The notes beneath the pieces are model-generated. The model was not told the DNA's origin, did not search any database, and saw only the letters and a list, made by a program, of their open reading frames with translations. Positions 1-64,000 of a stretch of DNA of 64,000 nucleotides are shown here, piece by piece. The position numbers and the translations under genes are program-made. Positions within the stretch are counted from its first letter, which is position 1. Each line of letters opens with the position of its first letter. Location: positions 62,001-126,000 of IMG/VR virus record IMGVR_UViG_3300032240_001991; one strand, given 5' to 3'.

Positions 1-140
1 ATGGGATGGATCAAGGGCAGGATATCAATGTTGGTATGCCCGTTGGCCGCTAGTACCTTGATACGAGTAATATCGTTAGCAAACCGAACTCGAATCTTAC
101 CGTTAAGGGTGCTGACACCCGCGTGTGTATAAGTCGTCAT
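1..140 (-). CDS. Conserved phage hypothetical protein, partial (runs off the window start)
   Basis: Manual translation from ATG at 140: MTTYTHAGVSTLNGKIRVRFANDITRIKVLAANGHTNIDILPLIHP; GAGAGG RBS upstream; no stop before the window edge. Confidence 0.6.
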   Translation of the reverse strand, partial: MTTYTHAGVSTLNGKIRVRFANDITRIKVLAANGHTNIDILPLIHP

Positions 141-193
141 ATGTAGCCTCTCTGTGTTGTGTTAGGACTGTCCTAACAGTTAATATATTACTA

Positions 194-412
194 TCATGCT
201 AGATCAAAGTCAACCACTAGTATCAACTCAGCTTCCCAAAGTCTAAGAGCAAAGGTGCTAGAGCCCACTCTAACGGCGAGGGGTCCGCCCCTCGCAGCGC
301 GAGCCAGTACTACCACACGCTCGCCCGCAACAAACCCCAAGTCAGCCCAACGACCACTAGGAGCAGAAGTAATTCTATAGGCACATCCCTGCACCGCTTC
401 CGCTAAGGTCAT
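194..412 (-). CDS. feoA: FeoA-like (SH3-fold) protein
   Basis: LGFVAGERVVVLARAARGGPLAVRVGSSTFALRLWEAELILV matches the FeoA pattern LG..G..V.V...A..GGP..V.V....ALR..EA..I.V. Confidence 0.7.
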   Translation of the reverse strand: MTLAEAVQGCAYRITSAPSGRWADLGFVAGERVVVLARAARGGPLAVRVGSSTFALRLWEAELILVVDFDLA

Positions 413-1572
413 GCGACTCGTAACAGTACTGTGTGCTCGTTAGTACGCGGTTTCATAGTGTGCTCCACGCCCTTGATCGCGTCAAACCACTTACGCAGTT
501 GATTCTTGCCCAGCTTCATAAACTCTGCCAGCTGAGTTTCGGGCTTACGCAGAGTCTTCTGTATGCAGCCTTTATTAGCAATGCCCACAAGACTGGTGCC
601 TTTAGCCATAATGCTCTTGTCAAATTCCCCACGATATACGCCCAGCTTGCGCCGCCGTACATCATAAACCCACACTTCTGAAGCACCCAAGACTTCTATG
701 GGCTTGATGCTGGTGATCTTGAGTTCCTTATGCTCCCCAAGATACTTGAGCTTGCGTACCAACTTAGCACGATCTACGGGTTTGGCCTTGCGTACACGAG
801 CCACTTTCTTTTCAATAGCCAAACGACCCGCACTGGCTTCACAGTCATCTAGAAACGCTATAGCAGCCTTAAGACTCTTGGCACTGACGAATCTGTAGCC
901 CTCTAAGAGCTGCTGTGTGCTGTTATCATGATCTCGGCTGGTACGAGCCTCCGCTAGTTCGCGAAGTTCCGCTGTAGACCCTGCTAGTGCTGCTGCCAGC
1001 TTCTTAAAGTGTATGGCACTAAAGCGAGCAAATCCTGTGATGTTAGCAGTCTTGCCTTCACGTACAACACCCCGTAGAATGCTGCCCACAATCTCTTCTA
1101 TTTCTATTACTGCTTGATTGACCTGCAGATCCATGCGTTCCTGCACCCCAATGCGCTCTGCAGGCTGCTGCTGTACAGCAGGAGTGTCTTCCGCTACTTC
1201 TACACGGCGTGCTGCAGACTCTGCTATACTAGACCATATGCGAGCCTGCTCAGAGTCTGTAATAGCAAAGCCTTTGACCTGCAGGCGTGCTAGATAGCTC
1301 ATGCTGGTGCTAAGATGTCGATCGCTAGCGCGTGCTAGGATCTTGAGATCTTGACCAGCAGATTCCCCACGATACAGCGTGATCCAGTCTTCAAAGAACC
1401 GTCGCGAGTCCTTGCTGTCACAGGCATAGTTATACCAGTTGAGTGCTCGTATCAAGAGCCCCATGCGTGTGGACTCTGTAACAGCAACACCTTCCCACTG
1501 AGGTTCATAGCCTCGCGTGTGTATAGTATCTGCTGATACCTTAAGATCGTAAGGTTTGAATGCTCGTGCCAT
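409..1572 (-). CDS. Conserved phage hypothetical protein (387 aa)
   Basis: Long ORF, 4-bp overlap with feoA, upstream promoter at 1636-1665; function not recognised. Confidence 0.8.
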   Translation of the reverse strand: MARAFKPYDLKVSADTIHTRGYEPQWEGVAVTESTRMGLLIRALNWYNYACDSKDSRRFFEDWITLYRGESAGQDLKILARASDRHLSTSMSYLARLQVKGFAITDSEQARIWSSIAESAARRVEVAEDTPAVQQQPAERIGVQERMDLQVNQAVIEIEEIVGSILRGVVREGKTANITGFARFSAIHFKKLAAALAGSTAELRELAEARTSRDHDNSTQQLLEGYRFVSAKSLKAAIAFLDDCEASAGRLAIEKKVARVRKAKPVDRAKLVRKLKYLGEHKELKITSIKPIEVLGASEVWVYDVRRRKLGVYRGEFDKSIMAKGTSLVGIANKGCIQKTLRKPETQLAEFMKLGKNQLRKWFDAIKGVEHTMKPRTNEHTVLLRVA

Positions 1573-1635
1573 AGTTAGTATACCTTGTTTAAAAACAGTC
1601 TAAAAAGACACCAAAAACTGTCTCTTTAGGCGGTT

Positions 1636-1665
1636 ATTTTACCACTATTTAGACCAAAAAGTCAA
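1636..1665 (-). promoter_or_regulatory. sigma70-type promoter with an overlapping TAAATA late element
   Basis: Minus strand TTGACT-18 nt-TAAAAT, with TAAATA inside the spacer. Confidence 0.55.
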
Positions 1666-1769
1666 GAAACTGAGCAAATTTTGGTAAAAAATAATTTGGT
1701 TGACAGTGGGGAAGAGAGGCATAGTTAAAATGGTGCCAACCAGTTTCCCCTCAAACCTCACCTCAAACC

Positions 1770-1952
1770 TCACCCCAAATCCGTTTTATAGCGAATGTGT
1801 ACAGCAAAGTCATAGGCTGCTTCAGGATCCAAACCTTTGGCTACAGCCCATCCCAGAGTCAAACTAAACCAATCTTGTTCGCTGTCTGGGTCAATTGCTA
1901 GTGCTCTATCGGAGCATTCGGTTTTGAACAGTTCGATCAATTGTTCGTTCAT
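1770..1952 (-). CDS. Hypothetical early protein
   Basis: ORF overlapping its upstream neighbour by 4 bp (ATGA-type coupling). Confidence 0.7.
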   Translation of the reverse strand: MNEQLIELFKTECSDRALAIDPDSEQDWFSLTLGWAVAKGLDPEAAYDFAVHIRYKTDLG

Positions 1953-2188
1953 TGGTTGCCCTCGGCCATGTCGTTAATAGCGGCCGCTGTTTGGATTCCC
2001 ATTCTGTAGCCTTCTCGAAAGGCCCGTTCTGCCACTGCTCTCACAGTGGCTCTAATGTTAATGACCAAGTCATAGCCCGGGTCGCCGGGCTCATGTGTTA
2101 GAGGATTGGCCAACTCTAACTCGTTAAGATAACTGTCAGTTAAGCCTTGGCCAACAGCCTCTAGATCATATCCAATTTTGATAGGCAT
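1949..2188 (-). CDS. Hypothetical early protein
   Basis: Directly downstream of promoter 2214-2242, with GCAAGGA RBS. Confidence 0.75.
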   Translation of the reverse strand: MPIKIGYDLEAVGQGLTDSYLNELELANPLTHEPGDPGYDLVINIRATVRAVAERAFREGYRMGIQTAAAINDMAEGNQ

Positions 2189-2213
2189 TTTCTAGTCCTT
2201 GCTGTGTCTGTGT

Positions 2214-2242
2214 ATTATAAACAGGTTTTACCGGTCTGTCAA
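2214..2242 (-). promoter_or_regulatory. Early promoter, perfect sigma70 consensus, with GGTAAAACC spacer box
   Basis: Minus strand TTGACA-gaccGGTAAAACCtgtt(17 nt)-TATAAT. Confidence 0.9.
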
Positions 2243-2245
2243 CCC

Positions 2246-2539
2246 TCAGTATGGACATCCGATCATGCCCGTGTTGTAGCGGTCCTGCATGATCTGATAG
2301 AATTCCTCAACTGCCGCTGTAGGGCTAATCTGGCGATGGCGCGGGCTGGCTAGGCGTCCTGCAGCCTTGGCGCGACCATAGGCCTTGTTGAAGTTGTCGT
2401 GGTAACTGCAACGAGCTACCGCATAATCGATACCGTCGGCCTTTTCAATAAAGGCCACAGTGGCCCCGCCACGGCTTTCAAGGCGGCCGTGAATGTCGCG
2501 CTCACGATAGTGAACATACTTGATCTTGGGCGTAGTCAT
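2246..2539 (-). CDS. Hypothetical early protein
   Basis: AAGGAG RBS and own promoter at 2577-2604. Confidence 0.75.
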   Translation of the reverse strand: MTTPKIKYVHYRERDIHGRLESRGGATVAFIEKADGIDYAVARCSYHDNFNKAYGRAKAAGRLASPRHRQISPTAAVEEFYQIMQDRYNTGMIGCPY

Positions 2540-2646
2540 TGGTCGATCTCCTTACTGTGTGTCTCTGTCTGCTGCTATTATAGCAGGTTTTACCTAACTG
2601 TCAAGAGCTAGGTAGTTTTTTTACGAGAACTACCAAACTCAAACCC

Positions 2647-3594
2647 TTACTTGGTGTTCAGGAAGGGAATCGGAGCACCTGCGTAGATATTCTGCGGCAG
2701 TTGACCGTTCCACGTCTTGGCCTTCTGCATCTCGACCTCAATGCGACGCAGTTCCAGCACATCCTTGTTCTGGGCCAGTGCAGCGTTCTGCACACGGAGT
2801 GCTTCAGCCTGGGCCTTGGCCACAGTCAAGTTAGCATAGGCCTCACCATCAGCAGTGGCCTTGGCCGCAGCAGCCTCGGCTTCTGCGATAGCGACCTTCT
2901 GCTTCTGCTCAGCCTCAACGGTCTTGAGCTTGTTCTCAGCAGCCAGGCGCAACTGCTCCTGCTCAACCTTGCTGTTGATGGCTCGCATATAACTATCCTG
3001 GAAGGCAAAGTTACGCATATCGATATTGATCACCTGGGCCCCATAGATAGCCAACTTGGCCTGCAGCGTGCTCTTAATGTCAGCAGACACCTGAGCTCGT
3101 TGTGCAATCAAGTCGGGGGCGGTATACTTGGCAGTCACAGCCTTAAACGCTTCCTGCGTGGCAGTCTGAACGTAACTGCTCAAGTCGCCATTGTGGCTGT
3201 ACTTCTCGTAGACTTCAGCAACCTTGTCAGTGGCAATGCTGTAGCGTACAGTAAGGTCAACGTGTACGGGCTGCTGATCGCTGGTGCTACCATCGGCCTT
3301 GTCAATAGAAGCAGTCTCAGCACGAATGCTGAAAATGTTCAACTTCTGCCAGGGCGGAAGGATTGCCAGGCCCTCAGCCTCAATGCCCACGATCTTACCA
3401 AACTGGGTAATGACGCCGCGGCTACCGGTGGGTACCGAAGCAAATGGGTTGGCCCATGCCAAAACCAGCACGCCAGCCACCGCTGCGGCCACATGGGTAA
3501 CGATCTTAGGTACGTTGACGTTGACGTCAGTGACTTCTTCGCCCATGCGATTGGTACGAGTGTTCTTAGTGAAATAACTGTCTGAAAATGACAT
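2647..3594 (-). CDS. SPFH/band-7/prohibitin family membrane protein
   Basis: N-terminal TM helix, VPTGSRGVITQFG, D..V..DLTVRY, coiled-coil AEAEA region, C-terminal W.G.LP. Confidence 0.9.
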   Translation of the reverse strand: MSFSDSYFTKNTRTNRMGEEVTDVNVNVPKIVTHVAAAVAGVLVLAWANPFASVPTGSRGVITQFGKIVGIEAEGLAILPPWQKLNIFSIRAETASIDKADGSTSDQQPVHVDLTVRYSIATDKVAEVYEKYSHNGDLSSYVQTATQEAFKAVTAKYTAPDLIAQRAQVSADIKSTLQAKLAIYGAQVINIDMRNFAFQDSYMRAINSKVEQEQLRLAAENKLKTVEAEQKQKVAIAEAEAAAAKATADGEAYANLTVAKAQAEALRVQNAALAQNKDVLELRRIEVEMQKAKTWNGQLPQNIYAGAPIPFLNTK

Positions 3595-3606
3595 GATATC
3601 GACCTC

Positions 3607-3852
3607 TTACTGGTAAAGTTCGTTGAAACGACGCAGGTCCACCGACAGTTTGTCAGTGGGCAAGTGCTCAGTGACTTCAAATACTTCACTGGTGCTTGCG
3701 GTAGTAATCACTGCAGGAGTGACCTGTGCAGTCTGAGTGGGCTTAGAGTGAAAGAAATAGTAACCTAGCCCAAACACAGTCATGCCTAACAGGGCAATAC
3801 CTGCTACCTTATTAAACTTCTCAAAAGAATCTTCTTTGATCGTAAACTGCAT
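3607..3852 (-). CDS. Small single-TM membrane protein
   Basis: Hydrophobic VAGIALLGMTVFGLGYYFF; GAGGAG RBS; promoter 3882-3909. Confidence 0.75.
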   Translation of the reverse strand: MQFTIKEDSFEKFNKVAGIALLGMTVFGLGYYFFHSKPTQTAQVTPAVITTASTSEVFEVTEHLPTDKLSVDLRRFNELYQ

Positions 3853-3912
3853 ATTGTCTGCTCCTCTGTCTTTGTCTGTGTAGTATAGCAGGTTTTACCA
3901 AAAAGTCAACCT

Positions 3913-4107
3913 TTAGGCCTTATCGAGTACACGAACAACGAGTTCCGTGCTCTTTACAGATTTAACCCGTTCCCATTTCTCTAGGATGTCATTTTTAGAA
4001 AAAGAACACTTCTTCTTGCGCCACTCTAGAAACTCTCGTGCCTCAATCCAGTAGACCGTTGAATCATCAACAGGGTCATACTCTTCAACCAATCGAAACT
4101 TAGCCAT
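3913..4107 (-). CDS. Hypothetical early protein
   Basis: GCAAGGAG leader; promoter 4137-4165. Confidence 0.75.
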   Translation of the reverse strand: MAKFRLVEEYDPVDDSTVYWIEAREFLEWRKKKCSFSKNDILEKWERVKSVKSTELVVRVLDKA

Positions 4108-4161
4108 TTCTCTTGCTCCTTGCTGTGTGTGCGGGTATTATACTAAGGTTTCACCAAAAAG

Positions 4162-4605
4162 TCAAGCCAATTCTTTCTTTGCCGCCCGCTTGCGAGGCAC
4201 GCCCTTCTTAGTGTAACGAACCATTCGAGCGTAACGATGCTGCCCCATCAAGATCTGGATACGACCTTCGAACCCGTCCTTAATAGGAACGTTCCCAGTT
4301 TCAATTTTGAAGTTGTTCTTGTCAAACCACTGAAGCCACTCGTAAAGTTCGGCTTCGGCTTCCTCACCGCGGCTCAATACTGCCACGCAGGGATGCTTAT
4401 GGTAGGCGTTCTCCGGACACCAAATGGCGCCATTCTTATCTGCTCGTTCGTAGTCCTCGTCGTACCATGCATAGTCTGGATAATTACCATCAACTACAAT
4501 TCCCACACAATGCCGTCCGATGCCTACTTCACCTTCAAGAGCCAGTTGACAGTTATTCTTAGCGGCCCACACTGCCATCCAGGTGATCTTCTCTTCATGC
4601 TTCAT
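4162..4605 (-). CDS. Hypothetical early protein (start refined to MKHEEK)
   Basis: AAGGAG RBS before ATG 4605; its stop TGA lies inside the next -35 element. Confidence 0.7.
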   Translation of the reverse strand: MKHEEKITWMAVWAAKNNCQLALEGEVGIGRHCVGIVVDGNYPDYAWYDEDYERADKNGAIWCPENAYHKHPCVAVLSRGEEAEAELYEWLQWFDKNNFKIETGNVPIKDGFEGRIQILMGQHRYARMVRYTKKGVPRKRAAKKELA

Positions 4606-4663
4606 TTTTCGCTCCTTTACACACTTGGGTTTTTCACACCAAGGGTGACGACTGTGAATATCG

Positions 4664-4867
4664 TTATTTCCCATGGGCTAATGACTCTTGAATTTCATTA
4701 ACCCAGCAACTGATGTCGCTGCTGCCGATCTCTTCAAAATCGTAGAGATAAGCGGCCTTTTCGTCGATAGCGTCTAAAAGACGACTGCCATACTCAACTA
4801 GGAGATCTATATGCTGGGTGCGTATACGATAGATGATGCAATCTTTAACTGCTTGACTGCTGCTCAC
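4664..4867 (-). CDS. Hypothetical early protein
   Basis: GCAAGGAG leader; promoter 4897-4926. Confidence 0.7.
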   Translation of the reverse strand: MSSSQAVKDCIIYRIRTQHIDLLVEYGSRLLDAIDEKAAYLYDFEEIGSSDISCWVNEIQESLAHGK

Positions 4868-4922
4868 GGTCTACTCCTTGCTGTGTGTATGAGGCTATTA
4901 TACTATGGTTTTACCAGTACTG

Positions 4923-5513
4923 TCAACCACTATGAGTCTTGAGAACGTCAATCAGGCTCTTGCTTAGGTCCCAGTGGCCCTTCAAAACCGCTTCGCAGGC
5001 CAGCTGGGAGATTCGATCCAGGAATTCCGTTTCTGAGGTGTGCTCTTGCACCAGCACACCCAGTCCCTTGAGTCGAGCCACCAGCTCAGGGTACCCCTCA
5101 GGGTGTTTGACGTAGCAGCCTTGCACATCGTCGTAGGCACGAGGGTCCACCGGCAACTGCTGTGGGCCCTGACGCTCGCTCACCTCTTTGGCTTCACGGA
5201 GACCCAGGTTGGCCAGCTCTCGCAGGGCCTTGATTCCGCTGACCTTGCGATTGCCCCATTCGGTGGGCATGGTTACAGTCACTTTGCTAGGTATCATAAC
5301 AAATCCTTTCTGAGGGAGGCTTCTGCTCAAATTAATGGGCTGCTTCAGAGCGTTACGAGCAATGTCCCGTGCAGCAACCACATCCGCGCGGGCCCACTCG
5401 TTGATGTCCTCGGCATAGTAGATCTTGCGTTCAATCTCAGACAGACTGGTCCGCAGTCGCTGGATTTCGGCTTGCAACAGGTCTTGATCGCTCACGTCTA
5501 CTCCTGTAAACAA
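4923..5513 (-). CDS. Protein with a ribosomal L7/L12 C-terminal-domain-like motif (alternative start at 5297)
   Basis: KVSGIKALRELANLGLREAKEVSE resembles the bL12 CTD KI.VIK.VR..TGLGLKEAK..VE; second RBS GAAAGGA before ATG 5297. Confidence 0.6.
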   Translation of the reverse strand: MFTGVDVSDQDLLQAEIQRLRTSLSEIERKIYYAEDINEWARADVVAARDIARNALKQPINLSRSLPQKGFVMIPSKVTVTMPTEWGNRKVSGIKALRELANLGLREAKEVSERQGPQQLPVDPRAYDDVQGCYVKHPEGYPELVARLKGLGVLVQEHTSETEFLDRISQLACEAVLKGHWDLSKSLIDVLKTHSG

Positions 5514-5543
5514 TAGCCCAGGGTCACATAACCCTGGCGCTCT

Positions 5544-5726
5544 TTATTGTTCGTGTACTATAGCAGGTTTTACCACAGGCGTCAACTGATTTTTTGCCTT
5601 AGGGCCCTTGTACCCCGTGCCCTTCTGATAGATCAACCACACATGGTCAGAGCAGTAACTGCGGTTCTGATAGCCGGGGCGGCCACACTTGGCCTGCCCC
5701 TCATCACGCCATTCACACTTGGGCAC
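5544..5726 (-). CDS. Small Cys/His-containing hypothetical protein
   Basis: C-x10-C-x9-C-x2-H pattern; follows the ATPase gene directly. Confidence 0.6.
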   Translation of the reverse strand: MPKCEWRDEGQAKCGRPGYQNRSYCSDHVWLIYQKGTGYKGPKAKNQLTPVVKPAIVHEQ

Positions 5727-5727
5727 G

Positions 5728-6591
5728 TTACACCCCCTTCTTCATGCAGGTCGTCTTAGCCATACCCTTCCACGCAGCAGGGAAGCTCTTCTTGAGGTCT
5801 GCAATCTTGAGCACCATACGCAGGCTGAGCTCGCGCAGTTGAGTAGAGTTAGTAGCGATGTAATCCAAAATCTCTGCCTTCTCTGCTTCTTCAAACTCGT
5901 ATTTCTGCAACATCCCATCGCCTACAATCTGACGAATACGCAGGAGTTTTTCTCGGTCCGTATCCATCTGCAGGTCAATGTAGTGGCAGCGACTTTCAAG
6001 TGCCATCAAGTGACTACGCAGTTTCTTAGAACGTACATACTCAAATTTGATGTTGGTGATAAAGATCGCAGCACCACAGAACTCAAAGCGGTCTGGAATG
6101 CCTTCGCTACGCAAGAGTCGGCTGTCCAAGTTCCAGCTGATGTAGCGGCGCTCAGAACTGTCTAGCGCACCCTTAAGGATATTGAGGCTCAACTGGTCCA
6201 TGAGCACATCGTCGCAGTCGTCAAAGACCACTACGTTACCCTTATCAGCGAACCCAAACAGTTTAGCATAGAGACCCAGAGCACTCATAGCACCCTTGAC
6301 AATCTCATACTTAGGCTTACGCTGAGCCAAGGTATTGAACAGGTCGTCCTTCTGCAGAACAGCCTCAACACCAAAACTCTTGCCTACGCCGGGCGGCCCG
6401 CTGACAATCATAGCCCGCACATCCCCATGCTTGACAGCACGGGTCATGTCATCTAGAATCTGGAAACGAGAACGCAGGCGCTCAAGAATCTCATCGTCAG
6501 TTTCGGCCTGCACCTCTTGTGCGCGGCGTGCGATTGCTTCTTGGTCAAAGTCAATTACATTCTCAATCTTGGTAGTAGCGGTTCGAGCCAT
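5728..6591 (-). CDS. AAA+ family P-loop ATPase
   Basis: Walker A GPPGVGKS, Walker B VVVFDDCD, arginine-finger region ALESRC. Confidence 0.9.
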   Translation of the reverse strand: MARTATTKIENVIDFDQEAIARRAQEVQAETDDEILERLRSRFQILDDMTRAVKHGDVRAMIVSGPPGVGKSFGVEAVLQKDDLFNTLAQRKPKYEIVKGAMSALGLYAKLFGFADKGNVVVFDDCDDVLMDQLSLNILKGALDSSERRYISWNLDSRLLRSEGIPDRFEFCGAAIFITNIKFEYVRSKKLRSHLMALESRCHYIDLQMDTDREKLLRIRQIVGDGMLQKYEFEEAEKAEILDYIATNSTQLRELSLRMVLKIADLKKSFPAAWKGMAKTTCMKKGV

Positions 6592-6644
6592 TAGGTCACC
6601 TCTGTATATTTAAGACTGTATTATACTGAATTTTTGGTAAAAAG

Positions 6645-7004
6645 TCAATCCATGCGTGAGCCAACACTGGCATCAAGCCCCTGGCTTTTCAGTACCTTAG
6701 CGAACGCATCAGCATAGGCTTCTTTGAGCTCCATGCTCTGATTGCCCTCGTGAACCCAGTATTGCAGCCCCGGCTGGCTGTAACTCTTTTGGAATCCCTG
6801 CTCAGTCAAGCGGCGTCCTACCCGGCTGTTGCTACGGACCCCACGGATATTGACCCAAGCAAACCCACAAGGGCCTCCGGGTACCGTCCACCGATGCTGG
6901 CCGTCAGTGACCACCATGGGTTGAGGATTAGCAGCCTGAAGAGCAGCCATGCCCTGACGGTGCGCTTCTGCAAGAACTTCGTCGATATTCTGTTCAGTTA
7001 CCAT
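6645..7004 (-). CDS. Conserved phage hypothetical protein (start refined to MVTEQ)
   Basis: GCAAGGAG RBS before ATG 7004; promoter 7033-7061. Confidence 0.75.
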   Translation of the reverse strand: MVTEQNIDEVLAEAHRQGMAALQAANPQPMVVTDGQHRWTVPGGPCGFAWVNIRGVRSNSRVGRRLTEQGFQKSYSQPGLQYWVHEGNQSMELKEAYADAFAKVLKSQGLDASVGSRMD

Positions 7005-7047
7005 GTATATGCTCCTTGCTGTCAGTGTGCGTATACTAGCACAGGTT

Positions 7048-7359
7048 TTACCAGCCGTCAACCGGTCGCAGTCCGCTGATTACTCCTGCTTGGCTTAGTG
7101 TATCTTTTACACGGTTAAGGGCAGAACCACTATGGCCCCCAACGTGCCAGGCATAGAGACCCTTGGGAGTTTCGTCTTCCTTCCAATCGTAGATAGTGGC
7201 CACAGTACCATCTGCATACCGTAGTACCCACCCTACCGTAATCTTGTCCCCGCCCATAACATCCGGAGGACCAAATATCGCTACCAGTTGATCATAGGTA
7301 GCAGTAACGTATCCCACAAGGCTAGTGCCGGTGCCTTCGGCGTCTTTAGTAAACTTCAT
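7048..7359 (-). CDS. Conserved phage hypothetical protein
   Basis: GCAAGGAG RBS; promoter 7386-7414; ATIYDWK...W.VGG motif. Confidence 0.75.
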   Translation of the reverse strand: MKFTKDAEGTGTSLVGYVTATYDQLVAIFGPPDVMGGDKITVGWVLRYADGTVATIYDWKEDETPKGLYAWHVGGHSGSALNRVKDTLSQAGVISGLRPVDGW

Positions 7360-7410
7360 CTGGATCTCCTTGCTAGTGTTCGCGTACTATAGCACAGGTT
7401 TTACCAAAAG

Positions 7411-7623
7411 TCAAACTTCGTTGGCGTCTACATCCAGTTCTGTTTCGTCTTGGACATAGTCATAGGCCGAGGTCAATTCTTGATCAAAATCCCATTCACT
7501 TGTTTCTGCACAGTAGTGAATGATGTCTGCGATAAGATCTGCCGGACGAGTATAATTCTCGTTATTAAGGAACATCTGGGCCACTCGACCCACTGCCTGC
7601 TGGCGAAAAGTAAGATAGGTCAT
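7411..7623 (-). CDS. Hypothetical early protein
   Basis: GAGGAG RBS; acidic C-terminus. Confidence 0.7.
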   Translation of the reverse strand: MTYLTFRQQAVGRVAQMFLNNENYTRPADLIADIIHYCAETSEWDFDQELTSAYDYVQDETELDVDANEV

Positions 7624-7647
7624 TATCGCTCCTCAAGTCAAACGTAG

Positions 7648-7672
7648 GGGGGTGCAGTTGCCTACACCCCCC
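7648..7672 (-). terminator. GC-rich stem-loop, probable terminator
   Basis: GGGGGTG-cagttgccta-CACCCCC immediately after the stop at 7679. Confidence 0.5.
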
Positions 7673-7678
7673 AGTGGA

Positions 7679-7882
7679 TTAGCCCACCAGCGCGTTGTTA
7701 CGCACGGTGTTGCTAACGCGGCCGTACAGCCCATCGGCCGCCTTCTCCGAGATCTCCTTGCGGAGACCGCCCGACGCCGTTCCGTTGCCGCTCAACATAC
7801 GCGCCACAGCACGGATGCTGCGGAACTTGTAGGTCAGGCCCGAGTTCGGAAAGGTCACATCGATCGTTACATTGCGCTTCAT
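7679..7882 (-). CDS. Small basic hypothetical protein
   Basis: AAGGAGAG RBS; promoter 7926-7954. Confidence 0.7.
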   Translation of the reverse strand: MKRNVTIDVTFPNSGLTYKFRSIRAVARMLSGNGTASGGLRKEISEKAADGLYGRVSNTVRNNALVG

Positions 7883-7969
7883 TTCAACTCTCCTTAAGTT
7901 ACTAGCACCTTGCTAGTATGTCGTTACTATAACACCGTCTAATGACTGTGTCAACCTTTTTTTACCAAA

Positions 7970-8614
7970 TCAGTGAGCGTAGTAGCCCACGTTCTCAACA
8001 CTCTCATCCCAACAGGCACGGCACGAGCCGCACTCATTGTCCTGGAAACGGCTTGGGCAATCATACCCATGCGCTTCGCTGTTCTTGTGCACGGTGCTGG
8101 TGTGCGTCCACCCCTTGGGCGGCTCAGCATCAATCATCTGTGCACTCATACGAATTACAAGGTTCTTAGGCCGAGTATACTGCCTTAGGAACTCTCGCAC
8201 AATACCAAACTCACGGGTAGGCAACCAATGGTCGATCCAGGGCGTCAATTCAGCCACGCGAGCAATCATCATAAGATGCTTCACGCTCTGCAGGTCCCCA
8301 CTGTCGTGCCAGCGAAAGTATTCTTCATTCTGCATCAATTTGACCATTGCACTGACCCACGAGTCCTCTGTAAGAGTGTCGTGTAGGGCTTCTACGAGCG
8401 TCGTGTAGCGGCGATCGTGAGCGGCCACTGTGCTCTTCCAAGTGTAAGCACCTTTGAGTGCGTAGCACTTAAAGCAGACGCTGCCCTCAACCAATCGTAG
8501 TTTGCTGCCAGTATGACATTTCTTAGCACTGAAGCCAAAACTCTTGCCTGGCATCTTAGAAGGCTCACTCAATCCTCCTACGAACTCTCCTGCTGCTGCC
8601 TTGGTCTTGAACAT
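7970..8614 (-). CDS. Gp88-like protein (Cys-rich)
   Basis: C..GSKL....SVC..CYA, FRWHDSGD, WLPTRE, C-terminal C.SC.ACW; typical of the mycobacteriophage gp88 family. Confidence 0.75.
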   Translation of the reverse strand: MFKTKAAAGEFVGGLSEPSKMPGKSFGFSAKKCHTGSKLRLVEGSVCFKCYALKGAYTWKSTVAAHDRRYTTLVEALHDTLTEDSWVSAMVKLMQNEEYFRWHDSGDLQSVKHLMMIARVAELTPWIDHWLPTREFGIVREFLRQYTRPKNLVIRMSAQMIDAEPPKGWTHTSTVHKNSEAHGYDCPSRFQDNECGSCRACWDESVENVGYYAH

Positions 8615-8671
8615 TTCTGCTCCTTGCTAGTGTTCGTGTACTATAACACAGGTTTTACCAAAGGTCAACCA

Positions 8672-8857
8672 CTAACTATTCCAAGGAACGGTTCTCACGG
8701 TAACGCCGTCCCTGTCTGTTTCATAGAGGCCGGCTTCGTGTATGATGTATTGATCTTGAAAATGATCAAACTCTAGATCTGCACGATCCTTGGCCTCCTC
8801 TTCGGTACAGTCCGGAAGATCTACTTCTACTTGGATACGCATCATGTACTTAGGCAT
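8672..8857 (-). CDS. Hypothetical early protein
   Basis: Small acidic ORF in the early cassette. Confidence 0.6.
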   Translation of the reverse strand: MPKYMMRIQVEVDLPDCTEEEAKDRADLEFDHFQDQYIIHEAGLYETDRDGVTVRTVPWNS

Positions 8858-8941
8858 TAGAACCCCTCAGGAAGATAGCCCGTAAGCCGCTCTATCGCTT
8901 CAACTAACGAAAACCCCATCTCTTTACGCATATTATTCTCC

Positions 8942-9295
8942 TTAATCAGAACTGTCAACATCGTTGATCTGACCGCAATGAACACACTCATAGCGATTGT
9001 AGCAACGTCCAAGATTCATCGTCCGCACCCACTCATGCCCAGAGCACTTCGCAGCAATGGCCTCAGTCACATAGCCATGTCCGTAGCAGTGACTACACGC
9101 ACAGGTGAAGTGTCTGTAGCGATGCCGATTCTCTGGAGTGTCAGGTCTACCGTGTAGACTGTAGGAGTTGAGACTGAGATTCCAACCACCATACCCACGA
9201 CACTTTGGGCACTCTACGATGTAATCATACAGAGGTTCCTTGCGCGAGAAGTCCACGAAGGCATCTGGATGATCTGGCGTAAGAAAGTCTGACAT
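8942..9295 (-). CDS. Zn-finger protein with DnaJ-type CxxCxGxG repeats
   Basis: CPKCRGYGG and CSHCYGHG plus CVHCG; GCAAGGAG RBS; promoter 9325-9352. Confidence 0.75.
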   Translation of the reverse strand: MSDFLTPDHPDAFVDFSRKEPLYDYIVECPKCRGYGGWNLSLNSYSLHGRPDTPENRHRYRHFTCACSHCYGHGYVTEAIAAKCSGHEWVRTMNLGRCYNRYECVHCGQINDVDSSD

Positions 9296-9348
9296 ATGTT
9301 ACTCCTTGCTCTAACTATGCGACTATTATAGCAGGTTTTACCAAAAAG

Positions 9349-9972
9349 TCAACCTTCGTATTCACCTTCTGGATCAATCCCATGTTTATTGAGATCGATC
9401 TCTAAATTCTCTTCATCATCCCCGTCCTCATCTTCATACTCTGCCTGCTCGCGTTCGTACTCTTCAATCTGCTCGGAGATACAGAAACGTTCGTCCAGTT
9501 CAGTAATCTGTTCACGGACCTGGTCAGCAGTCCATCCGCTATAGTCTACGGAATTATCTCCTTCACTGTTAGTAAAGGTTCCTGCAAATTGCATACCTTG
9601 TTCATGATAGTAGGCTTCAACTTCAAAGCCCTGCTTTACCATATACTCAAAGAAAGCAATAGGTGGCCCCCATGCACTGTCAAAGAAGAGTTCGATGAGA
9701 TCAACTTCTTCATTGATGATGCGGGCGTCAACATCCCACTTGATTCCCCAGTTCTTGCATTGCCAACTATACCAGTCTGGAGCACCGTACTTCTCAATGA
9801 ACTCAGTGGCTCGCTGCCCTTCCCATTCGGGCGAACAATATTCATGCAACTCTGCAGGGCAAGGCAAGAACTCGTTGAATAATCGGTCGGCCTTGACGCC
9901 AGTCTTGACTCGCAAGATCATAGCCGGGTCCTTGTGGGTAAAGGTCACGTGATTCGCGCACCAATTTGGCAT
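9349..9972 (-). CDS. DUF1281/YubB-like ferredoxin-fold protein
   Basis: MPNWCAN, DWYSWQCKNWGIKWD, FDSAWGPP, YYHEQG motifs. Confidence 0.85.
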   Translation of the reverse strand: MPNWCANHVTFTHKDPAMILRVKTGVKADRLFNEFLPCPAELHEYCSPEWEGQRATEFIEKYGAPDWYSWQCKNWGIKWDVDARIINEEVDLIELFFDSAWGPPIAFFEYMVKQGFEVEAYYHEQGMQFAGTFTNSEGDNSVDYSGWTADQVREQITELDERFCISEQIEEYEREQAEYEDEDGDDEENLEIDLNKHGIDPEGEYEG

Positions 9973-10025
9973 TTAAAATTCCTCTTGTTAGTGTCTGTGT
10001 ACTATAGCAGAGGTTTTACCAATTG

Positions 10026-10211
10026 TCAACCTCTCATTAGGTCAAAGATGCTTCGTTGTAGATCTGCCAGTTCATCATGCGGAACATAAAAGTCTGTTCT
10101 AGGATCCCAGTACTCGCCCTCTTTGGGATCATAGTACAAGACCCTGCCGTTGGGATACTGGAAGGGGCCTTCCAACCCCTTCCTGGGCCCATAGTCTTTA
10201 GAGAGGGCCAT
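10026..10211 (-). CDS. Conserved phage hypothetical protein (start refined to MALSK)
   Basis: GLEGPF.YPNGRVLYYDPKEGEYWDP.TD motif. Confidence 0.7.
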   Translation of the reverse strand: MALSKDYGPRKGLEGPFQYPNGRVLYYDPKEGEYWDPRTDFYVPHDELADLQRSIFDLMRG

Positions 10212-10362
10212 TGACGCGCCGGTCAAGTGCGGCACCCCAACCAGCAAAGGCTACCACCCATGCAATAGAAGCACTAGAGTCACCCAAATACCAGTTGATA
10301 AGAAAAAGAATCAGCGTTGATGCCACTAGGCCAAATTCAAGAAAAGTAAGATACCGTTTCAT
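10198..10362 (-). CDS. 54-aa two-TM membrane protein (not in the ORF track)
   Basis: Manual translation MKRYLTFLEFGLVASTLILFLINWYLGDSSASIAWVVAFAGWGAALDRRVNGPL; AAGGAG RBS. Confidence 0.6.
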   Translation of the reverse strand: MKRYLTFLEFGLVASTLILFLINWYLGDSSASIAWVVAFAGWGAALDRRVNGPL

Positions 10363-10448
10363 AAGAACTCCTTAAGAATGGCAGTTTTTTCTGTAGTGCT
10401 GCCAACTGCGGTCTATACTTATATAGCGCCTGTCCTCGCGCTTCCGGA

Positions 10449-10781
10449 TTAGGCTGCGTCGCGCAGGCGATAAATCACGCCCGTCGCAGTCTCCACAATG
10501 TCAACATCGCTGTTGGCAGCGTACCAGTCAAAGTTACGGACCTTGGTGCTGTCACGCTCCCAGTCGGTAGGACCTTCAACCTTGACCGCAAGCCACTTCT
10601 TGCGGATGTTGAAGAACACGCGACGTCCTGGGTAGACTTCGCGAACACGTTCAGCAAAGTGTTCACCGCCCTTGATGTAAGAGTCGGGCCAAAGCCGGCG
10701 GTTCTCGCGGCTCTTGTTGACGGCGTCCACGTAGGCGCCCACGCGATCAGATGCAAACCAGTTTTCAGTACGCTTGAACAT
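10449..10781 (-). CDS. Hypothetical early protein
   Basis: AAGGAG RBS; promoter 10821-10849. Confidence 0.75.
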   Translation of the reverse strand: MFKRTENWFASDRVGAYVDAVNKSRENRRLWPDSYIKGGEHFAERVREVYPGRRVFFNIRKKWLAVKVEGPTDWERDSTKVRNFDWYAANSDVDIVETATGVIYRLRDAA

Positions 10782-10857
10782 TTTTCGCTCCTTTTGCTAG
10801 CACCTTGCTAGCGTGCCAATACTATAACAAAGGTTTTACCAACTGTCAACCATTAAA

Positions 10858-11190
10858 AAAATGCATTCTCCCTGCTGGCGGTATTTTCCATTCACCACAA
10901 ACAATTATGTGGTATCCGCTGCCCAACACAGGGAGACTGTCGTGCTGCTAACGCCCGTTTGGTTTGACGGCAGTATTGCTACTGGAGACCATTGACCACT
11001 CACCTTGCGGTGGATAGGCTGTTCTCAAACCACCCGTAGATGTCACTCTACTTCTATCGTGCGGGTCACACTAGCCGCTAACTAGGCGGCGTGTTCAGTA
11101 AAGATTGGTTGGAAAGATTCGTCAAAATCTATCTTCGCCAGTTGACGCTGACCGCCCAAACCTGGGCGCCAATCTTAAATCGTTTAACTT
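10858..11190 (-). ncRNA. Candidate large structured ncRNA A (about 330 nt), family not recognised
   Basis: No ORF of 60 aa or more in 10782-11234; own promoter 11197-11225; at least eight helices including two GCAA tetraloop hairpins; ends in a U-tract. Confidence 0.65.
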
Positions 11191-11234
11191 GGGTCTAGCA
11201 TAACAATTTTACCAAACCCTGTCAACCAAATTGT

Positions 11235-11480
11235 TTACTCTTCTACCGCAATGACAGAATCCTTGCGGAAACTGCGCCATCCGGCCTTTTCCACATCCCA
11301 AACGCTGACCACATCGGGATTAGGAACTCGAGCCTGCCCCGTGCCAGTGCTGGGCGGCAAACGGCTTTCCTGCAGAGTGCAACGAAGATTCCGTACTGTG
11401 CCATCGCTCTTAGTAAAGCGAACAGTACGCTCACCCAAACGTAGGTCATTCAGCAACTGATCAAAATTGATCTTAGTCAT
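11235..11480 (-). CDS. DUF2693/WYL_2-like SH3 beta-barrel protein
   Basis: V.FTKSDGTVRNLRCTL...VWDVEKAGWRSFR motif; AAGGAG RBS; promoter 11505-11533. Confidence 0.75.
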   Translation of the reverse strand: MTKINFDQLLNDLRLGERTVRFTKSDGTVRNLRCTLQESRLPPSTGTGQARVPNPDVVSVWDVEKAGWRSFRKDSVIAVEE

Positions 11481-11539
11481 ATAGATACTCCTTATTGAGC
11501 CGCCACTATAGCATCAAGAGGGCCTGCTGTCAATTTCTT

Positions 11540-11875
11540 CTTAATTGGGAGTGGGGGTGGACCCCATGTGGTTCCTGAGCAGGTGTCTGTTGACGCGCCC
11601 AGACAAGATTCTGCTCATATATAAGAGTGTGGAGCCGCTGGCTATGGGTGTACCGCGGCTCCCTCCACGACTTTCTGGGATCGAAATCCGCCCTAGACCT
11701 CTGATGTGGGTAGTCGTCTCAGCATTATCGCACCCGGTACACAAGATCTTCCTAATCTTCCGCCGGACTGTTATCCAGCCCGCAACTATGTTGACCAGTT
11801 AGGTCCGGACCTACCCTAGCGATTATCAGCATCCTAGGTCAGCTTTGGACTTCACTTTCTGCTTGGAGTTTTAAC
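11540..11875 (-). ncRNA. Candidate large structured ncRNA B (about 335 nt), family not recognised
   Basis: Starts just after TAAATA (11881-11886); nine or more helices, a UUCG loop, a 7-8 bp pseudoknot; only RBS-less shadow ORFs overlap it. Confidence 0.6.
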
Positions 11876-11892
11876 AAAAGTATTTAACCAGT

Positions 11893-11976
11893 TGGTGCGA
11901 GTGGAGGGATTCGAACCCTCAAGCCGTTGGGCGGCAGATTTTAAGTCTGCTGTGTATACCGTTCCACCACACTCGC
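11893..11976 (-). tRNA. trnL: tRNA-Leu(UAA)
   Basis: GCGAGTG acceptor, anticodon arm GCAGA-CTTAAAA-TCTGC, long variable arm, GGTTCGAATCC T-arm, encoded CCA. Confidence 0.97.
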
Positions 11977-12012
11977 ATATCATACAGTAATTATATATTC
12001 TAAATCTAAATA

Positions 12013-12142
12013 GTCCTAGCCTCGGTTTACTATTCTCTTGCTACCTGATGCAGATGCTTACAGCATCATTTACTAGTATCACAGGCTACCCGCTTCGAAC
12101 AAGGTTAGGTTTGTACTCAACCCGACGAGCCGAGGCTAGGAC
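12013..12142 (-). ncRNA. Candidate 130-nt RNA with 13-bp paired ends inside the tRNA operon
   Basis: GTCCTAGCCTCGG (12013-12025) is the exact reverse complement of CCGAGGCTAGGAC (12130-12142); internal GATGCT-tac-AGCATC hairpin. Confidence 0.6.
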
Positions 12143-12147
12143 ATAAT

Positions 12148-12223
12148 TGGTGGGCCCTCAGGGATTCGAACCCTGAACCAAAGGATTATGAGTCCTCTGC
12201 TCTAACCGTTGAGCTAAAGGCCC
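12148..12223 (-). tRNA. trnI: tRNA with CAU anticodon, probably tRNA-Ile2 (lysidine type) rather than Met
   Basis: 76 nt, GGGCCTT/GAGGCCC-like acceptor ending GGGCCCACCA, anticodon arm GAGGA-CTCATAA-TCCTT, encoded CCA; lacks the initiator GGG/CCC anticodon stem and 1:72 mismatch. Confidence 0.9.
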
Positions 12224-12243
12224 GTGTATATTATTACAGCGGG

Positions 12244-12251
12244 GTATTTAT
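12244..12251 (-). promoter_or_regulatory. T4-type late promoter TATAAATA driving the tRNA/ncRNA cluster
   Basis: Exact TATAAATA on the minus strand about 20 nt upstream of the tRNA(CAU) 5' end. Confidence 0.7.
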
Positions 12252-12253
12252 AA

Positions 12254-12394
12254 TTAACACTCCGTAAGATAGTGATATTCACGCCCTGGAAATTGTGCTT
12301 CGATTAGCCTCTTAGCATCCCAATAGTCTCGAGCCTGCAGCTCATAATCAACTGATCTTCCGTCTATCATCAGTGTACAACGATACCTACGCAT
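12254..12394 (-). CDS. 46-aa hypothetical protein (not in the ORF track)
   Basis: MRRYRCTLMIDGRSVDYELQARDYWDAKRLIEAQFPGREYHYLTEC; promoter TTGACA-17-TATACT at 12426-12454; GAGAG RBS. Confidence 0.65.
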   Translation of the reverse strand: MRRYRCTLMIDGRSVDYELQARDYWDAKRLIEAQFPGREYHYLTEC

Positions 12395-12485
12395 ATATGT
12401 ACTCTCTATCTGTTAGTGTCTGCATAGTATAGGGTCAGATCAGTAAGTTGTCAACAGTGGCCTAAATATATACAGCGGGGTATTA

Positions 12486-13202
12486 CTAGGTACGCCCTGC
12501 CCTTACTACATCTATAAAGAAGTTACCCTGTTTAATTTTATATCCGTTAGATATGATTTGATAGGCTAGTAGTGTCTCTGAGTGCGGAGTTAGTCCTTTC
12601 GATATAAATTCGTTAAAATGATTAACAGAGTCAGTGTACAGTCGCATACCGTTTGAAGATGATACAGCAAAGGATGAGTTGATTTGATAACCGTTATGAC
12701 CATGACCTATGTTGCTATCAGTAACTATAGTGTTAGGGTCACGAGATATAACATCATTAACTTCTCTAAGATCTAAAGGTGTGCCTTTTACTCCCGCATC
12801 AGGACGAGCTCTGATCACAAGGTCGTACTCACCGTGAGTTTTTTCATACTCTTGTCTAAGTAAATCAGATTGGTGTAGACTGGTATAATGCATCCAAAGT
12901 CTAAAGTCAGTAACAGATCGGTTATGCGGACTGATGTGAGGGAAGTTTTCCATATCATCAAGTTTGAGTACTACCAGTCTATGTCCTGCTGGTAACCCTT
13001 TTTCTATTTTGGATAAGGTACTTTGGTAGTCTAAGGTATCACTCCATTCGGGTAACATTAGAGAAGTATCACCGTCAACAATATTGTTTCTCCATAGATA
13101 AACGAACCAATCTATTTGATCAGCGCCAACGATGTTTTTACAAAAGAAATCAAACTCTCTGCAGAATCTGGGTTGACCTGCAATAATTCCTGCAACTTTC
13201 AT
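12486..13202 (-). CDS. Putative glycosyltransferase-related protein
   Basis: N-terminal AGIIAGQPR and YDLVIRARPD motifs, as seen in phage and giant-virus glyco-gene families; TAAATA upstream. Confidence 0.5.
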   Translation of the reverse strand: MKVAGIIAGQPRFCREFDFFCKNIVGADQIDWFVYLWRNNIVDGDTSLMLPEWSDTLDYQSTLSKIEKGLPAGHRLVVLKLDDMENFPHISPHNRSVTDFRLWMHYTSLHQSDLLRQEYEKTHGEYDLVIRARPDAGVKGTPLDLREVNDVISRDPNTIVTDSNIGHGHNGYQINSSFAVSSSNGMRLYTDSVNHFNEFISKGLTPHSETLLAYQIISNGYKIKQGNFFIDVVRAGRT

Positions 13203-13239
13203 GTCTTGTACCTTTAGTTTTATTTAATGCTCTAATAGA

Positions 13240-13268
13240 TTGACTGCTGAAAAAACCTTTGCTATAGT
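13240..13268 (+). promoter_or_regulatory. Early sigma70 promoter at the strand switch
   Basis: TTGACT-17 nt-TATAGT, with a GAAAAAACC variant of the box in the spacer. Confidence 0.75.
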
Positions 13269-13299
13269 AGATAATATCTATATTATAGAGAGATTGTGT

Positions 13300-13677
13300 A
13301 TGGGTACTAATTATTACGTTGCCAAAAACAAGTGCGAATGCTGCAAACGCTATGACGAAGAATTCCATATTGGAAAGTCTTCTAGCGGTTGGGCATTTAC
13401 CTTTCAAGGCTACAAGTATGATGGTCTAGTCTCTTGGAAGTTTTACAAAGAATATCTCAAGGATAAGATTATCATGGATGAGTATGGAGAACAAATTTCC
13501 TATGATGAGTTTGTTTATATGGTAGAAACCTACAAGTCTCCAAATTATATTAATCCACATAACGGAATCAAGAATCATCTTCATAATGATGCTGCGCGAA
13601 AGCAGGGTTATTTCAATCCTGATTATGATTGGGATGATGAAGATGGGTATTCTTTTGGGACAAGGGAGTTTTCGTGA
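13300..13677 (+). CDS. Conserved phage hypothetical protein (start refined to MGTNYY)
   Basis: MGTNYY...HIGKSS.GW.F motif; GAGAG RBS. Confidence 0.8.
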   Translation: MGTNYYVAKNKCECCKRYDEEFHIGKSSSGWAFTFQGYKYDGLVSWKFYKEYLKDKIIMDEYGEQISYDEFVYMVETYKSPNYINPHNGIKNHLHNDAARKQGYFNPDYDWDDEDGYSFGTREFS

Positions 13678-13797
13678 CAAAGAATCAACATCGCCGGCGC
13701 AGTCTAAAAGACCTAGACCGTGTAATAGAAGAGAGCATTGCTCGCAATCCTATATGGTATGCAGAGATACAACAAATTATCAAAGAGAAGTTGAAGA

Positions 13798-14010
13798 ATG
13801 CGCGAAAAACTAGATAGCGACGGACGACCTGCCTCCTTTCACAAAGGAGATAGGGTATTTGTTATTCCTGTAAAAATGGAGGCAACTGTTATTCGTCAAA
13901 TTCTTCATTATGATATGTACGAATCATTCTGGGGAAATCTAGAACTAGAGTACGACGACGGTAAGAAAGGCACTTGCAACTGCTGGCAGGTTAAGAGGGT
14001 TGAAGAATGA
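13798..14010 (+). CDS. Hypothetical protein
   Basis: Part of a coupled run of small ORFs (13674-14968) with ATGA overlaps. Confidence 0.7.
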   Translation: MREKLDSDGRPASFHKGDRVFVIPVKMEATVIRQILHYDMYESFWGNLELEYDDGKKGTCNCWQVKRVEE

Positions 14011-14149
14011 CCGCTGAACAAATTGAAAAGATTATGAAACTTGTAGATGAGTATGGTCGTCAACGCTCACTTGGCAATGAGTATGATAATCGAACCTTTG
14101 AGCAAGAAGCAAGAAATAAGATTGTTGAAGCACTAAAAAAGGTAAAGCA

Positions 14150-14344
14150 ATGAACGAATATCAAGACTTGATTGAGGCACTCAATCTAGCCATTCGCAAT
14201 GTAAACAAATCTATTGACATCGAACAGCGTATTAGCCATGATGTTCATAAGCATCAAGGGCTTGTGCAAGTGCGAGACCAACTTGAAAAGTATCGCGAGG
14301 GTGTGGTAGCACTACGGAAGCGTATGGAGGTTGTAGGTCGATGA
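14150..14344 (+). CDS. Hypothetical coiled-coil protein
   Basis: AAGG RBS; coupled to its neighbours. Confidence 0.65.
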   Translation: MNEYQDLIEALNLAIRNVNKSIDIEQRISHDVHKHQGLVQVRDQLEKYREGVVALRKRMEVVGR

Positions 14345-14489
14345 ACAAACAAAAACGTCGTCGCTGCTGCAATTGCAATATGTTGACTTTAAAATGGCAA
14401 CGAATTAATGGAAGCCCTTGGCATTGCTATGATGGCTGCAAAAGCACTACTGGCTGGGATCATAGGTTACAACATTTTGGAGTTGAAGA

Positions 14490-14732
14490 ATGACCAAACA
14501 GATGGATCGTTGGGACAGCAGTAAACCCACAAGCGAACAAGCGTTTTTGGGCGATGTAACAATCATTGTCAAAACTGAACACGCTCGCGAACAGTTGCTG
14601 CTAGCATTAGAATATCTTCACGATGCCAGTCTTGATAAACATTCTACAATTGATACCAACTATATGGCGGTAAACTCTCTACTTCATGGGTACCAAGACT
14701 ATAAAATATTGGTTAAAGGAGTTGAACAATGA
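14490..14732 (+). CDS. Hypothetical protein
   Basis: GGAG RBS; ATGA overlap with the next ORF. Confidence 0.65.
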   Translation: MTKQMDRWDSSKPTSEQAFLGDVTIIVKTEHAREQLLLALEYLHDASLDKHSTIDTNYMAVNSLLHGYQDYKILVKGVEQ

Positions 14733-14968
14733 TTTTCCTAGGTTTTATGTTGGGTTTGCTTTTTTGCGTTTTAGCAATGTCACTGTGGTATTGGTTAGAC
14801 GAACGTCGAGAGAAACGCGAGATTGAACAGTCTACACCCGAACAAATTGACGAATTAATGGTACAAGAATATCTATCACTCTTTGTGGAAAAGGATCGCA
14901 AGAATCTCTGTAGACAACGAGCACTTGAAAAGTTTAAGCAGCAATATGGACGAGATCCTCAGCTATAA
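14729..14968 (+). CDS. Single-TM membrane protein
   Basis: N-terminal MIFLGFMLGLLFCVLAMSLWYW; AAGGAG RBS. Confidence 0.7.
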   Translation: MIFLGFMLGLLFCVLAMSLWYWLDERREKREIEQSTPEQIDELMVQEYLSLFVEKDRKNLCRQRALEKFKQQYGRDPQL

Positions 14969-15005
14969 ACTAATAGATAGTAATTACAGCGGGGTATTAC
15001 CCGCA

Positions 15006-15033
15006 GGGCATACTGATAAATATCAGTATGCCC
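15006..15033 (+). promoter_or_regulatory. Perfect 12-bp hairpin containing a late promoter and masking the AUG of the next gene
   Basis: GGGCATACTGAT-aaat-ATCAGTATGCCC; TAAATA at 15017-15022, ATG at 15028. Confidence 0.8.
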
Positions 15034-15282
15034 ACATTTAAAGAAATACTCCTACATACCTTTACTGGACGTGATAACTCCACAATAGACATCGGCCGAA
15101 TAATTTGGATGTTGGGTGCTTTATCTTTTCTAGGCTGCGCATTTTACAGCATATACAAAGGGCAGACTTGGAACGCCGTAGAATTCGGCACCGGGTTCGG
15201 GGCTGTATTAGCAGCAGGCGGAGTTGCTATTAGAATAAAAGCAGATACTGAACCTGACCCTAAAGATAAATCAAATTCATAA
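15028..15282 (+). CDS. Two-TM membrane protein, holin-like candidate
   Basis: TMs IIWMLGALSFLGCAFYSIY and FGTGFGAVLAAGGVAI, charged C-terminus; late promoter. Confidence 0.55.
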   Translation: MPTFKEILLHTFTGRDNSTIDIGRIIWMLGALSFLGCAFYSIYKGQTWNAVEFGTGFGAVLAAGGVAIRIKADTEPDPKDKSNS

Positions 15283-15316
15283 TCGCGTAAATTAAAATTA
15301 CAGCGGGGTTTTACGT

Positions 15317-15883
15317 TTAGCCTATTCGAAATGTAGTCCAAGCACTGGCACCACCTATAGTGACAAAGGCAGTTCTCAAATGAGCAGTGTTAACTAACCC
15401 TGAGTTACTGCTGTAGATGGTTGCACTACCTACAAAGTTATGAGCAGACCCTGCGGCCAATGTCACTGTTCCTGCTACCGCAGTTGACGTATTAATGATA
15501 TACCAATCATATGCCAAGTTTTGAGGCGCGCTGCCACCGTATATAGCATTGAACCCGCCTGATATTATAGTATTAGTTGGAAGGGTCAATGCAATCGTAG
15601 TTCCCCCACCTCCTGACCCTACTAACAGCACTCCGGCGAATATGTTTGACGTTGTTAATGTTGTAGTTGCAGGTAGAAAAACAGGATTGGGTTGATACGT
15701 CAACTGATATCCACCGGTAAATATTAGGTTTTTTGAAGCAAGGATCGAGAGCCCGGCGTATATTCCGCCGGTTGTTTGTATACTTCCAAGGCCTTGAGTA
15801 GCTTCGATAGAACCGTTAACTATTATTTGGCTATCAACCGTTGCTGTTCCGTAGACTCTAGTTCCTGAAAGTAGTTTTGCCAT
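15317..15883 (-). CDS. Putative virion structural (fibre-associated) protein
   Basis: G/T/S/A-rich beta-type sequence; TAAATA 6 nt before the ATG. Confidence 0.6.
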   Translation of the reverse strand: MAKLLSGTRVYGTATVDSQIIVNGSIEATQGLGSIQTTGGIYAGLSILASKNLIFTGGYQLTYQPNPVFLPATTTLTTSNIFAGVLLVGSGGGGTTIALTLPTNTIISGGFNAIYGGSAPQNLAYDWYIINTSTAVAGTVTLAAGSAHNFVGSATIYSSNSGLVNTAHLRTAFVTIGGASAWTTFRIG

Positions 15884-15897
15884 ATAGGTTATTTATT

Positions 15898-16557
15898 TTA
15901 GTACAAAATGCCTGCAGACTGAAAGAAATCATAATCAACTTGATAGTATTCTTTTATTGCAGAGATCTCTTCAGCTGTAGGTGTAGGATCATTGATTAGT
16001 CCGATACTGGCGTTTTCTTTTGTAAAGGTATATGAACTGATATCTAACGAAGCCATTATGTTTGCAATGCTGTTATCAATATCTCTATATGGTAAAAGGG
16101 TGACGTTATCAAAATTACACCAATTTATCTGTGGTTTCATTAAAGGCCAGTAGACACCTGCTGTTTCTGCAAAATTTGTTTTCAAAAAATCTATAATTTT
16201 AATATTTCTCAGCGCAGTTTGTATTTCCGGGGATAACTGATCAAAGGGTGTTCGATCAAGAAAAGACATTTCAATAGAATCTCCATAGAAATAGTGTATC
16301 ATGTCAGGGATACATCCTGGTCTGGTTCTTATGTAATTCCATGTTGATAAAAATCTATCAACCGGATCTCTATGCAGGCAAAACATTTTAATGCCGGGGT
16401 CGGGAAAAAATTTCTGATTAAATTCTTGATAATTTGTATGATTGTGTAGACATTCGTCAAAGAGAACGCCCGTGGATTGTAGACAGGTCACCAGACTGGT
16501 GGTTGCGGTTTTGGGATTTAAAAATATTGCAACGGATTTTTCTGCTGAATAGATCAT
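15898..16557 (-). CDS. Sulfotransferase (Sulfotransfer_2-like)
   Basis: 5'-phosphosulfate loop NPKTATTSL and 3'-phosphate motif RDPVDRFLSTW; PQ..W motif. Confidence 0.85.
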   Translation of the reverse strand: MIYSAEKSVAIFLNPKTATTSLVTCLQSTGVLFDECLHNHTNYQEFNQKFFPDPGIKMFCLHRDPVDRFLSTWNYIRTRPGCIPDMIHYFYGDSIEMSFLDRTPFDQLSPEIQTALRNIKIIDFLKTNFAETAGVYWPLMKPQINWCNFDNVTLLPYRDIDNSIANIMASLDISSYTFTKENASIGLINDPTPTAEEISAIKEYYQVDYDFFQSAGILY

Positions 16558-16787
16558 GATTTTAATTTTTCGATATTTAAATTTTGTGCGGCAATGATGT
16601 CAAAATTGGCGTTTATGAAATCTCTAATTTTCATCCCGTTCAGATCGAGAACAGGAACAACAGAATATTCTTCACTTGTTACTCTCTTGCCCGTATTATA
16701 ATCAACAGTCGATATTCTGAAAACTATATTTTCACTGACACCGGGTATAATTTCGAGCGCATGTTTATAAGCAGGAAATGTGTTCAT
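16554..16787 (-). CDS. Hypothetical protein
   Basis: Coupled between the fibre gene and the sulfotransferase. Confidence 0.65.
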   Translation of the reverse strand: MNTFPAYKHALEIIPGVSENIVFRISTVDYNTGKRVTSEEYSVVPVLDLNGMKIRDFINANFDIIAAQNLNIEKLKS

Positions 16788-16788
16788 G

Positions 16789-18426
16789 TTAGTAATAACT
16801 GATTAAAACAGCTCCATTTTGTCCAGCCGCTCCGGTAACATTTTGATAGGCGCTATATACGGCAGGGAATGAGTTGAAAAGTGGATTGCCAAAATTGGCG
16901 TAGTTACCGGTTATTATGGCGCTGCCCGCCGCTCCGTAAGAGTCACCGAAGAATCCTATTGTTCCGGCGGCAACTCCTGGACAAAAAATACGGGTCGGAG
17001 AGTATCCACCGTCACTAAAACTAAAAAAATAAAATGTAGTAGTAGACCCTGCTCCGGTGATATTCACATCATTGCCTCCAGAAGCCGTTCCCCCAGCAGC
17101 ACCATAATAGTCAGAAGGTCCTGAAGTTGCACTTCCTCCTCTTGCAGTCATAGTAGTGAATGCAAAGCTGGATGTGGAAACTGTGCTGGTTGTTCCGGGT
17201 TTTCCCGGAGTAGGACTGGATGTGCCAGAATCGCCTTGCCCTCCGCCCGCGCCGCCTGCACCCACTGTTATAAAAAGAGTTTTACCAGATAAAGTGCTGA
17301 CATTGTAAACAGATCTACAGTATCCGCCTGCTCCGGATTCTCCTACCCAATAAATCGTGTAGGAGGGATAGTTGCCACCGGTGTCATCTATGACCATCTT
17401 GTGTCCACCTCCCCCTCCCCAGGCTTCTACATACATTAAATTTACACCTGAAGGAATGACATGAGTAAAATTACCCGGTGTGCTATATAATGTACTAGTT
17501 GTAGGTAATCGGCTTATTTCGTCAAAAATACCCGATGTGCTGGCAGATCCGGTATTGGTCAGACGAAAAGCTGTGGAGCTACCGGCATTTGTTACTTCGT
17601 CTAATTCAATGTATCTTATTGCGTCGGTAGCTATTTTGGCCTGAGTCGATGGTGTGGGTTGTGTGTAGGGAGATAAACCTGAATACTGAATTACATTATT
17701 GGCGCAAATCGGTGGCACTGTGTCAGTATTAGGCGGAGTTTTACTCAGCATGGTTAGGTTTGTGACTTTGTTGATAAATCTTTTTGAATAGCTGTCAACG
17801 TTAAGCAACAATACAGTACTGGCAGAGGTGGTTAAACTACTGGTAGGCACGGAAAAGTTACTGGTATAAACTGAGGAAGTAGTTATTCTAAAATCTTTCA
17901 TAAGACCGGTAAACCACCCACCGTATATAGAGAAGTTGTACACATAAGGATAAGTGTTATTAAAAGACAATGCTCCTAATATACCAGGAGAAAGAGTAGC
18001 AGAATCTGTAGTTGTAGAAGCTACAGACACTCCATTTATAAAGAACGTGCTGGTAGTGCCTTTTCTAGTCCATGCTATATGCGACCATTGTTGAACAGCG
18101 ACCGGCCCCAATGAATCAAACACTACAGAGCCGTTGTTAAAGCAAGATATAAACCCGTTACGTAGACTGCACCATCCATTGGTATACCCAGGATTTCCTG
18201 GAGAATTTCGATTTGAAAAAACAGTCATTACACCAAGATTTGTTTGATAAATCCAAGATTCTACAGTAAAATCTCCGCTTAGGTCTATAGGACTATTAAT
18301 ATTACAATAGCTCCTTCCATCAAAAGACAGACTCCCTCCATCAATTATGGAAACTTCATCAAAATAGTTAACCCCATTTGATCTTAAATCGCCGTTATTT
18401 CTTAAACTCCAGGCTGCTAGCGTCAT
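16789..18426 (-). CDS. Virion protein with LamG/concanavalin-like and Gly-rich domains
   Basis: DFTVESWIY...QQWSHIAWTR.G....FING...GLMKDFRIT (LamG); EAWGGGGG...GAGGY..VGAGG..G (Gly-rich domain). Confidence 0.8.
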   Translation of the reverse strand: MTLAAWSLRNNGDLRSNGVNYFDEVSIIDGGSLSFDGRSYCNINSPIDLSGDFTVESWIYQTNLGVMTVFSNRNSPGNPGYTNGWCSLRNGFISCFNNGSVVFDSLGPVAVQQWSHIAWTRKGTTSTFFINGVSVASTTTDSATLSPGILGALSFNNTYPYVYNFSIYGGWFTGLMKDFRITTSSVYTSNFSVPTSSLTTSASTVLLLNVDSYSKRFINKVTNLTMLSKTPPNTDTVPPICANNVIQYSGLSPYTQPTPSTQAKIATDAIRYIELDEVTNAGSSTAFRLTNTGSASTSGIFDEISRLPTTSTLYSTPGNFTHVIPSGVNLMYVEAWGGGGGHKMVIDDTGGNYPSYTIYWVGESGAGGYCRSVYNVSTLSGKTLFITVGAGGAGGGQGDSGTSSPTPGKPGTTSTVSTSSFAFTTMTARGGSATSGPSDYYGAAGGTASGGNDVNITGAGSTTTFYFFSFSDGGYSPTRIFCPGVAAGTIGFFGDSYGAAGSAIITGNYANFGNPLFNSFPAVYSAYQNVTGAAGQNGAVLISYY

Positions 18427-18429
18427 AGT

Positions 18430-20391
18430 TTATCCGAATATGATATCTAAACTGTTAGTAAATGTATTATAAAATTGATATACTGCGCTAACATTAGTGT
18501 TTGAATTAACAAATCCCATTCTTCCAGCTGTGTAGATATTACCACCGACCCCTGCTCCTCCAGCTACCTGCAGAGCGCCGGTATTGGTTGACAGAGAATT
18601 TGTAACGTTGGTAATTGTAAAAATACCAGTATAAGGAGATATCGGGCCACTCGATCCTGAACCGGACGATCCAATGTATCCTGCTGGACCAAGTGGGCCA
18701 AGTGAACCTGATGGGCCAATACCTTGGCTACCAATATAACCTATCGGACCTAGTGGACCTAACGGACCTAGTGGACCTAGATTGCCTTGACTACCAATAT
18801 AACCAATTGGACCCAACGGACCCAACGGACCTAACGGACCCAACGGACCTAACGGACCTAGTGTACCAATACTACCGGCGTATCCTCGAGATCCAGTATA
18901 ACCTGCTGGTCCAGGTTTATCGAAAAATAATGCGTAATTGCGCCCATCAGTAAGATATTCGTTTGGATTGTTAGTGGGCGAAGATAACCAACCACCACCT
19001 AGTGCAATAGTTGTCCCAGTAGTATAAGTTCCATTTGTTGACACAGTATAATAATAACTACTGTACACCAAAGTTGGGTTAGCTTCGTCGATAACATATA
19101 ATATTCCTGGTATAGTACTACTGTATGACAGCAGTGTTTGGCCTACATTTTCACCAAATCTATTATAATCTTTGTTTACATTGATGTTACCAATAATACT
19201 GTTATCATCAAAATCTAAATTAAATTGTCCCGAAGGTGGTGGCGGTAGACCAATACCATTAGTATAGTTCATGCCTTGGAACGTATAGCGTAAACCAGTT
19301 GGCAGCGCGCCCATTGATCCAGTATAACCTGTACTACCAGTATATCCACGCGAACCAATAAAGCCCTGTGGGCCTAATGGGCCAAGTGGCCCGAGATTAC
19401 CAAAACTACCTATGTATCCTATAGGGCCTTGAGGACCTAGTGGGCCAAGTGGACCTAAATTGCCTTGACTACCTACGTAGCCTATAGGACCTTGTGGACC
19501 CTGTGGGCCTTGAGGACCTAGTGGGCCTAACGGACCTAAGTTACCTTGACTGCCTACGTAACCTATTGGACCTTGTGGACCTATTGGGCCTTGTGGACCA
19601 AGTGGACCTAACGGACCTAAATTGCCTTGACTACCTACGTAGCCTATAGGACCTTGTGGACCTATCGGGCCTTGAGGACCTAACGGACCTAACGGACCTA
19701 AGTTACCTTGACTACCTACGTAGCCTATCGGGCCCTGAGGACCTAGTGGACCAAGTGGACCTAAGTTACCTTGACTACCTGCGTAACCTATTGGACCTTG
19801 TGGACCTTGTGGACCTATCGGGCCTTGTGGACCAAGTGGACCTAACGGACCTAAGTTACCTTGACTACCTACGTAGCCTATCGGGCCCTGAGGACCTAGT
19901 GGACCAAGTGGACCTAAGTTACCTTGACTACCTGCGTAACCTATTGGGCCCTGCGGACCCAAAGGACCTAATGGACCTAAGTTGCCTTGACTACCCGCAT
20001 AACCAATTGGGCCCTGCGAACCTTGAAGCCCTCGGCTACCTACATAACCAATTGATCCAGTGTACCCGCCGCCGCCCCCTCCTCCGCCAGCACTGCCGGT
20101 ATATCCGTATCCTACTTCGATTCCATTAACTATTAATGTTCCGCTGAGATTCGTAACAGTTCCCAAAACTTGTAAATTTTGTTTAATCAATACGTTGGAA
20201 TTAAATGTGCTAGAATTAATAACCACTAACGATGGGGTAGTAAACACTCCCATCGAATCCAACGTAGCATTATAAGACCCATTAATTAATTGACTGACTG
20301 GGATATTATTAGGATCCCACTTGACGCCGTCAAAAATATATCCTGCATACGTTGTACCAGTTGAGGGATTAGTTGGAAAATTTAATGCCAT
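18430..20391 (-). CDS. Collagen-like (Gly-X-Y) fibre protein
   Basis: Two long G-X-Y tracts ([21 protein letters not shown] units); N-terminal [12 protein letters not shown]...YIFDGVKW module. Confidence 0.9.
19360..20045 (-). repeat. Coding tandem repeats of collagen units
   Basis: Degenerate 9-nt GGACCTAAC/GGACCTTGT units and longer repeats such as GGACCTAAGTTACCTTGACTACCTACGTAGCCTAT; differences fall mainly at third codon positions. Confidence 0.9.
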
Positions 20392-20406
20392 AATGTATCT
20401 CTATTT

Positions 20407-21990
20407 TTACAACGCTTCGATATAATTCATTGTCGCCCAAATTTCGGCATCGACACCGCCGCCAGAAATTTGTTTAACTATTAAAACAATTTTATCTGCA
20501 TCAGTATATGCAATATTAGATCCTAAATTTAAAAAGTTTAAAGATGTGCGTACATCAAAAGATGCGCCTGAATTAAAAAGTCCACCTATCAATTCTATGC
20601 CACCCGTCCAAGTAGTACTAGGTGTATAATCCCATTGTCTGGTAGTTTTTCCTATATTGGTTGGAACAACATCATTGGTTAATATTGTAGGATTGAGTAA
20701 TAATCTCCATAAAAAGGTAGCAGGATTGGCATTTTTTCCTTGATTAGCAGCATCGGTTATATCAATAGCTTGTACTTGTAGATCTGCTCTCTGGTAGGGT
20801 TCGCCGGCTCTTAATCCTACTCCTAAAATTGCATATTCGTTGGTTCCTCCTGCCGAATAAACAGTAGTGGATGTAGTTCTAGCTAAACCAAACGAAGGAT
20901 TTAATTCCACTTCTGCTTCAGTATTAATACAAGTTTCTGACCAAGTCATAGTAGGTAGATAAGAAACTACTCCAGTATTAGTCATTTCGAAACGATCAGG
21001 CACAGAAGGCGCATTGGCCCAGTGAGTTCCTAATTGTCCGGTATAGTCAATCATGTGGCAGACTTGATTACCATGCCCAACGTTTATACCAAACCGTATT
21101 CTATTAGTTCGAGATCCAGCAAAGTCTAACCACCAAACATATTTCATGTGTAGACCAGTTTGTGTGGCTATTCCGGTTCCATGCCCAGCAGTATAAGATC
21201 CAGGATTCACAGCATAAGTGAGAGTAACAGTATTAGTTGAAGTAGCAGATATCATGGTTATACCATTATACCCGGTATTTCCGTCATTAAAACCAGTAAC
21301 GGTGGCTTTAGTACCAATTCTAAATGGGCAAGTACTAGCAGTATTGTATTTCACATTATATTTGGTTTCGTTGGTAATAGTAGAAATCACTATTGTAGAA
21401 CTACTAACAAATGAGCCTAAAGTAAATGCCACAGCAGAACCAGTGGTTAAATTTATATTGCTAGGGCCTGTTCCATCTAATCGATCATAGGTCCAAGAAG
21501 ATCTAGGATACCGATCCTCTACTAAAGTTCCGTCAATTAAACGTCTACGAACAACAAAATATAATTCATTATTAGAAACTTCAAAAAATGTACCATTAAA
21601 AGCTGTAAATAGTCCTCTACGTTTAACAACATTAGCATCATATCCGTTAAATGCTCCTGCTGATTGCCATACCATACTGACGCTAGGACGTAATTTATGT
21701 CTACGTCGGCTAATGCGTATTGCACTACCCGTACTATCAGTTCCGCTGGTAATCAGGATACTAGCAATATTCTGCACAAATGAACTAGTGGAATTAGTTC
21801 CTGTAAAATTTTCAATGTATCGAAGATCACCATCTTTATCAACAATCGGGGCATACCACCATGATTGTGTAGGGGGAGCAACACGTAACCGTCCTAAAGC
21901 ATCTAATTGTGTGTTAATATCGTCTACATATTGTACAAGTTGTGTACCTGTGCTATAAACTTGTTGATTATTATTAAACAAGTACGTCAT
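20407..21990 (-). CDS. Putative virion structural protein
   Basis: DALGRLRVAPP...RISRRRH...YDRLDGTGPS pattern typical of large-phage virion proteins; T/S/G-rich. Confidence 0.65.
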   Translation of the reverse strand: MTYLFNNNQQVYSTGTQLVQYVDDINTQLDALGRLRVAPPTQSWWYAPIVDKDGDLRYIENFTGTNSTSSFVQNIASILITSGTDSTGSAIRISRRRHKLRPSVSMVWQSAGAFNGYDANVVKRRGLFTAFNGTFFEVSNNELYFVVRRRLIDGTLVEDRYPRSSWTYDRLDGTGPSNINLTTGSAVAFTLGSFVSSSTIVISTITNETKYNVKYNTASTCPFRIGTKATVTGFNDGNTGYNGITMISATSTNTVTLTYAVNPGSYTAGHGTGIATQTGLHMKYVWWLDFAGSRTNRIRFGINVGHGNQVCHMIDYTGQLGTHWANAPSVPDRFEMTNTGVVSYLPTMTWSETCINTEAEVELNPSFGLARTTSTTVYSAGGTNEYAILGVGLRAGEPYQRADLQVQAIDITDAANQGKNANPATFLWRLLLNPTILTNDVVPTNIGKTTRQWDYTPSTTWTGGIELIGGLFNSGASFDVRTSLNFLNLGSNIAYTDADKIVLIVKQISGGGVDAEIWATMNYIEAL

Positions 21991-23177
21991 ATTATTCTCC
22001 AGCCATCTCTGTATATCATGTGTAACCCACCGTTATCAACTTCTAAGATGGCGCCCCCTGTGTCGTTATCTATTGTACTATTTAAGGTAATTGGGTTAAC
22101 AGAACAAGCGCCGCTTTCGTCTTTAACAACCATTTCTTGCCCTGGCATACCACTAGGAACAGTTATTGACACAGGCCCTGCATAGTTAACTCCGATATAC
22201 CAATCAGATGATGATGCTGTATATACCGACGAAGTTACTAATACAGTCTGTCGTAATAAAACAGGAGTGGAAGGCCCGCCCGAATTAGCACGCACCCAAG
22301 CATTGGGATAATAGAAAATGTACATTTCCCCATTAACATCATCCCACCATAAGTCTCCATTATTTGGATTACTCGGGGGATTATCTGCTACAGTTACACC
22401 TGGCCCTTTTGATCCGAGGTATCCAGCACTACCGACGTACCCTATCGAACCCTGACTTCCGACGTAACCGGCTCCGCCGCTACCAGTATATCCGGTTCCT
22501 TGAGATCCGAAGTATCCTGCTGGACCTATTAATCCTTGAGATCCGAAGTATCCTGCTGGACCTATTAATCCTTGAGATCCAAAGTATCCTGCTGGACCTA
22601 TTAATCCTTGAGATCCAAAGTATCCTGCTGGACCTATTAATCCTTGAGATCCAAAGTATCCTGCTGGACCCGGTGGACCAGCATATCCTTGCGGCCCTAA
22701 GTTACCTTGACTCCCGATGAATCCGATCGATCCAACATATCCTTGCGGCCCTAAGTTACCTTGACTCCCGATGAATCCGATCGATCCAACATATCCAAAA
22801 CCTGAAGATCCTGTGTATCCACTTATACCATCAGCACCTGAAGATCCTGTGTATCCACCACTTGGCCCTGGGTCTCCTTTACTCCCAACATACCCTATAG
22901 AGCCGGTATACCCTCCGCCTATTCCTCCGGTATTGGTAATAGTTACAACTCCCGTTGAAGTATCAACAGAAATTCCCGCACCGGCAATAATGGCTGTAAC
23001 TCCGCCGCTTGTCGAGGTGCTAGCCCCGCCGACAATTATACCTCCCGGAGTAAAGCCGTCGCTAACTCTAATGGTATTGGTAATAGGATCATACCAAAGA
23101 CGGCCTACTTCCCCTATTCGGGTAGTGCCATCACCATAATTCCGTCTACTGGTAAAAAAATCCTGTGTATAGGCCAC
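21987..23177 (-). CDS. Collagen-like virion protein
   Basis: GYxGS-containing G-X-Y tract; PPSNPNNGDLWWDD module; AAGGAG RBS, GTG start. Confidence 0.85.
   Translation of the reverse strand: MAYTQDFFTSRRNYGDGTTRIGEVGRLWYDPITNTIRVSDGFTPGGIIVGGASTSTSGGVTAIIAGAGISVDTSTGVVTITNTGGIGGGYTGSIGYVGSKGDPGPSGGYTGSSGADGISGYTGSSGFGYVGSIGFIGSQGNLGPQGYVGSIGFIGSQGNLGPQGYAGPPGPAGYFGSQGLIGPAGYFGSQGLIGPAGYFGSQGLIGPAGYFGSQGLIGPAGYFGSQGTGYTGSGGAGYVGSQGSIGYVGSAGYLGSKGPGVTVADNPPSNPNNGDLWWDDVNGEMYIFYYPNAWVRANSGGPSTPVLLRQTVLVTSSVYTASSSDWYIGVNYAGPVSITVPSGMPGQEMVVKDESGACSVNPITLNSTIDNDTGGAILEVDNGGLHMIYRDGWRII
22497..22790 (-). repeat. Coding tandem repeats (36-nt x about 4.8 and 54-nt x 2)
   Basis: TCCTTGAGATCC(G/A)AAGTATCCTGCTGGACCTATTAA units encode LIGPAGYFGSQG; the 54-nt duplication encodes [18 protein letters not shown]. 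Confidence 0.9.
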
Positions 23178-23187
23178 GGATTACTCC

Positions 23188-23400
23188 TTAGCCATCTAAT
23201 GGATCATCGTCGTCTGCTGCTAATAGATCTGCGTTTTTTTGCGGCACATCAGCCATTTTTTTCATAATTTCTATTTTAGTCTGTAAAGGAGGAACGAAGA
23301 CGTCTTTCTCTAAAGGACCTTTATCTTCTGGCTCGGGCTCTTTGCCATCAAGCGCATCGATTATATCTGCAATGCTTCTCATAAACTCTGCCGCCCTCAT
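23188..23400 (-). CDS. Acidic hypothetical protein (start refined to MRAAEF)
   Basis: AGGAG RBS before ATG 23400; TATAAATA upstream; FVPPLQ.K.E..KK motif. Confidence 0.75.
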   Translation of the reverse strand: MRAAEFMRSIADIIDALDGKEPEPEDKGPLEKDVFVPPLQTKIEIMKKMADVPQKNADLLAADDDDPLDG

Positions 23401-23530
23401 GCCATACGCTCCTGTGATTTTTCCTACTATAGTATATTTATAAAAATATTTCCTGTATTTAGCTAGTTGACTACAACAGGGCTTTACTATAATATACCTA
23501 TATAAAGGTAAAAATTTTGAAAGGAAGGTT

Positions 23531-23758
23531 ATGTTAAAATTAATTCTTGATCTAGATTGGCAACTGATGAACAATCAAGAAAAAGAAAAGTACGCTGTTT
23601 CACAAGAGCGTACTTTAATTTCTTACGGTGAGTATTACAAGTCTAAAGAACCTGCTGTATTTTTTCTAACTGATAATACTCTTCAGGTAAAATACAAAGA
23701 TTTTTATAAAAACACTCGTACAGAATTTTATACCTTAAAGATCTCTTCTGCAATTTGA
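23531..23758 (+). CDS. Hypothetical protein
   Basis: AAGGAAGG RBS. Confidence 0.6.
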   Translation: MLKLILDLDWQLMNNQEKEKYAVSQERTLISYGEYYKSKEPAVFFLTDNTLQVKYKDFYKNTRTEFYTLKISSAI

Positions 23759-23759
23759 T

Positions 23760-24527
23760 TTAACAAGGCGCTGCTCCAAATATCTTTTGTGAAGCTAGAC
23801 TCTTTTCTGGAGGATCTAGGATAGTCCATTCTGATCCTAATACAGGAGTAAGATGTATATGACTACGAGGAATCCAATATTTGTCGACTTTTATATCTAA
23901 TTGATCAACAATATTACTAAAGATACTGTCTAACAAAATAACAGCTTGGGCGCCTTCTATGATGCCCAACCAGTCAAATACATTATCTGTAATACCTTCA
24001 GTAATTTCAATATGTTGCCAATCACTAGGTATAGCGGTTAAGTCAGGAGTTACTGAAAAAGAGCTACCCTTAGTATGGGTTACAAAATAATTCTCCTGCT
24101 TGACTAATCGATCAAACAATGCCTGTTCTTTTTTATGATTACGATTAATGCAGTCGTTTAAGCGCCATTTGTATAGAAACGGAACGCCTGCTTTGGTGTA
24201 CTTAAATTCATCAAATTTTTGTATTTGAAACCAAGGAACTTGACTTAACTCAGGAACCACATTAAGGCTCTGATATAAACAGATAATTTCTTCACATTTT
24301 GCAGACTGTAACCGCCTTGTTGGTTCATTATAAAAGAATTCGCCACGTGCGTCTGTGGGAATACTGATCCATTTAACCCACGGAGCGGTATCTTTAAAAC
24401 TAGGATAAAATTCCTCGCAAATGGGCCAATGGATTTCGTAATCACGCTGATGATAGTAGTGAGCAATTGGTAGGGCTAGACATATGTCGCCTAGCCCTCT
24501 GCTCTGTATAATGCCTATTTTCTTCAT
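23760..24527 (-). CDS. GT9/heptosyltransferase-like glycosyltransferase
   Basis: N-terminal IIQSRGLGDICLALP; C-terminal IEGAQAVILLDS. Confidence 0.7.
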   Translation of the reverse strand: MKKIGIIQSRGLGDICLALPIAHYYHQRDYEIHWPICEEFYPSFKDTAPWVKWISIPTDARGEFFYNEPTRRLQSAKCEEIICLYQSLNVVPELSQVPWFQIQKFDEFKYTKAGVPFLYKWRLNDCINRNHKKEQALFDRLVKQENYFVTHTKGSSFSVTPDLTAIPSDWQHIEITEGITDNVFDWLGIIEGAQAVILLDSIFSNIVDQLDIKVDKYWIPRSHIHLTPVLGSEWTILDPPEKSLASQKIFGAAPC

Positions 24528-24528
24528 A

Positions 24529-25305
24529 TTAAAAATAATTCATGCCCTGTTGTTGTGGAAAGTAACATTCATTTCGCTCGATCGGCAAATCTCGACGCCC
24601 TTCGCACCAAATATCAGAGTGCCCTAACCCAATAGCTAATGAAAGTCCTACGCTTTGGTTGCCAATGAATACATTAGCCCCGTCAATATATTGCGCCATT
24701 TCAAGCAGGCTATTGACTGGCTGATAAGGAATATCCCATCCGATTACACGCTTAAACTCTTCGTATTCGTTCTTGAGCCCAATGAAGAAAGCACGGTTAT
24801 CAATTCCTTGATCTTTCCAATCTTTCCAAACTGCACTCAACTGCGGTGGAACCCACCGTGTCGTACGATTAATAGCAACGTCCCTGCCTTCTACTATCAA
24901 GGACTTTGGCACAGTAATCCAAGGAGTCTGCCTCAATTGCTTATGGGCTTCCACATCCATAATTCCAAAAGCAACAGCATAAACATCGACATAGTTTCCT
25001 GGATGCTTAACAAACAAGGGACGAAATTTGTCTAGATTATGGGTAATCTCTGTAGTTCTAGGATCCATGGGCGCAAATTTAGTGATGTAATCTTGTGCAT
25101 CCATGAAGCTCTTCATAAAATCGTAGTCTCTAGTGTTCATGCGTCCTGCATGAAAAGGAGGAGCAGGAACTCCATAAAACGTTTTACTAAGAACGTCAAT
25201 TTGATTCATATGCAGGTAAAAATCTCCCCCGCCAAAATGTTTTACAATTGGTAGACTGTAAATCAAATCTCCCAATGTTCCTGAATGTTTAAATGTTTTA
25301 GTCAC
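24529..25305 (-). CDS. GT9-like glycosyltransferase
   Basis: HSGTLGDLIYSLP and LLEMAQYIDGANVFIGNQSVGLSLA motifs. Confidence 0.7.
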   Translation of the reverse strand: MTKTFKHSGTLGDLIYSLPIVKHFGGGDFYLHMNQIDVLSKTFYGVPAPPFHAGRMNTRDYDFMKSFMDAQDYITKFAPMDPRTTEITHNLDKFRPLFVKHPGNYVDVYAVAFGIMDVEAHKQLRQTPWITVPKSLIVEGRDVAINRTTRWVPPQLSAVWKDWKDQGIDNRAFFIGLKNEYEEFKRVIGWDIPYQPVNSLLEMAQYIDGANVFIGNQSVGLSLAIGLGHSDIWCEGRRDLPIERNECYFPQQQGMNYF

Positions 25306-25402
25306 GATACGATCCTTTTTTGTATAGACATATTTAAAATATTATGTTAGCACATTAAATAATTTAGAGTCAAGAAAAATATTACAGATAATAAATAATC
25401 AT

Positions 25403-25654
25403 ATGAGAGCTCAAGAATTTATTTCAGAAAAGAAGGCCAGTGCTAAGATCTGCCGTAAGGGTAGAGAAGGCAAACGTATTGCTACCAGTATGCGTAGCAG
25501 TTGTGTAAGTCAGGGCCTAATGCCTCATAAGACCGGACACACTGCTGGAACCGGTAAGCAGGGTGTTAAAGGCTCTGGCGTAAAACTTGATGGAAAGACT
25601 CTCAAAGGTACAAAGTACAACGGACCGGTACAAGATTATAGCGGTAAGGGTTAA
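25403..25654 (+). CDS. Small basic protein with a capsid-targeting-like N-terminus
   Basis: MRAQEFISE then K/G/R-rich; TAAATA 5 nt before the ATG. Confidence 0.75.
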   Translation: MRAQEFISEKKASAKICRKGREGKRIATSMRSSCVSQGLMPHKTGHTAGTGKQGVKGSGVKLDGKTLKGTKYNGPVQDYSGKG

Positions 25655-25688
25655 TCCCCTTGCTAAAAAGTTTCTCTAGTAGAAGACT

Positions 25689-25787
25689 GTCAAGCGCCGA
25701 TTTGCCGATAGCCACATTGGCTGTGTCACATGGAAATTGGGAAAACAGTGACTTAGGGATCCTCGGGTGCCCAATTGACCGCTTGAC
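25689..25787 (-). ncRNA. Candidate 99-nt structured RNA
   Basis: 8-bp closing stem GTCAAGCG/CGCTTGAC enclosing three hairpins; begins 4 nt after a minus-strand TAAATA (25792-25797). Confidence 0.55.
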
Positions 25788-25801
25788 GAGGTATTTATCA
25801 T

Positions 25802-26356
25802 ATGTTTAACTTCATAAAATTTGTTACAGAATCTAAGAAAAAGAAGTTAGAACAAGTGTCTTTACCTTACGGAAAAGATGATCTTGGCCGTAGCCTCAGC
25901 AAGTATACTCTTGATTTGCATTATGGTAAGCTTTATAAAGCCTACGTAGATCGTTTTAATAAAGGACTAGGTGATTTAGATTTTAATGAAGCAGGCGCAT
26001 TTCTTCACGCCATTTATTTTACTCAATTTAAATCTCCTGTTAGTAACAATAAACCAACAGAACAGAGTTTAGAATTTATTGAAAAACATTTCAAAAGTTT
26101 TGATAATTTTAAAAAAGAGTTTTTAAGAATTGCTATGAGCATACAAGGAAGTGGTTGGGTGTACCTTGCTGGTGATGGCGAGATCAAGACTATTAAAAAT
26201 CACGAAATTAAAAATGACATCGTGCTCTTAATAGATTGGTGGGAGCATGCTTGGGTATTAGATTTTGGTAGCGATAAAGAACGCTATCTAGATAAGCAAT
26301 GGAATATTGTTGATTGGTCTAAAATAAATTATCTCTTGCAGGGAATGTCTAAATAA
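25802..26356 (+). CDS. Fe/Mn superoxide dismutase
   Basis: LPY, LHYGK..KAYV, LHAIYF, GSGWVYL, DWWEHAW; all four metal ligands present (H, H, D, H). Confidence 0.9.
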   Translation: MFNFIKFVTESKKKKLEQVSLPYGKDDLGRSLSKYTLDLHYGKLYKAYVDRFNKGLGDLDFNEAGAFLHAIYFTQFKSPVSNNKPTEQSLEFIEKHFKSFDNFKKEFLRIAMSIQGSGWVYLAGDGEIKTIKNHEIKNDIVLLIDWWEHAWVLDFGSDKERYLDKQWNIVDWSKINYLLQGMSK

Positions 26357-26373
26357 AGTTAGAGGTACATAAA

Positions 26374-26709
26374 ATGAAAAAGTTACTTTTAATTGTTGCA
26401 TTGTTAATTCCTTTTACTTCTGCTTATGCAGATCATGAGCGTCGTGAATATCGTGAACACAGAGAATGGCACGAACAAGGAAACCATTTTGGTTGGGGCG
26501 AATTTGTTGGAGGTCTTATCCTTGGCGGAATTATTGCCCATGAAGTTAATGGTCGTTACTATGACACTGACGAACATGAAGTCCGTCGCATAACCACCTG
26601 TTATGAGTACCCAGTAGTAGATCAATACGGACATTATGTGTATGATGATTGGGGTCACTTAATGACCGAGCGTCGTTGTCGCGACGAATGGGTCAGGGTT
26701 AGACGTTGA
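26374..26709 (+). CDS. Secreted/periplasmic protein with a Gly-zipper segment
   Basis: Signal peptide MKKLLLIVALLIPFTSAYA; GWGEFVGGLILGGIIA. Confidence 0.7.
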   Translation: MKKLLLIVALLIPFTSAYADHERREYREHREWHEQGNHFGWGEFVGGLILGGIIAHEVNGRYYDTDEHEVRRITTCYEYPVVDQYGHYVYDDWGHLMTERRCRDEWVRVRR

Positions 26710-27035
26710 TCTTAGTTACTCAAAATGCCGCTGATTATATCCAAAAAATCCTCAAAGAGGAAGGCGATAATTTAGTATTAAGAATTAGCGTTAAGGGCGG
26801 TGGCTGTTCTGGATTTAAGTACGATTTTTCTTTGGTAGACCCTACTTGGATAAATTTGGAAGAATATGTTCTTGTAGAGTCTGCCGGAGTGAAAGTAATA
26901 TTAGACACAATAAGTGGACAATACCTAGAAGGTTCTACTTTAGATTTTAAGAAGCGTTTGTTCAGCAGTGAATTTGTTTTATATAATCCCAAAGCACGCA
27001 ATACCTGCGGATGCGGCAATAGTTTTTCAGCATGA
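26706..27035 (+). CDS. iscA: IscA/HesB A-type Fe-S cluster carrier
   Basis: LRISVKGGGCSGFKY, LEGSTLDF, NPKARNTCGCGNSF. Confidence 0.93.
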   Translation: MILVTQNAADYIQKILKEEGDNLVLRISVKGGGCSGFKYDFSLVDPTWINLEEYVLVESAGVKVILDTISGQYLEGSTLDFKKRLFSSEFVLYNPKARNTCGCGNSFSA

Positions 27036-27277
27036 AAAAATATCGTAGGATAGCGTCTTGGACTTTGCGTATACGTCCTAAGGAAGAATATCGTTTTGAT
27101 GAATTGGGAGAAGTAATACTAGCTCCTGATATAGGTTCTCCCTTTTTGCATTGGTACACTCCTAATAATAAACTATCCGCTACTACTACACTAGACGAAC
27201 ACATGGTAGTATCTACTCCGGTCCGTATAGTAAATGGGTCTGACGATTTTATCTTAGTAAATGTTATTGAAATCTAA
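27032..27277 (+). CDS. Hypothetical protein
   Basis: 4-bp overlap with iscA. Confidence 0.55.
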   Translation: MKKYRRIASWTLRIRPKEEYRFDELGEVILAPDIGSPFLHWYTPNNKLSATTTLDEHMVVSTPVRIVNGSDDFILVNVIEI

Positions 27278-27282
27278 CATGG

Positions 27283-27311
27283 TTGACATTACTGGTAAAA
27301 TCTCTTATACT
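27283..27311 (+). promoter_or_regulatory. Early promoter with GGTAAAA box upstream of the DNA ligase gene
   Basis: TTGACA-ttactGGTAAAAtctct(17)-TATACT. Confidence 0.85.
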
Positions 27312-27342
27312 CTTAACTCATTAAACAAACACAGAGAGATCT

Positions 27343-28644
27343 ATGTATCAAATTATTCGTGAACTTGAAGCAGATAATAGCCGTTTGGCTAAAGAAGCTA
27401 TCATTAAGCGTGAAGCTGACGCGGGCAACGAAGAATTCTTTGAAGGTTGTCGCTTGGCTTTAGATAATTTAGTTAGTTTTGGGGTCAAGCAGGTTCCTAA
27501 ACATAGTGGCCCAGATGGGCAAGGTCTGCCGTGGGCAGCATTTGTTCAGTTGGCCGGTAGCCTGTATCGTCGCGAACTAACTGGGCATGATGCTCGAGAT
27601 GCAATTGAACTTGCACTCACTGTCAGTACACAGGCACAATGGAATGATTGGTACCGTCGCATCCTTATTAAGGACTTGCGTTGCGGTGTTAGTGAGAAGA
27701 CTATTAACAAATGTGTTAAGGATACTTCAATTAAACCTGTTCCTGTTTTTGAGTGTATGCTAGCACATGATGGTGCTAATCACGAAAAGAAGATTGCGGG
27801 TAAGAAGCTGCTGGAACCTAAGCTTGATGGCGTGCGTGTTCTTACGGTCGTTAACATGGATAACCGTACTGTAACACAATATACTAGAAACGGCAAAGTG
27901 CTAGAAAACTTTGGACACATTACCAAAGCAATTGAAGAAAATATTGATCTTTTTGGTCGTAGCCTCGTGCTTGACGGAGAGATGATCAGTACCAGCTTCC
28001 AAGCTCTTATGAAGCAGGTACATCGCAAAGACAATGTCAAAGCAGACGATGCTGTGTTGATGCTATTTGACATCTTGCCACTCACTGAGTTTCAGGCAGG
28101 CAAGAGTGTACTTGGACAACGCCGCCGCAGTAATCTGTTGAAGAGTTTTAAGCCAGTGTTTGATAAAATTGGTAACATTGGAGTCATCACGCAAACAGAG
28201 GTTGATCTCAACGAATTTGCAGGTGACCTGCTGTTTAAAGAATTTAACAAGAAGGCAATTGAAGATGGCTTTGAGGGCATCATGATCAAAGATTCAGAAG
28301 CCAAGTATGAATGCAAACGTTCAACGTCTTGGCTCAAGCAGAAACCATTTATTGAAGTTAGCCTTACAGTAGTTGATATTGAAGAAGGCACTGGGCGTAA
28401 CGAAGGTAAATTAGGCGCACTGGTCTGCGAAGGTGAAGATGATGGCAAGAATATTAAGGTCAATGTTGGGTCTGGATTCACTGACGATGATCGTGCAGGC
28501 TTTTGGCCAGAACGTGATTTTATGAAAGGTCAGGTAGTTGAAGTTCGCGCTGATGCTATTACCCAAAACCAAGACGGCACTTATAGTCTACGCTTCCCGC
28601 GCTTTCTGCGTTTCCGTGGATTTGCTGTAGGAGAAAAAATCTAA
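27343..28644 (+). CDS. ATP-dependent DNA ligase
   Basis: Motif I EPKLDGVR, III LDGEM, IIIa LFDI, IV EGIMIK, V WLKQK, VI SLRFPRFLRFR. Confidence 0.95.
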   Translation: MYQIIRELEADNSRLAKEAIIKREADAGNEEFFEGCRLALDNLVSFGVKQVPKHSGPDGQGLPWAAFVQLAGSLYRRELTGHDARDAIELALTVSTQAQWNDWYRRILIKDLRCGVSEKTINKCVKDTSIKPVPVFECMLAHDGANHEKKIAGKKLLEPKLDGVRVLTVVNMDNRTVTQYTRNGKVLENFGHITKAIEENIDLFGRSLVLDGEMISTSFQALMKQVHRKDNVKADDAVLMLFDILPLTEFQAGKSVLGQRRRSNLLKSFKPVFDKIGNIGVITQTEVDLNEFAGDLLFKEFNKKAIEDGFEGIMIKDSEAKYECKRSTSWLKQKPFIEVSLTVVDIEEGTGRNEGKLGALVCEGEDDGKNIKVNVGSGFTDDDRAGFWPERDFMKGQVVEVRADAITQNQDGTYSLRFPRFLRFRGFAVGEKI

Positions 28645-28868
28645 TGGACAAATGCCCTCAAGTAGAAATTATGGAGCTTAAAGAAAAGCTTGACGAATTT
28701 CATGCACACGAAGCACTAGATCGTGTGCATATAGTAATGATAATGATTGACGAAATTTTATCAAAACATCCTTATATTGAAGAAGATAAGGATATTAAAC
28801 AGGCTATTGAAGATGCTGCCGATCATCTTGCAAAAGCGTATCAGCTTATCGGTCAAAAACATTTATAG
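28644..28868 (+). CDS. Hypothetical protein
   Basis: 1-bp overlap with the ligase gene; DEFHAHEALDR motif. Confidence 0.7.
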   Translation: MDKCPQVEIMELKEKLDEFHAHEALDRVHIVMIMIDEILSKHPYIEEDKDIKQAIEDAADHLAKAYQLIGQKHL

Positions 28869-28883
28869 GAGTTTAAGACGACA

Positions 28884-29102
28884 GTGGCGAAAGAAGAAGC
28901 GATTCAGTTAGAAGGTTTTGTTGAAGAAGTATTACCCAACGCAATGTTTCGGATAAAGATCAACGAGAAACACCAAGTTATTGCAGTCATCTCTGGAAAG
29001 ATGCGGCAACACAAGATTCAGATCCTTACTGGTGATAAAGTCAAAGTAGAAGTTAGCCCTTACGATCTTAGCAAGGGCCGTGTTACTTATCGCGAAAAAT
29101 AA
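28884..29102 (+). CDS. infA: Translation initiation factor IF-1
   Basis: [24 protein letters not shown]...[31 protein letters not shown]; AGGAG RBS. Confidence 0.97.
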
Positions 29103-29110
29103 TATGTACT

Positions 29111-29632
29111 TTAGGGTTCTAAACCCAAATAACTAAGCCAACTGTGGTGCACATTATCAAACGGTAGACGCTTGCGATGTTCAACTAACTGAAAGTAGCT
29201 GGGCTTTGCAGGCGCCTTCTTAGGACGAATACGGTGATTGTTACCCTTTCGTGCATTGCATCCTGCGCAAGCACAGACAGTATTTTCGTAAGTAGACCTT
29301 CCGCCGTGACTAATTGGCAGTACGTGATCTAGAGTAGCAGTTTTATCTGTTACTTTAATACCGCAGTACTGACAAAGATAGTTGTCACGAATGAACACAT
29401 TCTTTTTACTGTAACGAGCATAACTCTTTTTCTTTTCAAAAGTCTTAAGAATCATTACAGAAGGCACACGAGTTTGCCAGTTAGCAGAGTGCACAACCCA
29501 GTCTTCGTGCCATTCCAATACAGTAGCCTTATCTAAAACCATATAGATAACGCTCTCTTTCCAGGAAAGAGTTGAAAGAGGAAGCATTGAAACTGGATTG
29601 CCGTCTGCGTTTAGTAGAAGTGTAGCTGACAT
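29111..29632 (-). CDS. HNH endonuclease
   Basis: RDNYLCQYCG, TLDHVLP.SHGG.STYEN.VCAC..CNARKGN; TAAATA upstream. Confidence 0.92.
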   Translation of the reverse strand: MSATLLLNADGNPVSMLPLSTLSWKESVIYMVLDKATVLEWHEDWVVHSANWQTRVPSVMILKTFEKKKSYARYSKKNVFIRDNYLCQYCGIKVTDKTATLDHVLPISHGGRSTYENTVCACAGCNARKGNNHRIRPKKAPAKPSYFQLVEHRKRLPFDNVHHSWLSYLGLEP

Positions 29633-29758
29633 ATATTACATTACTCGTATTTATCGTAACTAATAAACCGTAATTTTAACTGGTTTTACTCTTTTTAGCA
29701 ACAAATTTTTTTACCAAACAGTTGAATAAATATCTGTTATAAGCTAGGATTCAAATTA

Positions 29759-32725
29759 ATGACCATACTCTATATCAATACGGGGACATCAGCGAACGCA
29801 GGAAACGGTGATGTTTTAAGAACGGCATTTTGGAAAGTAAATCTTAATTTTTCTGAAATTCAATCAATTCTTAACGGCGGTGGTGGAAATGGCAGCATTA
29901 TACAGAGTTCTACTCCTCCGGTTACAACATCAACTAGTACACTTTGGTATGATACAGTAGGTGGTCGTAGCTATGTTTACTACGATCAAACTTGGGTAGA
30001 TGCGAGTCCTACTGCCGATCCTGTAGATTTATCAGCCGTACACACTGATATAGTTCCTATTACAGATAACACTTATAGCTTAGGATCGCCTTCTAATCAG
30101 TGGAAGCACATATTTGTATCTACCGGGTCAATTTACTTAGGTGATGTTAAACTGAGTACAGACAATGGACAGTTACAGATACAAACTGTAAATTATTCTT
30201 ATAATACAAGTACCGGTCAAATTACAACAGAAACAGTGACCTCTGCATATGCAGCACCAACAACAGTACCAAGTTTTACAGTAACAGATACTCTGCAAGT
30301 AGGCACTATTGTATTTTCTTCCGACGGTAGTTCTCAAACTACGGCAGGAGGTGCAGGAACGCTATCTATCAAACCAGATATAGTTAGTTACGGTGTTGGT
30401 ACATATTATAGCCCATCCAACCTAGGATTTACGGTAGTTAATAATCTTAATGAAGATGACATGGTACATACAATTTCACTGCCGTTTACTATGAACTTTC
30501 TTGGTAATACCTGTACCGAAGTAAAGTTAGTATCTAACAGTTATATTACATTTGGACCTACTGTTATAGAACCTTATTATTTTACACTAGGTCCAGGTAA
30601 ACCCAACGTTCCTGCAATATTTGTAGGCGCACGTGATAATAGCTTACAAAAATACTATTACGGTACAGCAACTGGTACTAACGTATTTGTTATAGGCTAT
30701 GCAGGAAGTGCAGACACTGGAGGTAGCACAACTACCCAAACTGTTTTATGGGAAGCACAATTTTCATATGTTGACGGAGTTGCTGATACCGTTTCAATTA
30801 CTATGGGAGACACTAGCCCAAATTTCCCCGGTGGTGTATGGGGCGTAAGCAACGGAGCTGAATGGGTAGATATGATTAATCCTCTACCTTGGTACGGTGT
30901 TGTAGGAGGAGAAGGAGATTTCTACCGTACTGCAACAGTTAGTCCGGGTGCAAATATTAACAACGGTACTGTTGCGTTTACTGGTCCGGGTGTAAACATT
31001 ATTAATAGCAGTAGTGTTACCTATATCAATATTAATCCTTTTGACAATATAATTTCTTTAGGCCTAGATAACGACAACAGCCAAAGTGTTATTAGTAGTG
31101 TATATTACGGATTGAAGCTCACTACAGCAGAGGAAGGCAACGCCATAGATATTTCTCCTCTGGGGAATTTAAATCTACATGCAGGTAATAAATCTTTAAA
31201 CCAACCAGGTAACGGCTTTAATACAAACATCAATGGCGGCGATGGTGTTGCATCTGATACAACTGACTATAACGGGGGTAGTGTATACCTTCGTGGCGGT
31301 AATGCTGCCAACGCAGGAACTCCGGGCTCAGTAGTAGTAACATCTAATAGCAAGAATTGGGAATTTCACCCTTCGGGAAGTTTACATCTTTCTACTTCAA
31401 CATTTACAGGCGCACAAGAGTCTGATACATTTGTTGTGCCTACATTAGCACTAGGAACCAACGACAAGAGTGTTGGCATTACTAATGCAGTATCTACAAA
31501 TGCTAATCGCGGCGGCTATGCTATAGTGATCCAAGGGCAGCGCGGCTTTGGAGACTGGGGCACTACAGGGTGGGGCGGCGACGGATCAAGCATTTTAATC
31601 AATGCAGGTGTAGGCGGAGAGTCGTCTACCAATGATCAAGGCGGTGAAGGTGGTAATATTGAAATCCATGGTGGAGTAGGACAAAATGGACGAGATGGCG
31701 GTGACCTTAATCTAATTGCTGGCAATGCTAGATGGAGTGGCGGAACTAACAATGTAACTGGTGGACATGTATGGCTCACTGCAGGTAGCGCATTGTCAGG
31801 AGAAGGTGTAGCTGCAAATAAAGGTTATGGTGGAGATATTCGCATATATGCGGGTATTGGTAATACAGTTAGCGGAAACATTAACTTCTATACCAGCAAC
31901 AATAACAGTTCACCGAATCTTCAATGGGCACTAACTAGCAATGGCAGTACAGTATATCCAAGTGGATTAGCCGTAGTACCTATTTCAGTATTTTATCCAG
32001 GAGCACCATTTAGCGGCACTATAGTTTCTCAAACTACTGGATCAATGTTGCAGATAGTAGCACAAGGTACCGATGGTTCAGCAGCAATTGGTTGGGCAGA
32101 AAACCCTAGCTTAGGGGGAAAAGTAGCAGCTATTAACTTTAACAGTGTTGCTAATAGTGTTAATGTTACTGCAGGTTCGTATACCGGTACGTTATATTAT
32201 TGGACGTTCCAAGATAACGGCATAACTGCTATTCCGGGAGAAATTAGTTCTGCCGCTGGTACTGGTAATGTTGTAATTAATGCTAGCAACGGTACAACAA
32301 GCACGTGGACATTTGGCGGAGACGGCAATTTAACATTACCTATAGGCGGTGGTATTAAGTCAACAACTAATCATTATTCCAGCACCGCTAGTGGAACAAT
32401 AATCAACGCTACTGTGATTAGTACTGGTAGTTCAAAAGTATTCTTAGAACCCGGATCCGGTATAAGTGCTTCTTATCAAATAGGCGATGGTCTCTACGAC
32501 GGACAAGAAATAAAGTTTTACCCGTCATTAGTAGCTGGAATATCACAGTTTGATGTACAGAGCATTTACGTTTTTGTATCTAAGATATATAACATAGGCA
32601 CAACAAGTACCTCTCTACCTTGGTATCCATTTGGCACCTATTTTAACGGCGCAACAACAACTCCGTCTCTTACATGGGATGGAGTAAATCAGTGCTGGAT
32701 ATTAAATCCGTGGAACTGGGATTAA
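29759..32725 (+). CDS. Large tail-fibre/virion structural protein
   Basis: INTGTSANAGNGDVLRTAF.KVN.NF baseplate/fibre N-terminus; TYSLGSP..QWK; G/T/N-rich repeats; TAAATA upstream. Confidence 0.8.
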   Translation: MTILYINTGTSANAGNGDVLRTAFWKVNLNFSEIQSILNGGGGNGSIIQSSTPPVTTSTSTLWYDTVGGRSYVYYDQTWVDASPTADPVDLSAVHTDIVPITDNTYSLGSPSNQWKHIFVSTGSIYLGDVKLSTDNGQLQIQTVNYSYNTSTGQITTETVTSAYAAPTTVPSFTVTDTLQVGTIVFSSDGSSQTTAGGAGTLSIKPDIVSYGVGTYYSPSNLGFTVVNNLNEDDMVHTISLPFTMNFLGNTCTEVKLVSNSYITFGPTVIEPYYFTLGPGKPNVPAIFVGARDNSLQKYYYGTATGTNVFVIGYAGSADTGGSTTTQTVLWEAQFSYVDGVADTVSITMGDTSPNFPGGVWGVSNGAEWVDMINPLPWYGVVGGEGDFYRTATVSPGANINNGTVAFTGPGVNIINSSSVTYININPFDNIISLGLDNDNSQSVISSVYYGLKLTTAEEGNAIDISPLGNLNLHAGNKSLNQPGNGFNTNINGGDGVASDTTDYNGGSVYLRGGNAANAGTPGSVVVTSNSKNWEFHPSGSLHLSTSTFTGAQESDTFVVPTLALGTNDKSVGITNAVSTNANRGGYAIVIQGQRGFGDWGTTGWGGDGSSILINAGVGGESSTNDQGGEGGNIEIHGGVGQNGRDGGDLNLIAGNARWSGGTNNVTGGHVWLTAGSALSGEGVAANKGYGGDIRIYAGIGNTVSGNINFYTSNNNSSPNLQWALTSNGSTVYPSGLAVVPISVFYPGAPFSGTIVSQTTGSMLQIVAQGTDGSAAIGWAENPSLGGKVAAINFNSVANSVNVTAGSYTGTLYYWTFQDNGITAIPGEISSAAGTGNVVINASNGTTSTWTFGGDGNLTLPIGGGIKSTTNHYSSTASGTIINATVISTGSSKVFLEPGSGISASYQIGDGLYDGQEIKFYPSLVAGISQFDVQSIYVFVSKIYNIGTTSTSLPWYPFGTYFNGATTTPSLTWDGVNQCWILNPWNWD

Positions 32726-32728
32726 TCT

Positions 32729-33475
32729 ATGCTAACAGTTAATCCGGGTGTAATAATTAACCCAGGTGTAACCTTAACTGCACCCAAGATCCTTCCTCCT
32801 GTCTCTGCTGGGTTACAATTATATTTAGATGCTGGCAACGTTTCAAGTTATCCAGGATCAGGAACAACATGGACTGATTTAATTAATAGCAAAGAGTTTA
32901 CACTTTATAACGGTACTAGCTATAGTAGCAATAACGGCGGATATATAGAGTTTGATCCAGCTAGCGAACAGTATGCTGAAGCTACTAGTCTCGCAACCGG
33001 ATTAGCTAATTGGACTGTTGAAGCCTGGCACTACTATGCAGGAACAAATAATAATACTACTGATGGCGGAAATAGTGCCTGTATTGTTACAGAAATCTTT
33101 GCAGGTAGTCCAATTAATTTTACATTAGGAAATTGTACAGATAGTTTCCCTAATTTACAAGTAGGGCATTGGGACGGCAGTAGTTTCTACCCAACTCCGC
33201 CAGGACATGTCCTTACAGCAGGTCATTGGTATCATCTAGTAGGAACATTTGACGGAACAGCGCATAGATTATATATCAACGGCGCTCAAGTGGCCAGTAC
33301 AGAAACAACTGCTCCTGCTTATAGTAGTGGTGTTGGTATTAGATTAATGCGTCGATGGGATGCTCGTAACTACTGGGGTGGTAGATTGTCGATAGTGCGT
33401 ATATATGACGCAAGCATTGGAGACGTAGGTGTATTGCAAAACTACAAAGCAGACCGCGAACGGTTTGGTTTATAA
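32729..33475 (+). CDS. LamG/concanavalin-like virion protein
   Basis: LYLDAGN.SSYPGSGTTWTDL, WTVEAW, WYHLVGTFDG...LYING, VRIYD. Confidence 0.85.
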   Translation: MLTVNPGVIINPGVTLTAPKILPPVSAGLQLYLDAGNVSSYPGSGTTWTDLINSKEFTLYNGTSYSSNNGGYIEFDPASEQYAEATSLATGLANWTVEAWHYYAGTNNNTTDGGNSACIVTEIFAGSPINFTLGNCTDSFPNLQVGHWDGSSFYPTPPGHVLTAGHWYHLVGTFDGTAHRLYINGAQVASTETTAPAYSSGVGIRLMRRWDARNYWGGRLSIVRIYDASIGDVGVLQNYKADRERFGL

Positions 33476-34063
33476 TCTAATACCTTCCGCAGCTAGCTGT
33501 TGACAGGTTTTACATTTGCCGCATGGCTGTATACTATTTTCACCGTATACTGGCGTACGACAGCTCCAAAACATATTTCTAAGTGACTCCGGCAACCCGT
33601 CATATATCTCACGCTTGCTCATATTGAGCACAGGATAGATTTTGGTTACCACAGTAAATGCCGCCAGTATCTTATCAGCTCGTACACGACGTTCATTTAA
33701 ACTGTGATTAGCGTCATTGGCATTCATACCCATAGCAACATGTTTGATATTAGGATTCACGCTACAGATATAGCCAGCAAAGAAGTTCATGCTGTCAGTA
33801 TCATACATGAACTGTTTATTATAAGGTTGTGATGCTATTTGACTTTCGCTGTATATAAAACTATAACCTAATTGTTCTAGCTCTTTAAGAGCAAGCTCTA
33901 CTGCAATGGCTTCTGCACGGTCTCTATGCTCAATATTTTGATTATGCACATGATGTACGTGAATTACATAATCTTTATATTCAGGTGCAGTTAATAATTT
34001 GTATACCATGCCTAGGCTATCAAGACCGCCCGAGTACATAGCTAGTATTTGTGGTTGTTCCAT
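33470..34063 (-). CDS. QueC-like PP-loop ATPase (start refined to MEQPQ)
   Basis: MYSGGLDS PP-loop; SC...PCGKCKTC Zn-binding tail. Confidence 0.7.
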   Translation of the reverse strand: MEQPQILAMYSGGLDSLGMVYKLLTAPEYKDYVIHVHHVHNQNIEHRDRAEAIAVELALKELEQLGYSFIYSESQIASQPYNKQFMYDTDSMNFFAGYICSVNPNIKHVAMGMNANDANHSLNERRVRADKILAAFTVVTKIYPVLNMSKREIYDGLPESLRNMFWSCRTPVYGENSIQPCGKCKTCQQLAAEGIRL

Positions 34064-34509
34064 ATGTAAAATGAATAGACGTCGTTGACCTCTATCTCCT
34101 GTGGTTGTGGCGTAAGTTCGTGTGCGCGAGGAAAATATACAGCATATTTGGCTGGCCAACTGGCTCTTAGAAATGTACGGGCTACAAAGCGATCACAGTG
34201 TGCTAACACTATTGGCAACAATCGAGCAGTAAACTCTGCCCCAAATGCTAGTCCTCCGTCAATGATAATAGTATCAAAGTGTTCGTTGATTTCAAACCAA
34301 TCTTTATTTTTAAGCTTTTCGTTAGCGTATTTGGGCTCTAAATCCCACGCTTCAGTAGCTAGCGGCAATAATAACTGTGTACTACCTAAAAGTAATACAC
34401 GACCATAGGCGTACTGTTCAAACACCTTATAATCTTTGTCGTTAGGCGAAGCTGGCCACTTCAAGTTAGTCCAGTATTCATTATCTGCGTGTATTTTATG
34501 GTCAAGCAC
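34042..34509 (-). CDS. Hypothetical, methyltransferase-like Rossmann fragment (GTG start inferred)
   Basis: VLLLGST...DWF...FDTIIIDGG; TAAATA 8 nt before GTG 34509. Confidence 0.5.
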   Translation of the reverse strand: MLDHKIHADNEYWTNLKWPASPNDKDYKVFEQYAYGRVLLLGSTQLLLPLATEAWDLEPKYANEKLKNKDWFEINEHFDTIIIDGGLAFGAEFTARLLPIVLAHCDRFVARTFLRASWPAKYAVYFPRAHELTPQPQEIEVNDVYSFYIWNNHKY

Positions 34510-34573
34510 AAGACTGTTATTTATGGATGACAAACGGTAAATATTAGATAAAATTGTCACACGAGAAAGAACT

Positions 34574-36085
34574 ATGCCCTTAAATTTTCCTCCTAACCCT
34601 TCTACTGGTACACAATATGCTTCTACTAGTGGCATAACTTACATCTACGACGGTGCTAAGTGGATTGGGCATGCGTCAACGCTGTTGCCAGGCACTAACG
34701 CAATTACCAATGTTGGATACGTAGTACAGGTTACTAACACGGGTAGTGTAATGGTTCCGGTAGGTGCACAAATTATAGACGAAAATGGTGATCCTGTTTA
34801 TGGTCCAAGGGGCTACACTGGTAGCCAAAGTAACTCTCTTAACGGAAGGCCTTTTGTTGTTCTAAATACTTCAACAGGAGTTCTTTTAAATTCAATTACT
34901 AGTGCCACAATACACGACTTTTACCAAATTGACTCTATACACTTTAGCGATGGAACTGTTCAAACTAGAGCAGCAAGAACTGATCAAGACTTATACACTA
35001 CTAGCACCGTAACATTTGCAACTGTTACTGCAAATAAATTTATTGCAGCAGAAGGTGCTACTGGCACACCGCCAATTGGTTATACATTCTACGGTGATCC
35101 AACTACCGGTATGTACTCTCCTTCGCAGGACATTGTTGAGTTTGCAGTATGGGGTAACAAGATATTAGGATTAGCAGGATTTTATGAACTGTCCGGATGG
35201 ACACCAATTATCACTGCATATTCTCCTTTAATTCCTGCATTAGATACTACTTACGATATAGGTGCAGCTGGGCTAAGATGGGCCAACTTATACGCAAAGA
35301 AATTAGTTATTGGCGATTCGTTAACATCTGCCACTATACTTACAGTTAATACACTTACTAATCATTTTACAGTTAGTCAACTAAATGCTGTAGAATTAAC
35401 TGCAGGAAGCAGTAACTGGACATTTAATAGCGACGGATTATTAACTTTACCAAATGGTGCAAAAATAGGTTCTGGAGATTCTTACAAATTTGCTACAGAT
35501 AACACGGTTGTTGCCAACATTGATTTACGTAATACCAGCGGAGCAGGATTTTACACTGATGGAAATGGTTTCACATTAAGATCAAACGGTAGCTATAATT
35601 GGATTTTTAGAACAAACGGTGGGTTAACGTTCCCAGACGGTACTACTCAAACAACAGCATTTGTTGTAGCAACTCTTACTAATGTAACTTATGTAGATAT
35701 TACATCAACCGGTGCTTTAACTGTTAATCAAACTAAAGAAACATATACATCTCTTACAGGTGCAACAGGAGTTGTTACTCATAACTGTAATTTAGGACAG
35801 ATTTTTTATCACACCAATGTTGCTAACACTTTTACTGTAAACTTAACTAACCTAAGTTTATCAAATAATCGTGCAACTAACATTACATTAGTAATTAATC
35901 AAGGTGCAGTTGCTTACATAGCAAGTGCTCTACAAATTAACGGAAATCCGCAAAATATTTTATGGCAAGGAAGCTTAACTCCACCTTCAGGAAATCTTCT
36001 TAAAACTGATGTAATGAGCTTTAGCATTATGTCTACTGGAACTAATGCTTATATTGTATTTGGTCAACTAGTTTCTTACGGATAA
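34574..36085 (+). CDS. Tail-fibre-like virion protein
   Basis: Shares the MPLNFPPNPSTG..Y...YIYDG.KW N-terminus with 18430-20391; FSDGTVQT/FPDGTTQTTA repeats. Confidence 0.8.
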   Translation: MPLNFPPNPSTGTQYASTSGITYIYDGAKWIGHASTLLPGTNAITNVGYVVQVTNTGSVMVPVGAQIIDENGDPVYGPRGYTGSQSNSLNGRPFVVLNTSTGVLLNSITSATIHDFYQIDSIHFSDGTVQTRAARTDQDLYTTSTVTFATVTANKFIAAEGATGTPPIGYTFYGDPTTGMYSPSQDIVEFAVWGNKILGLAGFYELSGWTPIITAYSPLIPALDTTYDIGAAGLRWANLYAKKLVIGDSLTSATILTVNTLTNHFTVSQLNAVELTAGSSNWTFNSDGLLTLPNGAKIGSGDSYKFATDNTVVANIDLRNTSGAGFYTDGNGFTLRSNGSYNWIFRTNGGLTFPDGTTQTTAFVVATLTNVTYVDITSTGALTVNQTKETYTSLTGATGVVTHNCNLGQIFYHTNVANTFTVNLTNLSLSNNRATNITLVINQGAVAYIASALQINGNPQNILWQGSLTPPSGNLLKTDVMSFSIMSTGTNAYIVFGQLVSYG

Positions 36086-36088
36086 TAT

Positions 36089-37078
36089 ATGCCATTTGTT
36101 GGAACACTTAATGCAGGATTTCAAGCAGGAAGAAAGGTTGGAACTTCAACTTCACCTATCTTTAATTTCTTTTCCTTTACTTTCAATAGTGCAAACGTAG
36201 TAGGAAGAACAGGTCCTAGTTTAAACCAGTTATTAGCAAATTATAATACCGTTGCTAATCCTTGGTTATTAAATTCAAATTATTTTAGTACATCAACAGT
36301 TAATCCAGGTGTTCAGTACTGGACTGTTCCGTCAGACGGAGTCTATAGAATTACAGCAAAAGGAGCGCAAGGCTCTAATCCAAATGGCAACGGTGGCAAC
36401 GGGGCTGTAATGCAGGGAGACTTTAACCTAGTCAAAGGCGACAGGTATATGATACTTGTTGGTCAGGTTGCTCCCAACACAGGTCATGAAGACATTGAAA
36501 GCTCAGGCGGAGGAGCAAGTTGGGTAGTTAAGTATTCTGGAACTACTTCAACAATTGCCGAACTATTATTAGTTGCGGGCGGAGGTGGCGGTACGAACAG
36601 TGATACTCCATCCACTGCTCATGCATCTATTTCAACAACAGGAAATCCTGGAACACTATTAGGTGGTGGTTCAGGTGGCGTAGGTGGCAACGGCGGTACT
36701 CAAGGTAATGGCGGTTCTACTGGCGCAGGTGGCGGATTCCTTACAGACGGATACAGCGACGTAGGCATTACTACAAACGGTGGCGGCAAGTCGTTTATAT
36801 CTGGTGGCCTTGGTGGAGAGATCAATTCTACATATGCAGTCAATGGCGGCGGCTTTGGCGGCGGCGGATCTACAACTAATGGTCCATATGGACGGTGTGG
36901 TGGCGGTGGTGGCTATTCCGGTGGCGGTGGATCCGCATTAGGTCTTAATGGAGTTGCAGAAGCAGGACTGGCTGGCGGCGGTGGCGGAAGTTATAATGTA
37001 GGAGCCAACCAGGTCAATTTAACTGGCGCTGTATCTGGAAACACCGGAAGCGGCGTTGTTACGATAGTCTTGCTTTAA
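36089..37078 (+). CDS. Gly-rich domain virion protein
   Basis: WTVPSDG.YRITAKGAQG...[30 protein letters not shown]. Confidence 0.8.
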   Translation: MPFVGTLNAGFQAGRKVGTSTSPIFNFFSFTFNSANVVGRTGPSLNQLLANYNTVANPWLLNSNYFSTSTVNPGVQYWTVPSDGVYRITAKGAQGSNPNGNGGNGAVMQGDFNLVKGDRYMILVGQVAPNTGHEDIESSGGGASWVVKYSGTTSTIAELLLVAGGGGGTNSDTPSTAHASISTTGNPGTLLGGGSGGVGGNGGTQGNGGSTGAGGGFLTDGYSDVGITTNGGGKSFISGGLGGEINSTYAVNGGGFGGGGSTTNGPYGRCGGGGGYSGGGGSALGLNGVAEAGLAGGGGGSYNVGANQVNLTGAVSGNTGSGVVTIVLL

Positions 37079-37391
37079 GATCTTCTATACTATCTTCTTC
37101 ACTACTACGAGTAGGTACAGGATCCGGAGAAGGAGTTGTCTCTACTCTAGGCGGTGTTGATGTAGAGTTTGAATTAGAACTAGATTGGCTTAATGATATA
37201 CCTCCTAGCAACCCTACAAATGCACCGATAACAGTGTTAAAAGCTGGACCAATAATTGAAAAGATTTCTTTATTGTCTACCACATCGTTAGGCATGAATA
37301 TGCCTACCATGAGAACTGCAACCACAACAAGAATAATAACTGCAAGAGTTGTGACCGCTACTTTTAAAATCCAGCTTGTAACATGTTCCAT
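37059..37391 (-). CDS. Two-TM membrane protein downstream of the endolysin (holin-like candidate)
   Basis: Two hydrophobic helices and a polar tail; co-oriented with the GH19 gene. Confidence 0.55.
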   Translation of the reverse strand: MEHVTSWILKVAVTTLAVIILVVVAVLMVGIFMPNDVVDNKEIFSIIGPAFNTVIGAFVGLLGGISLSQSSSNSNSTSTPPRVETTPSPDPVPTRSSEEDSIEDLKARLS

Positions 37392-37401
37392 AATAATTAC
37401 C

Positions 37402-38016
37402 TCAAGCTAACCAAGCTGCATACTTCTTGGTTTTTGCTACACGATCGTCTAATCCAATAGTGCCACCATTAACAGCTTTAGTTACTTTTAGAATAGCATC
37501 ATCAGTGACACCAAGATCGCACATTGCCCAAATATGTTTCTTTTCAAAGAACCACAGCGCACTTTCAAATGCGTAATCAGTAGCAACAACATCTGGATTG
37601 GTCATAATTTCTGGATGCTTGATATAGTCAGAGAATGCTTTATAATTGTCATGACCAGTTAACTGTATAGCACCTCTTCCACGGAACTTCCATCCATCAC
37701 CAGATGCTTCAGGTCCGTTACCCATTCTTGATGCATATACTTTATTAGCAATCTTTTCTGGATTGCGTGCATATGGTGTAGAATGATCTAAATCTGCAAA
37801 ATACTTATGGAAAACCTTTACTAAACCTTCGGCACTGTAGTTTAGATTTTCTTTGAATACTTTAAAATCTCCACTTTCGTGTGCTGCCTGCGCAAAAAAG
37901 TGCGCTGCTCTGTTTGGAGTTAAATTGTAGTGTTTCATTGCAGCGACAAGAGTATCCTTGTCAAAAGTATGATCTGCAGGTAATCCAAGTTTTTTCTTCA
38001 ATAATGCTAAAGGCAT
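37402..38016 (-). CDS. Glycoside hydrolase family 19 endolysin
   Basis: AAHFFAQAAHESGDF..ENLNYS, GDGWKFRGRGAIQLTGHDNY, SALWFF, KAVNGG.IGLDDR. Confidence 0.93.
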   Translation of the reverse strand: MPLALLKKKLGLPADHTFDKDTLVAAMKHYNLTPNRAAHFFAQAAHESGDFKVFKENLNYSAEGLVKVFHKYFADLDHSTPYARNPEKIANKVYASRMGNGPEASGDGWKFRGRGAIQLTGHDNYKAFSDYIKHPEIMTNPDVVATDYAFESALWFFEKKHIWAMCDLGVTDDAILKVTKAVNGGTIGLDDRVAKTKKYAAWLA

Positions 38017-38085
38017 TTAATGTCTCCTTTGTGTACAATTATTTAACTAATTTTTACCAAAATTATTCTACTAAATACATTTACT

Positions 38086-38322
38086 ATGTCAGCAAACGGA
38101 ATTTCTACAATAACTGTACCAGGTGATCCAACAGCCACAAAATTGGCTAGACGCAACGCTAAATTAGCTGCTGCTACTGCTAAAAGAAGTAGCCTTACTA
38201 CTAGTACTTGGTATAGAACATTACATACCATAACAGGCACACACGTAGCCTATGTTAATGGAGCACTTAACAGTTCTGTAAGTGGTACCACTAGCCCATC
38301 AACTGGACATCCTTGGGTATAA
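38086..38322 (+). CDS. Small virion-type hypothetical protein
   Basis: MSANGIST...K..R..KL..A..KR pattern; TAAATA 8 nt before the ATG. Confidence 0.7.
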   Translation: MSANGISTITVPGDPTATKLARRNAKLAAATAKRSSLTTSTWYRTLHTITGTHVAYVNGALNSSVSGTTSPSTGHPWV

Positions 38323-38379
38323 AAAGTCGTTGATTCTAAATCAATAATGCTATAATATGCGCATATTAAATATGAGCAT

Positions 38380-41300
38380 ATGAATAACCCTATAAAGATT
38401 GCATTTATTGACTGTATTGGTCTCAATTATGACGGAACCACATTAACTAAAAAAGGCATTGGTGGTTCGGAAAGTTCTATTATTTCTGTTGCAAAAGAAC
38501 TTGCAAAATTAAATTTTCAAGTTTTTGTTTTCAACGACTGTGAAACATCAGAAACTAGTCCTGGATTTTACGATAACGTTCTCTATTACCCTATGCGTAC
38601 TTTAGGAGAGCATGACTTTGATTTTGATATCGTAATCAGCCAACGTACAGTAATTCCTTTTACTCCAATTGAGTTGTACGATCAAGTAAGACAACCACCT
38701 CCAAGAGACTATGATCCAACTATCTTTAGACAGGTACAAAGACCTAATCAATTAAAGATACTGTGGATGCAAGACACTTTTATTTGGGGAGATAATCTCC
38801 TTGAATATCTGGTGATCAATAATCACATAAATGAAATTTTTAATATTAGTGACTGGCACATTTCCTATACGACAAATTGCAACCACGGTGTTAAAAGACA
38901 GTTTGAAGTTCTTAAAGATAAGATGTTCCTAACTAGAAACGCAATCAATCGTTGGATAGATTGGGTAGACATTAAAGAAAAGGATCCTAATCTTTTTGTT
39001 TATAATGCGTCAATTACTAAAGGAATGATGCCGTTAGTGCAACGCATATGGCCTAGATTAAAACAACATCTACCTGATGCTAAATTAAAGATCATTGGCG
39101 GGTACTATGCGTTTAGAACCGAACCACTTAGTCCTGCACAACAACAATGGGTTACCTTACAGCAAAGCGTAGCACATGACACTTCTATAGAGTTTACAGG
39201 TGTTATTCCTCAGCCTCAGATTGCAGAAATAATGGCCAAGGCCAGTTACTTTCTTTATCCGGGAGCTTACCCTGAAACATCAGGAATAAGCACAATAGAA
39301 AGTATCAATTATAATACTCCTATTATTGGAACTCGTTTTGGTGCAATGGAAGAATCTGGTACAGAGGATGCTAGCTATTTTATTGACTATGCTATAGAAC
39401 CAAACGGGTTATATCCATGGATCAATGTTGATCAACAAGTAGATCGTTATGTTGAACTAGTATTAAAGGTTGTTAATAATAGATATCTACATCAGCAGAA
39501 ACAATATGCATGTAACGCTGTTAAAGACATATCAACCTGGGATACTGTTGCGCTGCAATGGAAGCAACATTTCTACTACAAGTTAGGACTTGAATTACTT
39601 GCAGAAGAAAAAGAAAAAGTAGAGTGGATCAATTATCGTGTTCATAAAGTTTTTAAAAGAAGATTTATGAACCCTGAGGAAGTCATTGTAACTCCTCCAT
39701 CTCAGATTGAACCTCTGCCTGAAAATAAAAAAGTAAAGGTTGCATTTGTTGATATTGTAGGTATGACATACGACGGCGACACACTTAATCAAAAAGGTTT
39801 AGGCGGAAGTGAGAGTGCTGTTATTCTCTGCAGTCGTGAAATGGTTAAGCTAGGCATTGATGTTACTGTATTCAACGCTTGCGACGAAGCTGACAGCAAG
39901 CCAGGAATATATGACGGTGTACGTTATCGTCCTCTAGCAGAGATTGCTACAGACTTTGAAAGATACGATGTAGTTATTAGTAGTCGTGTTGTAACACCGT
40001 TTATAACTCCGCCGTGGTATGGCTACCCTCAACAGACAAATCGTAAGTTTGATTATACTGCGTTTGAAAGAATGAGAGAATATGCCAAACTTAAAGTATT
40101 TTGGATGCATGATACTTTCTGTTGGGGAGACGATATATTAGAAGATCTAGTATCAGCGGGAGCAATTGACGAAATCTGGACGCTAAGTGATTTTCATACC
40201 AATTACGTAATGAACTGCGCACATCCAAAACTAAGGAACTACGAAGTTCTTAGAAATCACGTTTGGACTACACGCAACGGGTTAGTCAAGTATTTTAATT
40301 CAGTTGATATTGAATCTAAAGATCCTAACCTGTTTATATTCAATGCCAATATGAGTAAAGGACTGGATCCCCTGTTGAACTCTGTTTGGCCAAAGGTGCT
40401 ACAAAGAATTCCATCGGCTAAGTTAGTAGTAATGGGCGGGCATTATAAACTTGGTGCAGCTTTTGCTCATAACGACGAAGAAACAGAGTTTATGAAAGTT
40501 GTTGGAGCACATTTAAATAATCCATCAATTACCTTTACAGGTATTATCAGTCAACGTGAAGTTGCCTTATGGAGTGCACAGGCCAGTTTCTTTATCTATC
40601 CAACAGCTTTTCCTGAAACATACGGCATTAGTACTTTAGAATCTCTGTATGCAAACACGCCAATGATATCATGCCGCTTTGGTGCATTAGAAGAAACTGC
40701 CAGTCCTCAAGGTTATCTAATTGACTACTCAGCTACTCCAAACGGTTTATATCCCAATGTTGATCTAGAAAGGCAGTCAACTCTGCTTGCTGACCTAGCA
40801 TTAAGTGCTTACAACAACAGAGAAGAACATATTCGCAGAATGAAGGCACTTGATGAGATTAAAGATTTAGCAGGCTGGGACGTAGTAGCATTAGAATGGA
40901 AACAACACTTTTATAATAAATTAGGTCTATATCTAAGCCCTAGCGAATCTAGACAGGCAAATTATACTAAGAGTAAGTATCACAAAGTTTTTAATAGAAG
41001 ATTTAGCACAGAAGAAGAATGGCTAGCACCTAAACAACTTGCTGAAAAACATATTGTAATTATAAGTCCTTTCTATAATGCAAAGGATTATATTGAACGT
41101 TGTATTGCTAGTGTTGCATCTCAAGATTACAACAACTATCATCATATTTTAATTGATGATTGTAGTAATGATGATGGACAATCTGTAGCCGAAAACTATA
41201 TTTCTTGGTTGCCTAATAATTTAAGAAATAAATTTTATCTAATAAGAAATTTAACTAACTGCGGAGCAGTCTTTAATCACATAACATCAATTAGAGAAGT

Positions 41301-42441
41301 TAACGACGATTCAATTATAATGTTGTTAGATGGTGACGACAGCCTAGTTAATCGCCCAGATATCCTTACCTATTATAATAAGATACATCAAGATTATGAT
41401 TTTACATACGGTTCCTCTTGGAGTATGGTCGACAACATCCCTTTAATCAGTCAACCATATCCCCCAAATGTTAAAGAAACAAAGTCGTACAAAAATTATA
41501 AGTTTAACTGGATAGTTCCTTATACACATTTGAGAACGATGAAAGCGTTTTTATTGAAAAAAGAACCAGACAGTGTTTTCCAAGATCGCGATGGTAATTG
41601 GTTTAAAGCAGGGGGTGACCTGTCAACATTCTATACCGCATTGAAAAATTGTGATCCTAACAGAGTTTTTGTTGTTCCAGATATAGTTTATAATTATAAT
41701 GACGCTAGTCCTCTAAATGATTATAAAGTTAATAAAGAAGAACAGGATCGTACGGTTCAGTCTATAATAAGAACTACTTCTTTAGAACTTAAAATTCCTG
41801 CTAACACACCCCCAAAAATAGAAGAACCTGCTCCGCCAGCAAAGAAGAGAATACTTATTGCTATTCCAACTAACAGAAACATAGAAGCTGAAACTTTTAA
41901 AAGTATATACAATCTAATCATACCTGACGGTTATACTGTAGAATTCCAATATTTCTGGGGATATCAAGTTGACCAAGTTAGAAATCTTATTGCTCACTGG
42001 ATTATTAATTACGGATATAATTATCTGTTTGCCGTAGATAGTGACATTGCGTTTGCTCCAGATACACTTGTTAAGCTGCTATCTCATGATAAAGATCTTG
42101 TTAGTGGTATCTATGTACAACGTATTCCAGGCAGACACACTATTGAGATTATGCGTAAGAATAATCAAGGTGGAGTAAGCCATGTTGATTGGAATGAAAT
42201 TCGTGGACAAGGATTAATACAAATTGAAGGCTGCGGGTTTGGATGTGTATTAGTCAAGGCTGAAGTTTTCAAAGCAATTCCTTACCCGCATTTCTTATAT
42301 CATAGTGCAATTGATCATGCCAATACACTAAGTGAAGATGTACACTTCTGTAATCAAATGAGAGACAGAGGATTTAGTCTATGGGCAGATACTAGTATAA
42401 TCTGCGATCACATAGGTTCTTGGACATTTAAAGTAGAATAA
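38380..42441 (+). CDS. Multidomain glycosyltransferase (two GT-B repeats, GT2, second GT-A)
   Basis: Internal duplication GIGGSESS / GLGGSESA, each with a YP..YPET.GIS..E donor loop; IISPFYNA...DDCSND...LLDGDD; ILIAIPT...FAVDSD. Confidence 0.88.
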   Translation: MNNPIKIAFIDCIGLNYDGTTLTKKGIGGSESSIISVAKELAKLNFQVFVFNDCETSETSPGFYDNVLYYPMRTLGEHDFDFDIVISQRTVIPFTPIELYDQVRQPPPRDYDPTIFRQVQRPNQLKILWMQDTFIWGDNLLEYLVINNHINEIFNISDWHISYTTNCNHGVKRQFEVLKDKMFLTRNAINRWIDWVDIKEKDPNLFVYNASITKGMMPLVQRIWPRLKQHLPDAKLKIIGGYYAFRTEPLSPAQQQWVTLQQSVAHDTSIEFTGVIPQPQIAEIMAKASYFLYPGAYPETSGISTIESINYNTPIIGTRFGAMEESGTEDASYFIDYAIEPNGLYPWINVDQQVDRYVELVLKVVNNRYLHQQKQYACNAVKDISTWDTVALQWKQHFYYKLGLELLAEEKEKVEWINYRVHKVFKRRFMNPEEVIVTPPSQIEPLPENKKVKVAFVDIVGMTYDGDTLNQKGLGGSESAVILCSREMVKLGIDVTVFNACDEADSKPGIYDGVRYRPLAEIATDFERYDVVISSRVVTPFITPPWYGYPQQTNRKFDYTAFERMREYAKLKVFWMHDTFCWGDDILEDLVSAGAIDEIWTLSDFHTNYVMNCAHPKLRNYEVLRNHVWTTRNGLVKYFNSVDIESKDPNLFIFNANMSKGLDPLLNSVWPKVLQRIPSAKLVVMGGHYKLGAAFAHNDEETEFMKVVGAHLNNPSITFTGIISQREVALWSAQASFFIYPTAFPETYGISTLESLYANTPMISCRFGALEETASPQGYLIDYSATPNGLYPNVDLERQSTLLADLALSAYNNREEHIRRMKALDEIKDLAGWDVVALEWKQHFYNKLGLYLSPSESRQANYTKSKYHKVFNRRFSTEEEWLAPKQLAEKHIVIISPFYNAKDYIERCIASVASQDYNNYHHILIDDCSNDDGQSVAENYISWLPNNLRNKFYLIRNLTNCGAVFNHITSIREVNDDSIIMLLDGDDSLVNRPDILTYYNKIHQDYDFTYGSSWSMVDNIPLISQPYPPNVKETKSYKNYKFNWIVPYTHLRTMKAFLLKKEPDSVFQDRDGNWFKAGGDLSTFYTALKNCDPNRVFVVPDIVYNYNDASPLNDYKVNKEEQDRTVQSIIRTTSLELKIPANTPPKIEEPAPPAKKRILIAIPTNRNIEAETFKSIYNLIIPDGYTVEFQYFWGYQVDQVRNLIAHWIINYGYNYLFAVDSDIAFAPDTLVKLLSHDKDLVSGIYVQRIPGRHTIEIMRKNNQGGVSHVDWNEIRGQGLIQIEGCGFGCVLVKAEVFKAIPYPHFLYHSAIDHANTLSEDVHFCNQMRDRGFSLWADTSIICDHIGSWTFKVE

Positions 42442-42442
42442 A

Positions 42443-43054
42443 ATGAATTATAAGTTAGAAACAGATTGTGAAGATTATCATGTACTTGTTAATGCTGTAA
42501 AACAAATAAAAAATGTTTCTGGCATTGTATGTGAGATTGGAACTAGACGTGGTGGAAGCATGAAACTGATTATTGATTCGTTATTAGAAAATAACGATTA
42601 TAATCGTAATGTGATTGGGATAGATCCGTACGGCAATCTTGAATACATAAGTAGTGAAGGTCAAAGTATTCGATACGATTATACTAATAATATGCGTAAC
42701 GAAACTATGATAGCATTATATCAATATGTTATTGGAAAACCTGTTAACTTAATAATGTATCATTTAGAAGACACAGAATTTTTTGAAAGATTTAAAAATG
42801 GTGTTCCTTTCTACAATGATTTTAAAATAGTTCAAACGGAATATAGTTTAGTTTTCTTTGACGGACCTCACGGATTAGATGCTATTATAAATGAAATGAA
42901 ATTTTTTTATGATAAAACTCCTATAGGAGGTCTATGGGTAGTTGATGATATACATGTTATCCCATATCATTTACTAAAAGATATGCTAAACAATAGTGGG
43001 TTTGAGTTAGTTGAAGAAACAAGAATTAAAGCTAGTTACAAAAAGGTAAGATAA
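42443..43054 (+). CDS. Class I SAM-dependent methyltransferase (TylF/Methyltransf_24-like)
   Basis: VCEIGTRRGGS, IGIDPY, LVFFDGPH, GGLWVVDD. Confidence 0.85.
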   Translation: MNYKLETDCEDYHVLVNAVKQIKNVSGIVCEIGTRRGGSMKLIIDSLLENNDYNRNVIGIDPYGNLEYISSEGQSIRYDYTNNMRNETMIALYQYVIGKPVNLIMYHLEDTEFFERFKNGVPFYNDFKIVQTEYSLVFFDGPHGLDAIINEMKFFYDKTPIGGLWVVDDIHVIPYHLLKDMLNNSGFELVEETRIKASYKKVR

Positions 43055-43701
43055 TGTCTCAAAGAATGTATTTTTATCAAGAAGAACTCTGGGGAAGACC
43101 AGACGTACTAAATTACGTTACCAACCTTAAATCTCAAAATCCTAGGTTCACACTTATTGATATTGGAGCCAGTTGGAATCATTTCAGTACAGATTTCCTA
43201 ACGCATACGTTTGATTTAAATCCTCACGGTATCTCTAACGTTCACGCTTTTCAAGGAGATATGAATGATTATGAAGATTGGATTCAACTGTTTGAATATG
43301 TAGAAAAGAACGGTAAGTTTGACTTTTGTAACTGTACACATACACTAGAAGATATTGCCTATCCTTTTGCAGCATTGAAATACATGCCTCGTATTGCTAA
43401 AGAAGGATTTATTGCTGTTCCTAGCAAATACTGGGAACTACAGCGTAGAGATCTAATGCGCGGTGGGCACCATCATAGATGGATTTTTGATGATAAAGAG
43501 GGAACGCTTTTAGCTTATCCTAAAATCAATCTTATTGAATATATGCAAAAGTACGATACGCACAATGAATTGATTAATAACTATGCTAATTTGGAGCTCA
43601 GAATCTTTTGGAAAGATAGCATCTCATTTGCAGTCATTAATAACGACTATCTAGGGCCGTCATTTCAGGATGTGATCAATATGTACGATGCGCTTCTTTA
43701 A
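43054..43701 (+). CDS. Methyltransferase-like protein
   Basis: LIDIGAS, FDFCNCTHTLEDI, IAVPS. Confidence 0.7.
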   Translation: MSQRMYFYQEELWGRPDVLNYVTNLKSQNPRFTLIDIGASWNHFSTDFLTHTFDLNPHGISNVHAFQGDMNDYEDWIQLFEYVEKNGKFDFCNCTHTLEDIAYPFAALKYMPRIAKEGFIAVPSKYWELQRRDLMRGGHHHRWIFDDKEGTLLAYPKINLIEYMQKYDTHNELINNYANLELRIFWKDSISFAVINNDYLGPSFQDVINMYDALL

Positions 43702-43713
43702 AATAAATAAAGG

Positions 43714-45024
43714 ATGCGTATAACAGAAATTTTATTAGAAGGTAAAAAAGAAGAGTTTATTAGAGCACTAAAGGACTTTGTTCCTTTAGCCAAAAAAACT
43801 CTAGAATTAGATTCTTTACCTAAAATAAAATTTCTAAGATCTGTTGAAGACCCTACACAACCTACTTTTGGAAAGTATGTAAATCATAAAAAGACTATCT
43901 ATCTAGCCGTTGAAAATAGACACATTATAGATGTTTTAAGAACCTTAGCACACGAACTTGTGCATTACAAGCAAGATTTAGAAGGTAGATTAGGCCCTAA
44001 AAGCGGAAAAACAGGAAGTCCAGAAGAAAACGAGGCGCACGCAATAGCCGGTATTGTGATGCGTAGATTTGATAAGAAGTTCCGTCACTACTTTCATGAC
44101 CAGCCCTTAGATGGGTTAGAAGAAGGAAAAAACTGGAACGAATTTAAGAGAAAATTAAAACATACAGGACAAGTAGCAACCGGAATGGCTGTAGGAATAG
44201 GAGCGTTAAAAGGATACGATTACCTTAACAATAAACCAGAACCAGCTCCTCAAGCACAATCTCAGCCAGCTCCAGCTGTAGATTATGACGAGTTTAACCA
44301 ATATGACTACGAAGTGCCGCCTGACGAAACAGTTCCTGAAATTGAAGCGGACAAAGAACGCATAGTACAGCAAGCAGCAAAAGTAAAAAAGTTAAAAGTA
44401 CCACATTCTGATAGTAAGCCTGCTGCAAAAAAAGGAAAAATATCAAGAGCCGAACAACAAAAACTAGCATATGTTAACGCACAAAAAATGTTGAAGCTAC
44501 CTGATCCATACGAAAACTATGTTAAAGAAATTGCAATAGCAGAGGGCATTGTTGGAGAAGAATTAGATCAATTTTTAGGACAGTTAGCACACGAAAGTGC
44601 TAACTTTACTGCTTTTGAAGAAAGAGCAGACAGTACCGGAAAAAACTACTTTATTAAGAAATATTGGAAAGATAAAGAAAAAAGAACTAAGTTAGGAAAT
44701 GTGCAATTAAGTGATGCCTGGAGATATCGTGGGAGAGGTCTTATACACTTAACAGGTAGAGATAACTACCAAAGGGCTGGCAAGGCTCTTGGATTTGATC
44801 TAGTTGGTAACCCTCACTTAGCATCAAAACCTGATATAGCAATTAAGATTGCAATATGGTACTGGAAAAATAGAGTTTCTAATAAAGTGTCACCGGAAGA
44901 AATGAGCAACACGGGTAAAGTTACACACTGTATCAATCCTGGTGCTAACAAGACAAATGTTGAAAAACGTAATAGTCGAGTCAGTTGGTTCCGTCGGTTC
45001 TTTGGTAGCGGTGGCGCGGGATAA
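43714..45024 (+). CDS. Zincin-motif plus GH19 lysozyme fusion with a capsid-targeting-like N-terminus
   Basis: MRITEILLE; LRTLAHELVHYKQ...ENEA (HExxH); FLGQLAHESANF, YRGRGLIHLTGRDNY. Confidence 0.85.
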   Translation: MRITEILLEGKKEEFIRALKDFVPLAKKTLELDSLPKIKFLRSVEDPTQPTFGKYVNHKKTIYLAVENRHIIDVLRTLAHELVHYKQDLEGRLGPKSGKTGSPEENEAHAIAGIVMRRFDKKFRHYFHDQPLDGLEEGKNWNEFKRKLKHTGQVATGMAVGIGALKGYDYLNNKPEPAPQAQSQPAPAVDYDEFNQYDYEVPPDETVPEIEADKERIVQQAAKVKKLKVPHSDSKPAAKKGKISRAEQQKLAYVNAQKMLKLPDPYENYVKEIAIAEGIVGEELDQFLGQLAHESANFTAFEERADSTGKNYFIKKYWKDKEKRTKLGNVQLSDAWRYRGRGLIHLTGRDNYQRAGKALGFDLVGNPHLASKPDIAIKIAIWYWKNRVSNKVSPEEMSNTGKVTHCINPGANKTNVEKRNSRVSWFRRFFGSGGAG

Positions 45025-45054
45025 AAAAATCCCCAGCTATTTCTAACTGGGGAT
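45023..45054 (-). terminator. Intrinsic terminator between convergent genes
   Basis: ATCCCCAG-loop-CTGGGGAT with an A7 run on the plus side (U-tract on minus). Confidence 0.75.
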
Positions 45055-45093
45055 CACGTCTATATTATATTATTATAGGCTACGCCACTTCTG

Positions 45094-45363
45094 TTACTTT
45101 TTATTACCATTATTTACAAAATTATACATTTTTTCTGCTGTGGCTAGTACATGGTCCAAACCGGGGAAGTCCGGCATCGCAACCGTAGTAACGATCTGAC
45201 CAGTTTTTTCATCTCGGGCTGCGCTCATCTCCCAACCCGCAAACTTGGCACTATATTCTGCCTGTACTAGGTCCTTTGCCATAGCAAGAATGTCGGTCCT
45301 AATCTCATAACCATTCTTATTAAACTTAACTTCTGGGACCTTTGGTGCGTAATCATTTGACAT
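45094..45363 (-). CDS. Conserved phage hypothetical protein
   Basis: KNGYEIRTDILAMAK...AEKMYNFVN; AAGGAG RBS. Confidence 0.8.
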   Translation of the reverse strand: MSNDYAPKVPEVKFNKNGYEIRTDILAMAKDLVQAEYSAKFAGWEMSAARDEKTGQIVTTVAMPDFPGLDHVLATAEKMYNFVNNGNKK

Positions 45364-45547
45364 ATGTTTCTCCTTGTGTGTGTATGTCTTACTGAAACAG
45401 TGTTTTTAACTGTTACAAATATTATATATGCTTACGCACTTAAACTCAAGCAGGTTCTGAATTTTTTACTAGGTTATTCAACCATTTAACGACTACAAAT
45501 AAGAAATAATTCAAATTGAAAATAATAAATATCTAAAAGGATTAGTT

Positions 45548-45847
45548 GTGCAGAAGAAAACTAGAAGTCTTTTAGAAGAACTCAACGAGTTTGCAGCTAA
45601 GAAAGATAGAGAACACATACTGGAAAATAGAGCTGTTCATATCATTGACTCTGCTATTAATTTACTAGCACTTATACGTGAAAATTTTGATCCAGAATCT
45701 GCTTACGAGCTTGAAAGACGGTTTGTAAACAGTATCAAAGGATCAGATTCATCTAAATTTGTTCGAGGAATACGTAGATTACGAGATAACAGAGAAACTT
45801 TACGTAGTTTACGTATTGTAGAAGGCAATTTAAAAGACGAAGATTAA
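45548..45847 (+). CDS. Conserved phage hypothetical protein
   Basis: MQKKTRSLLEEL...ELERRFVNSIKG.D..KF.RG; TAAATA upstream. Confidence 0.8.
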   Translation: MQKKTRSLLEELNEFAAKKDREHILENRAVHIIDSAINLLALIRENFDPESAYELERRFVNSIKGSDSSKFVRGIRRLRDNRETLRSLRIVEGNLKDED

Positions 45848-45923
45848 TTCAATTTTTTTTTCATTTTGATAAATATTAGCATGAAGGTTCCGAGGAGGAA
45901 CTTCACAAGATAAGGAGATTAAC

Positions 45924-46376
45924 ATGACATTTGGAATTTCACGTGTACACGGTTCCTTAATTGCACCAAAGAATTTCGCTGGTGTAACACTACAGGACTT
46001 TACACTAACATTTTGGAGCGGTAACTACACATCCGCATGGCGCGATTGGAACGGTGGTCAGGGTACAACAGACGGTGCTCTAGACAAGGTTTTCCGCACA
46101 GCAGTTGAAACAATTGGAACTGTAAGCCGTGTTGGTACACTCAACACAGCAACAGGTGCTCTACACTTTGCTCTAGAAGTACTAGGCGGTGATCTAGACA
46201 GTGACGCATACCTAGGTATGGGTCTCCCAGGCAGCTCTGCTACAACACACGCTGCTCTAACAGCAGCTGTCGTTGCCCTTGGCGATATGAGCTTCTGGTG
46301 CAACACTGGTACATCAGCTGCATACTATGCAACTGTAAACCTAACCAGCGCAACAGTTGGCACATTCACATACTAA
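45924..46376 (+). CDS. Probable abundant virion protein
   Basis: TAAATA, leader hairpin, AAGGAG RBS, strongly biased codons, own terminator. Confidence 0.7.
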   Translation: MTFGISRVHGSLIAPKNFAGVTLQDFTLTFWSGNYTSAWRDWNGGQGTTDGALDKVFRTAVETIGTVSRVGTLNTATGALHFALEVLGGDLDSDAYLGMGLPGSSATTHAALTAAVVALGDMSFWCNTGTSAAYYATVNLTSATVGTFTY

Positions 46377-46400
46377 TTTAAAAAGTTAGTTTTGCGATTT

Positions 46401-46433
46401 GAAAGGCGGTCTTTATGGCCGCCTTTCTTTTTG
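46401..46433 (+). terminator. Rho-independent terminator
   Basis: GAAAGGCGG-loop-CCGCCTTTC followed by a T run. Confidence 0.9.
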
Positions 46434-46468
46434 ACTTATAAATACCTATAACAATATGTAGGTATATA

Positions 46469-46906
46469 ATGGAACAGATAGAAATTAAAACACTTGTTGA
46501 TATTACCAGACCAGAAGTTTATAGACCTGGACAAGGCTCATTATTAGAACAAAATCAATATAAAAATTGGATTACCCTACAGCAATGCATAGGACTAAGG
46601 TCTATTATTGAATTTGATACTCCTCCTGTTAGTGAAAAAATTGATATAAAAGGTATGGGATTTGGTAACAAGTACAAAGGGCATCACCAGGTATGGACTT
46701 TTATTTTTCGCCCGGATAGAACACTTGCTTACGACGATCAAAACGGCAACCCAATTGGACTGTTACTATCAGACATTGATCAAGTACCAATTATCCAAAA
46801 CTTAACCGAAACGATAAATATTTCTAAAGCGGTTTTTGACTTAGATAGCCCTCAATATAAAAATATTATTGTTAAGGTGCTAGATACAGTTGAAGACACC
46901 AACTAA
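46469..46906 (+). CDS. Conserved phage hypothetical protein
   Basis: IKTLVDIT..Q..NW.TL.Q.IGLRS; exact TATAAATA at 46437-46444. Confidence 0.8.
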   Translation: MEQIEIKTLVDITRPEVYRPGQGSLLEQNQYKNWITLQQCIGLRSIIEFDTPPVSEKIDIKGMGFGNKYKGHHQVWTFIFRPDRTLAYDDQNGNPIGLLLSDIDQVPIIQNLTETINISKAVFDLDSPQYKNIIVKVLDTVEDTN

Positions 46907-46921
46907 TGGAGATTCGATGCA

Positions 46922-47158
46922 ATGTCGGAGCCAACGGATATTGAAAAAACTAACCTAGAATCACATGTTGAACTATGTGCTCTACGTTACTCTGCACTTG
47001 ACGGTAGATTAAAGAACATCGAACAAAAAGTTGAAGATTTACAGTCTATCATAGAAAAAAGTCATATGAACACAATCAAAGTTTTAATTGGTACTGCTGG
47101 CACAGTAATAGCAGGTGTTCTTTCTACGCTAGTTGTTATTCTATCGCAACATAATTAA
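46922..47158 (+). CDS. Coiled-coil protein with a C-terminal TM helix
   Basis: LESHVELCALRY..L..RL..IE.K; TM LIGTAGTVIAGVLSTLVVIL. Confidence 0.75.
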   Translation: MSEPTDIEKTNLESHVELCALRYSALDGRLKNIEQKVEDLQSIIEKSHMNTIKVLIGTAGTVIAGVLSTLVVILSQHN

Positions 47159-47159
47159 T

Positions 47160-47381
47160 ATGAAAATACACCATATTTTAAATGGTATATCTATTATGAT
47201 TACTAACGAAGAAAGAGATTTTATCAAAAGATTCCAATCAGTAATACCTTTATCTAGCCTCAACGAACACGATGTATGGACTGCTCAAAATTTAGTTAGA
47301 AAGGGCGTGTATAAACTAACTAACGATAGTAAAAACATTGTTATTGTTAAAGGGTATGAAGATAAGCACAGAAACATATAA
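47160..47381 (+). CDS. Hypothetical protein (start refined)
   Basis: ATG at 47160 follows the preceding stop directly. Confidence 0.65.
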   Translation: MKIHHILNGISIMITNEERDFIKRFQSVIPLSSLNEHDVWTAQNLVRKGVYKLTNDSKNIVIVKGYEDKHRNI

Positions 47382-47820
47382 TCAGTTAATTGATCTTGTT
47401 CTTAAAACTAAAAAAGATTTTAAGTCAAGAGGAGTAGCCATACCTACCTTAAGTGAAAACGGCAGTGTTAAAATTGGTCGGTACACCGTTGGAAGAAATT
47501 CAACTGGTTATTTTATCCTAGACAATTATAAAGAAGTTGTGTTTAGTTCTATTAATTTGCCACAGACGGCATTAATAATTGCAAACTCTCTAGCCCTTAA
47601 TCAAGTTGTAAGTAGACATATTTTAGAGCAAGATGCACGCTGCGGTGACATTGAATTTGACGAGTTAAATTTTAATAGACTAACCGCTAGCTTAATCCGT
47701 AAAAAAGATACAGAGCGATATGAATCTCTATCGATCAAGCACAATGCTGCACAAGAAAAAGCTGAAAAAGCTAGAAGAGATATACTGCGTTTGTTTGGAA
47801 AACTACAACAACTTCGATAA
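47356..47820 (+). CDS. Hypothetical protein (start refined)
   Basis: AAGGG RBS before ATG 47356. Confidence 0.65.
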   Translation: MKISTETYNQLIDLVLKTKKDFKSRGVAIPTLSENGSVKIGRYTVGRNSTGYFILDNYKEVVFSSINLPQTALIIANSLALNQVVSRHILEQDARCGDIEFDELNFNRLTASLIRKKDTERYESLSIKHNAAQEKAEKARRDILRLFGKLQQLR

Positions 47821-47849
47821 ATAGTTTTAACATCTTTTAGGATCAACCT

Positions 47850-49394
47850 ATGAAACCAACAGAATTTAATAGCAAAATTACCAGTGAAAAACTTAATGAG
47901 AGCATGTTCAAAAAGTTTGGAACTAGAGTTAATTTTGAAAAATATACTCGCGAACAGTTAGAAGATGTTCGCAACAAATTAAGAACCAAAGTCAGTCAGA
48001 CTGAAAGTTCTTCAGGATTTAACGAACTACTATCCAGCGAAGGATATCAAAAAGACAAGTTCATGTTGAATCTACTTAATACACGTATTAAGGAAATGCT
48101 TGGCGAAAGCATGTTAGCCGAAAAGGCCAAAAGTAAAGCCCAACAGAAGTTTATGGGCATGGTCTATGCTGCTAAGAAAGGCGGGAAGCCTGCCAGTAAA
48201 GAAGTTGCTAAAGCCGCTAAAGGCATGAGTAAAAAGGCAGCAAAAGATTTTGCAAAAACTAAGCGCAAAGGATTACCTGATAAGGTAGGTGAGAGCTGGG
48301 ATAACCCAACCCCTGCAGAAAAACGCGCAACTGCTGATCGAAAGCAGGCACAGGCCGCAGTAAGACAAAAGATTGATCAGCAGACTCTAAGACCACGTCG
48401 CCCACAGCTAACTGGCTCAGAGGGAGAAGAGGAAAGAGTAGCAGCTCAACGAGCAGTTGCAAAAAAGATCTTTGATAAAGAGAGAGCTGACAGAGCCGCA
48501 GAAAGAGATGCACGCCGTCCTGCAGGAACCAAGCCAATCGGTAAAATTAAATTGCTAACCAGGGAAAATAATATGAAAACCAATGAAGCCAAAAAGGCCA
48601 AATCCGCTAAACCTGATTATATTGACATCGACGGTGATGGCAACACATCAGAGCCAATGAAAGCTGCTGCCAAGAGCATGCGTAAAAAGAAAACTAGCGG
48701 TGGTCCATTTGGCAAGTCTAAGACAGCTCCTGCTAAACCAAAGAAAGATACTGAAAATCCATTTGGTAAAGGTAAAGGTCCTAAGTCTCCAAAAGATAAT
48801 TCAAAGGGCAAGAATCCTTTTGCTAAAGGCAAAAAGAAAGCCGTTAAAGAAAGTTCAATACGTCAGAACTATGCTATGATCATTGAAGGCCTAAAGCGTT
48901 TCATCGCAGAAGACGAAGAAGGAAAGGCTAAAGACATTACTGCAGGTAGTGATATGGTTAATGACTTTACTAGCTGGATGCAGCGCGTTGGTCAGTATCA
49001 AACTAAGAGCATGATTGAATTAGCAGATAGTATTCGTTCAAACTTTGGCCAGGCCGAAGCAGAAAACTTTAAGAACACTGTTTCGCCTGCACTACAATCT
49101 GCACTAGAGTCACTAACCGCAGCTAGAGAAGTAGTTTCTAAAGCAGTTGCAGTTTTAGCTGGCGAAGAAAATACGGAAGTACCAATGGGACAGAGTCCAG
49201 AAGTTGGCCCAGAAGCTGAACCAAGTGATATTGATTCTATGAACTCAGAACTAGAACAAGACGAATTTGGTGCAAGCGATGCTGCTGTAGGCGGTGCTGA
49301 AACTGCTGGTCGTGAAACACGCGAGAGCAGAGAGTACAGCCGTTTAAAGAAAATAAACGAAGAGCACTCAATTATAAGAAAACTTGCAGGATGA
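47850..49394 (+). CDS. Probable prohead core/scaffold-type protein
   Basis: Highly charged, with repeated (L/I/V)xE sites (KLNES, MLGES, KVGES, VKESS, IIEG, IAED); late promoter. Confidence 0.55.
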   Translation: MKPTEFNSKITSEKLNESMFKKFGTRVNFEKYTREQLEDVRNKLRTKVSQTESSSGFNELLSSEGYQKDKFMLNLLNTRIKEMLGESMLAEKAKSKAQQKFMGMVYAAKKGGKPASKEVAKAAKGMSKKAAKDFAKTKRKGLPDKVGESWDNPTPAEKRATADRKQAQAAVRQKIDQQTLRPRRPQLTGSEGEEERVAAQRAVAKKIFDKERADRAAERDARRPAGTKPIGKIKLLTRENNMKTNEAKKAKSAKPDYIDIDGDGNTSEPMKAAAKSMRKKKTSGGPFGKSKTAPAKPKKDTENPFGKGKGPKSPKDNSKGKNPFAKGKKKAVKESSIRQNYAMIIEGLKRFIAEDEEGKAKDITAGSDMVNDFTSWMQRVGQYQTKSMIELADSIRSNFGQAEAENFKNTVSPALQSALESLTAAREVVSKAVAVLAGEENTEVPMGQSPEVGPEAEPSDIDSMNSELEQDEFGASDAAVGGAETAGRETRESREYSRLKKINEEHSIIRKLAG

Positions 49395-49621
49395 GATCTT
49401 TTAAAGAGATTTACGAGCAAATAACAGCGGCTAATCCCACAGCCGCTGTTCAGCCTCAAGCGCAAGCACCCGCAAATGCGGCGCCAGGCACGCCTAATCC
49501 TCAGCAGAGGCAACAGCAGCAGGCTCAAATTCGTAAACAGATACAGCAGAAGCAGCAAGAGATTGCAGAATTACAAAAGCAACTCACTACGTTAACAAGT
49601 TCACCGGCAGGCACAATATGA
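49391..49621 (+). CDS. Gln-rich small protein with a capsid-targeting-like N-terminus
   Basis: MRSFKEIYE; QQQQ coiled coil. Confidence 0.65.
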   Translation: MRSFKEIYEQITAANPTAAVQPQAQAPANAAPGTPNPQQRQQQQAQIRKQIQQKQQEIAELQKQLTTLTSSPAGTI

Positions 49622-49980
49622 GATTATATGAAGTTGCAGATAGTTTTGTTGACGACTTAGAAACATTACTAAGAAATCTTGTAGGTCGTGGCGACAGTAA
49701 GCATAGCTCCCAACAGTTAACCTATCCAGCACTTAGTAATCTTTTACAAAATATTGGGTACAGCGGAATTAATCAAGACGTACTTCAGAAAGTTTATGAT
49801 GATAACCCAGAATTACAAAATTTAATTGCAAATTTTGATGATCAAGGCATTACGTTAGGTACAAAGGTACAACCAGACCAGCCAGAAAAAACACAGTTTG
49901 ATATTCCATCTGGCGGTAAAAGTGTAGATAGAATGGCTAGTAATGCAGCTAAAGATTATATTAGTAAGAGAAGCAAATAA
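49618..49980 (+). CDS. Conserved phage hypothetical protein
   Basis: MRLYE...V..MA..AAK; 4-bp overlap. Confidence 0.75.
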   Translation: MRLYEVADSFVDDLETLLRNLVGRGDSKHSSQQLTYPALSNLLQNIGYSGINQDVLQKVYDDNPELQNLIANFDDQGITLGTKVQPDQPEKTQFDIPSGGKSVDRMASNAAKDYISKRSK

Positions 49981-50016
49981 TTTACATCGGCTGATATTTT
50001 TGTTATAATTAAGTTT

Positions 50017-50745
50017 ATGACAATAACAACTATAAACCCTCCCCCGTTTGTTGAAAAATTTCAGTATAAACAATGTAAGCAAATAAACGATCCCGTTACT
50101 CGAAAAAGAGTTTATCAAACTCCAGACGGCGAATGCTTGCCTAGTGTAACTACTATATTAAGTGCTACTAAAGACATGACACACCTGAACGCTTGGAAGA
50201 AGCGTGTAGGTGAAGAAAAGGCCCGTCAAATTACAACAGAAGCTGCAGGAGTAGGAACAGGCCTACACAGCAATCTTGAAAGATTTCTTTGTGGCTTACA
50301 GAGACAACCAGGAAATAATCCCGTACATGTTAAAGCTAACGCTATGGCAGATGTAATCATTGCAAATGGCCTTAGTAAAGTAAACGAAGTATGGGCAATG
50401 GAGCAGTCTTTATATTTCCCCGGATTATATTCAGGAACGACGGATTTAGTGGCAGTTTACGACAGAAATCCTTCAATTTGTGACTATAAACAGACAAATA
50501 AGCCTAAAAAAGCAGAGTGGGTCGAAGACTACTACATACAGCTAATTGCATATATTATGGCGCATAATGAAGTCTACGGAACTGATATCAAAGAAGGGCA
50601 CATTTTTATGGTCAGCCGTGGCAACGACAATATACTTATTGGTGGCGAAACATATCAACAATTTGATCTGTGGCCACAGGATTTTAACAAGTACCAAGAC
50701 ATGTGGCTTGCTAAAGTTGAAGAATACTATAATAAGACTGGTTGA
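50017..50745 (+). CDS. PD-(D/E)XK exonuclease (Cas4/RecB-like fold)
   Basis: PSVTTILS, GT.LH..LE, YSGTTDL, ICDYKQT, QL.AY. Confidence 0.88.
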   Translation: MTITTINPPPFVEKFQYKQCKQINDPVTRKRVYQTPDGECLPSVTTILSATKDMTHLNAWKKRVGEEKARQITTEAAGVGTGLHSNLERFLCGLQRQPGNNPVHVKANAMADVIIANGLSKVNEVWAMEQSLYFPGLYSGTTDLVAVYDRNPSICDYKQTNKPKKAEWVEDYYIQLIAYIMAHNEVYGTDIKEGHIFMVSRGNDNILIGGETYQQFDLWPQDFNKYQDMWLAKVEEYYNKTG

Positions 50746-50812
50746 TCGTGGAAGTTAGTAAATGGTAAACGTGTCTGGTACGATAAATAGAAGATAGAAG
50801 GAGATTATCAAA

Positions 50813-52489
50813 GTGGCAATCCTTGAGATAGCGAAAATTCAGATACGCCGAGGTCAAGAAAATGTAACAGGCGAACCTACACTTTCGCCAGGCGAATTTG
50901 GATGGGCAGAAGACACAGAGCATTTATGGATTGGCAAGAGCATTAGTGAAGGTGCTCTTGATAATAAAAATACAAGAATTCTAACTGAAAACGATCTTAA
51001 ATCTTTTGCTTCTTCATCCTCTTCAAGTACATTAGCTACTTCGCAATTATACATTGGTAATATTCCCGGATATTCTATTCCGGCCAATACATTTCCTGGA
51101 TCAACGTCAACTACTGTACAGAAAAAGCTAGACCTATTTGTTAGCGTTGTTGACTTTGGAGCCAAAAATGATCTCAGCGGAGATATGGGTGCATTAATAC
51201 AAGACGCTATTGATAACCTTTGGTTAAACTCTAGCTCTACAGGAAGTCTTAAAGAAAGTGTTCGAGTTGCTCTTAGAATTCCTGCAGGAGTATACAATAT
51301 TGCTAACTCTCTTTACCTTCCGCCATATGCTACATTAATAGGTGAAGGTAAAGGTAAAACAGTTTTAAATTTTACAGGAACAGGAGCAGGAACAAATCCA
51401 CTAGTAAGATTTGTTGGTGCTAGTTCTCCTCCTTCGCATGATTTGTTTAATCCTAGTGGTCCGTCTGCTATAGTTTCTAGCAGTCAGCCGCAGTACATTA
51501 ACCTATCTGGTATTACATTTAAGTATAGTACTACCACAAGTCTAACAAGTACTACTCCTCTAATCTATGCTGATTGCTCAATTGATTCAACTATAGAAGA
51601 TTGTGAATTCGTAGGTTCTTATAATGCTGGCACTGGCGCGTCTAGTAACTTATATTATACAGGAATTGAAATTAGAGGTGGCAACGGTAGTTCTCCTGCT
51701 AGAAATTTAACTATTGATAATTGCGTATTTAAAAATATGTATTACGGTGTTAGATCAACGTTTGACATTGAAAATACTGTTATACAAAATTCAACATTCA
51801 GCAACTTGTCGAGAGGCGTAGCGTTTTCAGAAACAGTAGCTTCGGTGGCTTCTATAGGTCCAGTTAGATCTCGTGTAGAAAATTGTAAGTTTACTGATAT
51901 TGAACGAGAAGGGTTCTATGTTGGAAATCCAAAAATTACTACAGCAACGAACCACGTTAGTGCTTTCAATGTTTATAAAAATGTAGGAAATAATTTACAA
52001 GGTGATACAAAACCAATAACACCTGTTGTAACGTTTGTTGCTCCAACAAATATATCAATTGGGGATACATTTTCAAGATATAACACATTAAACAGTGTAA
52101 GTTATACTGTTACTGCAACTGTTAATAGTTGGATGGTATCTGGTCCAACTTCAATTAATGACGGTGTTGTTTATTCATCTACAGTTACAACATCCGCTAC
52201 ACTAGCTAAAATTCCGTTTAATGGATCTGAACAGACGGTTAGAGTAGATTACAACCTACTCAAAGCTGCTTCTAATATTGCTAGAAAAGGACAATTGTTT
52301 ATTAACGCTTCTATACTAGGCGGCACTCCTACAGCTAATGTAACAGACAGTTACAGCTATACAGGAGCTAATGACGGTAATCTCAACTTTAGTGCAAGTT
52401 TAAATACCGTAACCAATAGTGTAGTTCTTGGTTATACCAGCAGCGACAGTATTGGAACTATTACATACAAATACAGTTTATTACAATAA
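50813..52489 (+). CDS. Virion protein: Mtd_N-like N-terminus plus pectate-lyase-3-like beta-helix
   Basis: KIQIRRG...L.PGEFGWAED...LWIG; VSVVDFGAKND...IQDAID...L.IPAGVY. Confidence 0.8.
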   Translation: MAILEIAKIQIRRGQENVTGEPTLSPGEFGWAEDTEHLWIGKSISEGALDNKNTRILTENDLKSFASSSSSSTLATSQLYIGNIPGYSIPANTFPGSTSTTVQKKLDLFVSVVDFGAKNDLSGDMGALIQDAIDNLWLNSSSTGSLKESVRVALRIPAGVYNIANSLYLPPYATLIGEGKGKTVLNFTGTGAGTNPLVRFVGASSPPSHDLFNPSGPSAIVSSSQPQYINLSGITFKYSTTTSLTSTTPLIYADCSIDSTIEDCEFVGSYNAGTGASSNLYYTGIEIRGGNGSSPARNLTIDNCVFKNMYYGVRSTFDIENTVIQNSTFSNLSRGVAFSETVASVASIGPVRSRVENCKFTDIEREGFYVGNPKITTATNHVSAFNVYKNVGNNLQGDTKPITPVVTFVAPTNISIGDTFSRYNTLNSVSYTVTATVNSWMVSGPTSINDGVVYSSTVTTSATLAKIPFNGSEQTVRVDYNLLKAASNIARKGQLFINASILGGTPTANVTDSYSYTGANDGNLNFSASLNTVTNSVVLGYTSSDSIGTITYKYSLLQ

Positions 52490-52496
52490 GGTTCTA

Positions 52497-52931
52497 ATGT
52501 TTCAAAAAACTCCTGACGATCGATTATCAGATTGGTCTCAGCTAAGAAAAGATCTAGATAGTGAGCCAGATCCTCTTAATTTGGTTTCTAAATTTTGGGC
52601 AAGTGCTCCGTTAATTGTGCATAATCACAAAATAGATCCTTATAATTTTAAAAGCTGGCCTACGCCTTGGGAAATCATTGTTGACAATAAGTATGACGAT
52701 TTTACCTTAGCTCTAATGATTGGATATACTCTAAAGTTATCTAATCGATTTAAAGATAGTGCAATACAGGTTAAAACAATGGTTGATTATTCCAAAACAA
52801 AACTGTATAATTTAGTTGTAATAAACGATAAAGATGTGCTTAATTATAGCCGCGATAGCGCAATAGAAGCAGATCAATTAGACGAAGAGTTATACCTAGA
52901 GAATATTGTTGACGTCATTTTTCCTAGGTAA
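52497..52931 (+). CDS. Conserved phage hypothetical protein (start refined to MFQK)
   Basis: RLSDWSQLR...WPTPWEII...ALMIGYTL. Confidence 0.75.
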   Translation: MFQKTPDDRLSDWSQLRKDLDSEPDPLNLVSKFWASAPLIVHNHKIDPYNFKSWPTPWEIIVDNKYDDFTLALMIGYTLKLSNRFKDSAIQVKTMVDYSKTKLYNLVVINDKDVLNYSRDSAIEADQLDEELYLENIVDVIFPR

Positions 52932-52979
52932 ATATCTTTCTTATACAATCGTAGAAAGATAATTTTAGAGCAGGGCAAG

Positions 52980-55298
52980 ATGAAGATACAAGTAACAAAA
53001 AGATCGGGGCTAAAAGAATCACTGACCGTTGAAAAATGGCAAGCGCAAATTGCAAAAATCTGCAAAGGCATTCCAGATGTTAGCCAGTCAATGATTGAAA
53101 TCAAAGCACAACCACATTTTTATGATGGGATTACTACAAGAGAGATTGACGAAATAACTTTACGTGCTATTGTTGATCTCATTGACGTTGAAGGTAATCC
53201 GGACATTGGCAATGTAAACTACCAGTATGTAGCAGGCAAGCAACGCCTTTCTATGTTAAGAAAGGATGTATACGGACAGTATCAGCCTCCTCATCTATAT
53301 GAAATTGTTAAGAAGAATGTAAGCGTTGGGTTATATACTCCAGACCTGCTTAAATGGTATACCGAAGAAGAATGGAACAAGATGGAGGAAATGATTGATC
53401 ATGAAAAAGATGAACAATACTCATACGCCGCCATTGAGCAAATGATTGAAAAGTATCTTGTAAAAAATCGTAGCACCAAGGCAATTTATGAAACACCGCA
53501 AATTCGTTACATGGTCGCAGCTGCCACAGTTTTTCATAAAGAAGAACCCCTGTCTGCAAGAATGCGATACGTTAAAGAGTATTATAATGCTGCTAGTGAT
53601 GGTTTGTTTACACTCGCTACTCCCGTTCTTGCTGGTTTGGGTACTCCTACTAAACAGTTCTCTTCCTGTGTTCTCATCCGATCCGATGACGACCTTGATT
53701 CCATATTTGCGTCCGGAGAAATGATGGCCAAGTACGCTAGTAAGCGTGCTGGTATTGGTCTTGAAATTGGTCGCCTTAGGCCATTAGGTAGTCCTATTCG
53801 TGGCGGAGAAATCATGCACACAGGCATGATTCCTTTTTTAAAGAAGTGGTTTGGTGATCTGCGCAGTTGCAGTCAAGGCGGTATTCGTAATGCTAGCGCA
53901 ACTGTATTCTATCCAATTTGGCATCATCAATTTGATGACCTCATCGTATTGAAGAATAATCAGGGTACTGAAGAAACTCGTGTACGACATATGGACTATG
54001 GTGTTGTACTTTCTGCTTTCTTTTGGCGTCGATTTAAGAACAAAGAAAATATAACTTTCTTTGATCCAAATGAAGTTCCAGATTTATACGAAGCTTTTTA
54101 CAAGAATACTGCAAAGTTTGAAGAGCTTTACGTCAAGTATGAAAAGCGAAAAGATTTACGTAAAAAGGTAATGAGCGCCGAGGAAGTGTTTAAGAGCGGT
54201 GTTCTAAAGGAACGTACAGACACTGGTCGAATTTATCTTGTATTCATTGATAACGTACAGAATCAAGGACCATTTGATCCAGAGTATCACACAATCTATC
54301 AAAGTAACCTTTGTTTAGAAATTCTTTTACCAACTAAGCCGTTTAAGCGTTTAGATGATCCTAACGGTCGTATTGCTTTATGCACATTAGGTTCAATCAA
54401 CTGGGGTGCGTTCCGTAATCCAGAAGACATGCGTCGTGCTTGTCGCATACTTCAGCGTAGCCTTTGCAATATTCTTGACTATCAAGATTTCTTAAGCATT
54501 CAAAGTCAATTAAGCAATAATGAAATTCAACCACTTGGTGTTGGTGTTACTAATCTTGCCTATTGGCATGCTAAGAGAAGTCTAAAGTATGGTGAGGCAG
54601 ATTCATTACAAGAAGTTAAATCTTGGATGGAACATCAGGCTTACTATCTAACTGAAGCAACAGTAGAACTAGCCAAAGAAAGAGGTAAGTGTCTCGACAG
54701 CGATAAGACTCGTTATGGTCAAGGTATCTTTCCTTGGGAGCTTCGCGCTAAAGGAGCAGACGAACTTGCCAATTTTACACCAGAATTAGACTGGGAGCCT
54801 TTGCGTGAACAAATGAAGACCTACGGTGTTCGTAATGCAACTCTAATGGCCATTGCGCCAGTAGAAAGTTCTAGTGTAGTAATTAATAGTACTAATGGTA
54901 TTGAAATGCCTATGAGTTTAATTACTGTAAAAGAAAGTAAAGCAGGATCGTTTACACAGGTTGTTCCTGAATATGCTAAACTTAAAAACAAGTATGAACT
55001 TATGTGGGATCAAAAAGATTGCACTGGTTACCTTAAAACTGCTGCTGTATTAGCTGCTTATGTGGACCAAAGCATCAGCACAAATACTTTTTATAATCCT
55101 GCACATTTTCTAGAACGTAAAGTACCTACTACTTTAATTGCTAAAAATCTTATGCAAGCACAGTTATGGGGATTGAAAACATTCTATTACAGCCTTATTA
55201 ACAAACAAGGTAGCAAAGCAGCTGAATCACCAGTTGACGCACCATTAGAAGCAATCAATTTTGATGAGGATTCTGATTGCGAAAGTTGCAAACTCTAG
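52980..55298 (+). CDS. nrdA: Ribonucleotide reductase class Ia, alpha subunit
   Basis: ATP-cone VTKRSG; TPVLAG, QFSSCVL, SCSQGGIR.AS, SNLCLEI, MAIAPVESSS, KTFYY, C-terminal CESCKL. Confidence 0.98.
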   Translation: MKIQVTKRSGLKESLTVEKWQAQIAKICKGIPDVSQSMIEIKAQPHFYDGITTREIDEITLRAIVDLIDVEGNPDIGNVNYQYVAGKQRLSMLRKDVYGQYQPPHLYEIVKKNVSVGLYTPDLLKWYTEEEWNKMEEMIDHEKDEQYSYAAIEQMIEKYLVKNRSTKAIYETPQIRYMVAAATVFHKEEPLSARMRYVKEYYNAASDGLFTLATPVLAGLGTPTKQFSSCVLIRSDDDLDSIFASGEMMAKYASKRAGIGLEIGRLRPLGSPIRGGEIMHTGMIPFLKKWFGDLRSCSQGGIRNASATVFYPIWHHQFDDLIVLKNNQGTEETRVRHMDYGVVLSAFFWRRFKNKENITFFDPNEVPDLYEAFYKNTAKFEELYVKYEKRKDLRKKVMSAEEVFKSGVLKERTDTGRIYLVFIDNVQNQGPFDPEYHTIYQSNLCLEILLPTKPFKRLDDPNGRIALCTLGSINWGAFRNPEDMRRACRILQRSLCNILDYQDFLSIQSQLSNNEIQPLGVGVTNLAYWHAKRSLKYGEADSLQEVKSWMEHQAYYLTEATVELAKERGKCLDSDKTRYGQGIFPWELRAKGADELANFTPELDWEPLREQMKTYGVRNATLMAIAPVESSSVVINSTNGIEMPMSLITVKESKAGSFTQVVPEYAKLKNKYELMWDQKDCTGYLKTAAVLAAYVDQSISTNTFYNPAHFLERKVPTTLIAKNLMQAQLWGLKTFYYSLINKQGSKAAESPVDAPLEAINFDEDSDCESCKL

Positions 55299-55310
55299 TA
55301 AAATAACATT

Positions 55311-56423
55311 ATGTCTAAACAACAATATAATTTAACAATTAAAACAGACTATTTGAATCGTAAGATGTTTCTAGATCCTGCGGGTCCAGTTACTATTCAG
55401 AGATTTGAAGAAGTCAAATATAAAAAAATCGCAGACTTTGAACAAACTGCAAGAGGTTTCTTTTGGGTACCAGAAGAAATTAGTTTAACCAAAGACGCGC
55501 AGGATTTTAAAGATGCTAGCGAAGCTATTCGCCACATCTTTACCAGTAATTTATTACGCCAGACCGCGTTGGATAGTTTGCAAGGTCGTGGGCCTAGTCA
55601 AATCTTTACACCGGTTGTTTCATTGCCCGAGTTAGAGGCTTTGGTCTATAACTGGACTTTCTTTGAGACAAACATTCACAGTCGTAGTTATAGTCATATT
55701 ATTCGTAATATCTATAATGTACCTAAAGATGTGTTTAATACTATTCATGATACACAACCAATTGTTAACATGGCCAGTAGTGTTGGCAAATATTATGATG
55801 ACTTGCATAGATTGAATTGTCTAAAAGAAATTGCTGACCCTACAAAAGAAACAGTATTAGAACCGGCACACATTAAAGCAATCTATCTAGCACTACACGC
55901 TAGCTATGCATTAGAAGCATTCCGTTTTATGGTATCTTTTGCTACTAGTCTTGCTATGGTAGAGAATAAAATCTTTATTGGTAACGGAAATATCATTAGT
56001 CTAATTCTTCAAGACGAAATTCTGCATAAAGGTTGGACTGCGTATATTATTAATCAAGTGGTTAAAGAAGACGCTCGATTTGCTAAGGCAGCTCAGGAAT
56101 GCCAAAACGAAGTTATTGAAATTTATAAAGATGTTATTCGTGAAGAAAAAGAATGGGCAGATTACTTGTTTATAAAAGGCCCAGTAATTGGGCTCAATGC
56201 TAACATCCTGCGAGACTTTGTTGACTACACTGCTGCTAGCGCACTTAAAGATATTGGAATTAAGTATTGGGATGTTTCTCCAAAGTCTACACCTATTCCT
56301 TGGTTTAACAAACATCAAGATACACATAAGAAGCAAACAGCATTACAGGAAAACGAATCAACAAATTATGTGATCGGAGTAATGTCTGATACATTAGACT
56401 ACGACGCATTGCCAACTTTATAA
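55311..56423 (+). CDS. nrdB: Ribonucleotide reductase class Ia, beta subunit
   Basis: FFWVPEEI, QTALDS, ETNIHSRSYSHI, EAFRF, QDEILH, ALQE.E..NY. Confidence 0.98.
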   Translation: MSKQQYNLTIKTDYLNRKMFLDPAGPVTIQRFEEVKYKKIADFEQTARGFFWVPEEISLTKDAQDFKDASEAIRHIFTSNLLRQTALDSLQGRGPSQIFTPVVSLPELEALVYNWTFFETNIHSRSYSHIIRNIYNVPKDVFNTIHDTQPIVNMASSVGKYYDDLHRLNCLKEIADPTKETVLEPAHIKAIYLALHASYALEAFRFMVSFATSLAMVENKIFIGNGNIISLILQDEILHKGWTAYIINQVVKEDARFAKAAQECQNEVIEIYKDVIREEKEWADYLFIKGPVIGLNANILRDFVDYTAASALKDIGIKYWDVSPKSTPIPWFNKHQDTHKKQTALQENESTNYVIGVMSDTLDYDALPTL

Positions 56424-56437
56424 TTTTAGGAGTAATA

Positions 56438-56662
56438 ATGGACATAGTAATTTGGAGTAAGGATAGTTGCACGTATTGTGAGAAGGCTAAGGCACTTCTT
56501 AAATCTAAAAATATTTCTTACGAAGAGCGTAATATAGATCATAGTTGGTCTAAGGAACAGTTGCTTGAAGCAGTACCAAATGCTCGTTCTGTCCCTCAGA
56601 TTTTTATCAACGGAGAATTAATTGGTGGATTCACAGAACTTTCAAAATATCTCATCGGATAA
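56438..56662 (+). CDS. Glutaredoxin
   Basis: CTYC active site; SVPQIFINGELIGGF. Confidence 0.95.
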   Translation: MDIVIWSKDSCTYCEKAKALLKSKNISYEERNIDHSWSKEQLLEAVPNARSVPQIFINGELIGGFTELSKYLIG

Positions 56663-57059
56663 TGAAATAGATCTATTTTACTCTACCAATATGCCTAACG
56701 TTACAATTCAGACCTGGGGCGGCGGGGGTAGTGGAGGTAGCACTACGATAACTACTACAGGCGGCACTTTGGGAGCAAGTGGTCCTCAAGGAGGAACATG
56801 GTCAAACCAAAGTTTTTATTATAATATTCCGCCTCCACCGTTAACTGTTTCTGGTAATACTGCAGAATTTAACGGCAAGGTAACACTTAACGGAAAGGAT
56901 TTATCAGAGGCTCTCGAAAATATTGAGAAACGTTTAGCTATTCTCACACCAAATCCTAAAAAATTAGAAAAGTTTGCGGCTTTGCAAAAAGCCTACGAAA
57001 ACTACAAGACGCTAGAAGCACTTTGTCAGATTGACGAGGATGAAAATGAAAAATCCTGA
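56622..57059 (+). CDS. Hypothetical protein (start uncertain)
   Basis: Gly/Thr-rich N-terminal part and IEKRLAIL.PN...LEKF..L..AYE.YK. Confidence 0.7.
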   Translation: MVDSQNFQNISSDNEIDLFYSTNMPNVTIQTWGGGGSGGSTTITTTGGTLGASGPQGGTWSNQSFYYNIPPPPLTVSGNTAEFNGKVTLNGKDLSEALENIEKRLAILTPNPKKLEKFAALQKAYENYKTLEALCQIDEDENEKS

Positions 57060-57183
57060 AGATAAGATTAAATCTTTAGAATCTATAATTAATTCTTTAA
57101 CTAGACGGCTTTCTCTTTTAGAAAAAGAAAATGTTCGTCGTAAAAGAGATGTTGAGGAATTAAAAAGAAATGTCAGAAAATAA
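57046..57183 (+). CDS. 45-aa coiled-coil protein (not in the ORF track)
   Basis: MKNPEDKIKSLESIINSLTRRLSLLEKENVRRKRDVEELKRNVRK; GAGG RBS. Confidence 0.55.
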   Translation: MKNPEDKIKSLESIINSLTRRLSLLEKENVRRKRDVEELKRNVRK

Positions 57184-57553
57184 TATCAAAGAGTGGTTAC
57201 ATCTACATCGTGCAAATTTAGTAGATTCTAACAAACGTGCATATAAGCACACTAGAATGAATACTAAATTTTTTCAGCATAACGACTATAACATTGTAGA
57301 CAATCAAGAGATTTATCTAGAAACAGAAACACTTTATACAATAGAAATATCAGAAACCGAATTAGAACGTATTGCTGATTTTGAAAATCAAGTGTTTAAT
57401 AATTTAAGAAGAGACGGGCATTTTAATCTTTTTCAAAATGTCATGGATCAAAAACAAAGAGAAAAGTTTTTAAAAGACAAATATCCTGCTGTTAAAAAAG
57501 CATATGAGCAATATAGCTTAATGCTTAAGATGGCAGAAAGCGGAGAATTATAA
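57170..57553 (+). CDS. Hypothetical protein
   Basis: YPAVKKAYEQYSLMLK motif. Confidence 0.75.
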   Translation: MSENNIKEWLHLHRANLVDSNKRAYKHTRMNTKFFQHNDYNIVDNQEIYLETETLYTIEISETELERIADFENQVFNNLRRDGHFNLFQNVMDQKQREKFLKDKYPAVKKAYEQYSLMLKMAESGEL

Positions 57554-57556
57554 GGA

Positions 57557-57853
57557 GTGAATATGTTAATTAAAAAAGGTCCCACTATTGGCGATGTAGT
57601 GAGTATTAAAATCATCAACGGTGATGAGATTATTGCAAGATTTGAAGGTGAAGATAATGACAGTATCACGTTTAGCCGTCCGTTAGCAGTTTTGCTAGAC
57701 CCGCGTGGCGGAATGGGTATGATCCCATGGATGTTCCTTGGGGACGCAGAATCTCATACGATTCTTAGAAATCAATATTTTAGTATGGTTCCTACTAAGG
57801 AAGATGCTGCTAAACAATATATGGAAGGTACTACTGGTATAGCCTTGCGATAA
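57557..57853 (+). CDS. Small conserved phage protein (Sm-like fold possible)
   Basis: VVSIKIINGDEIIAR...RPL...Y..GTTGI; AAGGAG RBS. Confidence 0.75.
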   Translation: MNMLIKKGPTIGDVVSIKIINGDEIIARFEGEDNDSITFSRPLAVLLDPRGGMGMIPWMFLGDAESHTILRNQYFSMVPTKEDAAKQYMEGTTGIALR

Positions 57854-57862
57854 ATATAGATA

Positions 57863-58258
57863 ATGTCAAACATCTATGTTAGTTCGTCAACAGGTTGGAT
57901 AGTTGTTTCCACAACTACCGTTACACTTAGTCCAGGAGATATATTAACTCCTCAAAGTGGATCTCTTGTTATCGACTATTCGCCGGTACTAGAAAGAATA
58001 GCAGTTGCTTTAGAAGGCATACAAGCTATGAATTCTAGTACTCAGAATAAACTAGGATCGGTGTTAGACCTTGGTACATCAACAGGTATTAGAGTTACTA
58101 CTCCTTATGAGTGGACTAAAGGAATTTCTGCATATGAATGGTATGTACAGCAAATTCATTTACTCAGACCGGAAATGACCACATCTACTACATACGATGA
58201 GATGGTTACATCTGTAAATGCTATTTTAACTGCAACAGATTTCCCATCCTTCGTATAA
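57863..58258 (+). CDS. Putative virion protein
   Basis: TAAATA 6 nt before the ATG; LERIA.ALE motif. Confidence 0.65.
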   Translation: MSNIYVSSSTGWIVVSTTTVTLSPGDILTPQSGSLVIDYSPVLERIAVALEGIQAMNSSTQNKLGSVLDLGTSTGIRVTTPYEWTKGISAYEWYVQQIHLLRPEMTTSTTYDEMVTSVNAILTATDFPSFV

Positions 58259-58267
58259 GGAAAAAAT

Positions 58268-59131
58268 ATGCCATACGTACAAGCAGGAACGCCGCAAAAA
58301 TGGGCCAATCTTCCGGGTGTACAAGATGTTTTCCACAGTAGTAACGTTTATGCTAATAACGTTGCTATTGCCCTTTGGCAAGATCCAGCAGGTGGAACCA
58401 GTTCTGCATTTGCCAATGATATTGCTGTAGATCCAGTTACTATTGATCCTGATATTGTTGCAGCGGTTAATGCAAAAAATGCTGCTTATGTAGCTAATCC
58501 TCGAGCATTTGCTATGCCTTCTAGCTCTGTAGCTCAAAATGCTGTTGAGCCTAATTATCAGGGAACTCCGGATCAAGTAACTACTAGCACAGGCGAACTT
58601 ACAGTTCCTGTTGCGGACGGAATTGTACCTTGGTTAACTGCTAGAGTAGAAGAAGCTGGTAGAGGTTTATGGTCTAGGACATATCAATCAACTGGTGTTA
58701 GTAATCCTAACATTATGAGCATCTGGTCTAGTATTGGTTTGAGAGGATTTACAAATGATACTGTTCCATGGTGTATGGGTTTTGTTAACTTTGCACTAAA
58801 GCAGACAGGATATCGATGGTGCCGAGAAGCTGGTGCTATTGCTATCAAGAATGGTCCAACTAGATGGAATGCTACTGAGATACCACTTAATCAAGGTCAG
58901 CCTGGCGATATTGCACTTTGGGACTACGGTGGACCTAAACACGTAAACTTTGTTTATACTGTTAATAAAGGAAGATATACTTTTGCAGGCGGAAATCAAG
59001 GCGGAAAAAATGTAAACAATAATAACCCGTCTCATAGTACAGTATCTATTTCTTGGCCTGGAGGATGGTCTGTATCTAACAACAAACCAGGAAGCACATT
59101 AGTTGGCTTATGGAGACCAAGTAAGACTTAA
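58268..59131 (+). CDS. Virion-associated CHAP/NlpC-P60-like peptidoglycan hydrolase (TIGR02594-like)
   Basis: PWCMGFVNFALKQTG, QPGDIALW, HVNFV, GGNQ. Confidence 0.8.
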   Translation: MPYVQAGTPQKWANLPGVQDVFHSSNVYANNVAIALWQDPAGGTSSAFANDIAVDPVTIDPDIVAAVNAKNAAYVANPRAFAMPSSSVAQNAVEPNYQGTPDQVTTSTGELTVPVADGIVPWLTARVEEAGRGLWSRTYQSTGVSNPNIMSIWSSIGLRGFTNDTVPWCMGFVNFALKQTGYRWCREAGAIAIKNGPTRWNATEIPLNQGQPGDIALWDYGGPKHVNFVYTVNKGRYTFAGGNQGGKNVNNNNPSHSTVSISWPGGWSVSNNKPGSTLVGLWRPSKT

Positions 59132-59139
59132 ATATATTT

Positions 59140-59234
59140 GATCTAGAAGGGAGTAAACTTGCGTAGCGAGTTGTTATAGTGAAAGGCTATAAGTCTAAAC
59201 GAAGGAAAAACAAGGCCCTTTGGAGTTCGTTAGG
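59140..59234 (+). ncRNA. Candidate structured RNA upstream of tmRNA
   Basis: After TAAATA 59129-59134; two hairpins plus crossing pairings GAAGGG/CCCTTT and CTAAACGAA/TTCGTTAG. Confidence 0.4.
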
Positions 59235-59263
59235 TTGACAACATTCCTAAATTGTTGTATAGT
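59235..59263 (+). promoter_or_regulatory. sigma70 promoter of tmRNA
   Basis: TTGACA-17 nt-TATAGT. Confidence 0.8.
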
Positions 59264-59269
59264 TTTTTT

Positions 59270-59600
59270 AATGGTAGTAAACTTTTAGCTAAAGGTGTTT
59301 TGGACGGGGGTGCGATTCCCCCCACCTCCACCAAAAGCATATGACTCTGGATACTGTGGTGCACATACGGTTCCTGAACATTAGGATAATAGGTAGTCCT
59401 AGTATGCTTTTGATGGGGGTGACCAGTTTCGACAGAGCAAGTAATAACCTGAAGGCTACCAGTGAGGCGACTGACTTAATCAGCGCAAAAACTATAAACG
59501 CAAACGATGACGTTTATGCTATGGAGCTTGCTGCTTAATTGCAGAGTTAGCATACCAGAGCTAACCACTTGTTAACAGAACGGTTAAGTAGGGGGAGTAA
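59270..59600 (+). ncRNA. ssrA: Permuted (two-piece) tmRNA: acceptor piece about 59270-59333, intervening segment 59334-59414, coding piece 59415-about 59590; tag ANDDVYAMELAA
   Basis: T-arm GGGGG-TGCGATT-CCCCC and CACCTCC-A-CCA come before the 5' GGGGGTG..TTTCGAC; G3:U70 pair; resume codon GCA at 59500, stop at 59536-59538. Confidence 0.93.
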
Positions 59601-59620
59601 AATCTCCCTATTTTATATTT
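59589..59620 (+). terminator. Terminator after tmRNA
   Basis: TAGGGGGAG-taaaa-TCTCCCTA followed by TTTTATATTT. Confidence 0.7.
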
Positions 59621-59625
59621 AGACA

Positions 59626-60258
59626 ATGAGAGAAATAATGAAAATTAAAGATAAATTGTATCCTAATGGTTCACCATACGAAAATGCAGAAATTTTACCG
59701 TACGATACACAGCATTTTCTTAATTATCCAACAGCATTAGTGCAAGGTATACAAACTATTCTTCCAAAAAGAATTATAGAAGTTGGATCATGGAAAGGTC
59801 ACTCTGCTAACTACATGGCAAAAGTTTGCCTACAATATACAGACAATTTTGAAATTGTTTGTATTGATACTTTTCTAGGTTCTGCTGAACATTATACACA
59901 TCCTGATCACTCAAAGGGATTACCTAGAAAAAATAATCTTACTAACCTGTTAAGTACTTTTCTTTCTAATACTATTCAAGAAAATAATACCAAATATATT
60001 ACTCCATTCCCTGTTGATTCAAATACTGGATTTCTTGTATTAAAAGAATGGGGATACCTTGCAGATTTAATCTACATTGACGGATCGCATGATTATAGAT
60101 CGGTCACTATTGACATTATGAACTACAGACAACTTGTAAGACGAGGAGGGGTTATGATCTTTGACGATTACCTGCATCCTCCTACAGGATATGCAATTGA
60201 CGATAATCTTAGCGGCGGTCAGGTGATTGACGGAAAATACTTTTGGGTTAATAACTAG
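59626..60258 (+). CDS. Class I SAM methyltransferase (Methyltransf_24-like)
   Basis: IIEVGSWKGHS, VCIDTF.GS, LIYIDGSH.Y, GGVMIFDDY. Confidence 0.88.
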   Translation: MREIMKIKDKLYPNGSPYENAEILPYDTQHFLNYPTALVQGIQTILPKRIIEVGSWKGHSANYMAKVCLQYTDNFEIVCIDTFLGSAEHYTHPDHSKGLPRKNNLTNLLSTFLSNTIQENNTKYITPFPVDSNTGFLVLKEWGYLADLIYIDGSHDYRSVTIDIMNYRQLVRRGGVMIFDDYLHPPTGYAIDDNLSGGQVIDGKYFWVNN

Positions 60259-60260
60259 TT

Positions 60261-60452
60261 TTATTTCTTTTTACCAGACTTCATATTAGCACACCAATGC
60301 GCCATTCTGCGTTTTTCGCCTGTGCTATTTTTAGCAACGCTGCGCAGTTTGCTTACACTCTGCTTGCAATTGACACCTGAACGTTTGGCTAGTCCTTTGC
60401 GACCCGGCTTTTTGCCATCAGCAAAGTTTTCTAGTAACTCATTTATACGCAT
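60261..60452 (-). CDS. Small basic protein with a capsid-targeting-like N-terminus
   Basis: MRINELLE then a K/R-rich module; TAAATA 4 nt before ATG 60452. Confidence 0.8.
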   Translation of the reverse strand: MRINELLENFADGKKPGRKGLAKRSGVNCKQSVSKLRSVAKNSTGEKRRMAHWCANMKSGKKK

Positions 60453-60485
60453 CACGTATTTATGATTGAATAAATTAAGTACACT

Positions 60486-61244
60486 ATGCCTAAAATATTT
60501 GATAGATTGTATTATGTAGGTCCTCTTGGGTTGGGCGACAGTTTTTTACATAACGGAATTGTACATCACTTTGCTAGTCAATGTTTTGAATTACATGTTC
60601 CTGCTTGGCCACAGATACACAAAACCGTTGCTTGCCTTTATCAAGATTTTCCAAATATTAAAGTTGTTCCGCTTAGACATTACGACGAAGGTGAAAATCA
60701 ATATATCGCAGAACAAAAGCTTTCTCGAATTTTACCTAACGATATGATTCGAATTAATAGTTCTACCGGAGAACCAATGGCGCCTCTTTGGGATGTGCAA
60801 GTCTATGCATATTATGGATTATCGTTTTCTTTAAGGTACAATAATTTTCATTTACCAAAACACGTAGAAGGCGCAGAAGAACTTTATCAAGATTTGTCTA
60901 AAGGAGAGCCTTACATCTTAGTTCACAAAAGATCTTCTAAGTATCCAACTGGATTTCCTATTGATATTAATAACTTTAGAAAGAATGCTGGATTACCAAC
61001 ATTAAAAGTTGTTGAAGTGCAAGAAGGCATTACAGATAATATGATGCAGTATGTTAAACTTATTGAAAATGCAGAGGAAATCCATTGTGTTGCCAGCAGC
61101 TTCCATTGTTTAGTAGACAGCATATATAATAGAACTAAAGGACGATTATTTTTCCATGACATACGAGCAGATGCTCTAATGAAAATTAATTCTCATGATA
61201 ACCAATTTAGTTGGCAAATAGTTGATTACGGTGTTAAACTATAA
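60486..61244 (+). CDS. Glycosyltransferase-like protein (GT9-like fold)
   Basis: LGLGDSFLHNGIV; LIENAEEIHCVASSF. Confidence 0.6.
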   Translation: MPKIFDRLYYVGPLGLGDSFLHNGIVHHFASQCFELHVPAWPQIHKTVACLYQDFPNIKVVPLRHYDEGENQYIAEQKLSRILPNDMIRINSSTGEPMAPLWDVQVYAYYGLSFSLRYNNFHLPKHVEGAEELYQDLSKGEPYILVHKRSSKYPTGFPIDINNFRKNAGLPTLKVVEVQEGITDNMMQYVKLIENAEEIHCVASSFHCLVDSIYNRTKGRLFFHDIRADALMKINSHDNQFSWQIVDYGVKL

Positions 61245-61260
61245 TACATATTTGTAAGGA

Positions 61261-61812
61261 GTGAATATGGCTAGTAAGAAACAAAAAAAGGTTCCAATGA
61301 ATGTAGTCTTCAAGACTCGTGTTCATGACGAATCAGTTGAAGGACCAAATCCTTATCGTTGGCAAGATGTTACCAGCAAGGATCTTTTTAAGGGTAAGCG
61401 AGTAGTGCTGTTTGCACTCCCGGGCGCCTTTACACCAACTTGCAGTAACTATCAGCTGCCTACCTACGAAAAGCTCTATAAGGATTTTCAGAAGGCAGGA
61501 GTAGATGATATCTATTGCTTGAGCGTTAACGACGCTTTTGTTATGTTCCAGTGGGGCAAAGCACAGAAGGTTAAGAACGTTAAGCTTATCCCAGACGGAA
61601 GTGGATCTTTTACTGACAAGATGGGTATGCTTGTTAAGAAGGATAACTTGGGTTTTGGTAAGCGTAGCTGGCGCTATGCTATGGTCGTTAATGACGGTGT
61701 AATTGAAGAGATGTTTGTTGAACCAGGTAAGAAACATAATATGGACACAGATCCTTACGAAGTTTCAAATCCTGAAACTGTTCTTCGATATCTTTTGAAT
61801 AACGCAGCGTAA
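61261..61812 (+). CDS. Peroxiredoxin (Prx5/Redoxin type)
   Basis: LFALPGAFTPTCS, SVNDAFVM..WG, PDG.G.FT..MG, RSWRYAMVV.DG. Confidence 0.95.
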   Translation: MNMASKKQKKVPMNVVFKTRVHDESVEGPNPYRWQDVTSKDLFKGKRVVLFALPGAFTPTCSNYQLPTYEKLYKDFQKAGVDDIYCLSVNDAFVMFQWGKAQKVKNVKLIPDGSGSFTDKMGMLVKKDNLGFGKRSWRYAMVVNDGVIEEMFVEPGKKHNMDTDPYEVSNPETVLRYLLNNAA

Positions 61813-61813
61813 T

Positions 61814-62059
61814 ATGAAAGGTGTTTCTACTTTACAGGACCTTAAACCTATGCTAGAGAATGCAGGATTTAAAGTTACGTCGGGCGGTTGGTATGTAACA
61901 ACTGTTCACGGAAATTGGGGAATTGCACACGGTGAAGTTTATCTAAACAATGTTCCAATTAAAACTATAGCAGAAGCACCTATTCCCAAGCAGACTAAAA
62001 AGGCTGCTAAAAAGAAGACGGCTAAAAAGAAAGCCGCTAAAAAGAAAACCAAAAAATAA
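61814..62059 (+). CDS. Small protein with a Lys/Ala-rich histone-like tail
   Basis: C-terminal KKAAKKKTAKKKAAKKKTKK. Confidence 0.7.
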   Translation: MKGVSTLQDLKPMLENAGFKVTSGGWYVTTVHGNWGIAHGEVYLNNVPIKTIAEAPIPKQTKKAAKKKTAKKKAAKKKTKK

Positions 62060-62063
62060 CTTT

Positions 62064-62086
62064 AGGGCTCGTTTGGGCCCTTTTTT
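62064..62086 (+). terminator. Rho-independent terminator
   Basis: AGGGCTC-gttt-GGGCCCT followed by a T run. Confidence 0.8.
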
Positions 62087-62088
62087 GG

Positions 62089-62116
62089 TTGCATCTTTTG
62101 GTAAAACCTGTATAAT
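62089..62116 (+). promoter_or_regulatory. Early promoter with GGTAAAACC box (TAAATA late element follows)
   Basis: TTGCAT-cttttGGTAAAACCtg-TATAAT; TAAATA at about 62128. Confidence 0.75.
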
Positions 62117-62151
62117 AATACTTGTGATAAATATTCAAAAGGGTTAGACTT

Positions 62152-62373
62152 ATGAAGTTAGGTGAAATTGTTAACTTTTATCAGACCGCGTCAGACGATG
62201 CTCTCTTAGAACATGTTGAACAGAATAACGACACCGGTCTTTCTTCAACAGATGTAGTTAAGATTATTCGTACGGGCAATGATCCCGGTGCATGGAGCGA
62301 GCCAATGACTGGAGATCAGTTATCAGAATATCTAGTTCAATTAGTAGGAACTCCAAAGAATGTCCAAAAATAA
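62152..62373 (+). CDS. Small acidic protein, possible partner/antitoxin of the YafQ-like RNase
   Basis: 73 aa, acidic, 14-bp overlap with the downstream RelE-fold gene. Confidence 0.55.
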   Translation: MKLGEIVNFYQTASDDALLEHVEQNNDTGLSSTDVVKIIRTGNDPGAWSEPMTGDQLSEYLVQLVGTPKNVQK

Positions 62374-62785
62374 AGGCAAACAACAACCTGTTGTTGCGCC
62401 TCCTACTGCGGCAAAGGCAGTTTTTAAGATTTGTGATCTTTTTGCTTCAACATTCAAAGAAAAAACTCAAGTTGATAGTTCTTTATTAGAAAAATTTGAA
62501 AACTTTAAAAAAACTAAAGAGAATGATCCGTTAGCTAGGTTTGGGGGCAGCGATAGATTATTTGTTTCTGGTGCTCCTTTAAGAAATGCTATACCTGGCG
62601 AAAATTTAGGTCATGCTCATTTAACACAAGACCTTAGCGTTGTTTATTCAATATCCGGAAAAAATCCCACTATTGTTAAACTTTACGGAGTATTCACTCA
62701 CGCAGAGTTAGGCACTGGCACACCGCCAAAGATTAAAACACAGCAGCAGATGGCTAAGACATTTTCTAACCAAAGATTCACTTAA
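62360..62785 (+). CDS. YafQ/RelE-family mRNA interferase-like protein
   Basis: GHAHLTQDLSVVYSI...LYGVFTHAELG aligns with YafQ RDAHVEPDWILIYKL...ERTGTHAALFG. Confidence 0.68.
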   Translation: MSKNKGKQQPVVAPPTAAKAVFKICDLFASTFKEKTQVDSSLLEKFENFKKTKENDPLARFGGSDRLFVSGAPLRNAIPGENLGHAHLTQDLSVVYSISGKNPTIVKLYGVFTHAELGTGTPPKIKTQQQMAKTFSNQRFT

Positions 62786-62790
62786 CAGAA

Positions 62791-62819
62791 TTGACTTCTA
62801 CTAAATAGAACTGTATAAT
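62791..62819 (+). promoter_or_regulatory. sigma70 promoter (with internal TAAATA) of the NAD-salvage operon
   Basis: TTGACT-tctacTAAATAgaactg(17)-TATAAT. Confidence 0.8.
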
Positions 62820-62828
62820 ATTATACAT

Positions 62829-62870
62829 AGAGCAGGGTAGACCAGCTCTTACAACAACAGGAGTAGATCC
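62829..62870 (+). promoter_or_regulatory. Twin GUAGA-loop RNA hairpin leader, copy 1
   Basis: AGAGC-A-GG[GTAGA]CC-A-GCTCT...GGA[GTAGA]TCC, 2 nt before the ATG. Confidence 0.8.
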
Positions 62871-62872
62871 AT

Positions 62873-63928
62873 ATGAAAAATAAATCCCAAGGGTGGACTG
62901 ACCGCGGCATTGAACCAAGACAGTACGACTTAGCAGTCGTAATTGGTCGATTCCAACCTTTCCACAATGCCCACGAAAAACTAATTGAACATGCCAAACA
63001 GCATAGTAAAGATGTATTGGTTCTGATTGGTAGTTCGTTTATTGCCCGCAACATTAAGAACCCGTTTACCTATGACGAACGTGTTGCTATGTTGCCAGAT
63101 GATGTAGTAGCTGCGCCAATTGAAGACGAACTTTATAATGACCAGCACTGGGTTGCTCGAGTACAGCAGCAGATTGAAGAAGAGTTGCACAATGTTTATG
63201 GCAATGTCTCTGATCGAACTGTTTGTATTGTTGGGCATGAGAAAGACGACAGTAGCCAATACTTGCGGTGGTTCCCGCAATATGACTTTGTAGAAGTGCC
63301 TAGTTTTGCTACATTAGACAGCACTAAGATCCGAGACATTCTGTTTGGAAGTGAAATGATTCCAGCGGATGTTATGCCTGAGCGTGTACAGGCCTTTATC
63401 AAGGCTTGGTGTATCAGTAACGAAGAGATTTATTTTAATCTCTGCGCCGAGCACAAGTTTATTAAAGACTATAAGCAGATGTGGAGCGCAGCACCATTTC
63501 AGCCTGTGTTTGTTACAACCGATGCTGTAGTTATTTGCCAAGGACACATCCTGCTTATTAAGCGTCGTATGGCGCCAGGTAAGGGTCTGTGGGCATTGCC
63601 CGGCGGATTTCTTGGACCAAATGAAAAAATTGAAGATTCTATGATTCGTGAACTAGAAGAAGAAACTCGTATCCGTGTTAACCGAGACATGCTACTCGCA
63701 TGTACTAAAGGATCACATGTGTTTGACCATCCTCGCCGCAGCGAACGTGGCAGGACAATTACTCATGCTTATCTGGTCGTACTGCAAGAACGAACTCTTC
63801 CTAAAGTGCGCGGATCAGATGATGCTGAGAGGGCGAAGTGGGTCCCGCTTTCTGAGTTTTATGATATGACGGACCAAATGTATGAAGATCATTATTCAAT
63901 CGCCACATACATGATTAATCGAGCCTAA
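62873..63928 (+). CDS. nadM: Bifunctional NMN adenylyltransferase / ADP-ribose pyrophosphatase (NadM-Nudix)
   Basis: IGRFQPFHNAH (HxxH), KNPFTYDER, LDSTKIR; Nudix box GLWALPGGF...E...RELEEET; RGSDDA. Confidence 0.95.
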   Translation: MKNKSQGWTDRGIEPRQYDLAVVIGRFQPFHNAHEKLIEHAKQHSKDVLVLIGSSFIARNIKNPFTYDERVAMLPDDVVAAPIEDELYNDQHWVARVQQQIEEELHNVYGNVSDRTVCIVGHEKDDSSQYLRWFPQYDFVEVPSFATLDSTKIRDILFGSEMIPADVMPERVQAFIKAWCISNEEIYFNLCAEHKFIKDYKQMWSAAPFQPVFVTTDAVVICQGHILLIKRRMAPGKGLWALPGGFLGPNEKIEDSMIRELEEETRIRVNRDMLLACTKGSHVFDHPRRSERGRTITHAYLVVLQERTLPKVRGSDDAERAKWVPLSEFYDMTDQMYEDHYSIATYMINRA

Positions 63929-63974
63929 GTGCAGGGTAGACCAGCACTATTTTTAACAATTAAGGAGTAGATCC
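63928..63974 (+). promoter_or_regulatory. Twin GUAGA-loop RNA hairpin leader, copy 2
   Basis: AGTGC-A-GG[GTAGA]CC-A-GCACT...GGA[GTAGA]TCC, 2 nt before the ATG. Confidence 0.8.
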
Positions 63975-63976
63975 AA

Positions 63977-64000
63977 ATGAATATTATTTTAAACACCGAT
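63977..64000 (+). CDS. nadV: Probable nicotinamide phosphoribosyltransferase (NadV/NAMPT), first 8 codons only
   Basis: MNIILNTD matches the NAMPT N-terminus (IL.TDSYK); follows nadM with an AAGGAG RBS; truncated by the window edge. Confidence 0.6.

What the first reader, a model, noticed from the sequence alone, without database searches (positions are those of the whole stretch)
12013..12142. 130-nt paired-end RNA embedded between two tRNAs
Seen: perfect 13-bp terminal stem, starting 5 nt after the CCA of the CAU tRNA and ending 36 nt before tRNA-Leu; internal hairpins and a GUUCGAAG T-loop-like segment. Known: the T4 tRNA cluster releases stable non-tRNA species (rnaC/rnaD), and Y/YrlA RNAs have paired ends and a tRNA-like domain. 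Inference: a stable RNA released by tRNA processing, possibly a tRNA mimic or nuclease decoy.
Basis: partly seen in the sequence, partly recalled or inferred. Interest (0 to 1): 0.6.

Follow-up and report, generated by a model that had tools for sequence, protein, structure and literature searches.

The report
Helix-closed small RNA inside phage tRNA operon
The 130-base stretch between two tRNA genes of this very large phage is a real, conserved structured RNA gene of an undescribed family that is probably cut out of the tRNA transcript; what it does is unknown.

Summary
On the minus strand (the tRNA strand), a perfect 13-bp helix closes a 104-nt core. It starts 5 nt after the CCA of tRNA(CAU) and ends 36 nt before tRNA-Leu(UAA). 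The window alone is weak evidence: the core folds no better than shuffles, and about two such inverted repeats per genome arise by chance.

The decisive result is a homolog in another huge-phage contig (L086). It fills the spacer between tRNA-Leu(UAG) and tRNA-Ser(GCU) exactly. The core is 78% identical. The closing helix has an unrelated sequence but still pairs (16 bp). All 12 substitutions in paired core columns form 6 compensatory pairs (39 pairs, 100% paired, 14 compensatory in all). G·U pairs and consensus energy favour the tRNA strand.

No Rfam family matches, ARAGORN finds no tRNA, and the record holds no Ro60 gene. The "T-loop" is not conserved and more likely pairs elsewhere, so tRNA or Y-RNA mimicry is unsupported.

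The element belongs to a wider class: 10 of 89 unique inter-tRNA spacers have closing helices of 10 or more (0.45 expected). Related phages carry different cores at one locus.

Best reading: a new RNA family, analogous to T4 RNAC/RNAD, released by tRNA processing. Expression is untested and function unknown.

The parts
12426..12454 (-). sigma-70-type promoter-like site (TTGACA, 17 nt, TATACT), the likely start of the transcription unit
   Evidence: 11 of 12 matches. Relatives L041, L042 and L046 have a like promoter before the homologous small gene. Function is inferred.
12254..12394 (-). 46-aa small ORF, first gene of the unit
   Evidence: E 2e-7 to the 52-aa protein at the same place in relative L041
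12233..12247 (-). motif ATACCCCGCTGTAAT, 9 nt upstream of the tRNA(CAU) gene (11 nt by ARAGORN's start); unknown signal
   Evidence: four good copies, all on the minus strand, at 12247, 12483, 14997 and 15311
12148..12223 (-). tRNA with anticodon CAU, CCA encoded
12143..12147 (-). 5-nt A/U linker (AUUAU) between the CCA and the element
12013..12142 (-). the RNA element itself, 130 nt (alignment columns 1-130; column n = 12143-n)
12130..12142 (-). P1 5' strand (columns 1-13)
   Evidence: In L086 a 16-bp helix of unrelated sequence takes its place.
12013..12025 (-). P1 3' strand (columns 118-130)
12104..12126 (-). P2 hairpin (columns 17-39), with conserved GUACA in its loop
   Evidence: 6 pairs, 2 with compensatory double changes
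12092..12102 (-). P3 5' strand (columns 41-51).
   Evidence: pairs with columns 102-113; 50/103 changes G-C to C-G
12030..12041 (-). P3 3' strand (columns 102-113)
12080..12085 (-). P4 5' strand (columns 58-63), invariant
12044..12050 (-). P4 3' strand (columns 93-99), invariant
12068..12079 (-). 12-nt internal loop AUACUAGUAAAU (columns 64-75), identical in both homologs; candidate binding site
   Evidence: The binding role is inferred.
12053..12067 (-). P5 hairpin (columns 76-90). The apical CUGUAAG is conserved; the outer pairs covary.
   Evidence: 3 of 6 pairs with compensatory double changes
11977..12012 (-). 36-nt A/U-rich linker (5 G+C of 36 by direct count; both linkers together 12% GC) between the element and tRNA-Leu
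11893..11976 (-). tRNA-Leu(UAA), CCA encoded
   Evidence: The orthologous tRNA-Leu is 86-88% identical in relatives L041-L048.

Best explanation
It is a gene for a small structured non-coding RNA of a family not yet described, carried in the tRNA arrays of a group of very large (over 300 kb) phages. It is transcribed with its neighbouring tRNAs, here probably from the sigma-70-type promoter at 12454-12426. It folds into a long closing helix (P1) that holds a three-way junction: a short hairpin (P2) and a long arm (P3-P4-P5) with conserved internal loops. The enzymes that mature the flanking tRNAs set it free. RNase P cutting at the 5' end of the downstream tRNA defines or approaches its 3' end. 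RNase P acting on the acceptor-like closing helix, or RNase E plus exonuclease trimming in the A/U linkers, defines its 5' end. The closed ends then shield it from exonucleases, so it should persist as a species of about 130 nt. Its invariant unpaired nucleotides suggest that it acts in trans by binding a partner, most likely a protein. Shown: conserved sequence and structure with compensatory changes, the strand, the position in inter-tRNA spacers, and the existence of a wider class. Inferred: co-transcription, the processing route, stability, and any trans-acting function. The confidence given is for the whole chain; by my own estimate, that it is a genuine conserved structured RNA is about 0.85, release by tRNA processing about 0.6, and a trans-acting role through a protein partner about 0.35.
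For: Homolog and covariation. L086:1872-2007 lies in tRNA sense between tRNA-Leu(UAG) and tRNA-Ser(GCU). Core identity is 78%. All 12 substitutions in paired core columns fall into 6 pairs that stay Watson-Crick. P1 differs in sequence at 9 of 13 aligned pairs yet is fully paired. The whole model has 39 pairs, 100% paired, 14 compensatory; 0 of 500 shuffles reach this, and slid controls give 0-1. RNAalifold recovers P1, P2, P4 and P5 independently.
Strand. G.U pairs at 20/36, 41/113 and 43/111 in both sequences, and at 11/120 in L086, would be C.A on the antisense strand. Consensus energy is -44.1 sense against -37.8 antisense.
Processing geometry. The L086 helix abuts the CCA (0 nt) and G1 (1 nt) of its neighbours. 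In the window's precursor, P1 forms with p>=0.92 while both tRNAs fold.
Class. 10 of 89 unique inter-tRNA spacers have closing helices >=10 (0.45 expected) and 7 have >=12 (0.1 expected). A second family (type B) also shows a conserved hairpin with compensatory changes under different closing helices and between different tRNAs.
Precedent. T4 RNAC/RNAD are small stable RNAs from the tRNA region with unknown roles (PMC3014915, PMC9697503).
Against: There are no expression data. The one run that holds the phage is DNA kept as contigs, and those contigs break inside the tRNAs. Only two full members are known, plus one partial, non-retrievable match in run X3, so the covariation rests on one pairwise comparison. 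The different P1 might reflect insertion of the core into a resident hairpin rather than compensatory evolution. The closest relatives of this locus (L041-L048) lack both the element and the tRNA(CAU), so it is dispensable in that lineage. Substitution rates are similar in unpaired (11/52) and paired (12/52) core columns, so the loops are not markedly more conserved than the stems. No complementary target stands out in the phage genome. No partner protein is identified.
Confidence: 0.6

Rival explanations
1. A passive processing or insulating spacer. Only the closing helix matters: it presents the neighbouring tRNA ends to RNase P, keeps adjacent tRNAs from misfolding, or blocks exonucleases. 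The interior is filler without a function of its own.
For: Closing helices are strongly enriched in inter-tRNA spacers whatever the interior. At one locus, related phages keep the outer helix but carry three unrelated interiors. The window's interior has no excess folding energy. The element is absent from the nearest relatives.
Against: The interior is kept at 78% identity between phages whose proteins are 36-73% identical. Every substitution in its helices is compensated. A 12-nt internal loop and the apical CUGUAAG are invariant. Filler would not keep a fold.
Confidence: 0.2
2. A miniature inverted-repeat mobile DNA element (MITE-like) inserted into an A/T-rich tRNA spacer. The 13-bp arms would be terminal inverted repeats for a transposase, and any RNA fold is incidental.
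For: The terminal inverted repeat is perfect and 13 bp long. The trinucleotide ATA flanks both ends. GC jumps from 12% to 49% exactly at the ends. Removing the element and one ATA would leave a 38-nt A/T-rich spacer (read). The element is absent from relatives of the locus and sits in a different tRNA spacer in L086.
Against: The pattern is the reverse of a MITE: between the two homologs the terminal repeats are unrelated in sequence while the interior is conserved. Internal helices show compensatory changes, and the G.U pairs work only on the tRNA-sense RNA. The genome holds a single copy. No copy with the same arms exists in IMG/VR, JGI metagenomes or 185,579 species genomes. In L086 and other class members the helix starts exactly at the tRNA 3' end, which suits RNA processing better than DNA insertion.
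Confidence: 0.08
3. A tRNA mimic of the Y-RNA/YrlA kind that works with a Ro60-like protein, or a decoy that presents a tRNA-like arm to a host nuclease.
For: The ends are paired and the length is about 130 nt, as in Y RNAs (PMC4201824). The window copy has GUUCGAAG. The apical CUGUAAG of P5 resembles a tRNA-Tyr anticodon loop. That resemblance was noticed after the fact.
Against: The record has no TROVE/Ro60 gene. There is no YrlA, Y RNA or tRNA hit on the element at E<=10. ARAGORN finds nothing on the element at relaxed thresholds in its standard tRNA mode; its mitochondrial mode gave two calls that overlap it, read here as false positives of a model that does not apply. The T-loop-like segment is not conserved and pairs elsewhere. 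In P5, C and G close the loop further to a GUA triloop. The phage's own tRNA-Tyr anticodon arm is unrelated.
Confidence: 0.04
4. A chance inverted repeat in an ordinary spacer.
For: Shuffled genomes give about two inverted repeats of 13 bp or more with loops up to 300 nt. The interior has no excess stability.
Against: A homolog with a conserved core, a different but intact closing helix and compensatory changes exists in another phage.
Confidence: 0.01

Closest known systems
Phage T4 RNAC and RNAD (species 1 and 2 RNAs) of the tRNA region
   Same: They are small (139 and 119 nt) non-tRNA RNAs encoded on the tRNA strand inside a phage tRNA cluster. They sit almost flush with a tRNA: rnaD lies 1 nt after tRNA-Arg. 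They accumulate as stable species and their function is still unknown (PMC3014915, PMC9697503).
   Different: Model R1 gives no hit on the T4 locus L010, so there is no sequence or model similarity. T4 rnaC carries a canonical T-arm and only a short terminal pairing, and rnaD has no closing helix. The present RNA has a 13-19 bp closing helix, no tRNA arm, and lies between two tRNAs rather than at the end of the cluster.
Bacterial Y RNAs / YrlA (Rfam RF02553)
   Same: They are 80-130 nt with a long stem formed by the 5' and 3' ends, and some are phage-encoded (PMC4201824).
   Different: YrlA is defined by a neighbouring Ro60 gene, a GNCGAAN0-1G motif and tRNA-like D and T arms. None of these is found here.
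Functional by-products of bacterial tRNA transcripts (the 3' external transcribed spacer of leuZ, an sRNA sponge)
   Same: These are spacer RNAs released by tRNA processing that act in trans (10.1101/2021.04.25.441314).
   Different: They are short, largely unstructured, Hfq-dependent base-pairing RNAs of the host. The present RNA is a compact folded molecule of a phage, and no complementary target was found.
Long-helix substrates of RNase P (precursor 4.5S RNA; phage P1/P7 C4 RNA), recalled from my own knowledge
   Same: A long terminal helix stands in for the acceptor/T-stem stack and lets RNase P define the 5' end.
   Different: This is a resemblance only. No cleavage was tested, and there is no 3' RCCA after the helix.

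Membership tests
YrlA / bacterial Y RNA | Encoded next to a Ro60 (TROVE) gene | tested here: not met
   PF05731 has no match at E<=1 in the 326,658-bp record, while the controls ring. Caveat: CheckV rates the record as incomplete.
YrlA / bacterial Y RNA | Match to the Rfam models for YrlA or Y RNA | tested here: not met
   No hit on 12013-12142 at the gathering score or at E<=10.
YrlA / bacterial Y RNA | Conserved GNCGAAN0-1G motif and tRNA-like T and D arms (PMC4201824) | tested here: not met
   The window has GUUCGAAG and the homolog GUUCAAAC. The T-arm pairing is 87.5% paired with no covariation. The alternative pairing with columns 102-113 is 100% paired with one compensatory change.
YrlA / bacterial Y RNA | Long stem formed by the 5' and 3' ends; length 80-130 nt | tested here: met
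   13 bp here and 16 bp in L086; 130 nt.
Phage tRNA-cluster stable RNAs (T4 RNAC/RNAD kind) | Non-tRNA RNA gene inside a phage tRNA transcription unit, same strand, close to tRNA ends | tested here: met
   T4 layout.
Phage tRNA-cluster stable RNAs (T4 RNAC/RNAD kind) | Homology to rnaC or rnaD | tested here: not met
   R1 finds nothing in the T4 locus L010. blastn of the element against 50,697 phage records finds nothing.
Phage tRNA-cluster stable RNAs (T4 RNAC/RNAD kind) | Accumulates as a discrete stable RNA during infection | not testable with these tools
   The only holder of the phage is a DNA run kept as contigs. The RNA runs listed hold only tRNA-like words.
tRNA / tRNA-like gene | Cloverleaf recognised by ARAGORN or Rfam RF00005 | tested here: not met
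   No call on the element by ARAGORN's standard tRNA mode at default or relaxed (80%) thresholds, with introns allowed. Its mitochondrial mode gave two overlapping calls, taken as false positives. No RF00005 hit at E<=10.
MITE (miniature inverted-repeat transposable element) | Terminal inverted repeats | tested here: met
   13 bp, perfect.
MITE (miniature inverted-repeat transposable element) | Target-site duplication | tested here: inconclusive
   ATA lies on both sides. Three bases in A/T-rich flanks are easily a chance match.
MITE (miniature inverted-repeat transposable element) | Several copies sharing the terminal repeats; the repeats more conserved than the interior | tested here: not met
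   Single copy in the genome. No pair of these arms in three collections. The homolog keeps the interior and has unrelated arms.
RNase P long-helix substrate | Cleavage by RNase P at the 5' base of the closing helix | not testable with these tools
   Geometry only: the helix starts 0 nt (L086) or 5 nt (window) after the upstream CCA.

The most novel reading that the evidence does not exclude
Huge phages carry a repertoire of exchangeable, helix-closed RNA cassettes in their tRNA arrays. RNase P matures them like tRNAs. They act as decoys or sponges against host RNA-directed defences, for example tRNA-cleaving nucleases or RNA-binding sensors. Cassette turnover at a fixed locus (types A, B and C between tRNA-Leu and tRNA-Ser) would reflect an arms race.
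Probability: 0.1. Interest if true: 0.85.

Novelty: new variant of a known kind. Interest (0 to 1): 0.6.

Why it matters
Non-tRNA RNAs in phage tRNA clusters have been known since T4 species 1 and 2, and their function is still unknown half a century later. Here is an unrelated family with covariation support, from uncultured huge phages. There is also evidence that helix-closed RNAs are a common, diverse and exchangeable component of large-phage tRNA arrays. No Rfam family matched any that were tested, and the three families searched have no match in the cultured-phage collection. This turns a T4 curiosity into a general feature that can be studied comparatively. Genome annotators now treat these stretches as empty spacers or call spurious ORFs in them. 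It also gives a simple testable idea: a long closing helix acts as a tRNA-like processing and stability module for passenger RNAs.

Tried and rejected
- Rfam at gathering and permissive thresholds on the element and on other helix-closed spacers: only tRNAs and chance hits.
- ARAGORN with introns and lowered thresholds: nothing on the element in its standard tRNA mode.
- TROVE/Ro60 in the genome: none.
- blastn of the element against phage and plasmid collections: chance hits only. blastn of the L086 copy and of two other spacer families against phages: nothing.
- Exact searches for the arm pair in IMG/VR, JGI metagenomes and species genomes, and for a 22-mer of the core in all three: nothing. 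Only a 19-mer of the core gave the L086 homolog.
- Searches anchored on the tRNA(CAU) and tRNA-Leu sequences gave 65 loci, none with the element.
- Xanthomonas phage Xoo-sp13 has Leu and Met tRNAs side by side, but a small ORF lies between them.
- Relatives of the 238-aa neighbour have another context.
- Logan contig L050, which seemed to show a variant without the element, is an assembly chimera inside tRNA-Leu: its 5' and 3' acceptor halves do not match.
- Retron-like RNA, invertible promoter and small ORF were considered and dropped. No promoter-like site lies inside the element. The only internal ORF is 32 aa on the plus strand, reads through the right arm of the helix, and has no evident Shine-Dalgarno sequence by eye.
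- A 'foreign GC island' ending at the element was dropped: relatives share the same GC gradient.
- A search for complementary targets of the conserved loops in the phage genome was at chance level.
- Read laying was given 651 letters.

Full report
Setting. The window is bases 62001-126000 of a 326,658-bp IMG/VR virus record. The record carries 30 tRNA genes and a permuted tmRNA. It is a very large phage with no close cultured relative. All genes from about 400 to 13200 lie on the minus strand.

The observation. ARAGORN and Rfam place tRNA(CAU) at 12223..12148 and tRNA-Leu(UAA) at 11976..11893, both on the minus strand and both with CCA encoded. Between them lie 171 nt. These are a 5-nt linker, a 130-nt unit closed by a perfect 13-bp helix (arms at 12130-12142 and 12013-12025), and a 36-nt linker.

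- The unit is 49% GC and the linkers are 12% GC.
- Folded in the 331-nt precursor, the helix forms with probability 0.92-1.0 and both tRNAs take their cloverleaves.

The window alone gives weak statistics.

- The whole unit folds better than shuffles (z -3.5 sense, -5.1 antisense), but the interior does not (z +0.39 and -0.33).
- Shuffled genomes contain 0-4 inverted repeats of this size and span.
- The unit is single-copy in the genome.
- No Rfam family matches it at E<=10.
- ARAGORN's standard tRNA mode finds nothing on it, even with introns allowed and relaxed thresholds.
- The record has no TROVE/Ro60 gene.

Context of the locus. A strong sigma-70-type promoter (12454-12426) precedes a 46-aa ORF, the tRNA(CAU), the element and tRNA-Leu. 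Further such promoters drive the small genes downstream. I found relatives of this region through the WYL_2-like 81-aa gene at 11235-11480.

- They share the small ORF (E 2e-7), tRNA-Leu(UAA) at 86-88% identity, the 81-aa gene and a 110-aa gene.
- Between the small ORF and tRNA-Leu they carry a 57-aa ORF and a promoter, not the tRNA(CAU) and the element. The element is therefore not a fixed part of this locus.
- The GC step at about 12 kb is shared by these relatives, so it is not a recent island.

Finding a homolog. Searches for the arm pair, for a 22-mer of the core, and blastn against phages and plasmids all found nothing. Laying contigs of four runs gave three results.

- The phage itself is in run X1. 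There the contigs break in the tRNAs, and one contig is a chimera.
- Small-share runs hold only tRNA-like words.
- One 260-nt contig of a crustacean-associated metagenome (X3) matches 12025-12085 at about 87%.

A 19-mer from that stretch then hit one IMG/VR contig, L086 (11,756 nt, 15 tRNAs, rated 3% complete). Its proteins are 36-73% identical to proteins of the main tRNA region of the window's phage, so the two phages are distant kin.

In L086 the homolog lies in tRNA sense at 1872-2007. It fills the whole spacer between tRNA-Leu(UAG) and tRNA-Ser(GCU). Its closing helix begins directly after the CCA and ends one base before G1.

Structure. I aligned the 13 inner base pairs of each closing helix together with the cores (A2).

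- The core is 78% identical.
- The closing helix has an unrelated sequence (9 of 13 aligned pairs differ) yet is fully paired. In L086 it is 16 bp, with one G.U that would be C.A on the other strand.
- RNAalifold predicts P1, a hairpin P2, and a long arm P3-P4-P5.
- On this model all 39 pairs are paired in both sequences and 14 show changes on both sides. None of 500 shuffles reaches this, and slid controls give 0-1.
- Within the core, all 12 substitutions in paired columns form 6 compensatory pairs: 2 in P2, 1 in P3 and 3 in P5.
- A 12-nt internal loop and the apical CUGUAAG of P5 are invariant.
- G.U pairs and the consensus energy (-44.1 against -37.8) favour the tRNA-sense strand.

The segment read as a T-loop is GUUCAAAC in L086. 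As a T-arm it loses a pair and shows no covariation. As part of P3 it is fully paired, with a G-C to C-G exchange at 50/103. I therefore do not read it as a T-loop, though two sequences cannot settle this.

Applying the differences listed for X3 to P5 gives five of six pairs kept, with two pairs changed. This is my own reconstruction and is only tentative.

A wider class. Model R1 finds only these two copies in the phage genome, in 49 other records and in all fetched loci. Close relatives of L086, which share a 93%-identical glycosyltransferase-like neighbour, hold something else in the same Leu(UAG)-Ser(GCU) spacer. They keep the outer part of the closing helix but have unrelated interiors of 172 nt (type B) or 195 nt (type C).

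Type B recurs in other contigs under a different closing helix and between tRNA-Glu and tRNA-Lys. Its conserved hairpin carries compensatory changes.

Seven score 12 or more (0.1 expected). Most of these helices start exactly at the upstream tRNA's 3' end. One has a 17-bp closing helix plus a canonical T-arm. No Rfam family matched any of the spacers tested, and the three families searched have no match in the cultured-phage collection.

Mechanism. Shown: a conserved fold on the tRNA strand, always in an inter-tRNA spacer but between different tRNAs, with ends set at or near tRNA ends.

Inferred from established knowledge of bacterial tRNA maturation (RNase P at 5' ends; RNase E cuts in A/U-rich spacers followed by 3' exonuclease trimming): the RNA is made as part of the tRNA precursor and released by these enzymes.

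- In L086, no single-stranded nucleotides lie between the CCA and the helix. The simplest route there is RNase P cutting at the base of the helix as it does on long-helix substrates, which would also make the upstream tRNA's 3' end.
- In the window, the A/U linkers would allow RNase E cuts and trimming back to the helix.
- Closed ends should make the product stable.

The invariant loops suggest a specific partner. None is identified, and no complementary target stands out in the genome.

Comparison with known systems.

- The nearest known things are T4 RNAC and RNAD. They have the same genomic niche, size and unknown function (PMC3014915, PMC9697503), but no similarity and a different architecture.
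- YrlA/Y RNA membership fails on the neighbouring Ro60 gene, the model match and the motif (PMC4201824).
- A MITE reading fails because the terminal repeats differ while the interior is kept, and because no other copies exist.

Limits.

- The comparison rests on two full sequences.
- There is no transcript evidence.
- The unrelated P1 could be a resident hairpin that received the core, rather than the product of compensatory evolution.
- The sample of spacers is biased towards contigs that share a tRNA-Leu or tRNA(CAU) word with this phage.

Verdict. The finding is real and more interesting than its single-sequence statistics suggest. It is a new, covariation-supported RNA family in huge-phage tRNA arrays and part of a broader class of helix-closed inter-tRNA RNAs. 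The tRNA or Y-RNA mimic idea is not supported. The function is open.

Noticed in passing
window 12233-12247, 12469-12483, 14983-14997, 15297-15311 (minus strand): The 15-nt motif ATACCCCGCTGTAAT has four good copies (two exact, one with 1 mismatch, one with 2), all on the minus strand. Each lies just downstream of a gene end, and one lies 9 nt before the tRNA(CAU) gene. Two weaker copies lie at genome positions 54899 and 61846. It is not a hairpin and not sigma-70-like. It could be a phage-specific promoter, a processing site or a protein-binding site.
   Followed up: partly
L086:1872-2007, L088:3724-3895, L093:1403-1597, L094:1225-1396: The same spacer before tRNA-Ser(GCU) in closely related phages keeps the outer closing helix (UUAGUUG.../...CAACUAA) but holds three unrelated interiors. 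This looks like cassette replacement at a fixed site. The mechanism of exchange is unexplained.
   Followed up: partly
L021:5681-5774: A 94-nt inter-tRNA RNA has a 17-bp closing helix and a canonical T-arm (GAGGUUCGAAUCCUC). It is a tRNA-like member of the helix-closed class that tRNA finders do not call.
   Followed up: no
window 12148-12223: The CAU tRNA has C4-G69 and C5-G68 and is nearly identical to bacterial tRNAs that flank prophage ends in IMG/VR. It may be a lysidine-type tRNA-Ile2 captured from a proteobacterial host rather than a tRNA-Met.
   Followed up: no
window 10821-13268: A cluster of near-consensus sigma-70 promoters (TTGACA, 17 nt, TATAGT or TATACT, often with TG) sits before small genes. 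The region has 45-50% GC in a 37% GC genome. Related contigs show the same GC gradient, so this is probably a host-RNA-polymerase early region.
   Followed up: partly
window 11534-11892 (minus strand): A 359-nt G+C-rich stretch without a convincing ORF lies directly downstream of tRNA-Leu. Its folding z-score is only -1.8 and it has no Rfam hit. Relatives have a non-homologous stretch there, ending in a hairpin with compensatory changes.
   Followed up: partly
window 59234-59629: A phage-encoded permuted tmRNA gene (tag peptide ANDDVYAMELAA) matches the permuted and betaproteobacterial Rfam models. This gives a hint to the host.
   Followed up: no
genome 318631-320067 (outside the window): There are several copies of the palindrome GGTCCAATTGGACC, spaced 50-230 nt apart.
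   Followed up: no
L002:1589-1771 (Xanthomonas phage Xoo-sp13): A 60-aa ORF with a Shine-Dalgarno sequence is annotated in the 204-nt spacer between tRNA-Leu and tRNA-Met. So not all long inter-tRNA spacers are RNA genes.
   Followed up: partly

What the first reader, a model, noticed from the sequence alone, without database searches (positions are those of the whole stretch)
15017..60462. A class of late genes appears to be translated from leaderless mRNAs
Seen: TAAATA lies only 4-8 nt before the start codon, with no usable SD, at 15028 (5 nt), 15883 minus (6), 25403 (5), 34509 minus (8, GTG), 38086 (8), 38380 (7), 43714 (4), 57863 (6) and 60452 minus (4). Other late genes have long leaders with AGGA(G). 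Known: T4 late transcripts start a few nt after TATAAATA, and leaderless initiation uses 70S ribosomes and is common in alphaproteobacteria. Inference: the phage routes part of its late programme through leaderless initiation. Such mRNAs could be differently sensitive to host shut-off and could link to the phage IF-1.
Basis: partly seen in the sequence, partly recalled or inferred. Interest (0 to 1): 0.65.

Follow-up and report, generated by a model that had tools for sequence, protein, structure and literature searches.

The report
Late promoters fused to start codons
In this uncultured ~327-kb jumbo phage and its many relatives, about half of the T4-style late promoters (TAAATA) sit exactly 5 (4-8) bases before the start codon with no ribosome-binding site, so genes such as terminase and tail tube are most likely expressed from leaderless mRNAs; this has not been reported for T4-type phages and no RNA data exist to prove it.

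Summary
All nine TAAATA-N(4-8)-start sites are present. Genome-wide, 37 of 252 TAAATA copies (14.7%) lie 4-8 nt before an ATG that opens an ORF, against about 1.6% for other hexamers of the same composition (p = 5e-24). The spacer peaks at 5 nt. T4 late-promoter geometry puts the transcription start 5 nt after the box, so that spacing places +1 on the A of ATG.

- **Sigma factor:** the phage encodes a gp55-like late sigma. It is a Rak2/PA5oct-like myovirus.
- **Two promoter classes:** another 42 TAAATA copies have 15-40 nt before an SD-led start.
- **Conservation:** three 259-353 kb relatives show the same signal. The order terminator, TAAATA, N5, ATG is kept in 74 of 76 terminase orthologues and 20 of 20 tail-tube orthologues, down to 34% protein identity, with variable SD-free spacers.
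- **Absent elsewhere:** T4, PA5oct, CBB and Phosso lack the layout.
- **Start codons:** they are supported by coding potential from codon 1, upstream stops, divergent-unit heads, and orthologue or paralogue N-termini.
- **Weak points:** no RNA runs exist, so no TSS is mapped. Site 15028 is doubtful. The alphaproteobacteria, IF-1 and shut-off links are not supported.

Verdict: a new variant of a known kind. The precedents are the Thermus phages phiYS40 and Lalka27a.

The parts
15017..15282 (+). TAAATA 15017-15022, 5-nt spacer, ATG 15028, ORF of 84 aa. This is the doubtful member.
   Evidence: The site is present. The coding score of codons 1-40 is negative. The only family hit is a weak PHROG match at E = 0.0035. 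No orthologue was found. The motif lies in the loop of a 12-bp inverted repeat.
15317..15895 (-). TAAATA 15895-15890, 6-nt spacer, ATG 15883, ORF of 188 aa with unknown function.
   Evidence: It is the first start in its ORF, with an in-frame stop 9 nt upstream. The coding score from codon 1 is +10.6 and there is no SD-led alternative start. It is an ORFan in viral contigs.
25392..25654 (+). TAAATA 25392-25397, 5-nt spacer, ATG 25403, ORF of 83 aa starting MRAQEF. It heads a divergent unit.
   Evidence: Orthologues in G001 and G002 keep TAAATA-N5-ATG. The nearest upstream gene is divergent, 97 nt away. The ORF belongs to the MRxxE[FIL] N-terminal family.
34042..34523 (-). TAAATA 34523-34518, 8-nt spacer, GTG 34509, ORF of 155 aa. 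It sits back to back with the leadered promoter 34538-34543 (+).
   Evidence: The GTG aligns residue for residue with the ATG of orthologue L179, which has TAAATA+7. L177 and L178 have TAAATA+6-ATG with stops directly upstream.
38072..38322 (+). TAAATA 38072-38077, 8-nt spacer, ATG 38086, ORF of 78 aa. It is divergent from the leadered promoter 38045-38040 (-).
   Evidence: It is the first start in its ORF. The G001 orthologue (60% identity) has the same N-terminus behind TAAATA plus an 18-nt leader containing AAAGGA.
38367..42441 (+). TAAATA 38367-38372, 7-nt spacer, ATG 38380, a 1353-aa multi-domain glycosyltransferase.
   Evidence: Pfam finds Glyco_trans_1_4 and Glycos_transf_2. The next in-frame start is at codon 71 and has no SD. 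The G001 orthologue (71% identity) has TAAATA+9-ATG.
43704..45024 (+). TAAATA 43704-43709, 4-nt spacer, ATG 43714, a 436-aa protein with a GH19/endolysin-like C-terminal domain and an MRITEIL N-terminus.
   Evidence: phrog_181 scores 2e-33 and PF00182 matches. The paralogue at genome 233206 has the same MRITEI N-terminus behind a GGAG SD, which fixes the start codon. The relative L119 has TAAATA-N5-ATG.
57851..58258 (+). TAAATA 57851-57856, 6-nt spacer, ATG 57863, ORF of 131 aa. The TAA of the motif is the stop codon of the upstream gene.
   Evidence: The coding score from codon 1 is +5.8, and the nearest SD-led alternative start is at codon 55. It is an ORFan. Translational coupling cannot be excluded here.
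60261..60462 (-). TAAATA 60462-60457, 4-nt spacer, ATG 60452, ORF of 63 aa starting MRINELL. It heads a divergent unit.
   Evidence: The divergent neighbour starts 33 nt away. The ORF belongs to the MRxxE[FIL] family.
26350..29102 (+). Example of the leadered class. TAAATA 26350-26355, an 18-nt stretch containing GAGGT, then ATG 26374, followed by a tight gene array that ends with DNA ligase (27343-28644) and phage IF-1 (28884-29102).
38016..38045 (-). Leadered late promoter. TAAATA 38045-38040, 23 nt containing AAGGAG, then ATG 38016.

Best explanation
TAAATA (extended a-a/t-TAAATA, with no -35 element) is the late promoter of this phage clade. It is read by host RNA polymerase carrying the phage's gp55-like sigma factor.

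As in T4, transcription should begin 5 nt after the box. In about half of the roughly 80 predicted late promoters the start codon has been placed at that point. The spacer is 4-8 nt with a mode of 5, so the mRNA begins with AUG or with 1-3 extra bases and carries no Shine-Dalgarno sequence.

These messages would then be translated by the leaderless route: a 5'-terminal AUG bound by 70S ribosomes or IF2 with fMet-tRNA. The other half of the late promoters give short leaders of about 10-35 nt with a normal SD.

Shown: the motif, its geometry, its conservation, the sigma gene and the validity of the start codons. Inferred: the exact 5' ends and the mode of translation initiation.
For: 1. Statistics. 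37 of 252 TAAATA copies sit at spacer 4-8 before an ORF-opening ATG, against about 1.6% for controls (p = 5e-24). The raw spacer profile peaks at 5 nt in four genomes (18, 17, 15 and 19 against about 3). TAAATA is under-represented, 252 observed against 414-538 expected.
2. Promoter identity. The gp55 homologue at genome 288768-289685 matches phrog_12791 at 4e-88 and T4 gp55 by phmmer at 5e-8. The T4 box spans -13 to -6 and lacks a -35 element (PMC2988020). No -35 conservation is seen here. The same hexamer lies 15-40 nt before 42 SD-led starts, with A at 60% at the 6th and 7th bases after it. The motif precedes sheath, tail tube, TerL, adaptor, baseplate and virion genes.
3. TSS on the AUG. 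Position -1 is a pyrimidine in 31 of 38 sites against 73 of 166 SD-led genes (p = 2e-5), and in all 30 distinct TerL spacers. Start codons are 36 ATG and 2 GTG.
4. Conservation. The order terminator hairpin, TAAATA, N5, ATG is kept in 74 of 76 TerL loci at 70-87% protein identity, with 30 different spacers. It is kept in 20 of 20 tail-tube loci at 34-62% identity, with unrelated hairpin sequences. Of 54 orthologue pairs, 30 keep the layout and 7 switch to TAAATA plus an SD leader.
5. True starts. Nearly all sites are the first start in their ORF, with a stop 3-40 nt upstream. The start-codon frame has the best coding score over codons 1-40 in 38 of 38 sites, and 27 of 38 have no SD-led alternative within 120 codons.
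6. Coupling. At least 8 sites head divergent units, with the divergent neighbour's start 22-170 nt upstream and no closer co-directional gene, so translational coupling is impossible there.
Against: - No transcript 5' end has been mapped. No RNA run holds this sequence, and metagenome contigs gave no transcript-like ends.
- Spacers of 4 or 6-8 nt imply either a flexible TSS or 1-3-nt leaders.
- Ten sites lie 25 nt or less behind a co-directional gene, and four use the motif's TAA as that gene's stop. Read-through mRNA and reinitiation may contribute there.
- Leaderless mRNAs are translated poorly in E. coli-type hosts, yet tail tube is a high-copy protein. The host is unknown.
- No gp45 homologue was found by phmmer. 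gp33 was not searched.
- 17 of 54 orthologue pairs have no TAAATA within 60 nt.
Confidence: 0.75

Rival explanations
1. These genes are translated from longer polycistronic late mRNAs by SD-independent reinitiation or 70S scanning after the upstream stop codon. The A/U-rich TAAATA only supplies a stop codon or an unstructured landing pad, and is not a promoter at these positions.
For: Ten of 38 sites lie 25 nt or less downstream of a co-directional gene. Four use the TAA of the motif as that gene's stop, including window site 57863.
Against: - Other TAA-containing A4T2 hexamers (TAATAA, TTAAAA, ATTAAA, TAAAAT) show no enrichment.
- At least 8 sites head divergent units.
- TerL and tail tube are preceded by an intrinsic terminator in nearly all relatives.
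- The spacing is fixed relative to the ATG and not to the upstream stop.
- The same hexamer occurs at variable distance before SD-led starts.
Confidence: 0.1
2. The start codons are mis-called. The TAAATA promoters are real, but the true starts are downstream SD-led codons, so the mRNAs carry ordinary leaders that happen to contain an ATG.
For: Eleven of 38 sites have some SD-led in-frame start within 120 codons, for example at codon 18 in gene 169324 and codon 27 in gene 33906. Site 15028 has no coding signal.
Against: - The start-codon frame has the best coding score over codons 1-40 in 38 of 38 sites, and 27 of 38 have no alternative start.
- Orthologue N-termini begin at the same codon in TerL, tail tube, 25403 and 34509.
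- Paralogues with the same MRITEI N-terminus sit behind a real SD.
- Leadered orthologues place their SD just before the same codon (L042, L043; G001 for 38086 and 232745).
Confidence: 0.05
3. TAAATA at these positions is an RNA processing site, an A/U-rich endonuclease target. Cleavage would yield leaderless or short-leader mRNAs from longer precursors, so the motif does not act as a promoter there.
For: Primer-extension 5' ends at T4 late promoters cannot always be told apart from processing products (a caution stated in PMC2988020). The motif is A/U-rich.
Against: - A gp55-type sigma is encoded and the motif matches its T4 recognition box.
- The motif is avoided genome-wide on both strands, as expected for a DNA signal.
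- At divergent heads only 22-34 nt from the neighbour's start there is no room for another upstream promoter.
Confidence: 0.05

Closest known systems
T4 late promoters (TATAAATA at -13 to -6; gp55 sigma, gp33, gp45 clamp)
   Same: The TAAATA core is the same, there is no -35 element, the segment downstream of the box is AT-rich, and a gp55 homologue is encoded. The motif lies before structural genes and occurs in both orientations.
   Different: - The full octamer is not enriched. The A(-13) form dominates and only the hexamer is invariant.
- In T4 the layout TAAATA-N4-8-ATG is not enriched, 21 matches against 26 for the control. Here about half of the promoters abut the start codon.
- gp45 was not detected and gp33 was not searched.
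Predicted ATAAATA late motif of Rak2-like jumbo phages (CBB, GAP32) and their relatives PA5oct and Phosso
   Same: The phage group is the same: portal and TerL are 43-54% identical. The predicted late motif before structural genes is the same (PMC5259590).
   Different: In CBB, PA5oct and Phosso the motif is followed by 22-30-nt leaders with an SD. TAAATA-N5-ATG is not enriched there: 4 against 10, 15 against 12, and 3 against 2 for the control. The PA5oct transcriptome paper reports only sigma70-like promoters and no leaderless mRNAs.
Leaderless transcripts of Thermus phages phiYS40 and Lalka27a
   Same: [quoted passage not shown]
   Different: - Those are unrelated phages in a host phylum where a -10 motif adjacent to the ORF is the host's own common mode (PMC12340547).
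- Their late -10 elements differ, for example TAGGGT.
- Their 5' ends were mapped experimentally. Here nothing is mapped, most other genes of the phage use an SD, and the host is unknown.
Genomic signature of bacterial leaderless genes (a -10-like box a fixed short distance before the start codon, as in Deinococcus-Thermus, Actinobacteria and Bradyrhizobium)
   Same: The inference is the same: a promoter box at a fixed short distance before the ATG and no SD.
   Different: Here the box is recognised by a phage late sigma, not by the housekeeping sigma. The spacing therefore follows gp55 geometry (5 nt), and the class is tied to a temporal programme of a virus.

Membership tests
T4-type (gp55-dependent) late promoter | Conserved TATAAATA-like box about one helical turn upstream of the start site | tested here: met
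   The TAAATA core is invariant, and the extended form has A at 26 of 38 and A/T at 32 of 38 sites in the two preceding positions. The exact T4 octamer is not enriched. T4 itself has A(-13) variants.
T4-type (gp55-dependent) late promoter | No conserved -35 element | tested here: met
   Column counts from -40 to -1 in 38 sites show no conserved position other than the two bases before the hexamer.
T4-type (gp55-dependent) late promoter | The phage encodes a gp55-family sigma factor | tested here: met
   Genome 288768-289685 matches phrog_12791 at 4.2e-88 and phrog_234 at 2.3e-25. phmmer with T4 gp55 gives 4.8e-8.
T4-type (gp55-dependent) late promoter | Co-activation by gp33 and the gp45 sliding clamp | tested here: inconclusive
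   phmmer with T4 gp45 found nothing. gp33 was not searched. The CBB paper also found neither protein in that relative. A sequence search may miss divergent homologues.
T4-type (gp55-dependent) late promoter | Drives late or structural genes | tested here: met
   The motif lies before tail sheath, tail tube, TerL, head-tail adaptor, baseplate wedge and virion proteins. Timing itself was not measured.
Leaderless mRNA | Primary 5' end at the start codon, or within a few nt of it | not testable with these tools
   No RNA run holds the sequence. The feature is inferred from the 5-nt box-to-ATG spacing, the T4 geometry and the A peak at the 6th-7th base in leadered promoters.
Leaderless mRNA | No Shine-Dalgarno sequence upstream of the start | tested here: met
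   The spacers are 4-8 nt. None of the 30 distinct TerL spacers contains GGAG or AGGA.
Leaderless mRNA | AUG (rarely GUG) as the 5'-terminal start codon, which must be the true N-terminus | tested here: met
   Start codons are 36 ATG and 2 GTG. Coding potential, upstream stops and orthologue or paralogue N-termini support the starts.
Leaderless mRNA | Initiation by 70S ribosomes, or IF2-dependent and IF3-sensitive initiation | not testable with these tools
   This needs toeprinting or in vitro translation.

The most novel reading that the evidence does not exclude
This clade of uncultured jumbo phages has rebuilt its late programme around leaderless initiation and actively retunes the host ribosome for it. 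Phage IF-1 and phage bS21 both lie downstream of predicted late promoters. In this reading they shift initiation late in infection towards 5'-terminal AUGs, giving SD-free late messages priority over host mRNAs.
Probability: 0.12. Interest if true: 0.85.

Novelty: new variant of a known kind. Interest (0 to 1): 0.6.

Why it matters
If confirmed, this would be the first T4-superfamily lineage in which a gp55-type late promoter doubles as the translation signal. High-copy virion proteins such as tail tube would then be made from leaderless mRNAs, although most of the phage's other genes use an SD.

Practical consequences:
- It gives a rule for annotating starts and late genes in hundreds of uncultured jumbo-phage contigs: TAAATA-N5-ATG.
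- It offers natural paired examples of leaderless and leadered versions of the same gene.
- It makes the long-standing question of why large phages carry IF-1 and bS21 testable in a defined system.

Tried and rejected
- **RNA evidence:** The look-up of sequencing runs returned only three DNA metagenome runs from one study and no RNA. Read laying was therefore not used, because contigs cannot show 5' ends.
- **Transcript-like contigs:** a metagenome-contig scan with the tail-tube protein, looking for contigs that start at the ATG, found none.
- **Close cultured relatives:** megablast of the window against phages found nothing.
- **Raw pattern counts:** counts with the tool's reversed-pattern control in relatives were barely informative for N{4,8}. 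The genomes were fetched and ORF-filtered instead.
- **Window ORFans:** The search for related loci for window genes 15883 and 57863 found no relatives.
- **The 43714 protein:** its relatives are too distant to test the layout, except L119.
- **Sigma family search:** the PF04542 search on the phage's own genome failed on the server. It was replaced by phmmer with T4 gp55 and a PHROG scan.
- **gp45:** not found.
- **IF3_C:** not found.
- **Terminators in G000:** a terminator directly upstream is not general in G000 itself, at 4 of 38 sites. It is general for TerL and tail tube across relatives.
- **Literature:** Sevostyanova 2007 (PMC1885378) is not held, so it is cited only through papers that cite it.
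- **CheckV completeness:** the estimate of 36% was rejected as misleading. Relatives of 322.5 kb (with direct terminal repeats, 100%) and 353 kb (99%) show the record is near full length.
Full report
**What the window is**

The window is bases 62,001-126,000 of a 326,658-bp IMG/VR virus record. The whole-genome GC content is 38%.

Portal and large terminase are 43-54% identical to those of Pseudomonas phage PA5oct, Sinorhizobium phage Phosso, Agrobacterium phage Atu_ph07, Pectobacterium phage CBB, GAP32 and Serratia phage BF. The phage is therefore a Rak2/PA5oct-like jumbo myovirus of the T4 superfamily.

Three long uncultured relatives were fetched whole:
- G001: 353 kb, 99% complete.
- G002: 322.5 kb, direct terminal repeats, 100% complete.
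- G003: 259 kb.

The record is thus near full length, despite a CheckV estimate of 36%.

**Checking the observation**

All nine sites are in the sequence as described. My own scan of both strands finds exactly those nine in the window and 38 in the genome.

The signal is far above chance:
- TAAATA occurs 252 times. It is the rarest of the 15 hexamers with four A and two T (364-802 copies for the others).
- 37 of the 252 copies (14.7%) are followed after 4-8 nt by an ATG that opens an ORF of at least 50 aa. The counts at spacers 4-8 are 7, 13, 5, 5 and 7. There are none at spacers 0-3 or 9-11.
- The other permutations give 1-6%. The highest values come from frame-shifted versions of the same motif.
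- The binomial p is 5e-24.
- Hexamers that also contain TAA, such as TAATAA and TTAAAA, are not enriched. The effect is therefore not a by-product of stop codons.
- TAAATA is under-represented against k-mer expectation, with 252 observed and 414-538 expected. This fits a signal that is avoided where it is not wanted.

A second class is also real. 42 TAAATA copies lie 15-40 nt before an SD-led start, which is 16.7% against 2-6% for controls.

The exact T4 octamer TATAAATA is not enriched. The extended consensus is a-(a/t)-TAAATA with no -35 element.

**Why TAAATA is a late promoter**

- The genome encodes a gp55-family late sigma factor at 288768-289685. It matches phrog_12791 at 4e-88, phrog_234 at 2e-25 and T4 gp55 by phmmer at 5e-8.
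- The motif precedes tail sheath (31 nt containing AAGGAG), tail tube, TerL, a head-tail adaptor, a baseplate wedge protein and several virion proteins.
- A similar motif, ATAAATA, was already predicted as the late promoter in the relatives CBB and GAP32 (PMC5259590).

**Why the mRNAs should be leaderless**

- The T4 box spans -13 to -6 (Geiduschek and Kassavetis 2010, PMC2988020). Five bases therefore separate its last A from +1.
- The spacer mode is exactly 5 in all four genomes. Raw counts at 5 nt are 18, 17, 15 and 19, against a background of about 3.
- In the leadered promoters, A reaches 60% at the 6th and 7th bases after the motif, against 32-39% at non-promoter copies. This calibrates the start site independently.
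- In the leaderless class the base before the start codon is a pyrimidine in 31 of 38 sites. In SD-led genes it is a pyrimidine in 73 of 166 (Fisher p = 2e-5). This is the usual pyrimidine(-1)/purine(+1) preference at start sites.
- Start codons are 36 ATG and 2 GTG.

**Are the start codons right?**

- Nearly all are the first possible start in their ORF, with an in-frame stop 3-40 nt upstream.
- A coding model trained without N-terminal regions scores the start-codon frame best over codons 1-40 in 38 of 38 sites. In 27 of 38 there is no SD-led in-frame alternative within 120 codons.
- At least 8 sites have a divergently transcribed gene as their nearest upstream neighbour, with its start 22-170 nt away. 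Translational coupling is impossible there.
- Only four sites use the motif's TAA as the stop codon of the upstream gene.

**Comparative evidence**

This is the strongest line of evidence.
- **TerL:** 80 IMG/VR relatives were found at 70-87% protein identity. In 74 of the 76 assessable loci the order is intrinsic-terminator hairpin, TAAATA, spacer, ATG (72 with 5 nt, 2 with 4 nt). There are 30 different spacer sequences, none SD-like and all ending in T or C. The other two loci (L042, L043) have a leader with an SD instead.
- **Tail tube:** 20 of 20 relatives, down to 34% protein identity, keep terminator, TAAATA, N5, ATG, with hairpins of unrelated sequence.
- **Genome-wide orthologues:** of 54 orthologue pairs in G001-G003, 30 keep the layout, 7 have TAAATA plus an SD leader and 17 have neither.
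- **Relatives as a whole:** G001-G003 show the same ORF-filtered enrichment, 10.8-16.1% of TAAATA copies.
- **Outside the clade:** T4 (21 against 26 for the control), PA5oct, Phosso and CBB lack it. Their virion gene next to TerL has TAAATA followed by a 22-30-nt SD leader.

The layout is therefore a derived trait of this uncultured clade.

**The nine window sites one by one**

| Site | Assessment |
|---|---|
| 25403 | Orthologues keep N5 |
| 34509 (GTG) | Aligns exactly with the ATG of orthologue L179 behind TAAATA+7; L177 and L178 have TAAATA+6 with stops just upstream |
| 38086 | The G001 orthologue has the same N-terminus behind an 18-nt SD leader |
| 38380 (1353-aa glycosyltransferase) | The G001 orthologue has TAAATA+9 |
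| 43714 (GH19 endolysin-like) | Shares an MRI(T/N)E(I/L)L N-terminus with a paralogue that sits behind a GGAG SD |
| 60452 | Shares the same MRI(T/N)E(I/L)L N-terminus |
| 15883 | ORFan with good coding signal from codon 1 |
| 57863 | ORFan with good coding signal; coupling is possible because the motif's TAA is the upstream stop |
| 15028 | Doubtful: negative coding score, and the motif sits in the loop of a 12-bp inverted repeat |

Most window members are accessory or unknown genes. The clearly structural members lie outside the window.

- **RNA data:** there are none, so the TSS claim stays an inference.
- **Host:** it is unknown. The phage's permuted tmRNA scores as the betaproteobacterial type (RF01850, 130.6 bits), so the alphaproteobacterial argument has no support here.
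- **IF-1:** the gene (window 28884-29102) is conserved in all four clade genomes. It also occurs in Phosso, which lacks the layout, and in Lak and other phages. The gene lies in a tight array behind the leadered TAAATA at 26350.
- **bS21:** the phage also encodes ribosomal protein bS21 (genome 134235-134390). It lies in an array headed by the leaderless gene at 131417.
- These are hints only. No IF3 was found.

**Comparison with what is known**

- Leaderless phage transcripts are established for the Thermus phages phiYS40 and Lalka27a.
- A -10 box next to the ORF is the recognised signature of leaderless genes in several bacterial phyla.
- Jumbo phages with mapped 5' ends show none: phiKZ in the early phase and AR9. 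The PA5oct study reports none either.
- I found no paper linking T4-type late promoters with leaderless mRNAs.

I therefore rate this a new variant of a known kind. The case is well supported computationally but has not been tested at the RNA level.

Noticed in passing
window 59234-59615 (+): The phage encodes a permuted (two-piece) tmRNA with tag peptide ANDDVYAMELAA. Its best Rfam match is beta_tmRNA (130.6 bits; tmRNA_permuted scores 148 bits). This hints at a betaproteobacterial host, not an alphaproteobacterial one.
   Followed up: partly
window 28884-29102 (+): Phage IF-1 (PF01176, 81.6 bits) is the last gene of a tight array that runs from 26374 to 29102, includes DNA ligase, and sits behind a leadered TAAATA at 26350. 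It is conserved in G001-G003 at 54-71% identity and is also present in phage Phosso and the Lak phages.
   Followed up: partly
genome G000:C1:134235-134390 (+), outside the window: The phage encodes ribosomal protein bS21 (PF01165, 47.5 bits). It lies in a co-directional array headed by the leaderless-class gene at 131417.
   Followed up: partly
window 23400 (-), 25403, 43714, 49618, 50567, 60452 (-), 62152; genome-wide 16 ORFs: A family of otherwise unrelated ORFs shares an N-terminus M-R/K-x-x-E/D-[FILVM]. Ten of the 16 have TAAATA upstream. From memory only, the motif resembles the capsid-targeting sequence of T4 internal proteins. If so, these would be head-packaged, injected proteins, among them the GH19 enzyme at 43714.
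   Followed up: partly
window 12238, 12474, 14988; genome 54890-76988: The element AGCGGGGTA(TT) occurs 8 times, always on the + strand, within 22 kb around the tRNA genes. The copy at 14988 lies just before the 12-bp inverted repeat that encloses the TAAATA of site 15028. Its function is unknown.
   Followed up: no
window 1688-11208 (cluster) and 38053: The motif TTTACCAAA occurs 29 times in the genome and clusters in the first 11 kb of the window. There it sits inside sigma70-like TTGAC...TATAAT promoters, which may form an early promoter or operator class. A palindromic copy, TAATTTTTACCAAAATTA, lies between the divergent late promoters at 38045 and 38072.
   Followed up: no
loci L042 and L043 (TerL relatives); G001-G003 orthologues of genome gene 232745: These are natural swaps between leaderless and leadered versions of the same gene. 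Two TerL relatives carry an SD leader (L042 has TAAATA plus 35 nt containing AGAGG). Conversely, G000 gene 232745 is leaderless while its three orthologues have 18-22-nt SD leaders.
   Followed up: yes
window 38380-42441 (+): A 1353-aa protein combines GT4-type, GT2-type and a third glycosyltransferase-like domain (PF13692, PF00534, PF00535; phrog_2170, phrog_1574).
   Followed up: no
window 18430-20391 (-) and 21987-23177 (-): Tail-fibre proteins with collagen triple-helix repeats (PF01391, 132 bits) lie in a minus-strand block of virion genes.
   Followed up: no
whole record G000: CheckV completeness is given as 36%. Close relatives are complete at 322.5 kb (direct terminal repeats) and 353 kb, so the 326.7-kb record is probably almost complete.
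   Followed up: partly

What the first reader, a model, noticed from the sequence alone, without database searches (positions are those of the whole stretch)
15006..15282. Perfect hairpin that hides the AUG of a holin-like gene from early read-through, with the late promoter in its loop
Seen: GGGCATACTGAT-aaat-ATCAGTATGCCC, with TAAATA across the loop and ATG 15028 in the right arm. The gene lies downstream of an early plus-strand operon and encodes two TM helices. Known: T4 blocks early translation of late genes (e, soc, I-TevI) with hairpins that late transcripts lack. Inference: the same timing switch is applied to a membrane-toxic or lysis protein, and the late mRNA would be almost leaderless.
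Basis: partly seen in the sequence, partly recalled or inferred. Interest (0 to 1): 0.6.

Follow-up and report, generated by a model that had tools for sequence, protein, structure and literature searches.

The report
Hairpin timing switch on holin-like gene
In an uncultured 327-kb T4-like jumbo phage, a perfect 12-bp RNA hairpin buries the start codon of a small holin-like membrane protein in early read-through transcripts. A late promoter in the hairpin loop should give a hairpin-free, leaderless late mRNA, so this looks like a new variant of the timing switch T4 uses on its lysozyme gene.

Summary
Arms 15006-15017 and 15022-15033 pair perfectly (loop AAAT; -20.6 kcal/mol, z -7.1). ATG 15028 lies in the 3' arm and GATAAATA (15015-15022) spans the loop.

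- The genome is a 326,658-bp metagenomic phage contig. It encodes a gp55 late sigma factor.
- ATAAATA behaves as its late promoter. It is depleted 2-fold, and 60 of 79 sites are intergenic.
- By T4 geometry, transcription starts at the A of ATG 15028.
- 21 late genes share this promoter-N4-8-ATG layout, so a leaderless late mRNA is normal for this phage.
- A consensus early promoter (13240-13268) heads a chain of small ORFs. The chain runs into the hairpin with no canonical terminator.
- Among the 21 leaderless genes, only this AUG is fully sequestered by bases that the late RNA would lack.
- The 84-aa product has two hydrophobic segments. Its homologues sit directly after endolysins (three endolysin families, including cultured Caulobacter phages) or before spanin-like genes.

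Weak points: there are no transcript data, the hairpin is absent from all 17 homologue loci, and the family matches no known holin family.

Verdict: a new variant of a known kind. Confidence is about 0.6.

The parts
13240..13268 (+). Early (sigma-70-type) promoter TTGACT-17-TATAGT that heads the plus-strand small-ORF operon
   Evidence: It matches the phage's own early-promoter family (TTGAC[AT]..AAAACCT..GCTATAGT). 48 of 89 genome matches are intergenic, against 12% intergenic DNA.
13300..14968 (+). Chain of about 8 small, mostly overlapping ORFs (a presumed early operon). It ends with a 79-aa protein that has an N-terminal hydrophobic segment (14729-14968).
   Evidence: gene calls of the source record. 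Only a weak, non-significant terminator-like site lies inside it (13603).
14987..14998 (+). Copy of the 12-nt motif CAGCGGGGTATT. Its GCGGG pairs with CCCGC 15000-15004 to form a small hairpin at 14989-15004.
15006..15017 (+). 5' arm of the perfect hairpin. It is present only in transcripts that start upstream.
15015..15022 (+). Late-promoter box GATAAATA (gp55 type), spanning the end of the 5' arm, the loop and the first base of the 3' arm
   Evidence: G at the first position occurs in 15 of 79 sites.
15022..15033 (+). 3' arm of the hairpin. It contains the start codon ATG 15028-15030. The predicted late +1 is base 15028.
   Evidence: T4 box geometry is from PMC2988020.
15028..15282 (+). 84-aa two-TM, holin-like membrane protein of an uncharacterised phage family
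   Evidence: Lysis-cassette context of homologues.
15301..15312 (+). Second copy of the motif (CAGCGGGGTTTT). Together with 14984-14997 it brackets the hairpin+ORF cassette (shared AATTACAGCGGGGT).
15317..15897 (-). Convergent 188-aa late gene with its own promoter-adjacent start. The AATAAATA box is at 15897-15890, and the ATG at 15883 lies 7 nt after the last A of the box.

Best explanation
This is a T4-type temporal translation switch, adapted to a leaderless late mRNA.

Early in infection, host RNA polymerase starts at the early promoter at 13240-13268. It transcribes the small-ORF operon and reads on past its last stop codon (14968) into the 84-aa gene. In that long RNA, bases 15006-15017 pair perfectly with 15022-15033. 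The AUG at 15028 has no Shine-Dalgarno sequence and sits in the middle of a -20.6 kcal/mol stem, so no ribosome can start there.

Late in infection, the phage's gp55-type sigma factor recognises GATAAATA (15015-15022) in the loop. It starts transcription about 6 nt downstream, at or next to the A of the AUG. That RNA lacks the 5' arm and is unstructured, so it would be translated as a leaderless mRNA.

The product is a small two-TM membrane protein of a family found in phage lysis cassettes, most likely a holin or pinholin-like protein. The switch would keep it from being made before the late phase.

Shown from sequence: the hairpin, the motif, the spacing, the gp55 gene, the promoter statistics, the lack of a canonical terminator, and the lysis-cassette context of homologues.

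Inferred: the actual transcript 5' ends, read-through, the translation block, and holin activity.
For: - Hairpin: -20.6 kcal/mol, z -7.1. It is one of only 5 loci with perfect stems of 12 bp or more.
- gp55 homologue: tblastn E 4e-7, next to gp47/gp46 homologues; phrog_12791, E 1e-63.
- ATAAATA: 79 sites against about 175 expected. 60 of 79 are intergenic, against 8-22% for control 7-mers apart from the motif's own reverse complement, and nearly all point at a gene start.
- Spacing from the box to an ORF-opening ATG is bimodal. 21 sites fall at 5-9 nt, none at 10-13, and 30 at 14-38. This site is at 6.
- In 18 of those 21 genes, the ATG is the first possible start codon of its ORF.
- Members of the class include virion structural proteins, a gp25-like baseplate wedge protein and a GH19 lysin.
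- The T4 box occupies -13 to -6 (PMC2988020).
- Across all 79 sites, this one shows the largest energy difference between read-through and late RNA, -31.6 against 0.0 kcal/mol.
- It is the only one of the 21 promoter-adjacent starts whose AUG pairs with probability 1.0 to bases absent from the late RNA.
- The early-promoter family and its member at 13240 come. No significant terminator lies between it and the hairpin.
- Precedent in T4 genes e, soc, I-TevI and segB, and in Aeh1 mobE: PMC3014915 and PMC2988022.
- Homologues lie directly after endolysins of three PHROG families (894, 315, 6523), including in Caulobacter phage RLK, or directly before Rz-like/signal-peptide proteins.
- One of the nearest Atlas clusters is auto-named 'Holin family protein'.
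Against: - There are no transcript or protein data.
- None of the 17 homologue loci carries a comparable hairpin, so there is no covariation support.
- An internal AUG without a Shine-Dalgarno sequence might be poorly translated even without the hairpin, so the hairpin may not be needed for this purpose.
- The palindrome folds equally well in the antisense RNA, at -20.7 kcal/mol. It could therefore serve as a 3'-end structure for either of the convergent transcripts.
- The box has G, not T or A, at its first position.
- The family matches no Pfam or PHROG holin model.
- In this genome the nearest lysin is 28 kb away.
- Rho-dependent termination upstream cannot be excluded.
Confidence: 0.6

Rival explanations
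1. The hairpin, together with the small one at 14989-15004, is mainly a transcript-end structure. It would act as a weak intrinsic terminator or 3'-exonuclease barrier for the early plus-strand operon, and, because it is a palindrome, also for late minus-strand transcripts that run out of the 188-aa gene through the antisense of the 84-aa gene. Occlusion of the AUG would then be a side effect.
For: Two adjacent stem-loops lie 21-65 nt after the operon's last stop codon. The hairpin forms on both strands, -20.6 and -20.7 kcal/mol. No convincing terminator lies in the 34-nt convergent gap 15283-15316.
Against: No U-tract follows the stem on either strand: ACAUUUAAAG on plus and UGCGGGUAAU on minus. 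The phage's evident terminators are GC-rich stems flanked flush by A- and T-runs. The consensus scan reports no terminator here. This reading does not explain why the promoter box sits exactly across the loop with the same box-to-ATG spacing as 20 other genes.
Confidence: 0.17
2. The 28-bp palindrome acts at the DNA level, as an operator for a dimeric phage or host regulator that sits on the late promoter. This would parallel I-TevI binding an operator that overlaps its own late promoter.
For: The inverted repeat is perfect and centred on the promoter box. There is a precedent for protein occlusion of a T4 late promoter (PMC2988022).
Against: The arm sequence occurs nowhere else as a repeated site. 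The hairpin census lists it once. Operators rarely need 12 of 12 perfect arms. No candidate regulator was identified. The asymmetric AAAT centre and the inclusion of the AUG fit an RNA role better.
Confidence: 0.07
3. The hairpin is a scar or by-product of cassette insertion with no regulatory role. The hairpin+ORF unit is bracketed by two copies of AATTACAGCGGGGT and lies in a plastic early region.
For: Direct repeats flank the unit at 14984-14997 and 15298-15311. A related phage fragment (L032) carries an 84%-identical neighbour gene but has other ORFs downstream and no 84-aa gene. Homologues elsewhere lack the hairpin.
Against: Nine perfect pairs beyond those fixed by the promoter box have a chance of about 4e-6 per site (direct calculation). 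Insertion does not explain pairing that ends just past the AUG. The rest of the genome shows no such structure at the other promoter-adjacent starts.
Confidence: 0.06

Closest known systems
T4 gene e (lysozyme) translational occlusion hairpin, and the same device at soc, I-TevI/II/III, segB and Aeh1 mobE
   Same: A late gene sits inside or behind an early/middle transcription unit. A stable RNA structure in the long transcripts sequesters the translation initiation region. A gp55-type late promoter is placed so that late transcripts lack the 5' strand and are translated (PMC3014915 and PMC2988022). In T4 it also protects against premature lysis.
   Different: In T4 the structure hides a Shine-Dalgarno sequence plus the AUG, and late RNAs keep a short leader with the Shine-Dalgarno sequence. 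Here there is no Shine-Dalgarno sequence at all. The promoter box lies across the loop and the predicted +1 is the A of the AUG, so the late mRNA is leaderless. The protected gene is a holin-like membrane protein rather than the endolysin. The stem is a perfect 12-bp palindrome.
Lambda S holin sdi stem-loop (from my own knowledge, not checked here)
   Same: An RNA stem-loop at the 5' end of a holin gene tunes translation initiation of a lethal membrane protein.
   Different: The lambda structure sets the ratio of two start codons (holin versus antiholin) on one late transcript. It is not a temporal switch between transcripts from different promoters.
Class II holins / pinholins such as S21 (from my own knowledge)
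   Same: About 70-85 aa, two transmembrane segments, one of them Gly/Ala-rich, a charged C-terminal tail, and a gene next to the endolysin in many phages.
   Different: No sequence match to any Pfam or PHROG holin family. The conserved N-terminal FTGxDNxTIDIGR block is not a feature I know from described holins. Activity is untested.
Leaderless phage mRNAs, e.g. lambda cI from PRM (from my own knowledge)
   Same: Transcription starts at the A of the AUG, and translation proceeds without a Shine-Dalgarno sequence.
   Different: Here it appears as a whole class of about 21 gp55-dependent late genes. My literature searches found no report of this for T4-type late promoters. T4 itself shows no enrichment of the box-N4-8-ATG pattern.

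Membership tests
T4-type late-gene occlusion hairpin (e/soc/I-TevI class) | The phage uses gp55-type late transcription with a TATAAATA-like box | tested here: met
   gp55 homologue. ATAAATA is depleted, 76% intergenic and oriented towards genes.
T4-type late-gene occlusion hairpin (e/soc/I-TevI class) | The gene lies downstream of, and co-oriented with, an early/middle unit that can read into it | tested here: met
   Early-promoter family member at 13240-13268, a contiguous plus-strand ORF chain to 14968, and no canonical terminator. This rests on sequence only.
T4-type late-gene occlusion hairpin (e/soc/I-TevI class) | A stable RNA structure sequesters the initiation region in the long transcript | tested here: met
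   -20.6 kcal/mol, z -7.1. The AUG is paired with probability 1.0.
T4-type late-gene occlusion hairpin (e/soc/I-TevI class) | The late promoter is placed so that late RNA lacks the 5' strand of the structure | tested here: met
   Box at 15015-15022 and predicted +1 at 15028. The first 32 nt of the late RNA are unpaired.
T4-type late-gene occlusion hairpin (e/soc/I-TevI class) | The long transcript is demonstrably not translated, and late 5' ends are mapped | not testable with these tools
The phage is uncultured.
Holin | Small membrane protein with at least one TMD and a charged C-terminus | tested here: met
   Hydropathy peaks at residues 24-43 and 53-70; tail KADTEPDPKDKSNS.
Holin | The gene sits in a lysis cassette next to an endolysin or spanin | tested here: inconclusive
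   Met for homologues: L006, L011, L012, L013-16 and Caulobacter phage RLK follow endolysins, and L004, L007, L009 and L013 precede spanin-like genes. Not met in this genome, where the GH19 lysin is 28 kb away and no partner homologues were found.
Holin | Sequence membership of a described holin family | tested here: not met
   No Pfam or PHROG holin hit for any of the 14 members. Only a weak hit to phrog_3996, 'membrane protein'.
Holin | Forms lethal membrane lesions that release endolysin | not testable with these tools
   Needs expression and complementation assays.
Intrinsic (Rho-independent) terminator | GC-rich stem immediately followed by a U-tract | tested here: not met
   The tail is ACAUUUAAAG. 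It is not reported by the consensus scan. The genome's own terminators have flush T-runs.
Leaderless mRNA | No Shine-Dalgarno sequence, and a promoter spaced so that +1 falls on or next to the AUG | tested here: met
   Only TCAGT lies between the box and the ATG, with d=6. It belongs to a class of 21 such genes.
Leaderless mRNA | Mapped 5' end at the AUG | not testable with these tools
   No RNA data are available.

The most novel reading that the evidence does not exclude
This uncultured T4-like jumbo phage expresses a whole class of about 21 late genes as gp55-dependent leaderless mRNAs. It reserves AUG-burying hairpins, with the late promoter in the loop, for its lysis genes. The device is perfect on the holin-like 84-aa gene and weaker on the GH19 lysin. 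The promoter, the transcription start, the start codon and the safety catch would then be compressed into 28 nt. That combination has not been described for T4-type late transcription.
Probability: 0.35. Interest if true: 0.7.

Novelty: new variant of a known kind. Interest (0 to 1): 0.55.

Why it matters
If the reading is right, the T4 solution for late genes stranded in early units extends to a very distant, uncultured jumbo relative. That solution is to hide the initiation region in long transcripts and place a late promoter inside the structure. Here it is applied to a holin-like gene, and it has been re-engineered for leaderless translation. That makes a testable link between gp55-type promoters and leaderless mRNAs.

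The analysis also gives a functional lead for an unannotated family of 75-85-aa phage membrane proteins. They recur beside endolysins, including in cultured Caulobacter phages where the lead can be tested.

In practice, the 28-nt element is a compact promoter-plus-translation gate that could be assayed with simple reporters.

Tried and rejected
- A nucleotide search of the locus against 50,697 phage records found no match.
- A degenerate DNA pattern for the N-terminus found no hits in metagenome contigs. The window's own record and near-identical ones may have been withheld.
- A near-identical 14.7-kb contig exists in JGI sample 3300037994, but its DNA could not be read.
- I looked for the hairpin upstream of 5 metagenome and 12 IMG/VR homologues and found none. 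Covariation could therefore not be tested.
- The syntenic relative found through the neighbour gene (L032) lacks the 84-aa gene at that place. The 188-aa neighbour has no relatives in IMG/VR.
- The upstream 79-aa TM protein shows no similarity to the spanin-like neighbours of homologues.
- The partner endolysins and spanins of homologues have no counterparts in this genome.
- Pfam and PHROG scans of all 14 family members found no holin family.
- Phmmer of the Caulobacter phage endolysin against PDB sequences found nothing.
- The Met28 alternative start was rejected, because the conserved N-terminal block lies upstream of it.
- An RNase III target was rejected from my own knowledge, since a 12-bp stem is too short.

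Full report
WHAT IS THERE

The arm GGGCATACTGAT (15006-15017) and its perfect complement (15022-15033) are separated by AAAT. ATG 15028-15030 lies in the 3' arm, and the 8-mer GATAAATA occupies 15015-15022. The ATG opens an 84-codon ORF that ends at 15282.

Folded as RNA, the hairpin is worth -20.6 kcal/mol (z -7.1; none of 200 shuffles fold as well). A small second hairpin at 14989-15004 lies just upstream. Genome-wide there are only five loci with perfect stems of 12 bp or more and loops of 3-8 nt. Markov simulations of the genome gave 0-2.

THE GENOME

The window is bases 62001-126000 of a single 326,658-bp contig. It is a metagenome-assembled phage, JGI 3300032240. GC content is about 37%, with a 50%-GC island at genome position 50-74 kb.

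The contig encodes collagen-like and other virion proteins, ribonucleotide reductase, a DNA ligase and a GH19 lysin. It also encodes a clear homologue of the T4 late sigma factor gp55, lying next to gp47/gp46 homologues. The evidence is tblastn E 4e-7, plus phrog_12791 'sigma factor for late transcription' at E 1e-63 and phrog_234 at E 4e-24. T4-type late transcription is therefore expected.

It has no nucleotide-level relative among 50,697 phage records.

THE LATE PROMOTER

- ATAAATA occurs 79 times, against about 175 expected from base composition.
- 60 of the 79 sites are fully intergenic, although only 12% of the genome is intergenic by my crude gene calling.
- Control AT-rich 7-mers are 8-22% intergenic. 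TAAATAA and AATAAAT, which overlap the motif itself, are 38% and 26%.
- Nearly all sites point at a nearby gene start.
- The base before the motif is A (34), T (22), G (15) or C (8), so GATAAATA is a normal variant.

LEADERLESS CLASS

I measured the distance from the last A of the box to the next ATG that opens an ORF of at least 40 codons. It is bimodal: 5-9 nt at 21 sites, none at 10-13 nt, and 14-38 nt at 30 sites, the latter usually with a visible Shine-Dalgarno sequence. Control 7-mers reach 5-10 nt in 1-9% of sites, against 27% here.

- In 18 of the 21 genes, that ATG is the first possible start codon of its ORF.
- In 19 of the 21, no downstream alternative start with a Shine-Dalgarno sequence exists within 40 codons.
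- Members include virion structural proteins, a gp25-like baseplate wedge protein, a Dps-like protein, the GH19 lysin and the convergent 188-aa neighbour.

The T4 late box occupies -13 to -6 (PMC2988020). A spacing of 6 therefore puts +1 on the A of the AUG, and the site studied here has spacing 6.

The pattern box-N4-8-ATG occurs 24 times in this genome, against 7 for the reversed control. In T4 it occurs 4 times against 5 for the control. In a 39.6-kb fragment of a related phage it occurs 3 times against 0.

So the 'almost leaderless' late mRNA, which at first looks like a weakness of the hypothesis, is in fact a house style of this phage. My searches found no report of this for gp55-type promoters.

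EARLY READ-THROUGH

A second promoter family, TTGAC[AT]-N16-18-TAnnnT, often carries the spacer GGTAAAACCTG and a -10 element TATA[AG]T. 48 of its 89 matches are intergenic. It is densely packed on the minus strand of the GC-rich island.

One member lies on the plus strand at 13240-13268 (TTGACT-17-TATAGT, with TG). It heads a chain of about eight small, mostly overlapping ORFs that ends at 14968, 59 nt before the ATG.

The consensus scan finds no terminator between that promoter and the hairpin, apart from a weak AT-rich site inside an ORF, and the count is no higher than in shuffled sequence. The hairpin is followed by ACATTTAAAG, not a T-run. The phage's evident terminators are GC stems flanked flush by A- and T-runs. 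Read-through into the 84-aa gene is therefore the expected default, although Rho-dependent termination cannot be judged from sequence.

THE SWITCH

- A read-through RNA folds to -31.6 kcal/mol around the site, while an RNA starting at the predicted +1 folds to 0.0. This is the largest difference among all 79 sites.
- The first 32 nt of the late RNA are unpaired.
- Among the 21 promoter-adjacent starts, this is the only one whose AUG pairs with probability 1.0 to bases the late RNA would lack.
- By the 6-nt measure, the runner-up (0.83) is the GH19 lysin gene. An imperfect hairpin at 43688-43721 (-12.3 kcal/mol, z -2.55) also has the box in its loop and the AUG in its 3' arm.

This is the arrangement documented for T4 gene e, soc, I-TevI, segB and Aeh1 mobE. 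In T4 gene e, the long transcripts yield 100-fold less lysozyme (PMC3014915 and PMC2988022).

THE PROTEIN

The product has two hydrophobic segments (about residues 24-43 and 53-70, the second Gly/Ala-rich) and a charged tail.

Word-based and pattern-based searches found 5 metagenomic homologues and 12 IMG/VR homologue loci, with 32-74% identity in the alignments. tblastn also found four cultured Caulobacter phages. All are 73-94 aa and share the blocks FTGxDNxTIDIGRIxW, GTGFGAVLAxGG and K..TEP. The N-terminal block fixes ATG 15028 as the start.

No Pfam or PHROG family covers them. Gene context, however, is consistent:
- The homologue overlaps the end of an endolysin gene in L006, L011 and Caulobacter phage RLK (phrog_894), in L012 (phrog_315), and in L013-16 (phrog_6523).
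- It precedes Rz-like or signal-peptide proteins in L004, L007 and L009. In L013 the Rz-like gene lies two genes downstream.
- One of the nearest Atlas clusters is auto-named 'Holin family protein'.

I therefore call it holin-like. This rests on topology and neighbourhood, not on homology to a described holin or on any assay. In this genome the gene is not next to a lysin, which is usual for T4-like phages (my own knowledge).

WEAKNESSES AND RIVALS

- No homologue locus has the hairpin, so there is no covariation evidence.
- The only close variant contig could not be read.
- The palindrome folds equally well on the antisense strand, and the convergent gene pair lacks a clear terminator. A role as an RNA 3'-end structure is therefore possible and is not exclusive.
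- An operator role for the DNA palindrome cannot be excluded.
- The hairpin+ORF unit is bracketed by two copies of AATTACAGCGGGGT. A related phage fragment has other ORFs at the syntenic position. The unit therefore looks like an inserted cassette in a plastic early region. That is exactly the situation in which T4 uses this device for late genes.

VERDICT

It is a new variant of a known mechanism: the switch is fused to a leaderless start and placed on a holin-like gene. My confidence in the mechanism is about 0.6.

Noticed in passing
Whole genome; in the window e.g. 15883 (-), 25403, 43714, 57863 and 60452 (-): About 21 late genes have NATAAATA only 4-8 nt before their ATG and no Shine-Dalgarno sequence, so they are predicted to be gp55-dependent leaderless mRNAs. 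The spacing is bimodal (5-9 against 14-38 nt). T4 shows no such enrichment, while a related 39.6-kb fragment does (3 against 0).
   Followed up: partly
Window 43688-43721 (+), start of the GH19 lysin gene 43714-45024: A second, imperfect hairpin with the late box in its loop and the AUG in its 3' arm (-12.3 kcal/mol, z -2.55). It ranks second of the 21 promoter-adjacent starts for AUG sequestration. It could be an analogue of the T4 gene e structure.
   Followed up: partly
Window 12237, 12473, 14987 and 15301; genome 57045, 59094 and 61836 (all + strand): The 12-nt motif CAGCGGGGTATT has 7 copies on one strand only, within 20 kb. In the minus sense it reads (T)AAATACCCCGCTG. Copies lie just beyond the stops of minus-strand genes and just upstream of tRNA-Met on the minus strand. 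Two copies bracket the 84-aa gene cassette. Its function is unexplained.
   Followed up: partly
Window 1-12500 (genome 50-74 kb): This is a 50%-GC island in a 37%-GC genome. It carries about 25 near-identical minus-strand early promoters (TTGACnnTTGGTAAAACCTGCTATAAT), each before a small gene. It is reminiscent of the PeSL promoter cassettes of T4-like hyperplastic regions (PMC2839356, PMC4122927).
   Followed up: no
Window 59234-59615 (+); 11893-11976 and 12148-12223 (-): The phage carries a two-piece (permuted) tmRNA that matches the betaproteobacterial model (130.6 bits; tag ANDDVYAMELAA). This suggests a betaproteobacterial host. An early-type promoter match at 59235-59263 overlaps its 5' end. 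tRNA-Leu(taa) and tRNA-Met(cat) lie downstream of a TATAAATA box on the minus strand at 12252-12245.
   Followed up: no
Genome 105714, 198275, 122452 (-), 304715, 87403: Several promoter-adjacent late ORFs begin with MRI(T/N)E(I/L)L. Between the GH19 lysin and a 152-aa protein, similarity is confined to the first ~20 residues. It could be a shared N-terminal tag or an mRNA-level signal for leaderless initiation.
   Followed up: partly
L003 436-876, L008 2930-3370, L031 1663-2016; genome 234750-235199: Dps/ferritin-like genes (phrog_3636 / phrog_858) recur within one or two genes of homologues of the 84-aa protein in unrelated phages. This genome's own Dps-like gene belongs to the leaderless late class.
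   Followed up: no
Window 14729-14968 (+): The last ORF of the early operon (79 aa) has an N-terminal hydrophobic segment followed by a highly charged, probably helical region. The layout is antiholin- or i-spanin-like. It shows no similarity to the spanin-like neighbours of homologues.
   Followed up: partly
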